The notes beneath the pieces were generated by a model, which had not been told where the DNA came from, made no database searches, and saw only the letters and a list, made by a program, of their open reading frames with translations. The position numbers were made by a program, and so were the translations under genes. A DNA stretch of 64,000 bases. Source: Klebsormidium nitens (lineage: Eukaryota; Plantae; Klebsormidiophyceae). The stretch spans positions 1,716-65,715 of the forward strand of contig DF237462.1 of NCBI GenBank assembly GCA_000708835.1, read 5' to 3'. Positions 1 through 64,000 of the stretch are shown here, piece after piece. Numbering within the stretch: position 1 is the stretch's first letter; each line of letters starts with the position of its first letter.

Positions 1-51
1 ACAACTTGCCCAATTTAGAGATTAATTTGTGTTCTCTTCCTTCCGTTGCAG

Positions 52-385
52 GGCCAGCAAGCGCTTGAAGAAGCTGCGGCTTGGATATTGGTGGAATGCT
101 CCTGATCTTTTCCTTAGAGGACTTTCAGAGGAAACAACCCTCGAGGAATTGCGCCTCGAATGCTGCCCTCATCTGACTGATGCCACAGTAGACAGCATTT
201 TCGCGGGCTGCAGGAGTCTAAAGCTTCTCGTGTTGCTCGACAACAAGCTTATTACGGCTGAGTCGATTAGGGCGTACCTTAGACATGGTAAGAAGAGCAC
301 GCTGCAGATCTTGGAGTGTCCAGGTGCTACCAAAGAGAATGTACCAGATGACTTGCGGACCGTTTTGCAAGACGTGTTTCCTTAA
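52..385 (+). CDS. Terminal exon of F-box/LRR protein paralogue 1 (5' part lies upstream of the window)
   Basis: Acceptor ttccgttgcag at 50-51, then LRR-type sequence (LKKLRLG..LEELRLECCPHLTDATVDSIFAGCRSLKLLVL) to TAA at 385. It is collinear with the last exons at 7137-7479 and 22137-22476 and has the same phase-2 intron position. Confidence 0.85.
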
Positions 386-3300
386 TAAGCTCTGAAGTCC
401 GGCCTCATGATGTTTGCAAAGTCTTGCGTTGATGATTGGGCCATGTTGGATTAGCGACAGCTGCTCACACGGACATCACAAATTGCAAATCACTGTCTCT
501 TTGCTACGCCAACGTCTTTTGGGGACACTAAAACACATTGGCTATTTCGTACTGACATGAGGGAAACTTCGATCGGGCCAACTACTGTATTTGCTTTGCG
601 GCATACGTGCAGATATGACCTGGTGCATGTGTATATGCCGATGAATGTACTTGCTTGCATTTGATGCCGGCCCGTCAGGTGAATGAGGTAAATGCTATAC
701 TATGCGCATCAAAATGAACGATAAGTTGGCGGAAATACCATGCAGCAAAGCTCTAGTGCTTTTGATGTAGCTGTACATTCCGCTTGCGATCATGTCACCT
801 GTGCGATCGATGATCGTACCAATAGAAGTCGCATGGCACATTCATACAAAAAGAACGTACATGGGACGCATGTAGGCAGTCTCGCTGTTTGCTTGTTAAA
901 CAGCCGTGAATCTCTCTCCCGACCAAACGCTTTGGTCGGGGTCATTCTCAATAATCCCCTTCAACGCCTACATAAGAGCGAGTCGAGAAGGATCTTATAT
1001 TGAGTTCAACCTGTCAGCAGGTGAAGGATGCGGCTGTTTCCATCAGAATGTACTTGCAATCTGCAATCACTCCGAGCATATGCACGAGATATATCGAGCT
1101 CGGATTCGATGCGGCAGCTCGCCATCATTCACGCTCTGTTTCGTATCGAATTCCAACATTGGCAACAAGTAAATCGGTCGGTCTCGAAAGAACAGCTTGG
1201 TTCATGCCCAAGGAGCGCGTTGCCAGCTTGGCGTGGCTCGTCGACTCAATCCAATTAAGCTTTTGCGCTCCGTGAATGGTTTCAGACAAGGCTAGATTGA
1301 CCGCTCTCGAAAGAACTACCTTCAAGCACAAAACGGTCCTACTCAGCCGAGCTTGATGATCCGCTGACCATTCTAAACATTCTAACGGAGTGTTTTTGAG
1401 CCAATCATTCCAAAGATGATACCAATGTCACCGTCGACTCGAGAATTCCTGTGCCGCCCCTTGTTTTCTGGCGTCGTAACTGCAGGAAGAATAAAAAGCG
1501 AGTGGTTATGATTTTGTTTGGAGACGAGGATGCCATCTCGAACAGCCTGGCTTTGTGGCATGATAACACAAGACAGAACGGCCCGAATAGCTAGTGGAAC
1601 CAGTGGACACGGCTTGGACGGGATGGAGGGCTGAGAAAGAACTTTGCACCATTATATGACCGGGTCTTACCTACCTTCTATGGACTTGGCGGGCTTGCTA
1701 CTCTTCAGCTCAGGAATGTTCGACGCGTTACGTAAACCGAGTTTTCAAGACTGCAGTGGTGATGATGGTCCGATACAAGTTAGCATCAAATAGGCGTATG
1801 ACTCTTCGTTATGCTTCTTTTGACAGGTTCGAGCGCGCTTCTGACAAAGATTCAAACGGGCGATCGACATGGAATGAGTCCGAATTTATACGAACTCCAA
1901 TGGGCGGCCAATAAGGAGCTCCGAGGATTGTCCGGCTCCCCCAGCTCGGCTTCTTCGATTTCAAACAATCAGGAACAATCATCGTATTACCATCCAGCAA
2001 AATTCAAGAAGCAGGTTTGCAAAGCAACTAGATGTGGATCTGGCGGCCCACCTAGAGCTTAGAATTCCGGGGACGTTGAAAACGGGTCCCCCGCCAGACC
2101 GGCAGCCGCTGATCATCTCCCCGAGGCGGCCCTCTTGCTGACGTCAACGCCGCGCGCGAGTGAAGCGGTTAGCGTACCACCTGCACGCTCGTGCGCGCAT
2201 ATCCGCCCTTCAGCCCTCAGCACGCGCGCGGTGGACATCTGCCTGACAAGCGGCTTGACAACGGCGCTCCTGTGAAAGGTCCCAAGGAGCTGTTAGGAAA
2301 CGTGAAGGAAAGTGTCAGACAACGAAAAGATGGGGTTTGAACGATCTTTCCGAGAGGTTTCAGAGAGATTTTGGTACCAGTACTAGCGGTCTCGGAGGAT
2401 ATGGAGAATCGAAGGTCGTACTCTCGGGATTTTTGCCTGGCGAGACATCGCTGAATTCTCTGGTCAGGGACTACAAGTCGTTCGGCCGTTCCCTTCCGAT
2501 TGCGTGAATCTCAGGGAGAAAGAGTCGCCTTCTTCCAGCCCGGCTGTCAACGCCCACTCAGACATCTTTACAACTTGGTCAATTTCGTCACAAGCATATC
2601 CAGGCCCCACCGAGAATGAAGGTCGAGAATGAAAACATCATCAGAAGGTCAATTGGAAAACTCGGTGCCTTGATCTGTCCTTTTCTCGACCTTCCCTTGC
2701 AATAAGCGTCTCGAAAAGGCGGCCTGAATTTTGAGACCCGACCCCCCACAAGTAGATCAGGAAAGCGTCTATTTGTCACAAATCCGTCAGAGCGCCCCAC
2801 ATCTTCGCGACTCCTTTGGGAAGGACTCCTACAGACAAACTTCAAAAAGCCTTCCAGTACGCTGATCCTCCAAAGCGCCTCACCTGTACGGCTTGTCCAC
2901 GAGATCGCCGCCGCGTGATCACACTGCAGCTGCTTCCGAAGTCGTTACTACCTCCGGTCAGCTTGCTCCGCTCGGTATCGGGGACAGTGAGATGTAGGAC
3001 TTCCATTGAAATGCTGAAGGCAGGCCTCCGTACAGGTATCTCTCGCTGGCAGTTTTGAATCTCGTGCGGCCGCTGCGCTGCCTGCACAAAGGCGGACCCA
3101 GGGATTCATGCGGGGGTTCACGTGGCCGCTACTGGCGTCAAAGGGACTGAAGGCGCTCAAATTCAGGCCGGAAACAACGTCGGGTTTGAGACGTAGTCGG
3201 ATCTTTGGAACTCAAGGACGATCCGGGGAGGGCTCAGGAACGAGTGCGGAAGAATGCTCTTTCAGACTTCAAGGCTTGAACGTGCTCATACTGAAAACAC

Positions 3301-4311
3301 AAGAACACCCTGGGCGGACACAGACAGCCTGTACTTATATCTATTTTCATTTGTGACAGTCCGTTTCCGTTGCGGACTGAAACGGAGCTTGGACGTCTGA
3401 AGCAGAAATCTTAGTGGGCAGCGTTGGTAAAGAATTCGTCCATCGGTTCAAAGTTTTGAAAGATGCTGTCGCCGCATCCACTGGATGCAAATTGCTCAAA
3501 GAAGTTGGCAAGAAAAATACGTTGCTCAGCAGTAGCGGCGGTTCTTCACCAGCTTTCATGGACCGCGAATACCTATCTTGATTGGCGCGGCCGAAAGGGA
3601 AGAGCACTTTGCATTTTGTACACCGCGTGTACCAACGTAGTGCGCAGCCCACTGCGGCAGGTAAGATGACCTCAAACGCTGCCAAAGAATCTCGTGTCAC
3701 CGGATTTTGACTCACGTAAAACCAGTCGGCAATCCGAATTTGCCGTAATTGGAATCCCGACCGGCGCCTAAATGGCAGACAAAGGGATATGCAAGTGCCA
3801 CGTGGCACTCTCACCTTGGTGACGGGCACAGGCGAGCTTTTCCATTGCGGCCCGGAGGCTGTAGGCGCGTCTTTGCCAGCTCCAGATCTGTTGACAAGGC
3901 ACGCGAACACCAGAGAGTGTCATAGATTCCATGCTGTCATCCAGGGTGAGCGGTGACCGCTTCAGCACATCGAAGCTAAAGGGCCAGAGCGACTCAAAGA
4001 GGTTTGAGCATGCAAACCAAACGAGATCTCTTAAGCTGCAAAAGACATCCAAGCTATCACAACCCACGTTTGGAGCAAGAGCGCGCAAGACTGTCAGCCT
4101 TTGGCAGCACAATGACCTGCCCCTTTCTATATAGATCTTAACCGCGTATTCTTTTTGAGAGCTCAAAGCACGTGCGCTCCAGCATCTCTTGGCAGAGCCA
4201 CCCTTCTCAGAAGCTACCTAACATGTATCACAAGGGTTATTCCAACACCTAGATAAATTCCCACGATCTTTGACTAGCTCACAGCCTGATCCTCTCGACA
4301 TCTGACAATAG

Positions 4312-4320
4312 TTAGGGTTT
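4312..4320 (-). promoter_or_regulatory. Telo-box-like motif (AAACCCTAA) upstream of F-box paralogue 2
   Basis: Exact 9-mer on the minus strand about 1.2 kb upstream of ATG 5514. The function is inferred only from the known plant telo-box. Confidence 0.25.
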
Positions 4321-5171
4321 CTAAATGGCCCCAAACATAATCTGCATGGTACAAAGAAACGTGCAGAATGATATGAAACTTGCCCTTACCCTAAAGAGAC
4401 CCCTTTCGGGCTACGGTGCACAAGATTACCACCCCCTGGAAGCACACTGCTTCCGGCCTCCTGTCAAACTTGAATAATTTGCCAGCATTCAAGCTGACAT
4501 CGCCGCCTCCAGCATTGGCCCTGCGTCTCCACTGCGAGCGCTGACGTCACCGTTGCTTCTTTCCTGCTCCTGCCTTGAGCAACTGACAACATCGAAAGCA
4601 GCGGGAGGGATTCTAGAAAGATCATTCGTGTCAATGTTGTTTCAAGGTCGGTTCTGAAGCCCCTGATATTGCTGAGGTCAGCGGGCGCAGTCGCAGGTCT
4701 GCAGGAAAAGGGACGGACGTCGGTGTGCAGCTAGCGCTCGCCCGCTCTGTCAATCCTCACCATGTGCGGGTTGAGCTTTGCGTAGCAGCTGCAAGCGGTC
4801 AATCACATACCTGGCGGAAACATCAAGAAGGAGTCAAGTTATAAGGCTGTTCATCGTTAACAAGGTGATGATGAAAGGAAGGAGCGCTGCCCATAAGGAG
4901 CCTCGAAAAAGCTTTTCCCCTAAACCACTTCATGAAGCTCACAATGTACCTGGCAAATGAGATGAAGAACAGACCACCAACGCAGGAAGTGGTGTCATAC
5001 AGCAGGTGATGCTTGCTGCCCAAGACTGTGAAGTGGCCTTCCGGTTGCAATGATACTCCCTCGATCCTTATTGCGGAAGGGGGATCCCCTTTGCATAGGA
5101 GCAGCTGACGTGTTTTTTTATGCTTACTTTCGACCAATCCGAGTCCTTGCTTCTGTCCAGGTGGCATTACG

Positions 5172-5220
5172 GTACGTACCGCCGTCCGCTTCTTGCTTAG
5201 CGGTACCGTACCCTTGGTAC
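5172..5220. promoter_or_regulatory. Cluster of five GTAC cores (candidate SBP/SPL-CRR1 copper-response elements)
   Basis: GTAC at 5172, 5176, 5203, 5208 and 5217. The block ggtaccgtaccNNNggtaccctctgc is conserved upstream of paralogue 3. Confidence 0.4.
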
Positions 5221-5513
5221 CCTCTGCTGACTCGCCTCTGAGCTGACTCCAGATTGAGCTTGGCAGCTTGAGCCTCAGGTATAGAGTAAGCTGCAGAGCT
5301 GCTTCTTGTTCACAACTTTCACTTCCTCTGGAAGCAAGTTGTGTTTTAGCTCTCTGGCGCCCAGGCGATCTTCGGCGATCAGCGATCAGCGATCAGCGAT
5401 TAGAGTTTTGCGAGCAGCGAGCAGCGTTCGGCGACCAGCGATTAGTTGTAGAGGCTAGGAGAGTTTAGAGGATAGCGCGCTTCCTGTTACAGAGCATTCC
5501 CCTGCTCTGCAGC
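5200..5513 (+). promoter_or_regulatory. Conserved non-coding upstream/5' UTR block shared with 20233-20539; includes a GCGATCA heptamer run at 5375-5400
   Basis: Long near-identical tracts directly before both ATGs, e.g. ttcacaactttcacttcctc, ggaagcaagttgtgttttagc, ctctggcgcccaggcgatctt and gctaggagagtttag. Confidence 0.8.
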
Positions 5514-7479
5514 ATGGCGGCATTTGTGGCGGGCCTGCTTGGCTTCAGCGAGCAGGAGTTTCACTTCCGCGTGCAGCGAGCGAACCACTTGACGGTCGCT
5601 CCTCTCCTGAGCCTCTACCACTCCATCTCTCCCCTCCTAGGTCTGACTGCCTCCTCTGATGATGTTCCGGTGGTTGCTGCTGTTGATGAGGCAGTTCCCC
5701 TCTCTACTTCTTCTCAGCCTGCTCAGCTCCTCGAGGATGCGGATGGTGAACAAAACCACGCGCAATCTGACGCCTCCGCCCTCGAGCCCCTCAGCCTGAA
5801 CTCTGATGCTAAATCTCAGGAGGGAGAGCTGCAGCTTACTTTGTGCGAGCAGGGATTGTGCGGCAGAGGGGAGGCACTGCCTCAAAGGGGAGAGCGAGAG
5901 AGGGAGAGGCTGGATTTTTGTTTAGAGGAGGGCTTGGCTGGCCGTGAGGAGGCCCTGCCGAAGGATGGGGAGGGGAGTCAGTGGGTGGGGCGTGAGGTTG
6001 CAGACTTGTCATTGGCAAGGGGGGCAGCGAGCATTGCGCAGCTGGATGGGGGTTGCTTGGTCAAGATCCTGTCCCATGTGGACAACAAGACTCTTCAGGC
6101 GTGCTCCTTGGTTTGCCGCGAGTGGCTTGAGGTTTCCAGCTTTGCGCGCACGCTCATGAGTCTGCAAGAAGGCCCCCAGATCACTGCCCTCCCCTCGCTG
6201 GTCGCACGCTTCTCACGGCTGCAGAGTCTGCACATCCAGGGCCCCAAGACTGAGACCATCCCCGCCTGGTTCCTCCCCGAAGACTACGTCGCACCAGAAC
6301 AACCCCGCACAGACTTGGCCAACATCGTTCCCCTCAATGACTTTGGAATGGACATCATCGCTCGCGGCTGCCGCGGTCTCTGCAAGCTGGAACTAGAATG
6401 GTGCTCTGGCTTCTCTGACGTCGGACTTGCGGCAGTTCTGAGGGGTTGTTCTGAGTTGCTTGACCTGAGCCTGGCCTACTGCGGGGGGTTCTCTGGGGAG
6501 GGGGCATTCGCTGGCGTCTCGTGCAGACTAGAGAAGCTTGTGCTGGACGCCTGCGACAAGTTGACGAACGAGGGCTTGCTTGCGGCTGCGGTGGCGTGCC
6601 CCCAGCTGAGAGATCTCAGCGTTCTCATGGATAAGGAGAACGATGCGCTGGCAGTGGGGCTGGAGGGAGCCGCTAGATCGTGTAGGGGCCTGCATGCGCT
6701 CATGATCCACGCCTGTGGGATCAGCGATGCAACGCTGCGAGCAGTAGCCGTCAGCTGCCCTCAGCTGCAGCAGGTCACCGTCACGTGCGAGCCCGCCGTC
6801 ACACACACGGGGCTCACGGCCTTCTTTGAGAGGCTGCCAAAGCTGGAGGAGCTGACGCTGCAGAACATGGAGGGGTTGGTGCATCTGCCGCGCTTCAGGT
6901 ACGTAGCAAGAAGTGCAATGTGCCAACAAAGCCTGCAAGATGCTCATCAGCTCTTTCTAAATCTGCAAACTGACAGCTTTCAACTCATCTTGAGTTTTCG
7001 ATCTGACGTTCTGGTCTCCTGTCAAAGTGGTAGGACTGCACAGTGACTAAGGAACTATTTGTGTGCATCCCTCCATTGGTTACTGGATCTGGTTTGCTCG
7101 CTCTGCCTAGTTTCTTACTGGATCTTGCATGTGCAGGGCTGGTCGGTGCCTAAAAAAGCTGCGGCTGGGCATCTTCTGGGATGTGCCGGACGAGGTCCTT
7201 AGGGAGGTTTCCGAGGAAACGAACCTGGAGGAGCTGCTGCTGATTTCTTGTCACCAACTAACCGATGTGACGGTTGACATGATCTTTGCTGGCTGCAAGA
7301 GGTTGAAGCGTCTGGTCTTGTATGATAACGAGTTGGTGTCAACGGAGTCGATAGCGGCTCTTCACAAGAGCGGCAGGAAAGTCAAGCTGGTTGTTGGAGA
7401 GTGTCCGGGTTCTAGGGAGGGAGCTTTTGCGCCAGAGTGGTATGGTGAAATGGAGCAGATTAATTACTTTCTTTCCTAG
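5514..7479 (+). CDS. F-box/LRR-repeat protein (FBXL-type SCF substrate adaptor), paralogue 2, 575 aa
   Basis: Exons 5514-6898 and 7137-7479 (donor AG|GTACGT, acceptor GTGCAG|G, phase consistent). F-box motif LDGGCLVKILSHVDNKTLQACSLVCREWLEV is followed by cysteine-containing LRRs (LCKLELEWCSGFSDVGL, LEKLVLDACDKLTNEGL). Confidence 0.9.
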
Positions 7480-8461
7480 ATCGCATAGGATACTCGACAT
7501 TATTCTAAACAGGTTGCAGATTGACGATTTTCAGCTTGAAGAAAAGCTCGCTACACCAACAAGCCAAACGTGAACTGGACAGTGTATGCATACAACGGTT
7601 GTAGCTGAAAGTATAGGTTGGCAGAAAGCCCAACGTTGTCTACTTGCATGGACTCATGAAGTCTGGCAAGTTGCACGAGGTCGACACGATCAGCATGGCC
7701 GCGGTTGCTTTACTCGACGATCAGATGCTTGTATATCTTGCCAAAGCACGAACGATAGTGCACGTTGCTGAGAATATGCATGCAGCTTGTATGATGCCAG
7801 CAGCTGTACAGGGCCAATCATTGCACGCGGCTTGGAATGATCCGTTAGGCGTATGCGTTAGGCGTATGCGATGGGCGGCAAAACATGCTAGCTCGGAGTT
7901 GCCAAGCACCCGTTTGCAGAAGTCAGATTCGTGCGTCCTTAGGGTAAAACGTTTGCACACGAAGCTTGCATTACTTATCTGATGTTGCCGCGCAACTGGC
8001 AAGGATTGTTCTTGGCCGTCTTTGAAGAAGCGCTCGCCAGCTAACCTCGACTGGCTGGCTGGCTGTGACAGTTTGCGTATGTATAGACTGTTTGCCCACA
8101 TAGAAATGTCGACAGCCGAAACTGGCAGATTTTCTGGGCGTTGAAGCAAAGCCGTCAACAGCGTCGCGCCTAGCACGAATTCCGAGTCTTTCTCCGTCTC
8201 TGATGACAATCGAAGGCAGACACGGAGCGTCATGCTAATATGGCCGTAGTACGAAGGAACAAGGGCAGACCAAAACAAATCAGGAGGTTCAGCATGGGTC
8301 CATTCAGATGATGACCAATTTCCGCTAAAGCCACGCATGTTCCACTCATAAAATATCATGTCAAGTGACCGGCCAACTTTAGAAAAGCGTTGTGCTTAAC
8401 CACATTCCTTGAGCTTCTTTCTTTCTCGAGTCTCCGGTGAAGGCTGGAGCGGGGGTAGGCT

Positions 8462-11400
8462 CTAGCGACGCAATGGTTTGGCAACCTGCGTCCACGAAGC
8501 ACGTTCAGATTGGATCAAGTAACAATTTCATCTAAAGAGCTTCTGTAAGATAGATTATTCACTTGTAGGGGGCTCGAAAGAGTTACAGCTTTCCACGCCG
8601 CAAAGAGTGATGTTGAGAGCCAAAGAGGCGGCACGAGCAGGAATGGCACGCTAGAGCAATTCTTATCCGAGCCCAATGATTGCGTTTCTTCCTTGCTTTC
8701 GTGTGAGCCTGTAATCAACCGTGTCCTGCGCACGCACAATCAAGTAGGCACTTTCAGAATCTAGAAAGCTTCCCGCTCCTTTCTACGGCCAGTGCCATAA
8801 TTCACATACTCACCTTCTTCGCACCCTCATTCTTGGTGGCTTCAAGCACCCGCAGCCTCGAGCGGAGACGGAACACTTCTCCGCCCAGCACCGTCAGGTT
8901 CGCAAGCGCTGCCGCTATTTTCCGGTGCCATACGTCTTGCATTTCAGCCAGGTCCTTCTCGCGCTGCTCCGCCAAATACAGCCGCTGCGCCTCTTGGTCC
9001 GCCCGTTGAGCGCGCGCCCACTCGCTGCGGCTCTCCTCGTTTGCCTTCAGCTCCGCCACCAGCGCCGCGCACTGCGCCTGTATACAGCACCGCACAGGCT
9101 CGCTCGATAAGATACTCTAATTGGGGTGACATAGATTGATCGTTCCATAAGGATGTCTTGCCTAAGATCGGAATTGTCTGGTGGAGGACGGGAGCGACGA
9201 TCCGACTTTTGCTGGTCATGCGCAGGGTGAAGCTGCTCTATGTCGAGCCTTGCTGTGTGCGGTTGTTTTTCTGGGCAAAAACCACAGAAGGTGCTTGGGT
9301 TTTTGATCTGCGTACCCCTGTGAAGTGCGAAGTCCAGATTTTCAGAGCTTACGCCGCGCCTAGTGCACATGGATAAACGACGAAATGACCGAAGAAATGA
9401 TGATTGCCTTCTGACGCACCGAACAGCGTAGGGCAAAGCTTTCTCCTGGACAAGGCTTTGGCTAAGGAACGCTTTTGATATTTCAAAACAGCAGTTCAAA
9501 GAATCAACCGGGTGTTAGTCTATGCTCAACCTCGAAATCTGTATGACCGAGAGCGGCAAAGCAGAGCATTGGCTCTTTAGTACGCATGGCATCCTGGTTG
9601 AGATACTTCACTGCAGATCTGTCATCGCCCAAATCAACCGCAGATGGACGAGTGGAGCTCACCTCGGCCGCCTCCTTCTTAAGCGTCAGGTCATGGATGG
9701 CCTTCGCCGCCTCCGCATCGGACGTCAGGATTGCTCCAGTGGCTGCTGGGCCCTTCGTATTCTTCTGCATAAAACGTGAGAAGCTCTTCCTCATTGTTAC
9801 ATTTGGGCACAAAGGAAGGAAGAATATGACAGCCTATTTGTATAAGCTTCGACGCCATTTCCTTCTTTACGAACGCCTTCAAACAGGGAGCGGTTTCCAC
9901 CGATCTCCCGCTTCCGTTCTGCTACTTCTAGACTTCAAAACAAATTCCGGTTCTGAAACGATGCACACAGCGTATTTCTGGTTCTGACACGGTTCTACAA
10001 CTTTGAGCACAGTCGCCTCTCTTCAACGCTTTAAAAAGAGAATACATTTCACAAACATGGTCTCGCTTCCATTAACAGGAATGCTCAAAGCTTGCAATAG
10101 AATCTCGATGGTAAAGTCTGGCTCCTCTTTGCTTGTTTGAGTCACTTTATAACATAGAATTTTAGATAACCTGAGCAACCCACAAACCACTAAACCAGGC
10201 TGGTCGATAAAAGATTGATCGCGGAAATGCTCACCTTCTCCTTGAGCGCGCCGCTGGCCCCGGCCTGGCCCCCCTCGCGCTGCATCACCCCCTTGGCCGG
10301 GACCGGCGCTGACGTGGTTCCGGATTCTCCGTCGGCACCACTTCCGGGTCCGGTCTTGGGCGCCCCAAATGCCAGTGCTTCCCGGACTTGGACCTCCACC
10401 TGTTCGATTTCGGCCTCCAACAGCGCCAACTTCTTTTCCGCAGCGCTCGTCACGTCCGCCGAGATCTGTCCACCTTCTTCCTCGGCACCCGATTCGTCTG
10501 ACTGCTTCTTCTTCCCCTTCGCGATCTCCATCCGTCTCAACTTTGCATCCGGACCATCGTTTTCGCTTCCCACTTCCTTCTCGACGACTACTTTTCTCGC
10601 ATTTACTGCCGCCAGTCGCTCCTCCTCGTCTGCCAACCGCTTCACGACTACGGCCAACTTGTCCGCTGCCGCCGCCGCCTTCTCCTCCGCTTCATTCTGT
10701 GCAGCTTGCGCCAGCGTGCGCGCAGCCTCCGCCTTCTGTGCCTGTACAACGTAACAAGGCTTTGTGAAAACCTCCTTTGTTCTCTGGGATGGATCTGCGA
10801 ATACTATCAAGGTGAAGAGGCAAAACTCTCGTCATCAACTTGGGTTTTCTTTGACGTTCAGAGACGATGTGACATCTGGGAATCAACCTGGGATGTTCAT
10901 CAAAAGAATCATAGGCTTACCGGTTCTTAGTCATCGGTATTTATATGAGTGCTCTACTTCGTCGAAGAGCGCGATTTTGGAACCGGCTCGAATGTAAGAA
11001 CGAAAGATCCAATAAGCAGGAGTCGGCTCTGAGAAGACGACTTGCTTTGTGAGCAAGATGGCATGCCAACTGATGAAGCTGGAGTCAGTGCATTTGAGAT
11101 ACCCAGAATCACAGTCTTAAGGACAGACGGACACGACTCTGTTCGGGAAATAGAGCACGATGTCCTCTGCTTGACCACGGTTGCTAATGGCTTCCTGTCT
11201 GCACACCATTCGTCGAGCGAGCCAAAAAACAGAATCTTCTGGGGCACTGATGGTCTGGAAGCACGAATCTCGTGGCACATAAGCAGTAGCAACACGCACA
11301 AAGGTTTCTTCAGATTGCCCACCTCAGCAGATTCTTGTGCCCGGATGGCCGCCACTTCCTTCTCCTTGTTGTCCAACTCTAGCGCCGCCAGCCGCAGCAT

Positions 11401-13623
11401 CGCCTCGCGGGCGCGCAGGTCCTCCTCCGCCGCTTTCATCTTCACGTCCAAGTCCCCCAGCCTGACCTCCGCCTGTAGAAATAACACGTCTGCTGAGCAC
11501 GAGGGTAGAATCATAAGCTGGTTACAGGGGTGCTGAGGTTCTTGGCCACGTGTCGACACGGGCTTAGGTTTTGACGTCGATTCGAAATGTTCATATTCTG
11601 CTTCGCGTTCGGCCTTATCCTATTCTAGCTTTCTCCTCACTCTTCCCAGATTGATTTTGTAAGATGTGCATCAGTTTTGCGGAGCAACAAAGAAGAGAAC
11701 TCTCACGTCGAAATCAAAGGGTACAACACGATGACGTGCTCGCAAGTAGCACCGACACTTTGAGACGCGACTCGAACTCGTGCTGATTTTGCTGAAAGCT
11801 TCCTCTGAACCTCTTTTTACCCTATTCATTTTTCAGGATCTGGATGGGATATTCAGACTTGGGGTCCGCTCTGAAGCAAAGACGTTCACAAGAAGCAAAC
11901 GCGACACGCCGGGCTGGCGCCTGTGAGTGGCTGCGTGCCTTACCTCCTCCCTGAGCTTCTCCTCTTCGCCCGTCAGGTTGTGCGCAAAGATCTCGCGGGA
12001 CCACGTCGCGAGATCTGAGTCCGCGTCTTCCGGAAGCTGCAGACGAGCAGATCTTGAGTCAATGGTGACTATCTGGTCTCCCAACTAGAGCGAGAAAGAA
12101 TCTTCCTACTGAATGCTGACGGTAGGGGCCGAAGACAGCTCGAGTGATACATTAGTAGCCATGCTTTCAAGTAGCATGGCCTTTCCTGTCGCAGATTAAA
12201 CGCCAGGGGCTCAACTGATTGACCTTAGAAGTTTGGCAATGCAGACCGCACAGGACAAATGTTCATCACCAGTACACGTGTTTTTAGACACCCTGAACCT
12301 GCATGTATCTGGCAGCTGCTGACGTCATGGGATTTTTAGCGCACATTTCGAAAAGATTCGAGAGACAACCGCACATTTCAATCAGCCTCGGTCTGTGCAT
12401 TTCGTTCAGGCAGCAATGGGAACGATCCAAAGGAGTACTTGCCAGAAAGTCGAGCGAGTGGCGGCCGAGCGGGAGGACGCCGTGGGAAGCGATTGGCTCG
12501 CGTGAGACGGCTGCGGCGGCGGTGGAAGACGTCGCCAAAGCCGGCGCCGGGCGGGCACTGGGCGGGGAAGCCAGGGCTGATGCGGCCGCGTGTGGGGCGG
12601 GGCCGCCCGCGATCAGGCCGAACGCCGGCTGCACCGCGACGCCGCCAGCCGCGGTCCCAGTCCTGCTGCTTTCCGTCGAGGCACTCTGCCGGCCCTTCTG
12701 CAGGCAAAAATCGGAATTTGAGAGGCTTACTGGGAGCTTGAACCTATGGAGAGACTCGAAGGAAAGCAACTTTTATAAATTTTGAAACGGAACGGAAAGT
12801 ACCCTTTAACTGTTGAGTTGTCAATGCCTCCACGGTTTTTGACGTTTTCCTTCCCATCCCATCCAGGACACCTTTAGCAAGAAAAACAGTTTAGAAAACC
12901 TAAAGCACCCCCAAAAAACTCGGAAAGATTTCAACCTTCCAGCCCTCCTTCTTGACCTCAATCTTTATAGCACGATTAGCCTTTTTCTGGCATCTCGACA
13001 TCCTGTGCCAAAGCTTTCAAGGGGGCCATATTTACTGGAAATTGGAAGATTATCTGCATTTACCACACAAAAGTACTCAGATAATAAGATAACATTCAAA
13101 CAAGTCATCCAATCAATTTCTCACACTTTTGAAAAGGTTCTTGCAAAACCAAGCTTGCGAAATTGCCACCTACCTTCGATCCATTCGCAGGGAGCAGCTC
13201 GCCCTTCCGTGCAGTTGTTGAGCGGGACGCCGCCTTGCTGGCCTTCGTCGAAAGGTCTCCCGGCGACTTTGCTCCCAAGTCAGAGGCAGCGGTTGGGCTG
13301 CGGAAGGAGGTGGATGTCGCCCTGGCCAGCTTGGGGGTGGAATCTGAGGCCGCGGTAGAACTTCCCCGGCGCGAAGGAGGTGAGGCGGGGGAGCCGGCTG
13401 CGGTGCTCGACGCCCGGGCGCGCGAGACAGAGGGAGGAGGCGGGGAGAAGGTAGGGACTCTCCGTGCAGACGGGGGTGCGCGAGCAGACAGTGTGTTGGC
13501 TGGAGTAGAAGTTGGGGGGGACAACGTGCGAGCGCGGACCGTGGAGGAGGCGGTAGGGGAGAATGCGCCCGAAGTCGCAGGCGCGCGCGTCAGGGGGCGC
13601 CCGCGTGCCGGGGGAGATGACAC
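8462..13623 (-). CDS. Unrecognised multi-exon protein A: Ser/Pro/Thr/Ala-rich region followed by coiled-coil segments; 5' end not found
   Basis: Exons 13623-13174, 12697-12443 (or -12299), 12036-11944, 11472-11323, 10741-10235, 9764-9663, 9445-9353, 9077-8814 and 8485-8462 (last exon tentative). Each has a YAG acceptor, the internal exons have GT or GC donors, every length is a multiple of 3 and the chain stays open. E/K/A/R heptad-like composition. No in-frame ATG in the first exon found. Confidence 0.7.
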
Positions 13624-15900
13624 CTAGAGTAGAGCGTGATCGTCAGAAATTCCTGCAGATTATGATAAAAGATTTTTATGAACGACACATTTCTGAAAAA
13701 CGACGTATCAAGAAGAGTGCTCTGATCTGGGCCAGCTGCTTTCAGTATATTGGCTGCGTCTGCGCAGATCTGGTTGTAGGATATGCTGAATCACTTTGCA
13801 GTGCTTCTCAAAAGTTTGAATGCATAAGAGCAACCTACTGTCCTCCACTATGTGACAGCTGACGTGGAGATTCTGGGTCGATGATGTGCTTCAAAAACAT
13901 TTATCGTGGTGCTTGAGACATTTAACCTGAGAGGAACAGACAGGTATCAATGATAACTTTCAGAACGAGCATAATGGTTTTGTGCATCAACACCTGCATC
14001 AAATCACTACATCAGTCTCCAATCAGCCAACGATCATCAAAATGATCCTCGAGACTTGAATATGGGCCCTTCGTAGCGTCTCTTATAGTGGTTCTGGTAT
14101 CGATGGCTTTGAAGAAACACGTGTACTGCAATGATCCCAGCTAACAGGCAAGACAGAAGGATCCCTATGCTTTCCTAAGCTGCTTCGAAATTCAGCACCT
14201 CGAGATTTCAGAACGCGACACTCCTCCGAGGATCTTTCGGAATTGCAGTAGCTTCTGCAAAGCCTTGTAGATTCTTCAGGCCATTGCCTAATGAAGCTCT
14301 GTTGTTGCCTTCGAACCCCCTGAATTGTCTGATTGCGAAATGAAATCAACAAGCAAGGTTTTTCGAAGGCCTCACAAACCAATTGAAGCAAGGATGTAAA
14401 CAAATTTTAATTTGCTAGAGGCACCCAGAAAGCACACTTTCCAAGGGCACAAAAACGATTGACACCTCCAGACCTCTTGCTATTTTCTATATCTTACGAG
14501 CAAGTGACTTGCCTGAGTCTGCTTGGCCCTAACAGATCCAGTCTGTGGCTCCATCCTTGCACGAGATGAGGTATCCCCCTTGACTTTCTTCACTTCTTCA
14601 GAGCGGCTTGGTATCACGATGTTCTTCATTTCTGCTTCCTTGCACACAGAAGGAGTAAGCAGTTGAAATAATTTTGGGATCCAAATTGAGTCAATTGAAT
14701 CAAACTGCAGTAAGTTTCATGCATCTTCTCATATGCCACTCAACTGCGGAATCTGCAGAATCTGCTAAATCTACATGAGCGTGTAACATGCAGAGAAGCA
14801 GCAAACTCTCTGAAATCTGGCATGAAATTTCAGACCCCGTGCCCAATGTCCAACCTAACTTCCACAGTCTACCATAATCCTGCTTTGACTGATCTACCTT
14901 TCAGCCCCATCCTTATCTGTCCAAGATGCCAAGTTTAAGCAGAGTCGAAAGAGCAACCAGGAAACCATGCAACTGACCATCCACCTAGAATCTGCAAGAA
15001 GTGAGAACAGGCAAGAATTTTAGCTTACCTCCAGGTCCTGAAGGAGGTCTGCCAGATCTTATTATGATGAAAGCAAATCAACTGCCAAGACCTCGCGCGC
15101 CTTTTGGGCAGAACAGGTTATCTAGTACTTGCTGTGAAGAATGCACGAAGAGCGAGATAAGTGCAAGCCGCATCTATCGAAGCACTAGCTCTCAGAATTG
15201 GTACCAAGGGCGGAAGTTCGGAAAGGAACCCCGGGCAAAGATTGCTCAACCTCTGAACCAATCTGAATATTGCCTAGAGGGACAAAAAGAGGCCTCGCTC
15301 ACAGAGCTTTCCTTCCGCTTCAGCCTTCGAAATGCTTTCCAAGTTGCCGCCTAGATAAAGAGCTAAGATATCCTCGAAGGTCTGACGGTGAACTCTTTGA
15401 AGGAGGACCGGATCGTCCCTGCGCTGGTTGGTGGGTTCCAAGCGACCACTTAACGGAAGCTTTGCCCTTCGTCACAATTTGCATTGAGGTACTGCTTCGA
15501 GCAAGCGTTTCAACTCGAACATTCCTCGGTTCTTCACGGTTCAAGATGACAATCACCAGTTTCAGTCATTGCCTGCCACCAGGCTCTCGTGTGCGCAATC
15601 AAGGTCTTCCCTCGCAACCAATCAACCTTCGCCACGTTGTCCGCAGTGCGCGATATCCAAGATTTGCAAAATCATGGCTAGGTGCTAGCAGTTTCCGCAG
15701 ACTCTCAATAGGTCTCTTCAATCATGTTGATGCTTGTTGAGGGCGATATGTCTTTAAGCTGCAGTCCGCAGACCAGATATTGCAGGCGGGTAAGCGCGAA
15801 CTGGCGTCTGGCAAACGGCACTGCAGAACCCTCACCGCAAGGCCGTGCTTGCTGAGAGCTGTAGGCGAAGCGCCTGAGAACCTTGCACGAAGTGTTTCAT
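13624..15900 (-). pseudogene. Degenerate 5' region of gene A, homologous to 27246-29550
   Basis: Collinear DNA similarity to the region upstream of gene B, with short conserved peptide patches (ALSKHGLAV/ALCMHGLAL, GRLEPTNQRR/GRLETTNQRR, SKAEAEGKL/LKAKAEGQL). Stops and 1-nt indels break the frames in both copies. Confidence 0.45.
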
Positions 15901-18900
15901 TTTCTTGCTTGCGCTCGTCGATCGTCTGATGTTCGAGATACCATGAAACATCGCAATATCGGGGGCCTTAACAGTGTGAAGCTTTTGTGCACTGGATCCT
16001 TGATATGGCCTCTCAGTGCATCGACCATCTATAACAGATGTAGAAGAAGTCCATGCTTTCAATACAACGTGATGCACAACCGACAAACAGCAACGCGACA
16101 TGGACAGCTGCATGCCAAGGATGCGCGGTTTATTTTTCACATCTGCATGTCCAGACTATATTCAAGCTCATAGAGCCAACCGTCCGGATTAAATTGCATG
16201 AAGCTAGAAAGATGAAAATCGAGGATCCAAAAGCAAGAGTGCATATACAATAAGGCCCACGAAGACTTCGGCCGCCGCGTTAGAATACGTCGGACCTTTC
16301 TTTGATGTCTGCCCGTCATACATGCAATGAGAAAGAACCGCGGACTTATTATAATCTGGCTTTAAGTAGTACCTCCGCAGGGCCAGTTCGCTTGTTTCGT
16401 CCTGATGCTCATAAAATCCGCCATGCTTGCGGTACGTTTCGACTCGTGACTTCAAGTAAAGCGAGTGATTGACTCCAATACATGCGTTTGGACTTCCAGT
16501 TTTAGAAGCACACTAAATGATTGTTCCGCACGTTTAGTTCCGGTAGCAGCTGAGGTGGGTCAAGCCGAATTCTAAGGCTTCATTGAGGCCGCCGCCTTCG
16601 TCCACTTCGCAATACGTGCCCTCGTCTGAATGTTTGGGGTAGCCATTCGCAAGTCAGTGACAACTTTAGACCGCTTATCTCTGTCTTTAAATACCTACGG
16701 AATTAGTCTTCAGGAGCAGTTGCCGCTGCTCCTTCCTAGATTCCTACCATTTCCGTGTACACAGTACGCTGGCAGTTTGTCCAAAATGAAGTCAGGAAGC
16801 TTTCCTTCCAGAGGCGCAGGCTCGCCATCTTCTTCCTGATGGTGGCAACTGCAAAGCAGAGGATGGCGAGGCTCTGTCAGGACGGCTGGCCTTCTGAGAG
16901 AGGCCTCACCGGGTTTTTTAAAAATGAAAATGGGTCCCAGGTTCATGAGCAGACAAATAGGGGAGTTGCCCTCGAGCAGATAAACGGACGAATCGTTAGC
17001 TCCTTGAGCGAACATTATCTCCACACTGAGTGAGAGCAGCAGGAAAGGAAGTTTTCTGTCACGAAGCCCCTCGTCGAGAGCACACCAAGACAGTGTTCGG
17101 CGTCCGGTCTCTGGTTCCCGTGAGGCTGAGTCTGAAAGCTACAGCGCCTCCGGTTTGTTGAGCAATTAATGTTAACGAGGGAGAAGAGGCCAACGGCCAA
17201 AGCGACTGTGAACGTTGCCAAGTTGAATGAAAGGGGTTCCCGACATGACTGCATTTCGGCAGCTTCGCTCACTGTTCGCTGTTCCTAAAACATGTCAGAC
17301 ACAGAAGTTTGGGCAAATGGACGACGAACTGCATCTCTGTCCGTTGACAATCAGCGAGCTCCCAAGTCTCACCACGTTCTCGTCGAGCCTCCAAGGCGCC
17401 CACGTGCTCCTTCGCTTGCACCACGGGCTTGCACGTGGCAGAAATAGAACAGTAATGATTACGTTCCGCTCTTGCTGTAATCTCAAAATAATTTTGTAAC
17501 GGTCCAGGTCGCTTCTGATAGGTTCTTACAATTCAGGTCGTGTTTGGAGGATACATCTCTTAATTAATTCAGCGCTAGAGCGCCGTGCTGCTGAAGAAAG
17601 CTCGTGTTTCCAAGTACTGTCCTTTCCAAGGGCAGAAAGACTTCTTTCTTTCATGGCCCCGGCATCGGACTCCATAAGTGACAAGTCGCGCGCGGCGCAC
17701 CAATGGTTGAACGCCTTGTTGTAAGCCGGCAAAGATTTGTCCAGAATCCAGTAAGCGCTTGACCGCCACAATACCAAAGAGGATATGTCGAAAGCGAAGA
17801 CTGTGATGAACGACTGTTCAACCTGCACACGAATTATCTTCTTCACTTGGCATTCATGACGACGATATCGTAGAAGCAGAAGCCACGGTCTTTCTGCTCA
17901 TCTCTGTCAGAGCGCTCTACCACTGCGCAAGGGTGTCGAGGCGAACTTTTGCGAGGAACTTTTGAAGCCCAAGTCTTAGTACGTTGATTTCCGGAGTCTG
18001 AAGCGCTTCACCTGGACGAGAGGACGGCTTATCTACAAGACTGCGGCACTGTGTCCATCGCCAGCGGCAGAGCTGCAGCGCCACCTGCTAGAATGCCTCG
18101 TCCTCCAGAGCGATCGCGTTCGGTTCTACCTAGCCCTGAACACTGCCTCTATGCGACAGCGGCGACCTGGTTCCAAAGGGCAGAAAGGGGCCCCCAGCTT
18201 GGCACGGCTGTGCGCTGTGTGGGCGTGCCTGCACAGGGTTTTGTAAGGCAATAGATAATGGGCAATACTGTTGTGGAATGGTCGCTCGAGACGTCTTACT
18301 CGGTATGAAAGGTGATCGCTCTGCAGAGTGGTCCACTCCTCAGGGAATCAGAGACGGAAAAGCACTTCCGAGGGGTTTTGAAGCAGAATTGGATAAGATG
18401 TCCTCTCTTAGCGAACAAATGTACGGCTGCGAGGGTATAGAGATTGACTTATCTTGGCAATTACAAAGACATTTGACGACTTCAGAGAAACCGAAAAAAA
18501 CAAAAGATCGATTGAAAAATGAAGACGTTGAGTATCGGAGCAAACCCATGGTGGGCAGCCTTGGCGAAGATTACGGCAATGAAGCCCAGGATAGCTCAGC
18601 ATGTATTAATGCAAGAGGAATGTTCCCTGCCCCAATCAGTGTCGAGACAACGGCACTTCTGCTCACTGACAACCATGCTCATAGGTCGCGAGATGATTGT
18701 GTCTATTGAGGACCGAAAAGGAAGAACAAGCTTACAGTCAAATGCACTAACGCTGCATGCAAATGGTTCCAGCAAGGTCCACACGAGCTGCTTCAGAGTG
18801 CTCTTTTCGCAGACCCTTGCGCTGTATGCTGCCGGTGGACTTAGGCGGAGCGAATCGTGAGACGACGTGCAAGCGGCAGCTGGAACCGCCACGCTGCGAC

Positions 18901-20203
18901 TTCCATGTGGCTTCCTCACCTTGCACATGGGCAAATCCGCGAGTATCTTGATTGCGCCTAAGGGGTTGCAAGCACGTGCCTGCGCTAGCCCCGATTTGAC
19001 CTGGAACAACGCCTGGGCGAGCATTCCAAACACGCGAAGCTGACCTGCAAGAATATCAACAAATTAGCAGTTATGCTTGAGCTGCAAGGTTCTACTGTGG
19101 GCTCTCTATCAGCTGCACTGGGAGGGGCTTGCTGAAGTGTGTCAGCGCAATCGTTGACTTATACTCATTACTGCCCTTTTCCCTGCCAAGGCCCTGCCCT
19201 CTCAACCTTCTCATTGAAGATGGTTTTCTGTGGGGCAATCAAACAGCTCGCAACGAAGGTTATGTTTCACGCCATTCATGACCCGGAATCACGTCCTCAT
19301 TCCTGGGGCCTCTGTTCTGGGGCACAGAAATGCTTGGAAGCATCAAGCATTTGCGGGTATGGCGAGGACTACATGCCAAACTGCTGCCTGAAAACAAGGC
19401 AAGTCGACGACAAGCAAAGGTGAGACTCTATCCAGAACAAAAAGCGGTCCCGATTTTATGCTGGCCCGCCCGAAGGACTCGCAATGGCCGGCCTCCTGGA
19501 GAGCTAAATTGCTGAGGTCATCATCACGCCCATCAACCCGCGCCGCCTGTCAAGTGCCGCCCACCTCAACATTGCTGACGTCATCACCGCCATTTTCCTG
19601 CTCTTGCCTGCTCAAAGTGCTGATCACATGACGAGCTTGGGAAGCCATGCATGGGGAGGTGGCTTTTCATGAAACACGGAACTGCTTGAGGGTAATTGGC
19701 TTTTTGAGAGATCTGCAGATGCACGGAGAGGACACTGGTGTGTAGCTCGCACCAATGCAGCTTGTCCTGAGGAGGGGGTCCCGTGACGGCTTGTGCATCA
19801 CAGGCGGCCCTTCAGCTGGTGGGATAGAAGCAAGATGTGAGTGTGATGCACATACTAGACTGTCTACTATTTAGGACTTTGTCCACCCTCACCTGAGGCG
19901 TTGGCCTGGCAGGGTCCATTCTTTGCGCTTTTTGAGACGGCGCTTGGTCCACTAGGCCGAGCGCGAGTGGGCGGGGATTCCATGCGCGCCACCGTGTTGT
20001 GCTTTTCTGTTGGAACACCAGATGGAACAGAGCCTAAAGGTTGAAGGTAGACCAAGCGCAAAGTTCTCCCTGACCTCCATTTGGTCCATATTGCATTTCC
20101 GGCCAAAAGGAGGGATCCCCTAACAGAGTGGAAGGTGACGTGTCCCATGTTGGTCACTGTCAACCAATCCGAGTCATCCGATCCTGTCTAGGTGGCACCT
20201 CTG

Positions 20204-20253
20204 GTACCCACCGTAACAGCTTGCTTGCTAAAATGGTACCGTACCTTCGGTAC
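20204..20253. promoter_or_regulatory. Cluster of four GTAC cores upstream of F-box paralogue 3
   Basis: GTAC at 20204, 20236, 20241 and 20250, positionally homologous to 5172-5220. Confidence 0.4.
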
Positions 20254-20539
20254 CCTCTGCGCGAGGCCAGGGCACCGACTTTGAGCCGCACTGAGCCTCA
20301 CTGCCCTCAGGATGAGATATAGAGGCAGCTGCAAAGTTGCTTCTTCACAACTTTCACTTCCTCGGAAGCAAGTTGTGTTTTAGCGCTCTGGCGCCCAGGC
20401 GATCTTTGGCGATCAGCGATCAGCATTGTGCGACCAGCTTTCAGTGGTCAGCGTTCAGCGACCAGCGATCTCTGTAGGGGCTAGGAGAGTTTAGGAGATA
20501 GAGCGCTTCCTGCTCCAGAGCATTCCATTGCTCTGCAGC
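20233..20539 (+). promoter_or_regulatory. Conserved upstream/5' UTR block of paralogue 3 (copy of 5200-5513)
   Basis: Direct visual alignment with 5200-5513. Confidence 0.8.
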
Positions 20540-22476
20540 ATGGCCGCGTTTGTGGCAGGCCTGCTTGGTATGAGCCAGCAGGAGCTTCGCTTTCGCGTGC
20601 AGCGAGCGAACCATATGACAGTTGCTCCTCTCCTGAGCCTCTTCCACTCTGTCTCTCCCCTCCTAGGACTGACACAGAGCTCGTCTGACCTTCCTGCCTC
20701 TGAGGAGTCTCTCTCTCCCTCCCCCTCTTCTGAGTCTGCTCAAGGTTTCAAGGGCCTGGATGGCGAACAAACTCACGCAGATTCAGACGCCCCAGCCCTG
20801 GCCTCCCCCCGCGCTGACACGATCTCAGTTCTTGAACTGACAAAGGGAGAGCCCCAGATTGGTCTTTGTGAGCAGGGCTTGTGCGGCAGGGGTCAGGCGC
20901 TGCCTCAGGGTGAAGAGGAGGAGGGGAAATTGCAGAGGTTTTGTTCAGGGGAGGGCTTGGGGGAGGTCCCCTCACATGAGGGGGGGGATGAGGATGAGAC
21001 GTTGGGGGCAGGGCTTGCGGCGGCAGCTACTGTGAGGGCAGGAATGGAAACCAGCATTGTGCAGCTTGACCAGGGGTGCTTGGCTCAGATTATCTCGCAG
21101 ATGGATCTGTCGAGCCTTAGAGCATGCTCCCTGGTCTGCCGCGACTGGCTGGAAGTCTCGAGCTCTGCACGGACATCCGTGACTCTGCGCAACGGCCCTC
21201 AGATTGCTGCCTTCCCCAAGCTGGTTGCCCGCTTCTCAAGAATCCACACGCTGCACGTTGAAGGGCGCGCCCCGGCAGACGCGCCCTCTGTCTTGTCTCT
21301 GGACGATGCTGTGATGGAGGTCCTTGCACAGAGCTGCGGCTGCCTGCGTGAGCTGCGGCTGAAGTACTGCTCACTGTCTGACGCGGGCCTTGCTGCGGTT
21401 CTGAGGGGCTGCCCCGAGTTGCTCGTGCTTGGCTTGGCTCACAGTGAGGGGTTCTCGGGGGAGGCATTCAGCGGCCTGTGCTGCAAGTTGGAAAAGCTGG
21501 AGCTGAATGTCTGCGAGGGGCTTACGAATGAGGGGTTGGTGGTGGCTGCGGCTGCCTGCTCTGGTCTCAAGGACTTTGGTATCTATACTGCGCAGCCGAA
21601 CAGATCTCTGGAGCAGGGGGTGGAGGCATTCTCAAAGGCATGCCCTGGACTGAAAGTGTTTGCCGTCCACGCCTGTCGGCTTACTGATGAGGCCCTGCAA
21701 AGAATTGCCGCTAGGTGCCCCCTCATACAGCAGATCAGTGTCACGTGCGAGTATTACATCACAGACAGGGGGCTAGACGCCTTCCTGGCCCTGCTCCCTC
21801 GTGTGCACACAGTGACGCTGCAAAAGAACCGCGCGGTTTCTGGCATCCCGCAATTCGGGTAAGTTCCAAGTTGGACGAGTAAGCCCTTCATCTGTCTAGT
21901 CGATGGATTAATGTAGGCCTCGAGTTGCTGATGATCATATTTAGATTTCCACTTGCACACCGTGTGTTGCATGAGGCAATCTTATGGTAGTCCCATGGTA
22001 CTTCCTTCCTAGTGCTTTCACAATCTCAGCCGTTTCAGAGTGCTGGCTAATCAACAGGGTTTCAAGTTGACAGACAGATTGTATTTCTCATCTTGATTCA
22101 GCATTGGTTGCTCAGCATTCTTTGTGTTTGTGGCAGGTCCAACCGGTGCTTGAGACGACTTCGGCTAGGTTGGTTGTGCACGACGCCCGACGAGGTCCTT
22201 AAAGGGTTAGCTAATCAGGCTGGCCTTGAGGAGCTGGTTCTGATATGCTGCCCCTTTCTCACGGACGCCACCGTTGAGAAGATTTTGACGTGTTGCAAGA
22301 AGCTGACTTGGTTGATGCTTCACAGTAGTAAGCTTGTCACTGCAGAGACTGTCAGTGCATACATCCGGTGCGGCAGCAAAGCCAGGCTAGAAATTAAGCG
22401 TTGCTCGGGTATGAAGAAAGGAGCTCTAGGGCAGGATGTCTTAAAATTGAAGAAGCTTCAGGTGCAATGCTTCTGA
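20540..22476 (+). CDS. F-box/LRR-repeat protein, paralogue 3, 552 aa
   Basis: Exons 20540-21858 and 22137-22476 (GG|GTAAGT; TGGCAG|G). F-box motif LDQGCLAQIISQMDLSSLRACSLVCRDWLEV followed by LRRs. Same intron position as paralogue 2. Confidence 0.9.
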
Positions 22477-23423
22477 CACGATAAACGCCTGGAGTAAATT
22501 CCCGACATCTGAAAATCAAGGAAACCTGAACTTTGACATTTGTTTAAGCTCATGAGGCATGTGTACATATGAGGATTGTCTTGAACGCTTGTGTGCACAA
22601 ATATAGTCGTAGGTATATGTGCTGCATCCGACGTTATTGCGATATCCTTGGATGATATACCATTGATGTGATCGCTGGCCATGACTTCGATCTAATTTCC
22701 ATCGAGCGCTCCTTGGATACGATCCTATTTCTACAATGTAAAACACTTCTGCATGCATAGTTTCCCATGTGAATCTGCTGTCTGGGCCAATTTCAATTGC
22801 GCTTGCCGCAGTTCATGTGCGTGATGGCAAATATTAAGGTCACCAGATTTTGCAAGATCGTTGGCAACCGGTCAACTGTGATATGGTACTTAAAATGTTG
22901 CGAGATTAGAACCAACCGCGGCTGCAGCTCTGGGTGCCCCATATACCATGGAAGCAATACAAAGAAGAAAAGATGACAGTTCTGCTTCTGAGATTATACT
23001 GGAGCTCCATACCCTTAGCACGAATCAGCCAAGGCGTTTAGTGCCGCCATATGCACGATGCGAGCAATCTGACGAGCGCGTATGCTTCCAGAAGATGACC
23101 GTTACAAACGTGCTGGCCCTTTTACGAAGTGCATCGTTACATTTCGAGGAAGTAGATCGTACAGATGCTTGAATCTTGTTGTGCTATTGCCCAAGTTTAT
23201 GGACACTACGGCGCGAAAGTTAGCGGCAAATCACTTCCCGACGCCTCCTTATCCATTGGGGTAGCCAGCTTCACGACCTGCAAGAGTATCCAGGAACCAT
23301 TATGGATTTGAGACTGAAGACAATGGTATTGCAATCTTTGAAAGAGCGTCGGATGACCGGTACCCTCAGGGATTTTAAAACATGGAAAGCTCCTTTAATT
23401 GTTGCTGGAGAAGCCACGTGCAT

Positions 23424-26400
23424 TCAGATTTCCAACCGATCTGAATGGCGACTCGTTTCTATACAGTGCTCGCAAAGCTACACCAAAAAACGAATCTCTG
23501 AATATCAATCAAGCGACACTACTGATAGCACCCACGGCCAGAAAAGTGGGAATGCATCGGATTATAACGTGAAGAGAGTGTGGTAATCTTTTCTCCTTTA
23601 CTAACGACAAATGGTGCACATACCTCGGCCTCGAGTGACTGAATGGTCAGCTGCTGTTGCTTCACAGTCTCTTTGAGATTCTCTACGTCCTGAAGTGCGG
23701 CGTCGAGCTTCGTCTGCAACTGCAGGCGCCTAAGCCGGCTTTCCTCGGCCCACGTCTCTCTATCCAAGTCGTGCCGTTCCTTCTCCTTCTCGCTCTCCTG
23801 CTTGAGGGTCTCGATCTCTTCCTGTTAAGAACACGAGACGTGTTTGAAAGTGAATGTTTTCAAAGCCTGGCATTGACTTGACGGTCCGTCGGATGGCCTC
23901 GCGGTCAAGTACGAACGAACGGAGCCTTTCACGACGCGCTTGCTGAAAGAATTGAGCTCGCACCTCTTTGAAGCTTTAGACCAATACTTCCAGGTTTTCT
24001 GTCGCAAAATTGTTCAGCGATAACAATCTGCAGTAACATACTCATAGCTACGGGACCCGGTACTTCCAGCCAAAAAGTCAAACTGTGCTCGTAAAACTTC
24101 ACCGCGTGCTATCAGTCCACCTTTTTTTCTGAAGGGGGCGCTCTGACTGATCACACGAACTTGGGATCTGAGCAAATATGTTTCAGGGTTCGACGCAGTC
24201 TCACGGATGAATCCCGAACCTTTTTGACAAGAATCAGAGCTTTGCTTGATTCACTAATCAACGGATCTTTCAGCGATGAGCGACTAAGGCCCTCAAGTCA
24301 ACTCCATTGATTTGCCCTTTGGTGGGTCTCTCTGCTTGTCGTTCTGGCAATTCCGTTTTCGAAACGAAGCAAGGCAGCTTCTTGAACAGATTGACAGATA
24401 TAGGCCGTCTTGGCAGTGGATGCAGGTGAAAGTCTCAATCCGTGTGATGTCTAGGGCCTTGGCCCGAGAAGGCATGTGACACCAGGCTCTAGCCTTTCAA
24501 CTGACCGTAGAAAATCAAGCCCTTTCGATTCGGATCTTTTGCCCAGCTTTTTAGCACCTACCTCTCAACAAAGAGGAGTCGTACGCTTTATGCTTTGTCT
24601 TGGTAGATTTCCCACCACTCATCCGAATCAGAGAAGGTTGCATACTTTACACTTAAAGAAGCAGCAATAAAATGCCTTTCATAGAATCTCACCAGCAGGC
24701 TCGCGACCGTCACCCGCAACGTGCTTGCTTCGCGGCGGGTGGCTCTGAGCAGCGCGGCCGCGACGTCCTCCGGCTTCTTCGTTGGAGAAACGGGCGACTT
24801 CAGTTCCTGCAGCCAAGCCACGACAGAGCTTGAAAATCTAGAGAAGATAAATCGACATTCTTCTTGAAATGTTCCTCAAACGCACACGGCTTCCGAGCTG
24901 AGGAAGCACTTGGTGAGTGCCGATACTCTCGGTTGTTTCCGAGATTCACAGAGCGTTTTTCCCGAATGGATCGCTCGCCACCAAGCATGATTCCGGACAA
25001 CATGAGGACCATATATCAGATGGCGATCGGATGACAGCATTCGGGTGTCATCTCACAGAAAAGTAGGCTGCACCAAGACCTTGGGACCACTCTGAATGCT
25101 CTGGAAGTGGAGCTACGTCAGCGGGTTCTTGCGGTGACGTCAACTGCTTCTTCCCTTCTCGGGGTGCATCTCCTTTGCTCGCGCTCCGCGCGTGTCCTTG
25201 CCCACCCCCCTTCCGGCCCACTCTCGTCCTATGGCGCGCGCGAGGTCCATCTTCGCATCCTTAAGCTTTTTGTTTTTCTCCTCCACCTCGTTCTCCACGA
25301 CCCTCTGAACCTCCATCATTGTGTGATCGTCCCCTTCCGCGACCGCGAGCATCACTTTGCCGTTTCGCAGTCCCTTCCGGATGTCCGCCGTCTCATACCC
25401 CACCTGACTCAGGCCCTCCTTTGCCTGCCCGATCTTTGCAACTGCTGTCTCAGCGCGCGCAGCTCCTTCACCCCCTGCTTCCTGCCCTTCGACCGCAAGC
25501 TTCTCAAAGATGTTCTGCACGGTAGAGATCCCCCCTGTCTTTTCCCCGCTTCCCTTGTTGGCTTCCGCATCTGGCGCAAGCGGCACCTTGCCTTGTGCTT
25601 CCGAGGCTGCCCGTCGAGAGTTGGCGAGCATGACCTTCTGCTCGATGTCCGCCAGCTCCCGTTCCTTCTGGTGAAGATCCTCGTTTGCCGCCAGCAGCTT
25701 CAGCTTCGTTTCCGCTTCCGCTGCTTCCGCTAGGTCCGCCTGCGGATCAATCCTGAGTCTCAGCATCAAAAAGGCCTTTTTCCTCGACTTCTGCGACTCT
25801 AGATCCGGATTTGAGAAGCCTTCAAACCCTCCAGTGTGAAATTCAAAACAAGGTATTTTCAAAATTGCTGAAGAGTGGATGCTAAAAAAGCCGTCAGAAT
25901 ACCAAAACAGCCTCACGGCCACCCTCGAGATAGTTTAATCAGCCCATTGACACCAGTACTGGAACAGTCTGCTCCATCATCTTTGATTTAAGGCCTGATG
26001 ATGTATCAAAGAGAACTGCGTCTGCTTTTCTGCATTCCTACTCAGCAGCGAGCTTCTGATTTGTTGACATCCCATTGACATGTTTGGACGAAGCTGTAAA
26101 GTGGCGAGACGAACCTCTGCTTCTGTCTGCTGCTGAAATACAGGCGATGTTCTTAATCGAACTTCCGAAGATAACCTCTTGTCTCTGAGAGGTAAAAGTG
26201 GCCTACTCTGAATCTGACATGTCCTTCGAGACGAAAACAAAATTCATTTTCAGAAAGCTGGGAGAACGCCACGAGATTTTGCTATTGAATCCTCACCGAC
26301 TCCTTTGCGGCTTCAATTTTCCACTTCAGCTCCTGCAGTTCCGTGTCCAGCCCCCAGACTTCCACCGACTTGACGTCTTCAGTAGCGACCTGAAGAGAAA

Positions 26401-27245
26401 AGTAGCCTACTTGCATCGAAAAAGGTTCACGTAGAAGTTATTGAGATGGTGAAAAGGCCAGATGAAAGGTCTTCCAAATCCTGCTAGTCAGCAACACTGA
26501 GGAGCCGATTCACCTCTGACGGCTTTGCAGACTATTCGCATTAGGCAGGTTGCCGGAGTCATTTCCTTTGGAGCATGGCATGATGAACCAACAAGATCTC
26601 GAGCTTATAACAAGCACTGAAACTTACGTAGAGATCTAGTGAGTCCCGGGAATCCTGGCCATGCTCCAAACGGAAGGTGTCCCGCGTCTCTTCCCCCGCC
26701 TTCTTCTCCTTCGCCTGCGGTCCGATCGCCAGGCCCTTCCCCGTTTCGCTTCCGGCCTTACGCTCTTCGCAGAAGCCTCTCTTCCGCTCGTCGCTCGTCG
26801 CTTTTCCGCCCTTCCGCTCGTCCGGTCTTCCCCCGGTTGTTGACGAGTAGAGGGCCGCCTTGATGCCTTTTGTCGAAAGGCCTCCCGGCGACTTCGCTCC
26901 CGGGGCAGAGGCGGTGCTCGGCGTGCGGAACGAGCCGGTGGGAGAGGTGGCGGGCGCGCGGAGGGACTTCGAGACCTCGGAAGAACTGGGCCGGCGCGTT
27001 GGGGGGGAGGTGAAGGACCCGGTGGATGTGCTCGAGCCCAGGGCGCGTGATACCGACGGAGGCGGGGAGAAGGTTGGGGCTCGGAGTGCGGACGAGAGTG
27101 CGCGAGCCTCGTGTGTGTGCGCGGGAGTGGAAGTAGGGGGGGACATGGTGCGGGCACGGGCGGTGGAGAAGGGGCCGGGGGAGAGGGCGCCCGAAGTTGA
27201 AGGCGCGCGCGTGAGGGGGCGGCCGCGTGGCGGGGGAGACGCGAC
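23424..27245 (-). CDS. Unrecognised multi-exon protein B, paralogue of protein A (Ser/Pro/Thr-rich plus coiled-coil); possibly truncated
   Basis: Exons 27245-26628, 26389-26297, 25739-(25206 via weak donor GGG|GTGGGC, otherwise stop at 25140), 24806-24693, 23821-23624 and 23477-23424 (last exon tentative); all phase 0. The first exon aligns with 13623-13174 (SPPPRGRPLTRAPSTSGALSP vs SPPARGRPLTRAPATSGAFSP) after the same ctctag acceptor. Its 93-nt exon has Trp at codon 12, as in gene A's exon 12036-11944. Confidence 0.62.
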
Positions 27246-29550
27246 CTAGAGTGACGCGCAATTGTGTCAGCTGTTTGAAATGGAAAACTTCTGAAAGCTA
27301 CGCCCCCTGTGAACAAGGACCTGACCATCGAAAAATTCGCGAGGAAATTGTCGCACTCGGAGCATGCTCCCTGAATAGCGTCCTGATCCTAATGGAAGAA
27401 ATTTGAAAAAGACACGTGTCCGGAAACAAATGCATGAAAGGAATGCTTTGATCTGGGCTAGTGGACCTCACTCGATTCTGCATATGCCAGCGCAATCTTG
27501 GATACCAGGGAGTGTTGAAGTTATCTGGAAACCTTGTCAGACCTCAGTGTGCATGTCTTCCAAGCTATTGTCCTTCTGTTCGTTGGTAAGTTGCTACGGT
27601 GAATCTAGATAGTTTGCTGCGACGGAAAAGCTCAGCATAATGTTGAGAACAAATGAGTGACCGAGAGGAACCGACGGAGTCTTTGGTTTTATATTGAGCG
27701 GATACATGCATACCGCTTATCTGAGCCCGAGAAACCAACTGAGATAGAACATGGTTTCTTTCCCAAGACTGGAAAGGCTGCTCAGAACAGTAGCATATTC
27801 TCTAATGCTTCAATAGTATCAGTTAGATGTTTCTGAAGAAAGATTTCGCCAAAATATAAAATCTACAAAGGCAAATCAAAGCAAACCCTTCAACATATTT
27901 GAGCAGCTTTGAAGGTTTAGCAGGTGAGTCTCGAGTCCTCCGCATATCACCTGGACTTGCAGTCTCTTCTTCAGGCGAGCTATTGAGCATTTTGAAATCC
28001 TTCTTTTTTTGAAGCTCTAAGGTTGCCTTGAACTTCTCAGACCTTGGTGGATAGATCCTCCAAGTCTTCCAGATATATTGACGCTGAGATCATCAGAGCT
28101 AATCTGCCAGCGGCACCGTGAGAGCACGTTACTGGGTACAAGCTACTGGCACCTCTTATCCCTGCCTCTTGAGACTTTTCTAAGCAAATCTCCAACTTTC
28201 CCAAACCAGAGACTTGCCTTAGATGTTTTGGCCTTCAAGGAAGTAGTCTTTTGTACCATCTTCTTGTCGGGGGACAGAGTATTGCTTTCCTTCTTCACAC
28301 CCTTCTGGGAGCTTGTGGCCATGTCCTCCTTCTGATTCGCTCAGCTTTCCTTGCAAATGACGGCATGAAACAGTCTGAGGATTACGAGAAGCAAACTAAA
28401 TCCATTAAAGCCAAAGGGCATCCCATTGTGATGGATATCATCAGCCTGCCAATGATTCCATGCTGTAGACTCCTTCCAAGGAAACAAGGAACCTAGATAA
28501 GACGATGCAAAGAAAACGAAACTCTCTGAAAACATACATCGATTCCTGACTCCTGTCCAATGTTCAACCCAACTTTTGCGGTCGTCTGCCAAAAGCCTGC
28601 TTTGCGTAAGCCACCTTGCAGCCCCATTGGTATCTGTTCAAGAAGACTTGAAAGTGCGATGAGGGGGCCATGCAGATAACAAGTCAAGAGATATGCAGGA
28701 CAATTGACGAAACAAGAGCTTTGGCGCACCTTTGAGACTTGTAAGAAGGTTGCCACACTCACTATGATAAAGCTCTTCTAAGCACTAAGATTGAGGCGAA
28801 TGGACGAAATGAGAGAGACGGCGATCTGCTTCTATCAAAGCACGAGCCTTCAGGGTTTCTGCGAAGTAGGTGGACACTCAGCGCAAGAAGAATGAAACTG
28901 AGCTTTAAGAAATCCTCACGACTTCCTTGAACCAACCTGCTGCTTCTCAAAGGAATCCGTCTTAGATCGAAAAAGACCTCGCTTACAAAGCTGTCCCTCC
29001 GCTTTAGCCTTCAGAGAGCCTTGCCGCCGCCAAAGTTGCTGGTGAACCTCAAGAACTGTTCATCGAGATCAGCCGATGACCTCTTTCAAGGAACATTCAA
29101 TTCTTTTCCCTTCGCTGGTTGGTTGTTTCCAACCGACCGTTTCATGGGAGCTCTTTGTCACAAAGTTCAGTCAAGTAATCCAGCAAACGGTTCGACTCCA
29201 GGATTCCTCGGTTGTTCGTGTTTCGTGGTGACAATCCCCGGGTCTCAGTCACCGCTCACCGCCAGACGAAACCTTGCGCAAGAAGGTCTGTAATGCAGCC
29301 AATCGTCCTTCGTCACGTTTTCTGGATTCGATCGCGCGCTTGCAGAATGGCAAATCATGCCTTCCAAGTTCGCAATCTCTTCGATCACTGCTACTTGCTA
29401 GGCTGTCGGAAGGACACTGCTGGATGACTAGGCGCCAGGCGTACTCAGATCTGGCAAACAGCACCTTAGAGAAGAACCGAATCAGCGCAAGGCCATGCAT
29501 GCAGAGAGCTGCAAAAGAGGTGCTTCCCATCGTGCCTGCAATGCGGAAGA
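27246..29550 (-). pseudogene. Degenerate 5' region of gene B, homologous to 13624-15900
   Basis: Same evidence as 13624-15900. No continuous minus-strand frame. Confidence 0.45.
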
Positions 29551-31235
29551 ATCGATCTTCGTGTTGACGGGACGCCAGCGCTCCTCGAGTCAGTCCTTAC
29601 CTATGAAAGTCTTCATTGGGACCGCTTGATAGAAGGTTTTTGCTGATTGATTTCCATGCATCGGACATCGAAAGGGTTGAGAACAGGAGGATTGCATAGT
29701 GCATTCACGCGCACTCCTGTTCAAGAGTAATATAATACTCTCGAGATCGACTAGCTCAGAATGAGGATCGCGCCGGGTATTATTTTGGTATATAGCGCGC
29801 TAGCAATGATTCGATAATTGGTCCATGGTATATATAGATATTGCGTGAATCAGTCTACCCCGGTTTGCTTAAAGAATCGAATCGCAAGGAACTGAGGTAG
29901 TCTGTAATCGTTTGCTCAAACGTCTGTTAACGACCCTTTCCGTTACATCATGATGCATAACCGAAAGTGTCGTATGCATTGGACCTTACCGCTTATCTGT
30001 TGACAAACACCGGCCAGCCACTGCACGCAAGTTTCCACAACATGCATACTTCATAGCCATATGGTGACTTGGAGCATGCAGTAATTGAAGGCTGTCACAA
30101 CCCATGCAAATTCCGACCTTAAACACGCCCTGAAGGACAAACCTGCAGCTGCTTGACGTCAGCCTTGTTACTTTTCGTAAGATATATGCCTTGATGTCCG
30201 CGATCCTCGCGTTTCTAGCATGTGCCCGACAAGACCGACGCTTTCGAAGGAGATGAGATAAATCGCACTTGCTTAACGTTTCTCGTCATCAAGGCTGCTT
30301 GTCAACGGCTGTAAATCTAGACCCGGAACAGGAGCCTCTGCTTTTGATCAAAATTCCTTATGTTGTCTTGACCCGCTCGCCAAGCCAAAAAGTACTCGGC
30401 ACGACTGCAGCAAAGCAGAAGGGTCAGCTCTCTACCAGGCTAGCTTCGCAGGTCAGAAAGAGAGAGAGAGAGTGCTACAACGAGAGCAATGTCTGGCTGA
30501 AAACCAACCCGCGGCAGATTGACGAAAAGCACGACATCAAGAAACACGTCTACATTTTATGATAGCGGGAGAGCACCCTTCCAGAAGACTTTGGAAACGG
30601 CGCTCTCATTGAACGTCCTCGAACATCACAAGCAAATCGAACCACGAAGTTTGAGGTCCCATGAGTCATTACGTCTCTGAAAGACTGATCTCAAGGAAAG
30701 GGGCAACAGAAACGGGTGCTCACGCACCTGATGCTCAGCAGCTCGTGCAAGTTCGGACTGTGTACGGCTACCGTAGGCGTCGACGACCGGCTGTCCAACC
30801 GCTCTCTGCACTTATGCTGCTTATTCGAGGCCCACGGAGCGAAAAGGACGGACGGATGCCAGTTCCGAACGCATCCCTCAACCTGGCTCCGCGCTTTGAA
30901 ACCCCTCCCCGCATCAGCCTGGCCTTCGCTTGCTGCTCTGGATCCCTTCTTTGCGGGAACCGATGCTTTGAATCCTCTCTTCGCAAAAAGAGGACTGCTG
31001 TGAACCAGATTACCGCAGCATACGGCTTTGGCTCACGTTGCCGGCAGCATAACCGACCAGTCGCAGGACGAAGTCTGGCCCGGTGCTCCGCCAAGGCGGT
31101 ATGACGAAACCGACACAACTCTCGCGGCCGGTCTCGTGTGCTGCCACGTGGAAAGCTCCGTCCCTCTCGTTCCCTGTTTTGCAACCCCAGAGAACCCGCC
31201 AACGTCCGTTCGTGCGTGCGCTCGAACGATGCGCA

Positions 31236-38403
<7,168 letters not shown>

Positions 38404-39027
38404 GATTCACCCTCAGGAACACCCTCTAGATCTCATTCCCAAAACCAAAACAGTCCTAGTATTAACACTCTCTCCAAAGGAGGACCATTGCTGGCATTGG
38501 CATATGCAACACCACCACCGTGACCACCCTGCATTGACAATGGCTTGCCAGCTTCCAGGTGCTTGCGTGCGCGGTATGCGCGCGCAAGCCCGGACCCGGC
38601 TGGCCGCCCGTGAGGCACTGGGTCACACGTGCGGCCGCCCGGTCGAGTGAGCCGCCCGGTATTATCGGCCCAGAATCGTCGTGTACGGTTCGAGTTCGGT
38701 TTACTGGCTACCTAGTTTAACAGTTGAAATCCGTCTCCGTTCGACAAGGAAAGCCGGCCAGGCCGAGCGTTCGCCGGTTATAGCCGGACTGGTATCTTTG
38801 AACCGGTCAGCTTGTCCTGTGCTTGTGTGGCACCCAAAATCTAGAAAATACGCGGTAGATATCTGGTTTCAACTTTCGGTGGCTTCGGTTGGGCTAGCCG
38901 GCCTGACGTTTGCCTGGTGTGACTCACCGGACTCGGGAGCGGCCGGCAGCCGCTGCCGCTCGGCCGGACCGGGATAGTTACGGGATGAAACTCAAGAAAA
39001 ATAATAGTAAGCTCCGACTAACACTAA

Positions 39028-39036
39028 AAACCCTAA
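39028..39036 (+). promoter_or_regulatory. Telo-box (AAACCCTAA) in the divergent helicase/BAHD intergenic region
   Basis: Exact motif about 625 bp upstream of the helicase ATG. Telo-boxes are known from promoters of plant ribosome-biogenesis genes. Confidence 0.35.
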
Positions 39037-39904
39037 CCTGAAATGAAACACCCGCTCCGCACCCGTACCCACCCTAACCACCATACTAACCCTACCCGTC
39101 ACAGTGCGGTTACCTTACTATTATTTGCTCCGGGTAGTTACAACTTACGGGCCAAGGCCCAAGGGAAATTATTGAACTACAGCCGAAATTTCGAAATCGG
39201 CGCCGGCTATCGGCGCTGTCCGACCACTGGCCTCATATGCAACCATGCGCAGTCTCGTCAATCAAATATTTGAGACAGGCTCGTTTGCAGTAAATCCCGA
39301 AGGCGCTGAATTTATCTTGAATATTGCTCAAGATCGGAGGATACCAGTACCTACTATGGCGGGTACAAGGGAGCTGAACAACAGCACCATAAATATGCTA
39401 CCCATCGAATATTTGTCCTGATTTTAGATGGCAACCTACAAGGCCCTACTACCTAGGTACCTCCGCTAGTTGAATGTCTACTTATGACGAATATAACCAA
39501 TCGTTCCATTGAACATTGGCATCATTGAGCGGGATTCGCGGACTTTAGAAGATTTTTCGATAATTGCACCATGTAGCAATGATTTTGAAGTCGATTCCCA
39601 GTAGGTACATGACAATCTTCCATCGCGGCTTCGCATAGGCTATTGCATCAGGGCTACCTATCTAGGGCTGTCGGATGGCCGACAATCTGTCCTCCTTGAC
39701 AGTCCTTGCGTGACTCCTTGAAACCTTGAAGCAATGAAGGCCTTCCACGAGTTCCTTGTTGAATCAGAGCACAATCCCCCCCCTCGTTCCTGAGCTCACA
39801 CGTGATATAAGGTATGTGACTTAGCTTGGCGCCCATCCAACTTCAGCGGAAAGCTATCTCAAGAGGGCAGGGCAGAACCTTCCCTCTGTTCGACGCCCAA
39901 CCAC

Positions 39905-42900
39905 ATGGCGACCACTCAGCGTGGCGAGAAGTCTTCCAAGATCTCCAAGATGAAAGTCAGGGTGCTGAGCGAGGAACTTTTGAAGCCCAAGACGCCTGCG
40001 GACCACCCTAAGCTTCTGGAGCTCTCCGTGATCGATCAGGTTCAGCCCCGCTTCCATGGGCCACCGATGCTTGCGTTTTTGGGACCGATGCCTGATGGTA
40101 GGTTCATCGTTTTCTGAATATGATTTTTCTAGGTATCTGATTCAAAGAGGTTGGTCAGTCATTCTGTGGCTGTCTTGCTGGAGTCCAAACTTGAAAGGAT
40201 TTATGGGGGTGTAAGACTGGGCTTATGTCTACCTGCGGGGTCACACTGCTCCCGGATGTGATGTGCTAGTCCCACCACTTGATCTGACATGTACTGGCAT
40301 TTGCGCAGCAGATTCACTGAGAGCACAGCAAACAAAGTATTCTGAAAGATCTAGCTCCCACAGCTTTCAGATACTTATGTCTTCTGACAATCCGTTGCTC
40401 TAACGTTTCTGACAATGAGTCTACTGGCACGCTGTGCTTGTGGACAGTCCAACTCTGTCGTCCCGTCTTTAAATCCATTCTTGTTTTTAATGCTTGAGCG
40501 ATCTGTTCTTGCAGCACTGCCATTTGAAGAGTTTGTGCAAAGAAGCAAAGAAGCATGGGCAAGAACACTGGTGGCATACTACCCTCTGGCTGGAAGGCTG
40601 GTGGTAAGCCCTGAGCATTAATTTTTAGCTTGCTAACAATTTCTACAGTCATGCTGGATGAGGTAGTGAAGAAATGCACATTGCTTGATGCAGATGGTTC
40701 TCTACTGCAAAGAGTCAATCAAGAGACTATACATCAAGAAAGATACAGTCCTCTTGGCGCCTCAACTTCTTGTGAAGAAACGAAGTTGTGAGTGTAGTCT
40801 CATGTGTGTCCGTTGCGCGCCAGCCTTTATCCTTGCCTCAACGCTATGCTTAGATCTGTTCCTTGTGTCAGTCAAAGTTTGACAATAGCAAAACTTTTGA
40901 GTCTCTGCAGTGTCAATCAGCTGGGGAGGCACCCATTCTTTTCCATTAGACCTTAGTGACCTTTGCCAATCTTCTCACCCTTGTGTCACGACTCCCTTTT
41001 GCCCATTCGCATTCGAACCTGTTGCCTTCTGGACCACACATCAGAACAGATTGCCAAAATTGATGGCATCGTTCAATTGTGCTTGCCGGGTTCATGGTCT
41101 GAACAGGCACAGCCCTCCAGCCTTTGAAAGTCCTGGGAAGTGTCTCAAGGCAGAAGTGCTGAGCATCCACTCTGTGGCCACTGTTGAGCTCCTCTCATGG
41201 TGGCGGCTGATTCACCTGACCAAGTGTGAAGATACTACGGTTAGCCCTGAGATTCGGAACTAGCTGACATGAAGTACTCCTGTGCGCACTTGAATTCGTG
41301 GACATCTGACTCCTAACCAGCCCATGCGACTAACGACCCTTTCCTCTGTACCGCAGAGACAAAAGGAAGGGTGCCTCGCCATCGACTGCAACGACGCGGG
41401 CATTCTCGTGCGCGCTGCCGAGGCGGACTGCCCACTGCCGCAGGAGATGGTGACGGGGACGAGCATGGCTGGCTCCGACAAACTGTTTTTCACAGAGCGG
41501 GGAGAGGACATCACTACAGTCCCACTGCTATTGATACAGGTACGTGAGGAGGCTGCTGGCAACTTGGCTCCATTGGATGACGCGACTCAAACGCGTCGTT
41601 ATAGATATAAAACCTTAAACGTACCTGGTTGAGTGCCTTCGGATGGCCAAGGTTGTGCGGTTGAAGGAGACTGACTTCGGGTTTCACGAAAAACGTCACT
41701 ATTCTAAGCTAGAAACCAGTTTCGCTTTGTCATGAGAGTTCCTGAAGAGTTATTCGCATTTACGTTGACCTTGCTGTCATCCCTCGGTGACTTTGCGAGA
41801 CAAACAGCCTAATGAAGCCCAGCCTTATATTCTTCATCGCTCTCTTGTGAAATGGCGGAACAGTGTTAGAAGCTTTCATCTCGTTTATCATGTATGACCC
41901 CTTTCTCGATGCGTTTCATCCATAGCAACGTCGCCCTCTATTAGAAGGGCTTCTCCTACTTTGCAGCATCTCCCCTGCTTGTTTCGTGAGCACGAAGTCA
42001 TACGCACGATGACGTCACACTCGGCATCGTAGATACTGCACAATTGAAGTAAACAAAAGGTAGCGCAATCTCCTAGCTCGCGCCTTGTCAAGCGCGCATT
42101 GTCTATGAATCTCGAATTAATGTACGATAAGCTTTTAGTTGACCTTGCATTTTAACCCGATCGGGTTAGGATTCAAAGGCTTACGTGCTACACATTAACT
42201 CCCACCCTAACCGTTCAACTAACTCCACCCCGTCTCGCTGTCAAATTCGTGGGCTTACAGTACACTCAACCGATTGGAAATTTTTTATTTCTGTGCAGTT
42301 CACGCGGTTCCAGGACAACTCGTTGTGCATGTACTTCGGGTTTCATCACACTGTTTCCGACGGGGCCAGCAGCAGCCTTGCTGCCTACTATTGGATAGAG
42401 CTGTTTAAGGGGAAGGAGCCGCCCTTCGTCCCAGTCCATGATCGTTCCCTACTGAAGGTAATTCTTGTTACAATCGGTCAGGAGCAGTCCTCTTGAGACA
42501 GAAGATTCTAACTGCGGTTTTTCGGCTTGTGGGTGAAACTAAGTTCGGTCAGAAAGAGTCATACTTGAATACGAATGATCAGTTTTGTGGCATTCCCTTC
42601 TCTTCGAGACGATTTGGTCAAGTCATGTCCGGCAAGGTCTCGTTCGAGTTATCTGGATGATCTGCTCCGGACGTTGAACAGCCGCTTTGTCACCGATCAA
42701 TTGTAAACCAGTTTTTTTTTTGGGGGACCTTTCAACATCCAGATCACCTCCGATGCCGCCGTCTGCATTTCAATCTTAACAACGTGAAAGTCAGAACAAA
42801 TCATTGTGACTTAGAGTAGATGACATCCTTTACTGACGCGCCAATTCACATTTGCGATTGCAACTCGGAGGTCCCCACGCGTTTGCTCGTAGCTCAAAAC

Positions 42901-45614
42901 GAGGTGGCACCCTTTCCTGACGGTTGGCATCGTGCACCCCGTAATCACAATCAAATTTGGGTGAGGGCCGTGACGTCACCCAAATTCTCAAATTCCCAGG
43001 TGCAGACAACCCAGAATCCTGAAACTCACGCTAAACATGCTCCGCACCCGTACCCAATCTAAACCTGGTGGGAAACCCACCCGTCCCCCCGGCGATGATC
43101 TACCTCAACAAAATAACGAGAGCAATCATCCTCCCGTCGCAGGCGTCAGGCGAGCCGGTCCCAAGCAAGACGCACGCCGTGCTCGGGTTGGCGCCCACGT
43201 TTCCCATTCCCAAGGTGGTGAAAATAATGCTGGGCAGCCCCCGGTTGAAGAGAGTGATCCCGTACCTGCCCAAGCGGATGATCCTGCCGGACGTGCCCCT
43301 CCACCGGCTGTTCTTCTCCAAAGGAAAGCTCGAGGTAAGGGGCGTTGGATTTTACAGTCGCCTCATTGAAGAGACTTTGTCTTCTGGTGTTGAGGGTAAA
43401 GATGTAGGCTGAAGCGGTCCACCGGCTCTTTTCTCCAAGGCGAAGCTCGGGATAGGGGCCTTTGGGTTGCAGAGTTGGCTCAATGCTTGGGTTGCGGCCT
43501 TCTATGTTGGAGTGGAAGATCCAAGTTGTAGCGACCCGACGTATGCCTGTCCCGTTAGTTGAGTGGAGCTGACCTGAACCGCTCGTCGGACATCGAGTGC
43601 TTTCATTGGGCCAGGCACTCGGTTAGACGATTTATTCTGCGACGTTTCTCGACGTAGACTTCTGCGAGAAGAGGACCGAGCAAAGTCATAAAGGGGTAGT
43701 GTCCTCTTACTTATTCCTTCAATTTGCCGCTCAAAGAGACCGACCTCTCTTAAGGGATTTTGTCCAAGTAGTCGTCGAAGCTGTCCTTACGTTCAACGTC
43801 CGCTTCAACCTTTTCTCCGACAAGCCGAACGTCCCTGCTCAGCCCACTTGCAAAATCTGTTTTCAAACCCACGAAGCTCAAGGTCAGGTGCTTAAGTTCG
43901 TTTCAAGCTATACCGTACGTAAAGAGTCGGTATTTTTGATCCGCTGGTCGAAGGACAAATGAACCACATTCCAAGCACGGTCCTTCAGTGAACAATCAAC
44001 TCAGCCACTGACAGCTGGATGTGTTCTCTATGCGGATGACCAGGCGCTGAAAAAGGACGCGTGCGAGGGCCTCCCAGCGGGACGCTTCGTGTCTACCAAC
44101 GACGCCTTGACCGCTCTGCTGTGGCGGAGCATCAGCGCCGCACGGGGGCTGCACAAGATTCCTGAGCAGGTAGGAATAATCTTCAACGCAAAGCTTTGAA
44201 CCATTGTGACTACAGAAAGTAGTTGTATCTTCTTCCGATTGGCTTCCAATTGGGTTGCCTTCTTGACCAACGCTGCAACCCAGGAGCATTTCCGTGGAGC
44301 CTGTCAGGTTTCTTTTTGGCATTTTTTGGAAGAAACAGGCACGCACAGAGCAGGTTTTTACGCCGATCCGCCATTCCTAGCAGCCCGAAACATGTTCCTT
44401 CGTCGCAAAGAGAACCTTGATTCGGCAAAAGCATCATGCCATGGCGAACCCTCCAGGTTACGTCTGCGGTTTACAGAGCGCGTTCTTTCGTCCCAGACTC
44501 TCTCGACTTTATTAAAGGCCAGAATCCTTCGGCGCTACTCAGTCTGAGCTGCCTTGTTACTTCTCAGCATTTCTATTTTGTATCATTCAAAGTACGGTGT
44601 CTCACTCGGCCGCCTGTCCCGCGTGCAGAAAACGCGGCTGGCGTTCGCGGCCGATGGGCGCTCGAAAACGGAGCCGCCTTTGCCGGAGGAGTACTTTGGA
44701 GGGGCAAACATCACGACGCTCTCGGATGCAACTGCGGCGGACCTCCAGAACCAACCCTTGTCGTGGGTAAGCGGTCTTAAGTGAGAAGAGAAAAATCCAT
44801 CTGGAACTTTATTGAATCCTCATCAACATCCGTAGGGCTACAAAGCTTTCTGACGGGGTCGACTAGATCCTAAGACTGTACGAGAGTCATGAATGTCTGG
44901 CAACAGGACCTTCATGGTAGCTGATTTGAGTGATGATGAATCTGCGCTTGCTAAGCTTGACGCGTGAATAGGATCTGTAAGAAACTACGAAGTGCTGTCG
45001 ACTACAATGTTCGCAGCTCCGTCCTTCTCACAGGTAAGCCACACCAAGATTCTCGTGCGGAAAGTGGTGATTTATGTCCGTTGGGGTCGAGCCCAAATCT
45101 AAAGGAGGAGTCGGTCGTCGACTTATACTCACGGTTGAGTTTGGTCCCCGATTGTTGACGAGATGTCCTTTGTTATGAATGGGCATCAGCTGACGGCAGT
45201 CTATCATCTGCTTGACGTCAAGCTTCTCGGTGTAGCCAAATGTTCCCGTTCCCACGTCCTTTGCAGAGCGCGAGCAAAGTGCGCGACTCGGTGTCGCGCG
45301 TCGACGCCGGCTACGTCAGGAACGTGGTGGACTGGATCGCCGAGCAGCCGAACAAGGCCGCGCTAGGTTTGAACATCAACGCGCATTTGGGGCCGGATCT
45401 CCTCGTGTCGATTTTAACCAAGTTTCCTATCGATTTGATGGACCTTGGTTGGGGGAACGCTCTCGCCGTCGCGCCGGGAAAGTATCACATCCCCTTCGAC
45501 GGCCTGGTCGTTCTCGTTGGGTCCCGGGGGGGGGTCTGCGCGTTTGTGAGTCTGCTCGCGGGACACATGAAGAAGCTGATGAAGCACGAGCCGCTCTTGA
45601 AGTACGTCGGTTGA
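39905..45614 (+). CDS. BAHD (HXXXD-type) acyl-CoA acyltransferase, 475 aa, 8 exons
   Basis: Exons 39905-40097, 40515-40603, 41357-41539, 42299-42457, 43143-43334, 44044-44169, 44629-44766 and 45267-45614 (1428 nt, in phase). Motifs YYPLAGRL, IDCNDAG, PLLLIQFTRF, catalytic HHTVSDG, STNDALTALLW, YFGGA and DLGWG (variant of DFGWG). Confidence 0.93.
43300..43530 (+). repeat. Degenerate tandem duplication (period 118 bp) of the BAHD exon-5 end and its splice donor
   Basis: tccaccggctgttcttctccaaaggaaagctcgag|gtaagggg at 43300 vs tccaccggctcttttctccaaggcgaagctcggg|atagggg at 43418. The donor GT is lost in the copy. Confidence 0.75.
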
Positions 45615-45969
45615 GGCTTGGTGACGCCAGGAGGAAAAGTCAGGGTGAAAATTGGATGTCAGGGCGTGCGCGTGCCCAAAACGATATATGATTTTTTGAG
45701 ACTTACAAAGTAGTACCGAGTACGTAGACAGGGATTGAGATGCGGCACTGGTACGGTTGCTGGGATATAATTGCTGAACGTTGTTGTGTAATTAGACAGA
45801 TTGTGCATGTGGCTCGCACGAACCTGCTGCAAGTGATAGTAGTAGACAGTACGATGTTCAAACTGCCCGCATTACCGGAAAGCCGGACGAGTATACGAGT
45901 CAGTTATAAAGATAAACTTGCTTCTTGTGGTAGCGCAGCGCATACCGCAAATTTTGGACTGTAAGGTAA

Positions 45970-46190
45970 GACCTAGGACAGTCACTCATTGGCGTAGAAG
46001 CCATGGTTTGCGATTGCGTTGCAGCGTGCACGGCTGAGTTGGTTTTGGTAGGACCTAAGACAGTCACTTGCGTTAAAAGTAGTGGATTGGCGCTGCGTCG
46101 CAGCGTATCAGTACCGACATACTCTGGTCTGTAAGTACGTAGCACCTAGGGCAGTCCGACTTGCGTTGCGACAATGGATTGCGTTTGCAC
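45970..46190. repeat. Three degenerate tandem units (about 82-91 bp) starting ACCTARGRCAGTC
   Basis: gacctaggacagtcac (45970), gacctaagacagtcacttgcgtt (46052) and cacctagggcagtccgacttgcgtt (46143); each is followed by a tgg(a/t)ttgc-like segment. Confidence 0.55.
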
Positions 46191-47003
46191 TACAATGAAG
46201 AAGAATGGCCATCTGGGCCCGGCGCTAGACGCCACGTCCACATCATTGTTTCTGTGACTCGTAAGATGGCCTGAAATCTGCTTTCACGCACTTAAACATG
46301 TCGCGCGAAGTTCTGCCTATCCAGCTAATATGATTCACCATGCATGCGCAAGCATACGTCTTCCGGAGAGCTCCATATGTTAGAATCAATTTCGATGGTT
46401 GATGTCATGTAACGTACGTAGAATCGACCTGTCCTCCATTGCGTACGACCCCGGCTTCGCGATACTTGATGATAAGCGAAGCTCGAGATCAGCGAGAAGT
46501 TGATTGGGCAATCGTTAAATTCCGACGGTCATCACAGAGTCCTGCACCCTGTATGTGCATCACTATTAGAATCCGACACTTTCTCCAGGATGCAACGCGA
46601 TGCTTCTGTCCCTCTCGCCATCAGGTGTTCAAATGCTTCGCGTGAACTCATGCCAGCCTAGGGCGCACATATGCAGGACTGCTAGCGCCCGCGTCAGTCA
46701 AGCTTGTGGTTCAACTCAGATTGAAGTGGACTGAAAGACCGTCAGCAACTCATGCACGAGGAGCCGCATCCATTGCGCGAGCCACATGCATGTCCCACGG
46801 TTTCTCAACCAGACGTGTGTCCGCATGATACCACGACAATCATCTCGAACATGGACACAAGATTGAGCTGAGCATGGGCCGGGCTGACAATGATACGTTC
46901 CACATGTTTGCACTCTCAAGTCGTGCCTCTCGTTTGACGCTCGCATACCTAAACCTGATGCAGTGCGCCTCATCTTCCGCGACTAGTACCCCTCAACGCG
47001 TTC

Positions 47004-50000
47004 TCACGGCCGGTACCGATCCTTCGACCGGCTGATCGAATTCCAGTCGCCTTGGAGGTCCATCGGAATGGACCGGTCCCCGAACGTCTTCGGCGTCATG
47101 CCCGTGTCGTCCGGCATGTACGTGTCCTGGAACTCGTGGCCGCGCAGCCGCAGCATGTCGAGCTTCTGCTTGCGCGTCTCCGTCGCGAGCAGCTCCGCGT
47201 CGTCCTTGCGCCACCCGCCCGGCGGCGGCGGCTGGTCCAGGTCGAGCGCGCCGATGTGGAACGGCTCGTAGCGCGAGTCGTGCCGGCGGATGCAGTCGAA
47301 GAACTCGTTGTCGGTGGAGGGGAAGGTCGCGCCGGCCATTTGGCAGATGGCAAAGATGGCTGGCACGCGGTAACGGTACCGGGTCTGGCTGCCGAGCTTG
47401 TGCGTGATGGGGTATGGTTGAGTGATGGCGGACGGGACGTGCGTGTCAACGACTGTAGATGAGTAGAAAGGTGTCACAGTGAGGCCGACGTTGGACGTTT
47501 GGAACAACTTGCGATGTTAGAGCTTGTAATCCAGGGCTTCCTGAATCTTGTTGGCGGCTCTGCTTACGATTGAAGTATCACACGGTTTGGAGAAATGCCG
47601 AAAACCTCTGGTCGATGACGATGATATGAGCAAAGTAAGCAGCACGTTAACAAACTCAACCACGAAGAAGACCAAAATCAGCAGCAAAGAATGGAGCCCT
47701 TGACGCCCTTGCAAAACCGCATGAGTGTATATCCGAACCCGCTCGACTTTACGCCGCGTCGCCAAGCGAATCCCCGATTCCCTTAAAGCAGCGAGTTTCA
47801 GATTTCTGAAGTTCGGAGAGCTTTCTTTACGCATCACATCTACTTTCAACAATTGAATATGTGTGGAAAATAAAGGCGTTATCCTTCTCCCATAGGGAAT
47901 GCGAGTTCCCGGTCACCAGTCACGTCCGTGAGACGGCACTGAAGAGATAGCAAACAGTACTTAGAAGTCAGCTGCTCAATTCTAAGAAATGCTGCGATAT
48001 CCAGTGGTCTGTGGAGCAGGGAAAACTTAGAAAAGGGAACGATGAGGCCCTTCAAGCAAAGGTGACCGATCAATGGACATGCTCCCACATTAAGTCGTCA
48101 GGCACAACCACAAAAGGTCACATCTGCTCGCAGCAGGTTCTTATGACGTCATCAAACACGAAAGAAAAGCTTTCAAAAGGGCGGTCACACGCGAAACGCC
48201 AAGGCTTTGCTCGACTCACTATCGTGGGCTTCGTTTCGCCACCGGTTGCCGTCGCTTGGCCTTCTGCAGATGCCGTAGTAAGGCTGCTCGGGGGCGGGGC
48301 GCCGCCCGACAAACACCTTGTGGCACTTGGTGCACTCCTGGAGAACAAAAAGTAACACTAGTTAGAGCTCTCCCAGCGTCTTGGAGCTATCAGCCGTCCA
48401 GAAACCTCTGGAAGTGCCTCCTCTGTGCGGATGCAGGCGAATCGAGGGCAGTTTAGACTGAGATCCCAGTGACGCTTTCAGGATTGAGGTCAAAGTACCG
48501 AATTCTGAAACCATTTACTTTCGGACTGGGGCTCCCCGGATCGAATTTCGGGCATACTGATTTGAGTCGAGGATGTAAATCTTCAGAGGGTAGAGTTTCT
48601 GCTGACGTAAGCACCGTTGCGGCACTGCCGGATCAAGACGTCATGTTCCAGCCGGCGTGCAAAACAGACCGAAACAGAAAGTCGGTTTTCGATCAGGGCT
48701 CCCCCGTCCGAGATTGGATTTTTCCAGAATCAGGTAGTTCACGCTTACATCCGGCACCTCAAGGAAATAACAGTTTCTTTGCAAATTGCACGGCCACTCC
48801 AGCGATTTGCTTCAACCTCCCTCCACTAAGAGTTCACGGGAGGAATAAAGTTGCATCACCCACATGGGAACCTACGGACTCTTAACCTTGAAGACCCATA
48901 AGCGACTTTAACCAACGGAGTGAAGAAGGCACAGCATGATCTGCCGTATCATCTGTCTGTACCCAGCGCAAAGGGCCATGGGGTCAACGCTTGTGAGCAA
49001 GCCGCTTGCCTGCATGAAGAAGTGGTCGAGCAGTTTATCCAGCTCCGGCCGCAGCTTCAGGTCCCGGGCCCGCCCGTCGACGATCTGCAGAACCGCTTGA
49101 TGACATCAGCAGGCAGACTGGCTCGCAAAGCGCCAAGCAATGGGACGACAAGCTGCTGCGAAGCTCGATGTGGCACTGGGACCTTCTCAGGAGATCCTTG
49201 TGGTAGCCAAAGCCATCTTTCAGAGCAGAAATAAGCAGCTAGCTGGTTTAGATGGATGCCTTTGAAATAATGAAGGAGAAGAGTCGGTTTGATTGTGAAA
49301 GAGCAGAATTGCCAGGCAACACGCCCCTGTTGAGGAAAAGGTGACACTCCTCTTCTGTTGGCAGTCGCTTATAAGCTGCTTCAATGGCCACGTTGGTCAG
49401 ACCGATTTAGGAAGAGGCAGCATCAAAGAAGCCTCGCTGACAAAGGCGCACAAAGTGTGGGTAGCAAGCATGGACACAACGGCAGCCTTCCTATTGGTCT
49501 CTGTTCAGAGCGCCCCTTTATCCTTCTCGTCCTGAAACAACCTAGTGAGTAGCATCGCAAAATGCTCCACCATCTACCGTGGATGTCCTTGTGATGCTCG
49601 CATTCGTAGTAGGTGCTCATTTGATCCAAGCAGCTGGAATGGAGAGTGCACCACTCCCTCCATCGACCGCCAGAAAAAGACCGCCAGGAAGAATTGACAA
49701 AAGCATCGAGCCAATTGCGTATGTTGTGGCCAATGCTGCTACGCTTTGTAATTTCAAGCAGCAAGATCAAGAATGCGCAGCGATAAGCGACTGCCAACAG
49801 AAGAGGAGTGTCACTTTCTTCTCAACGGGGGCGTGCTGCCTGGCAAATCTGCTCTTTCACAATCAAACCGACAAATCTGCTCTTTCACAATCAAACCGAC
49901 TCTTCTCGTTCATTGTTTCAAAGGCATGCATCTAACCCAGATAGCTGCTTATTCAACCAGCTTTGACTAACAGTGGTTCGCACGGTCATTCTCTGTTATC

Positions 50001-51078
50001 CAAAACCACCAGAAGATAACAGACAGAAAGGCGGGCACACCTTTTGCGCGATCACCCTCAGCTCCTCGTCATCCCCCAGCACTTCCGCTGTGACACTGTC
50101 CCTCGGTGGCCGCCCGTCCCCGCCCTTTGAGCCTGCGCCGCCCACCCATTGCGCCACGACCACCTTCCTCTCACTCCCACCGCTCGATTCCTCATCAATT
50201 ATCCGAGGCGCCGCCGCCCCATTTCCGTCGCTATGGCCGGCCGCCCCGTTTTCAGCACCATCCTTATCCTGCTCCACCGTTGCGCCTTCCGCCGCATTCT
50301 CCGACGCACCTTCTGTTGCATTCTTCAATGCACCTTCAGTCGCATCTATCACTCGGCTAGGTTCGTCGTCCGTGTCACTCTCGCCCGTGCTAGCCTTCCG
50401 CCTCCCACGCGTTTTACCCACCGTCAGTTCGTCCCCCCCTCGCGCCTCTTCCTCTCTCAAATCCGACGCGCTGGGGCCCGCTTCTTCCTGTGCCGCAGCC
50501 TTCTTTCTCGGCGCCCTCGTCCTCCGAGGGGGGGCGCCAGAGGCCTCACTATCGACCGCTGCATCTCCATCCTCCTTAGCTTTTGTCGTCCTCCTCCTAC
50601 TTGTCGCCCTTTTTGGAGTCGGAGACGGCGTCTCTGATTCGCCACTTGCATCAGCTGGCGTGTCCGCTTTCTTTGCTCTGGGGGCCGCCCTCCGCCGCTT
50701 TGGCTTCTCTTCCGCCGCCTCTTCCTGCTCAGCCCTGACAGCAAGCCTGGCAGACTCTAATCGCTTGTCGCCACCAGTGCTCCGTCCATAATCCCCTCTT
50801 CCGCGTACCGCACCATTACCAAGAGGAGCTCCTCTCAAAAAGAGACTGCTGGCGCCTCTCAAGGTGGACAAGAAAGGCCTTCTTGGGGCCACATTGTTCT
50901 GTAGTGAGCTGCATTTTGTCGATTCTTGCAACCGAGAGCTGCAAATTGGTCTGGTAATTTCTGCTGATAGCGACTGTGCAGCAACGCCATGATGATCCGT
51001 GCCTCCGTTTGAAAAGGTGGTGAAACGGGCCTGACCGCGGAAGGTACCACTGTGCGGCGCCAGATACCCCGAAGCCAT
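47004..51078 (-). CDS. Unrecognised protein, 559 aa: transit-peptide-like N-terminus, basic then acidic low-complexity linker, and a C-terminal globular domain with CxxC
   Basis: Exons 51078-50041, 49084-49010 (GC donor CAG|GCAAGC), 48337-48220 and 47452-47004 (1680 nt, phases 0/0/1 consistent). The N-terminus is Ser/Arg/Ala-rich and acid-poor, ending ARLAVRA|EQ. In the last 111 codons only 4 end in A or T, which supports real coding. The C-terminal part reads IVDGRARDLKLRPELDKLLDHFFMQECTKCHKVFVG...GICRR...AICQMAG...FFDCIRRHD. Confidence 0.75.
49230..49953. repeat. Long inverted repeat (foldback or MITE-like) in intron 1 of the unrecognised gene
   Basis: Arms at 49230-49372 and 49783-49953 match at 132 of 143 positions after removing a 28-bp tandem duplication (caaatctgctctttcacaatcaaaccga x2) from the right arm. 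Spacer is 410 bp. No obvious target-site duplication. Confidence 0.92.
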
Positions 51079-51497
51079 TGCTATGCTGCAGAGCTCAGTC
51101 TCCGCAAACCGCGCCGTAGGTGGATACCCTGCATTGCAGAATTCACTCGCTCCGTTCAAAGGGTCTCAGTCTAAACTTCGAACCTCAGTTGGAAATTGCA
51201 CTCTCGTGCTCAAAGAGACCATTGCGGCTTGAGCTCTTGCTAAAATTTCAATCAGGAACCACTGCCGGCTTGATGAGCTTAAACTTGCTCTGTTGGAACC
51301 TGGTGGGGACCGTCCATCTTGTGAAGCAGGCTTCAATGCATCAGCCTCAGGGCAATCTGTAGCCTTACTGTTAGGCCTCTGCCAGCAATGATTCAATCCG
51401 ATCATGTAGATGGTAACGGATGTTCCGTCCAGTTTGAGGACCCCCCTTTACCGTACTTATCCAAAGTAATGATCTCCCTAGTTGTATGAAAACACGC

Positions 51498-51506
51498 AAA
51501 CCCTAA
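51498..51506 (+). promoter_or_regulatory. Telo-box inside a 602-bp divergent intergenic region (probable bidirectional promoter)
   Basis: AAACCCTAA between ATG 51078 (-) and ATG 51681 (+). Confidence 0.35.
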
Positions 51507-51680
51507 TATTTGAGAGCTGTGCATTCATTTGCAAGCTTTACGAGCTCAAACATCTCTCAGAAAATTTCCTGCAGAGGAGCGCATGCTCAAGGACCATCTA
51601 GACACGTCTTATAAATAGAATAGCTACTGACGAGGGCTTCGTCGTGATTCAATCCATTCAATGCACTGCTGCTGTAAGAA

Positions 51681-54600
51681 ATGGAGCCAGCCCCGCCCGA
51701 TGGAGGGGAACCGAAAGAAGACCTTACAGAACAGAGGTTCAAATTGTATGAGGAAACTGACATCGAGTCGGAGCCGTTAGTTGCAAGAGATGAGGATATT
51801 GATGGATCTCTCAAAGCCATCAGGCGCCCATGGTGGCACCTTCCCATCTTACCTCTGCTCATCTTGTCCGAATGGCTTGCCAGGCTCTCGGACGCCTTTG
51901 GGTCTCGCTTCGTCTTTGCTGTCATCATCGTGTATGGGATATCCCAGGGCATTGGGGAGATGGTCGGCGAATTCAACTCAAAGTACTACTGGAAGGACGT
52001 GATGCGCGTGTCGCCAGCAGAGTCCCAAGTGAGCTGGCCATCAGCTTGCAGTGTACTTGTCGTACATCCGATCACCAGAAGCGTGCCCTCGGGCTGCCTC
52101 ACCAGCCATAATTGTGTTAGCTTGGAATGGGCCATCGCTGATCTCAGAATTAGTGCTGAGTTCAGAAACTCGTCTCTAGCTGACATGCATCCTGTTAAAA
52201 AAACAATGCCGGGTGAAAAGGTAAAGACAGAAAAGGATGCTAATTTTGTTAGCCAACTAGAGATGCATTTCCCTTTCCCCCCTCCTATTCCCCCCTCCTA
52301 AATTATCTCTCCCCCCTGTTCTCCTCCCCCTAGTTGTACAACTCCCTGCCCGACCTTCCCTGGGATATCAAACCGCTGTGGGGCCTTCTGACAGACAGCT
52401 TCCCTATCGCTGGCTCGCACACCCGCTCCTGGATTGCAATCACGAGCGTCCTCGGTGTTTTCTGCTGGGGGACCGTCGCGGCGGTCCGATTACCAAAAGG
52501 GTTAGCAGCAATCGCGCTGGTTGGGACAAATGTTGCAATGGCGCTTCCGGACGTGGCCACAGATGCGGCCGTCGCAATGCGGTCACGCGCCAAGCCGCAG
52601 TTTGCAGCTGATCTCCAAGTGAGACAAAAGCTTTTCGTGATCCTGGTCCTAGGGTCAGGGTGTGGTGATTTGCGATCAAAAGGGCTTGGTTTGTATCTGA
52701 AAACTTACTGGCACCCTCCTTGATGATCACAAAAGGAAGTTCCATCAAGAGAAGGCTTGAGGAAGCAAACATGAGCTCCTGTTCTAAATGCAGTCTGCAG
52801 CAGCTTGGCGGTTGAGTATATGGCTTGGATCCTGCGTCTAGTGATCAAGGCTGTTTTAAAAGGCTTTCTTCATTGTTTTGGCAGCGAATGCGACCGAATA
52901 GATACTTGTTGCTGTGTTTGTCAGCGAAGCATTTTGTCGCATGGGGGCGCTTTTTAATGAGTTTGTTATAACAAGAGAAAGCGCCGGTGGGGAAAGTCTG
53001 TCCATGGTATGCCTGCGATAGCCAAGCTGAATCAGGACAACACGACTGCAATCTCGAGTGAGTGTCCTTCGAGCTTACTGAAGTTGAAAACTCAAAGTTG
53101 AGTCACAAAAGCGCCCAGTTGTCAACCATCGTCTTGCTATTCCCCTGATTCTAGGCTCTTGCACTTTTCATTTCTGACGACGACACGCCATTTCTTTCCC
53201 CAGAGCTTAACTTGGGGCACGCTCGCGGTGGGTTCCTTAATCGGCATGGCGTTTAGCGGGCCCGCCGTTCACTACTTGGGCTCTCGCGGAACATTTGCGC
53301 TCTTGTCTGGTGCGCCAGCATTGACGCTGTTGGCAGCGTGGGCACTGCCAGAGCCGAAAGCTGCGACCAATCAGAAGGTGAGCGACTGACCGCGGGTCGC
53401 CCGTGCCGTGGTACTAGAAAGGTGCTGTTCGGGCATACTCATTGCCAGGTTTTCTGGTTCGCGCTTCACTTTTCAGAAGCTCTCCGCTTGGGACGTGTCT
53501 GCTCAGCGAGAATCGTTTTAATTTCATCTTTGCAGTCGTAGTACAGTCGTAGTTGTGCAGAATTCGAGGCTACTGCCCGCCAATTCTGAAAGTGATCCCG
53601 TGTCTTGTGCATCAGGGCGGTTTTGCGCGCGTCTGGCACTCCCTGCGGTTGTTCTTCGGGGCCATGCGGGACCCGCGCCTGTGGCAGCCGGCCTTGTACA
53701 TATACCTCAGGTGAGACCAACTTGCAGAATCGAGCAGCTAGGACGGAAAGCTCATAGCTTCTGGGGTTTCGTACTGTCCGGTTCCCTCCGTAGGCGGGCT
53801 CGAAGCCTCTGAGTGGTCGTACTATCCGTACACTTTCCACCAATTGCTAATCCGAGGATCTCCGCACGGCTTATTGGACGAGCCGGTTCGACCTGTCCCG
53901 TCATATGTCGCCGTCCGTTGCCATTTTCTTAGCAACTCGTTTAGACGAACAGCGAACTTAGTCGCTCACAAGCTTCGCAAGTAGCCCGGTTTGCAAGACG
54001 CGAAGAGCCTTCTACCACCAGCAGCTAGCATTGTTCGTCCACCGAAGACCTTCTCTTAGTGAATCATGACATGTGCGCCGATGTGCACTGCTCCTTTTAA
54101 TGCCTGAAGCTATGCTTCCTCTAAACGTAGGCTTCCTCACTGGGGCGGTAGAGCAATTGTTTGGTTTCATAAACCCGGGAAGAGTTAACCTAAAACTCAG
54201 TGCAAAGCTTTGCTGTCCCCCAGCCAGGCCCTGTGCCCTGACATCACCGAGGCCAAGTTCTACTGGCTCACGGACAAGACCGGGACGGGGCCCGGCTTCT
54301 CCGAAAACTTCTTGGGGTTTCTCGCTACCGTGGGAAACTTAGCCATGCTGGCCGGGGTTCTGGCCTACAACTGGTACCTCAAGGACCAGCCTTTCCGGCG
54401 CGTCTTTTTGTGGGCGCAGGTAACCAAGCGTTCTCGTCAGGGAGTCCGCTTCCCGTTTGCGAGAAGGTTGATTCATTGTTCTCGCTTCTTGAGGTCTGTC
54501 ACTGAGAAGAATTACGAGGAGATGCATCAGCCGTGAAGCAAAACATAGAGAGCCAAAATGGCCATTCAAGAGTTCAGCGCAAGGGATGCAACGTCAGAGC

Positions 54601-55664
54601 CGTTTCGTTGAGTAAAAGTAAGAGAATATTGTTTGTCTTCCTCACCTTGACCCGCTTTATATGCAAACTGAGACGCGTCAATGCCCAGGGACGAAGATCG
54701 TTGAACTCAATTCCGGTTTGACAAGCTGCCACGTGTCCTTGCACCGCAGGTGACGCTAGTAATAACCGGGATGCTAGACTTGATTCTCGTGACGCGGCTC
54801 AACCAGCGATTCGGCATTCCGGATCACGCGTTTGTCGTGGGTGACGAGGCGGTGCAGGACGCAATCGACAACCTGCGTATGGTCCCCATGCAGGTGCGTT
54901 CGCATAATGCCACCTGTCAGATTTGCATCGGCCGCCTGGGCAGAAAGACCCTTCGTGAATGCAGTGCTTGTGAGGCCAATTATCGGATGCTTTTCTGTTC
55001 GTGTAGCTTTTGGGGGTTTACGTCTGAGTAGATTGTACAAATTGGAGGCTTAAACCAGAACTGAACTTCGTGTAGTTTGGAGGCTCTGAATCTAAACCCC
55101 TGTCGTCATCGATCTTTTCCCAATCAACATTAAATCTGCAAGCTGGCACAAACTCGCCAGCCTGCACCAGAAGAAATTCTGTGGACGAGATGACCGGTCG
55201 CTAACATTCCTACTCGCAACTTTGGATCACACGTGCACGGTCGGCTTTGCAATCGGCGACGCTTTGCTCTTCGGGATTAGAGATCCTCTCCTCCTCTTTC
55301 TCAGGTCCTAGCCGCCCGCCTCTGCCCCCCCGGAATTGAGGGCACGCTCTTCGCCTTCCTGATGTCGCTCTCCAACGCCGGCGCGAACACCGCAGAGCTG
55401 CTAGGGGCAGGCCTGATAAAGGTGCTCGGAGTGACGTCAACAAACTTTTCCAACTTGTGGCTTGCGGTAACGATCAGGAGCTTGATGAAGCTCTTGCCCA
55501 TTGTGTTCCTGTTTCTAGTCCCTGATGCGAGCCCAACGTCAGACTTTGGGGTCGTAGGCGGAGGAAAGGGTATACCTCGGGACAGCGATAGCGGCGTTGA
55601 CCTGACGGTTATGCCTTTGAGCTCGGAGGGACGTGTTGATGACCGCCCGAGAACACCACGATGA
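51681..55664 (+). CDS. Folate-biopterin transporter (BT1/FBT family, MFS), 533 aa, 7 exons
   Basis: Exons 51681-52028, 52334-52618, 53204-53377, 53616-53710, 54224-54419, 54750-54893 and 55305-55664 (1602 nt, in phase). Family motifs YYWKD, LPWDIKPLWGLLTDSFPI, DVATDA, RLNQRFGIPD, ARLCPPGIEGTLFAFLMSLSN and NFSNLW. About 12 hydrophobic segments. Confidence 0.93.
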
Positions 55665-56801
55665 CATGCTGTCACATGGCGATTGTGAAGACGAAGTTTA
55701 GAGCGAAATGCACAGGAACGTTGCTGACTGATTAATCGACACTGAATGCATGGATGTCTCGACACTGCTAGTACTACTGTCTCCTTAAAGGACAGAGTGA
55801 ATTACATGAGACGTGTGGTCAATACCATAGAGAGGTGCATGATGAAAGTTCGCATTTGTTTCATGCGTACATTCAGACCGCGCCCGGGGTCACTTACGAA
55901 GTTTGCGGCAAAGCACTTATGGCTCATATTGTGGGGGCGGCGCAGCAAACGTGGATCAAAGCGTAATTGACTATATATGAAATATATAGCATGTGCGTGC
56001 AGACAATTGCAGCCACTTAGGCACAGGGCATCTAGGCATACGGCTCTGCCAGCTTATACCTATACATGTCTTCGACTGCGCGTGAAAATCACAAGTGATC
56101 GGTCTGCTTCCCAGTACATGCTTGAAGCTGATTAGTATACGATGTCAACCTGTATTGCCTCAGTGCAAAGGCAGGCTTGGGACCAGAAGGCAGCCAAATG
56201 CACACTGATTAAGGTGGCCATGACAAGCGCTCAATCGATAGCCCGTAGGTACCTTATTTGATGTGCCTCTCACATGCCACTGACAAATCTTGGAATACTG
56301 CATATGCTTATTGGAAGCCAGTCTAAGGGTGGCAACTTGCAGCCTTAAAACTGTATGTCTGACCGGCAACCTAAAAATATAGCCAAGAACACCTTATGTC
56401 TTGCCGATCTTTACTATTGCTTTACTTCCCAATCTTTACCTCAGGCAATTGTTGTACCACTTGAATCTACCTGAGATTGGCCGATCAAAGCAATCTCACA
56501 TCGTGTGCTGGCGGCAAGGTGGAAAATGTGCTCTCTCAACAGCTGAAAAGCTCAACTACAGAACAGTAGCAAGCCACATTTGGTGCATAGTACACTCGAT
56601 CATTCTGATGCCCGCAACGACATGTGGACCCAGCAGAATGATGACTATCCCGAGTCTTCACTACAATCCAACTTGGGAACAACTAATTTCGGACTGTTTC
56701 CAAACATAACATGTACATTTAACTCCTATGCAATGACTCTCACTTTTGTCTGCCAAGAAGACTTGCCCAACTGGTTCAAGCCCAATCCAATGACCTGTGA
56801 A

Positions 56802-57336
56802 TCATTCTACTTTCCCTTCCGCTTGTCCTCTGCTTTTTCGATGCAAGGTCCACTGGTTGTAGAGGTACCGCCCCGATACCATATCAAAGGCAAGTTGTAA
56901 TCTTCCTTGGATGCTTGGCAAATCCTGTGGGATCAGGAAGCCTGTCGGGTAAGCTAAGATGGACGGAACAACCATCTTCTACAAACTTGCATTGTCGCAA
57001 TTTGAAATTGCTTTTAATGAGCGCAGTAAGATTAAAGTCTGCCTGCAAAGCAGACAAGGGATGCAAGCACGCAACATCATCCCAGAACAGGAGTGGCTTA
57101 CAAATGCTGTACCAAATGAGCAAAACACTAAGGACATCCTCGAGTTGCTCATGCCCCTTGTGTTTGACACCACGTACCTTCTGAGAATCCTGTTTACTCC
57201 TTGCAGTTGTTGCAGCGACTCCCTCATCGGACCCGAACACGCTCGGTGCTCCCTGCTTGTTCCATGAAACCCAGGCGATGTAGCCAGCGACCAATGTGGA
57301 AGCAAGGACCAGGAGTACTCGCATTGGACACACCAT
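56802..57336 (-). CDS. Small single-pass membrane protein of the plant MCPMR...DMASGRYLW family (Arabidopsis AT5G58375-like), 93 aa
   Basis: Exon 57336-57178 (MVCPMRVLLVLASTLVAGYIAW...; donor AAG|GTACGT) and exon 56924-56802 (DLPSIQGRLQLAFDMVSGRYLYNQW...*). Both family motifs were recognised from memory, not from a search. Confidence 0.8.
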
Positions 57337-59620
57337 GGTTCCAGGCGGAGCAAAAGGCGTCGAGTGAACTTCAAACCAACGACACCAAGCTACTCCTGGA
57401 CCTAAGCGAAAGAGGACCTAACTGGTGCGCATCAGCAAGTCCTCCTTCGCTGGAGCTCTGCAGAAGGATCTAAACTATTTGCACCTCATAAGCTGCAGAA
57501 TGGAAGGAATGATAGAAGGTTTTCCAACAGAACCATGCTTTCAACTTCTATGGGGCCGTTTGCAGGCAGGCTTTCAATCTTGTCGCTCGGTCGGTGCAGT
57601 CCCACTTTGCTTTGCACTTTACGTCCTTATCAGAAGCAACAACTTTCAGCACTCCACCAGCTGAATCCGCCTACCCGCCTCAACCGCCCGAGCTCTCTGC
57701 TCCAGCAGCAATCTCAAGCACGGCCACACCACGTCCCGGGAAGACTGTTTCTGAGCCGCTCTTCTACGCCATGAAAACCTTGTCTTCCATGAAAAGAGAG
57801 GACACTCAGGAGCCTGCTTGACCTCAACAAGCGTGCCTACTTATCTTCAAGAGCACATGTAATCTTATACTTTGTGCGGGCCGCAAGGTCAGCACGCGCC
57901 AGCCACCCTTCCTTCTTTGCTGGTGCAAGGAAGGTGCTGCATGGCAAGGACTCGGAGGTCGGTTTGGTCCTGGTAATCCAAGTAAAGATAAACCCACCAG
58001 GTCACAGCAGGTAACGCAGAGACGTCTTGGAATGCCCGGTCTGCTCGTTGCGCCGGTCTTGTCAACGGGCGTCACTGTAGTGCAGTCTGCAGCTTTTCGT
58101 GAATTTTTCGGACCCGGTTGTTCGAAGGACCGGGAGGAAGCTAGGTGCCCCGCTTTAAAACGCGTTACGTCACGGGCTCACCAGTAATTTGTAAACCAAG
58201 TCAACGCGTCGTTTTGATCCTTACTATAGCCTATGATGCTTCTCTGTCGAATTAATTCAATTGATTGATCGGTCTGTGCAGATCTGCTTGACCTGCCAGT
58301 TAGGAACTTAGGGTTAACCCGAAATGCCTGCTCCAAAGTGCTCGTCGTGCATTAGGTATCTGACAGAGACTGGACACCTCGAAATTGGCGAATGAGGACG
58401 GCGATTGTTTCTTTTGAAGCATTGCCATGGTGTTATCAGTTAAGACTCTTACTTGGATGCAGCTGCAGCACGTTCTGAACCCGTTCTGAAGAGCCACACT
58501 TGAAAGATATGGCGTATGATCGAGGAGCCAGGATCGGCAGGCACTCTGCTTCTCCCACCGAGCTCGATGTTGGCGCGCCTATCCTAGTGGTTCATCATGT
58601 CCCAAGTCGCAGCTCCAATATTGAATCCGCAGCTCCACTAATAAGGTCTGAATCAGGTGACTCGGTCCTATGTCTCATTTCGACGAGAGTCACCATCTGA
58701 ACATGCGCATCATCACTATAAAAGCGTAGTGAATCGCATGCGGCTTCAATCCACTACTTCGAGATCCAAAGAACGCGGATTTCCACGTTCTCCAAGATGA
58801 AGCTTTCCTTAAGACAAGCTCACGTGCAAAGATCGATTGTTGTCCTGGTCCAGAGTGAACGGATTATGGCGGTTGGACACTGCAGTAAGTCTAATACGGT
58901 TTTTGCAAAAGCGAACGGCGCAGCTGCAGATCTTCACGGTGCATAAACTCGGCCCCATACAAAGTTTTCCTGGAGACAGCAATATCGAGACACACTGCTA
59001 ATGCTTAGAAACCATTGTTGGGACTTGACGACATCATGACATCAGGGACGGTGCTTGTGGGAAGGAGTTGAGCAAGCCCTCTCCTTTGTAGCCCCGGCGG
59101 CAGGCCAGACGATGACGGGGCATGATGACGGGGCATGATGACTATAGAGTTCGTTCTGATCTCAGAGGCACTTCAGAAAACAAACGGGGAATTTAGCTGT
59201 TCAGTGTCGGTTGGACGGAAGCTCCAGCTTCAAATCCACGTCAACATGGCCAAATTTTAATTACTTCCAATTTTTATCAAACACGCCCTGTCACGACGTG
59301 CAGCTCTCAAGCCAGAAAGCAGATCATGCCTTCAAAGAACGGGTTCGGATCCACATAAGGGCGTGCGTCCTCTCAATGTGCGAATCTGCCTCTGTTGATC
59401 ATCGCATGTCTCGAACCACCAGATTGTCTCAAGGAGAGCGATCATTGGAAAAATGTCCACCCGTAGGAAGCGCGGTTATTGCAAGCAAGAAGTTTATAGA
59501 CCGTTGCATTCTTGCTGCAATGTGTAGCAAGCATTACCTCGGAAGTCCACGCCACCTCTACCCTACTTCCTACTCTACCTACCCCGTATCTTACACCGCT
59601 CCCCCGCCGCCCCTAGTTCC

Positions 59621-62600
59621 TCAGTTCGTCATGCAGCTCTCGTAGGTAGGGATCATATATTTAATGTTAATGAACGCGTCCTCGCCGCCCTTCTGCTCGA
59701 ACAGCTCCAGCGTCCGCATGACGCACTCGCCCATGCACTGCTGCTTCTGCTGCGCATAGTCGATGCCGTCGCCCAGATTCTCGGTGTGGTTCTTGAACAG
59801 GTTCAGCACGGGCAGGATCTGCCGGTAGTACGGCACCAGCGCCTCGCCCACCATCTCTTCGCTCTCCACCAGCTTGCACAGCAGCTGCCACAGGGGAAGT
59901 TGGGGAATTAGAGATGGCAAATCAGGTTTAAAAGCTTTGAGATTAGTGAAGTCACCGGCGTGGGACGGGTAGGATGAATTTGGGAGTTAGGGTGGATACG
60001 AGTGCGGAGCAGGAGATCCTGTGAGTCAGCTTTCTAGCCTTGGATTTGAGGTGCCTATTCCTAAACCTTGACTTTTCCCCAAGATTCCCCCAAGGTACGT
60101 AGGGGAACGGGTCAGAGTCAAACCTGGACCACTCTTGTCGCATACGGCCCTTCACATTTGTATCTCTTCTTATTACTTCGAACTTTGTAGCTCTGCTCAG
60201 GCTTCTCAACCGTGCTCACTTCTCCGTGCTTCATTTCGCATTGCTTGCAAACTGCAAACTTTTCATTTGATAGGGAAGACGTTTGGCAGAGAAAATGTAA
60301 CCCAACCCGATTGCAGCCGGATCAGACTGAAGGAGGGCGATTTGAGGAGACTGTGAAACGATCATCTTTACTTTGGACGCAGGCTATTCGTGAAGTTTGT
60401 CGCGCCCATTCAGCGTCCCGGCTAACGGTTTGCGTGTGCAGGGGGCGTTAGTATTCGCAGTTCTACTTCAAAGCATGCGAGGTGCGAAAAGTAACCGCGT
60501 ACTCTTCTCACCCTGCCTATAAGGAACGGGGAAAGAAAAACCATGTTATCTCCGGAGGAAGGAAGTTGTGCGCCTGAAATCCTACACGAGCGCTTCTCGA
60601 CCCTTGGCTGATTTGAGCTCTCCGTCCAAATTCCGGTACTTCCACCTAAGCGACTTCGAAGGAACTTTGAAGCTTAAGGACGTGCGTCTTCATTCACTAA
60701 ACGTGTCTCTCCAGAGACGGGGAAAGTTTCGAACTTGAGTTGTGAAAGACGGCGCCACGATACGATAAAAGTGCCCGCTGTAATCCATTCCTTGCCTGGA
60801 CAGAGCTGGGCCGCTTAAATTCAGTTCCCCAAGAAGATTGGTACACAAAAGTATACCGAGGAAGGACCACTGAACAGGGTCCAGCGAGGGCCAGCTTACC
60901 TGGAGCGTGATGTTGATGACGTAGGAGTCCCTCGTGTTCAGGGCGGTCTTGATTGGGATGATCAGCTGAGGGATCACTGGCAGTATCTTGCCGTTCCCAA
61001 CCTGCAACCCCGAAGCGAGCGGCGTTGGCTCTGGTATGCATAAAATCTGTTCTGTGACCACCGTTTGGTAGCTCGAGTTGTTCGAAGAGACACAGTCAGC
61101 ACTAAGCCAGGATAGGCTTGTCTTTCCCCCTGCTTGCGATCGAAGCGCGTTCGCTGATCGAAGCTTGGAGATTGCTATCCAAGTTCTACATCACCGTGCT
61201 GCTTCCGTTGCAATTCCGCTGCTCTTGTGCATTGTTTTCCTCGCTTTGGCTTTCTCTATCGATAATTGCAACAATCGGGGGAAGTGGGCGCCCCAGACTC
61301 TGTGACTCTGTTTTGCCGTTCCAGCATCAGGTGCTTTCAACCGCAGAGGCAACGCCCAACTCTCTTGCGAAGCGCACCCTCACCTTGAGCATGTCCTCGA
61401 CGCCCTTGATCGCTAGGAACCGGTACGGCTCCTCCTTTTCCCGGATGCCGTCGAAGAAGATGGGCAGGTAGTGGTGGTAGTCCAGCTTGCTGACGTCAAC
61501 CTTCCAGTTGATGGTGTTCTTCGAGCCCCGGTGGTCCACCGAGATGGGCAGGTCGCCCCGCTCGTAAAACTTGCGGAACTGCAACGGAAGAGGCACGCTC
61601 GCGTCAGGAGATGACGTTAGTAATGTGCGAAGCTACGAAGTGAGCATCAGGGTGTGCTCCGAAGAAGTGAATGGTGCGCCGGGAGTCCCTGAACTAATTG
61701 AATATAAGTGCAGGCTTTGTCCCGCACAAGAGAGAATTGTGGAGCAGGAGTGCAAGGTGCATGACGGTTGAGGATCCTTCAGGGGCCTTACGAAATACCG
61801 GTGACAAGAATCTGAACGGCTCTTGCACAATGTGTCAACCCGGAGCTTGAGCTCACGAACATCATCGACTTTCCTGACTTACAGCTGCCCGAACCGCTAC
61901 AGACTTTCGCTTTCAATTTAGCCGCCCCTTGATTCACTGGATCTGCCAAACTGTCTCTCTAGCACAAAGAGCTTCTCGAGTCGCACCCAAAGGCAAAGCT
62001 TTTAAGCTGTCCTAAGCTTTCCGTTCAACGAAGCAGTCAGCTAAGAGGGGGAGATGGCGTATCAGGCTCTCTCATGCTCGAGCTCTTGGAACAGGAATTT
62101 CGGCGTCATAGCTTGAACTGTGCAGCGGGCTTGCCAAGATCCTCTCTTCCCTCAGGATCTTGTTCCATCTTTTGCAGCCAATTGCATTTTCCGATCACTA
62201 AACAGCTGGCCTTGAGTAATTTAAAAAGGTCCAGAGACAATGAAACTCACGAGCGTGTTGGGCGGGTTGTCCCGCTTCTTGAAAGCTCCCGCCTTTGGGG
62301 GTGACGGCTTTCTGGGCTCCTTTTTGAACAGCCCGCTCTTGACCATCTCGCCGTCGCCCTTGCGGGTGAAACTGTGCGGGTCCGGCTTCTCCCCCCGGAA
62401 CTTGTACTCCCCAGTCGAGCTGCACGGGAGGATTGCGTTCCTTGCTTCAGAGACTCAGTTTAAGCTTGCTAGAAGGTCTGAAGTGAGAGAAGAGAGGTTT
62501 CTCAAGCTTTACCAGCAGGCTCCACTATGCAGAATTGGGCGTGTCTCAAGCTCACAAACTGGCTATGAATGGCTATGATGAGGCTAGGTTATTGCTTTCG

Positions 62601-63234
62601 CACGTAAGTGTGAGAGCATGAGTGATGCTGCAGGCTTGAGCAGCTGCTCCATATGAGATGACGTTTTGCACTCATAGACCATGCTACTCTTTAAGCTGCC
62701 CTAAAAAGGGCCCCCTTATATATCTCCTGACCACTGCCCCATTGCAGACTTCATGCCCCTCTCCTTCTTGAAGGCGACGGTCCTGTTTTTCAACACCTTG
62801 TTTCGTCGTTTCTGTGCTCCCAGACTAGAAAGCTAGTTCATCATCGAATGCAGATCTACTTTTCCGCCCGCCCCATCCTAAGTGCTGCCAGCATTTGCCC
62901 TGAAGGTATTCCCTCAAAGGTCACTGCCCTCATTGTGCCCGTTCCCAAATGCTTGCCCACGCACCCATTCCCCAGGATCCTCCCCAAATACTTCCCGTGT
63001 CCCACCAAACGCCTTTTGAATTTACCTGTAGTAGGGCAGGTTCTCCGGTGCGATCTTCATGGGCTCGTGCGCGCCAGCCTTGCGGCTGGGCGACACGGGC
63101 AGCGTCTGGTCGAAGCAGCTGAGGCTCTGCTTGCTGATCTTGTGCAGCGTCTTGCCCTTAATCTTGCTGTCGCAGTACTCGTGGCAGTACAGCTGCCCCG
63201 CCACGTCGATGTCCTTCATGGTGCCGGTCGTCAT
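59621..63234 (-). CDS. PACRG: Parkin co-regulated gene protein (axonemal inner-junction protein), 312 aa, 5 exons
   Basis: Exons 63234-63026, 62419-62251, 61578-61384, 61001-60900 and 59884-59621 (939 nt, in phase). Hallmark sequences [61 protein letters not shown] and [14 protein letters not shown]. Confidence 0.96.
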
Positions 63235-64000
63235 CGTGACGCAATGTGGCGGGTCTCAGAAAGCGACAGATCGGTGCTTTTTAGCAAGCCCTAAGCAAGC
63301 GGACAAAGCTACTCATGCATGCTGGTAATCTAGGAGGGTAATGAGCCCTCGCCCCTGAAGTATTGTCAGGCCCGCTACTCGTCGAAGGAAGAAGCGGCAA
63401 AGTCGACAGTGTCCGTAATGCTTGTCCCTACAGAGAGTCCTGGTGCTAAAGATGCTCTTTTATCAATTGCATTGAGTCCCTTGGGTTCTGATTCAAGAAT
63501 AAACAATATCTTCTCTCGAAGGATCAACGGATGCTGATGAATGCTTCAGATGATTTCAGACAGGCAACTCTGCATGGATTCTGCATGAGAGTCTTCGACC
63601 GTGAAGCTCAAAAGCTTTCGGAATCACTGCAGTCTTCCAGCTATGCAGAGGGCTTCTGCATTCTTTCCAATCAAGCGCTTCTGTTCCACAGGGAGAGATC
63701 GTACCTAATAAGCTAATAGGTTTGTGCGGTACAGGCTCGTAAAGCTTCAATGATCTGGCTTGATATCGTTGCGCACCGTACGGCGATCGCCTCAAATCGC
63801 CTAACTTGACATCCTCCACCAGAAGCCTTATCGACGGTCCTCGCAAGCCCAAGTCAAAGCTTAACCAATTTTTGATGGCAGCGCGCGCGTTGGCGCAAGA
63901 CCCATTTTAAGCACAGCTGATCATAAACCAAGGCTGCATTCGAAGATGCTACTCAGCCTGCACAGGTGACGTGCTGCTCATATTAGGCTACATATAAGGT

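Follow-up and report, generated by a model that had tools for sequence, protein, structure and literature searches.

The octamer TGACGTCA occurs 16 times in the 64-kb stretch of Klebsormidium nitens DNA analysed here (DF237462.1; hereafter, the window), where about 1-2 copies are expected, and it is the most over-represented 8-mer of this stretch. It is regarded here, tentatively and as something that could still turn out either way, as a bZIP-type dimer site that selection at the DNA level may keep in all compartments of the genome, with decay at its CpG and turnover of the individual copies.

Abundance of the palindrome in the window and beyond

All 16 copies listed in an earlier note on this DNA, which had set them against about one expected, were recovered at their coordinates, and dinucleotide shuffles of the window (n = 100) contained a mean of 1.08 and a maximum of 6 copies. 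Under Markov models of orders 0 to 5, for which counts were taken over both strands and then halved, 0.97, 0.94, 1.2, 2.0, 2.6, and 5.2 sites are expected in the window, such that the enrichment persists in the fifth-order check that had been set beforehand (16 versus 5.2, P ~1e-4). The expectation at order 6 (11) is circular: of the 37 TGACGTC 7-mers, 32 stem from TGACGTCA itself.

Concerning specificity, TGACGTCA accounts for 16 of the 31 GACGTC sites in the window, and the remaining 15 flank combinations lie at about chance level; the excess is thus specific to the T...A flanks, as had been proposed. The previously described three perfect copies of the 12-mer GCTGACGTCAGC (at 33776, 36442, and 36571) were likewise found, together with seven further matches at 11 of 12 positions, versus 0.25 expected. 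Two of the 16 octamers are paralogous duplicates (2139 of 33778, and 4542 of 19576); after removal of duplicates, 14 independent sites are left versus 1-2 expected.

The enrichment is not peculiar to the window. Two unselected 22-kb stretches from another K. nitens scaffold contain 8 copies versus about 1 expected, patchily distributed (1 and 7 copies), and a close relative is also enriched; in the more distant algal contigs examined, no enrichment was found. In the pooled sample of the K. nitens genome (109.8 kb), TGACGTCA is again the top 8-mer, with 24 copies versus 1.6-3.1 expected (3.1 at order 3, P 6e-14), equal to a density of about 220 per Mb and an observed/expected ratio of 8-15.

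Sites in coding, intronic, and intergenic DNA

The copies in the window and two variants of the octamer are situated as follows (strand given where one was assigned):

2139..2146: TGACGTCA in a decayed helicase-exon paralogue fragment (2107-2225), just outside an annotated gene model of 134 aa
4542..4549: TGACGTCA, 972 nt upstream of the ATG (5514) of an F-box gene; coding score ambiguous
12320..12327: TGACGTCA between divergent genes with CDS starts at 12266 (-) and 12327 (+); coding score -15
19576..19583: TGACGTCA, intergenic, positional paralogue of 4542, 964 nt upstream of the ATG (20540) of a second F-box gene
25135..25142: TGACGTCA in a minus-strand gene (23206-27146), directly 3' of the exon-like segment 25155-25742 (-); exon end or intron start
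30154..30161: TGACGTCA, intergenic, between the helicase gene and the minus-strand gene 23206-27146, with a negative coding score in every frame
32587..32594, minus strand: TGACGTCA in the RNA-verified helicase intron 32571-33021
33539..33546: variant TGACATCA in the helicase intron 33162-33683
33776..33787, minus strand: perfect 12-mer GCTGACGTCAGC in the helicase exon 33684-33915, encoding V-L-T-S-A
36394..36401, minus strand: variant TGACATCA, read on the coding strand as gTG ATG TCA, the V-M-S within VVMSAT of helicase motif III
36442..36453, minus strand: perfect 12-mer in the helicase exon 36253-36736, encoding N-A-D-V-S in a variable linker
36571..36582, minus strand: perfect 12-mer in the helicase exon 36253-36736, encoding G-A-D-V-S
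42010..42017: TGACGTCA in DNA without coding signal, in the unannotated half of the window
42971..42978: TGACGTCA, non-coding, about 90 nt upstream of an exon-like segment (+)
45213..45220, plus strand: TGACGTCA, about 45-50 nt upstream of the predicted 3' splice site (TTTGCAG) of the exon-like segment 45264-45608
48144..48151: TGACGTCA in DNA without coding signal
55432..55439, plus strand: TGACGTCA at the 3' edge of the exon-like segment 55299-55436 (+)
61491..61498, minus strand: TGACGTCA in an exon of PACRG (Parkin co-regulated protein), encoding V-D-V-S

Exon-like DNA, called outside the helicase and PACRG genes by a crude codon-usage score that was trained on three genes of the window, contains 10 copies versus 0.2-0.8 expected, and the remaining DNA 14 versus 1.4-2.2, each relative to its own composition, with a density about 3x higher in the exon-like part. 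The earlier observation of copies in introns and intergenic DNA as well as in coding sequence is borne out, with four or more sites inside coding exons and one in a verified intron. Concerning the coding readings that had been assigned, ADVS (36444, 36573), LTSA (33778), and VDVS (61491) hold by RNA contigs or Pfam, whereas VTST (25135) fails, because there a plus-strand ORF shadows a minus-strand exon and the site lies just outside that exon.

In the verified CDS the octamer is read three times as DV and once as TS, i.e., in both of the frames that avoid the TGA stop. Under a codon-aware null, it is realised in 7 of the 18 amino-acid contexts able to encode it versus 0.45 expected, in the helicase CDS 3 times versus 0.08, and in the pooled verified CDS 4 times versus 0.13, and this analysis revealed no over-use of the DV and TS dipeptides. 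Protein constraint had been dismissed as the cause, rightly so in view of these rejected nulls. For annotators this means that synonymous positions around TGACGTCA are not neutral in K. nitens.

Flanks, variants, and turnover

The constrained unit is the 12-bp palindrome GnTGACGTCAnC, i.e., G-N-TGACGTCA-N-C: G at position -2 is present in 32 of 48 half-sites (67%, p 5e-9), on both sides of the octamer and in any gene orientation, with C(-1) in 35% and T(-3) in 38% of them. The AP-1 7-mer is barely enriched. Judged by its sequence, the symmetric unit fits what textbooks give as the site of a bZIP homodimer. The CREB bZIP-CRE complex (PDB 1DH3) contains the perfect 12-mer as its CRE, plant group D bZIPs strongly prefer TGACGTCA (PMC10163045), and TGA bZIPs have been reported from Klebsormidium (PMC6508501).

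TGAYRTCA variants, in which the central CpG has undergone a transition, are found in the window at 33539, 36394, 46400, 49101, 54239, and 59037; the list given previously is thereby supported, with one position corrected (36394 for 36393) and one site added (54239). Their excess is weak in the window (6 versus about 3). In the pooled 110 kb, one-base deviations from the octamer are in excess at the central CG (10 versus 4.7, these being the CpG-transition variants, and 12 versus 4.8), whereas flank variants occur at chance level. The earlier interpretation of TGACATCA and TGATGTCA as deaminated copies gains some support from the G(-2) signature that the transition variants share with the TGACGTCA sites, and from TGATGTCA being the orthologue of site 36444 in the relative L011; it does not extend to 36394, which was rejected as a decayed copy since TGACATCA is forced there by the conserved Met codon. 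K. nitens possesses CG gene-body methylation (PMC5890265).

Sites are lost and displaced between species. In the helicase exon, the 12-mer at 36571 is kept in L011 and missing from L012, and a third taxon carries a separate copy in the linker, displaced by about 20 nt. The block at 33776..33787 is retained in the paralogues at 2139 and L010:21843, the fragment at 2139 being 72% identical to 33744-33875 over 132 nt, with indels, and its octamer intact. In PACRG, the V-D-V-S of K. nitens corresponds to V-E-I-E in most other species, and the close relative L006 has CGACGTCA, which differs in one synonymous base, K. nitens using the rarer GTT codon. Of three orthologous positions, the nearest relative keeps just one intact, and constraint on any single site is accordingly weak.

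From these observations we infer protein binding, the bZIP identity of the binder, and selection rather than mutational bias. A protein that binds specific DNA sequences as a dimer, most probably a CRE/C-box-class bZIP, would recognise the 12-bp palindrome. Selection on the DNA itself would keep copies at about 1 per 4-5 kb, or roughly 1-2 per gene, in promoters, introns, and intergenic DNA, and about 3x more densely in exons, where codon choice and sometimes conservative amino-acid replacements would accommodate the motif. Single copies would be impermanent, decaying notably from CpG to TpG in a genome with methylated gene bodies, and new copies would arise nearby, giving turnover between species with a maintained local supply. 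A footprint-like conservation, seen in the 36-bp island shared by the two F-box upstream regions and in the pairing of site 12320 with a G-box-like palindrome, speaks for this reading. Such binding may regulate genes from within, help to organise chromatin, or interact with gene-body methylation. The exon density and the frequent override of codon choice are not expected of ordinary transcription-factor sites, a classical CRE-binding bZIP might not bind methylated gene-body CpGs, and the patchy density (1 versus 7) and the few intact orthologous positions also speak against a binding site.

It is rather unlikely, though worth serious consideration, that the palindrome represents a eukaryotic counterpart of the highly iterated palindromes, i.e., a 12-bp CRE-type unit present about 1-2 times per gene and maintained for a function other than gene-specific transcription control. 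If so, it could mark or organise chromatin relative to gene-body CG methylation or serve a silencing or repair system as a label of host genes, and the pressure on it would suffice to influence both codon choice and the encoded proteins.

Alternative explanations and known systems

We consider it unlikely that a process of the HIP1 kind, linked to methylation, repair, or conversion, generates or restores TGACGTCA irrespective of gene structure, with binding being secondary or absent. It would agree with an enrichment that spans all compartments, both reading frames open to the motif, other scaffolds, and the close relative, with a codon override that coincides with lineage-specific PACRG replacements, and with a central CpG in a CG gene-body-methylated genome. 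HIP1 (GCGATCGC) and the alternate HIPs are likewise 8-bp GC-rich palindromes with a central CG-type core, are top octamers, occur in coding DNA in several frames as well as in non-coding DNA, and shape codon use.

Despite this general similarity, the mechanistic likeness to HIP1 drawn in the earlier note is not supported. HIP1 reaches 500-2500 copies per Mb with a very high observed/expected ratio, and its one-base deviations are biased to the first and last nucleotide (PMC4390886), whereas the K. nitens motif belongs to a eukaryotic nuclear genome, is much sparser and less in excess (cf. the values above), and deviates centrally. Furthermore, a motif-generating repair or conversion drive predicts depletion of one-mismatch neighbours, which are not depleted: flank variants are as frequent as chance predicts, and CpG-transition products, which a drive of T:G-to-C:G repair would be expected to eliminate, exceed expectation. 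Orthologous sites are also lost or displaced instead of being fixed. HIP1-type palindromes have cognate orphan methyltransferases recognising internal sub-sequences (PMC4390886); the methylation described for K. nitens comprises only generic CG, CHG, and CHH (PMC5890265). As the symmetric 12-bp unit corresponds to a textbook bZIP homodimer site, selected protein binding appears the simpler reading; the earlier proposal of a motif-generating or motif-maintaining process in place of ordinary transcription-factor sites is supported in part. We know of no sequence-specific methyltransferase in K. nitens, and the over-representation of HIP1 is still unexplained after three decades. In the literature, no paper was found on a comparable codon-overriding iterated palindrome in a eukaryotic nuclear genome, nor one linking TGACGTCA with Klebsormidium.

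A signal at the RNA level in transcripts, e.g., a splicing enhancer in exons, a site of RNA-protein contact, or an element resembling a branch point, is improbable. It would account for the higher density in exon-like DNA and for copies near predicted or verified splice junctions (32587, 25135, 45213, and 55432, which may overlap a splice donor; L010:711 and L010:5455), most of these placements being predictions without RNA support; however, it needs neither palindromy nor flanks that are symmetric on both strands, and copies are also intergenic and located between divergent genes.

Still less probable, and largely refuted, is that nothing special is present, i.e., ordinary promoter C-box/CRE sites together with gene-duplicated copies and intronic branch points (CTGAC). 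Besides the two duplicates, sites 4542, 19576, and 12320 look like promoter elements: 4542 opens a conserved non-coding island of 36 bp (4540-4575 versus 19574-19609), which is the only collinear alignable one, the remaining distal upstream DNA being diverged, and 12320, plausibly a promoter or enhancer element, has a G-box-like palindrome ACACGTGT about 40 nt away. Concerning branch points, the caveat raised previously applies to 32587, which lies in the branch-point zone of its RNA-verified intron, where a distance of 21 nt separates the A of CTGAC from the downstream 3' splice-site AG and a pyrimidine tract follows; 45213 is probably intronic and may be another branch point, by its predicted splice site. 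Branch points thus explain at most 2 of the 16 copies, being impossible at the exonic and intergenic sites; they require CTRAY only, not a full palindrome with symmetric flanks, and just one of the eight RNA-verified helicase introns contains the motif. The 14 independent sites, the position of the four verified exonic ones far from gene starts, and the rejected codon-aware null weigh against this explanation as well. Since the excess is octamer-specific, present in all compartments, and extends beyond codon and protein constraint, branch points, and the window, it goes beyond ordinary promoter sites. A very improbable explanation is that the sites are left over from a mobile element or dispersed repeat that carried the palindrome at its ends or internally. 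Although 42971 forms part of a longer inverted repeat (AATTTGGGTGA..TCACCCAAATT), the sequences around the sites show no relationship beyond about 3 nt, except in the two paralogous pairs; no repeat family overlaps the sites, and the word TGTCCAAG adjoins none of them in the window.

Returning to the selected bZIP-type site, the palindromic core with its ACGT centre is identical to the bZIP CRE or plant C-box (CREB/ATF, GCN4, group D TGA factors), and some K. nitens copies resemble promoter elements as well; however, the CRE/C-box sites known so far belong to promoters or enhancers of particular genes, and they are not reported as a genome's top octamer or as enriched in coding exons against codon usage. 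Concerning the Maf c-MARE TGCTGACGTCAGCA, the three perfect 12-mers equal its core, site 36444 forms the perfect 14-bp element with its flanks (36441-36454), and G(-2) is the strongest extra position, whereas only 35-38% of the K. nitens half-sites carry C(-1) or T(-3). Maf proteins are, to our knowledge, confined to animals. Since TGACGTCA is a well-understood protein-binding word, and since this alga can be cultured and has a published genome and methylome as well as many RNA-seq sets, what keeps such a palindrome iterated becomes directly testable. E. coli Chi, the DNA uptake sequences, and the fission-yeast M26/CRE hotspot are similarly short words that occur about once per few kb and are kept at the DNA level in coding and non-coding DNA. 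Nothing in the present data ties TGACGTCA to recombination; Chi and the uptake sequences differ in being bacterial and strand-oriented, and recombination-hotspot motifs in being expected to erode by drive rather than to accumulate, M26 itself being a CRE-like site that is bound by a bZIP pair.

Excess of the octamer in the window and beyond

The octamer TGACGTCA (other forms of the motif named here are the perfect 12-mer GCTGACGTCAGC and GnTGACGTCAnC) is present in 16 copies in the window, which lies on the 65,715-bp scaffold DF237462.1 of K. nitens NIES-2285 (record position minus 1715 gives window position), and all 16 were found where the earlier note had put them. Dinucleotide shuffles contained 1.08 copies on average and 6 at most, and Markov models predict about 1 site (orders 0-2), 2.0 (order 3), 2.6 (order 4) and 5.2 (order 5; P ~1e-4 for the observed 16), whereas the order-6 expectation of 11 is circular, since the motif itself supplies nearly all TGACGTC 7-mers. 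Three perfect GCTGACGTCAGC and seven matches at 11 of 12 positions are found in the window, versus 0.25 expected. T...A flanks occur at 16 of its 31 GACGTC sites and none of the remaining 15 flank combinations departs from chance, such that the proposed specificity of the excess for the octamer is borne out. The AP-1 7-mer is scarcely enriched. General palindrome enrichment is ruled out as the cause: all 8-bp palindromes of the window taken together are only mildly raised (312 vs 240-260), and the effect is therefore specific, though a few other words stand out.

Concerning such other words, the pooled K. nitens DNA contains CGCGGCCG 22 times, GCGGCCGC 14 times and CACGTGGC 15 times (4.8, 3.4 and 3.4 expected at order 3), and the window contains AAAGCTTT 12 times (3.2 expected) and ACACGTGT 4 times (0.6 expected); the hybrid TCACGTCA/TGACGTGA was found 0 times (4.5 expected). 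TGTCCAAG adjoins none of the sites in the window. Nested inverted repeats at 49230-49372 and 49783-49953 (arms of 82-99 nt, 90-93% complementarity, 410-560 nt apart) lie beside a GC-rich stretch in which both strands have long ORFs; they may represent a foldback or small mobile element.

Two 22-kb stretches of another scaffold, picked via F-box paralogues and not via the motif, contain 1 copy and 7 copies, respectively (0.3-0.75 expected each). The pooled K. nitens DNA (110 kb, the sample behind the genomic claim) holds 24 copies versus 1.6 (order 1), 3.1 (order 3) and 9.1 (order 5), and no 8-mer is more over-represented there than TGACGTCA, whose own extensions come next. The excess is thus a patchy feature of the genome and not peculiar to the window. 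The K. nitens genome comprises about 100 Mb. Within the window, the gaps between copies have a CV of 0.64 versus 0.95 under random placement (P 0.04, post hoc); a regular spacing in the manner of HIP1 is not claimed, because the two other stretches carry 1 and 7 copies.

Placement of the copies and codon-aware tests

The copies (window start coordinates) and associated loci are placed as follows:
2139: decayed piece of the 33778-bearing helicase exon, 72% identity over 132 nt
4542 and 19576: paralogous in position, each about 970 nt upstream of an F-box gene
12320: between two divergent genes, without coding signal; a ACACGTGT palindrome lies about 40 nt away
25135 and 55432: at predicted exon edges (codon-usage score)
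30154, 42010, 42971 and 48144: non-coding (codon-usage score)
32587: helicase intron; A of CTGAC 21 nt ahead of the acceptor AG, then a pyrimidine tract
33778: helicase exon (minus strand), perfect 12-mer, coding V-L-T-S-A
36444: helicase exon (minus strand), perfect 12-mer, coding N-A-D-V-S, variable linker between motifs II and III
36573: helicase exon (minus strand), perfect 12-mer, coding G-A-D-V-S, variable linker between motifs II and III
45213: probably intronic (codon-usage score)
61491: PACRG exon (Pfam E 9e-28), coding V-D-V-S
F-box/LRR and helicase loci: window 2107-2225, 5514-7479 and 20540-22476; another K. nitens stretch (L010) 10001-12121 and 21749-22121

The structure of the minus-strand DEAH helicase gene (DHX33/DEAH10-like, GT..AG introns) was derived from RNA contigs of four studies. 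The remaining sites, and placement at 38-64 kb generally, rely on a codon-usage score whose calls include every verified helicase exon and are consistent with the NCBI gene ranges; except in two genes, exon calls are predictions. All three perfect 12-mers of the window are coding and lie in the helicase gene. Among the coding frames read earlier, ADVS (36444, 36573), LTSA (33778) and VDVS (61491) are confirmed, whereas VTST at 25135 belongs to a shadow ORF on the strand facing a minus-strand exon; the caveat that some copies may be branch points is correct for 32587.

Between motif II (DEAH) and motif III (SAT), exon 36253-36736 (minus strand) encodes a low-complexity insertion some 60 residues long, which is fast-diverging among Klebsormidium relatives, yet contains one or two TGACGTCA in every taxon of the three compared. 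A tblastn search of the window with the helicase protein found no additional paralogous exons. On sequence comparison, only 4542/19576 and 2139/33778 were accepted as paralogous site pairs; an apparent resemblance among 4542, 19576 and 36444 in a MAFFT alignment was not upheld by blastn. The commoner transcript in the RNA contigs (4 of 4 runs) matches the helicase gene only at two short pieces (33112-33132 and 34465-34502), joined at a non-canonical GC..GA joint; it is probably the mRNA of a helicase paralogue and not a splice form.

Sites 4542 and 19576 open the sole alignable island (36 bp) within otherwise diverged distal upstream DNA. Both F-box genes have kept a GCGATCA-type microsatellite in their proximal upstream/5' region (~5375-5440 and ~20400-20440); this region aligns at 75%, whereas the proteins are only 49% identical. 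The F-box/LRR genes are old paralogues (49-72% protein identity) on two scaffolds, each adjoining a DEAH-helicase gene or the decayed remnant of such a gene, an arrangement indicating that segmental duplication of an F-box and helicase unit has occurred repeatedly. The annotated start codons of the divergent genes at 12266-12327 are just 60 nt apart, one consisting of the palindrome's last A plus TG; at least one is probably mis-called, because the first clear coding signal lies at 12042 (minus) and 12504 (plus). Site 42971 is situated within a longer inverted repeat, AATTTGGGTGA ... TCACCCAAATT (42951-42986).

In the verified helicase coding sequence, all 3 octamer-capable amino-acid contexts use the octamer (0.08 under synonymous shuffling), and the pooled verified coding sequence contains 4 copies versus 0.13, a number reached by 0 of 3000 synonymous shuffles. 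Across 63 exon-like segments of K. nitens DNA (6,801 codons), the octamer is used in 6 of 13 x-D-V-z contexts (0.33 expected) and in 1 of 5 [LMV]-T-S contexts (0.12 expected), the dipeptides of these contexts not being used in excess. Given compartment-specific composition, exon-like DNA holds 10 copies versus 0.24-0.75 and the rest 14 versus 1.4-2.2, at densities of 0.48 and 0.16 per kb, respectively. Therefore, the excess is not explained by protein constraint, codon usage or branch points, and the view that coding, intronic and intergenic copies occur irrespective of protein constraint is upheld. Each outcome that would have spoken against the earlier note failed to appear: the excess persists under the order-5 Markov and codon-shuffled nulls and extends beyond branch points and beyond the window.

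Central variants and turnover among relatives

G occupies position -2 in 67% of 48 half-sites (p 5e-9, both sides), with weak leanings to C at -1 and T at -3; the unit is thus a 12-bp palindrome, G-N-TGACGTCA-N-C. In the pooled K. nitens DNA, flank variants of the octamer occur about as often as chance predicts and the excess is limited to central-CG variants (TGACATCA/TGATGTCA, 10 vs 4.7; TGACCTCA/TGAGGTCA, 12 vs 4.8). Transition variants carry the G(-2) signature (60%, p 0.001), which is absent from transversion variants, flank variants and AP-1 sites. As K. nitens has CG gene-body methylation (PMC5890265), the shared signature agrees with the decay of genuine copies through CpG transition. 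The suggested deamination origin of the variants is supported to this extent, but the variant at 36394 just encodes V-M-S of helicase motif III.

The orthologous comparison covers three positions. A relative at congeneric level (Logan run SRR23617307) keeps the full 12-mer at 36573 and has TGATGTCA, a synonymous change, at 36444. The more diverged copy in SRR14092359 has neither aligned helicase site and possesses its own TGACGTCA about 20 nt off in the same linker. At the PACRG site, the exon protein of the latter relative is identical and its DNA reads CGACGTCA; in K. nitens the octamer is completed by the rarer valine codon GTT, and the residues V-D-V-S are V-E-I-E in most other species. 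Contigs of SRR23617307 contain 4 TGACGTCA in 23.6 kb (0.4-1.0 expected), whereas two more distant algal contig sets (metagenomes) exhibit no excess (one copy each, in 20 kb and 29 kb).

Possible causes and comparison with known palindromes

The reading that we tentatively favour is selection, at the level of DNA, for a dimeric binding site of bZIP type, because the unit is symmetric and protein-sized, the excess extends to all compartments, neighbours accumulate and copies are replaced nearby; that a protein binds, which protein it is and what benefit follows are what we infer. Selection would keep up the supply of sites in all compartments, while single orthologous copies would be lost and replaced nearby. 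A HIP-like genome-wide process is the less likely explanation: the roughly threefold density in exon-like DNA and the frequent codon override, unusual for transcription-factor sites, would suit it, but sequence-specific repair or conversion drive predicts neighbours swept into the motif, and they accumulate instead. The same density and override would also suit an RNA-level role, which is improbable, as the symmetry on both strands argues for a dimer reading double-stranded DNA and against an RNA signal. A sum of promoter sites, duplication and branch points is largely refuted and slightly less probable still. Origin from repeats is most improbable, since no repeat family overlaps the sites and the flanks are unrelated beyond the two paralogous pairs.

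Concerning candidate readers of such a site, the perfect 12-mer equals the CRE employed with the CREB bZIP and also the Maf c-MARE core; GCN4 has TGACGTCA as its CRE-like element, and plant group D bZIPs strongly prefer it. TGA bZIPs have been reported from Klebsormidium and not from chlorophytes.

Our literature search found no paper linking TGACGTCA with Klebsormidium and none on a highly iterated palindrome in any eukaryote. The likeness to cyanobacterial HIP1 holds in part: both are 8-bp palindromes, the top octamer, and frame-independent. They differ in density (500-2500 per Mb for HIP1, PMC4390886, versus ~220 per Mb for TGACGTCA, O/E ~8-15), in the position of one-base deviations (terminal in HIP1, PMC4390886, and central in TGACGTCA), in the cognate methyltransferase (none demonstrated for TGACGTCA) and in the host compartment, here a eukaryotic nucleus. 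TGACGTCA thus somewhat resembles HIP in its effect on sequence and is not classed as HIP.
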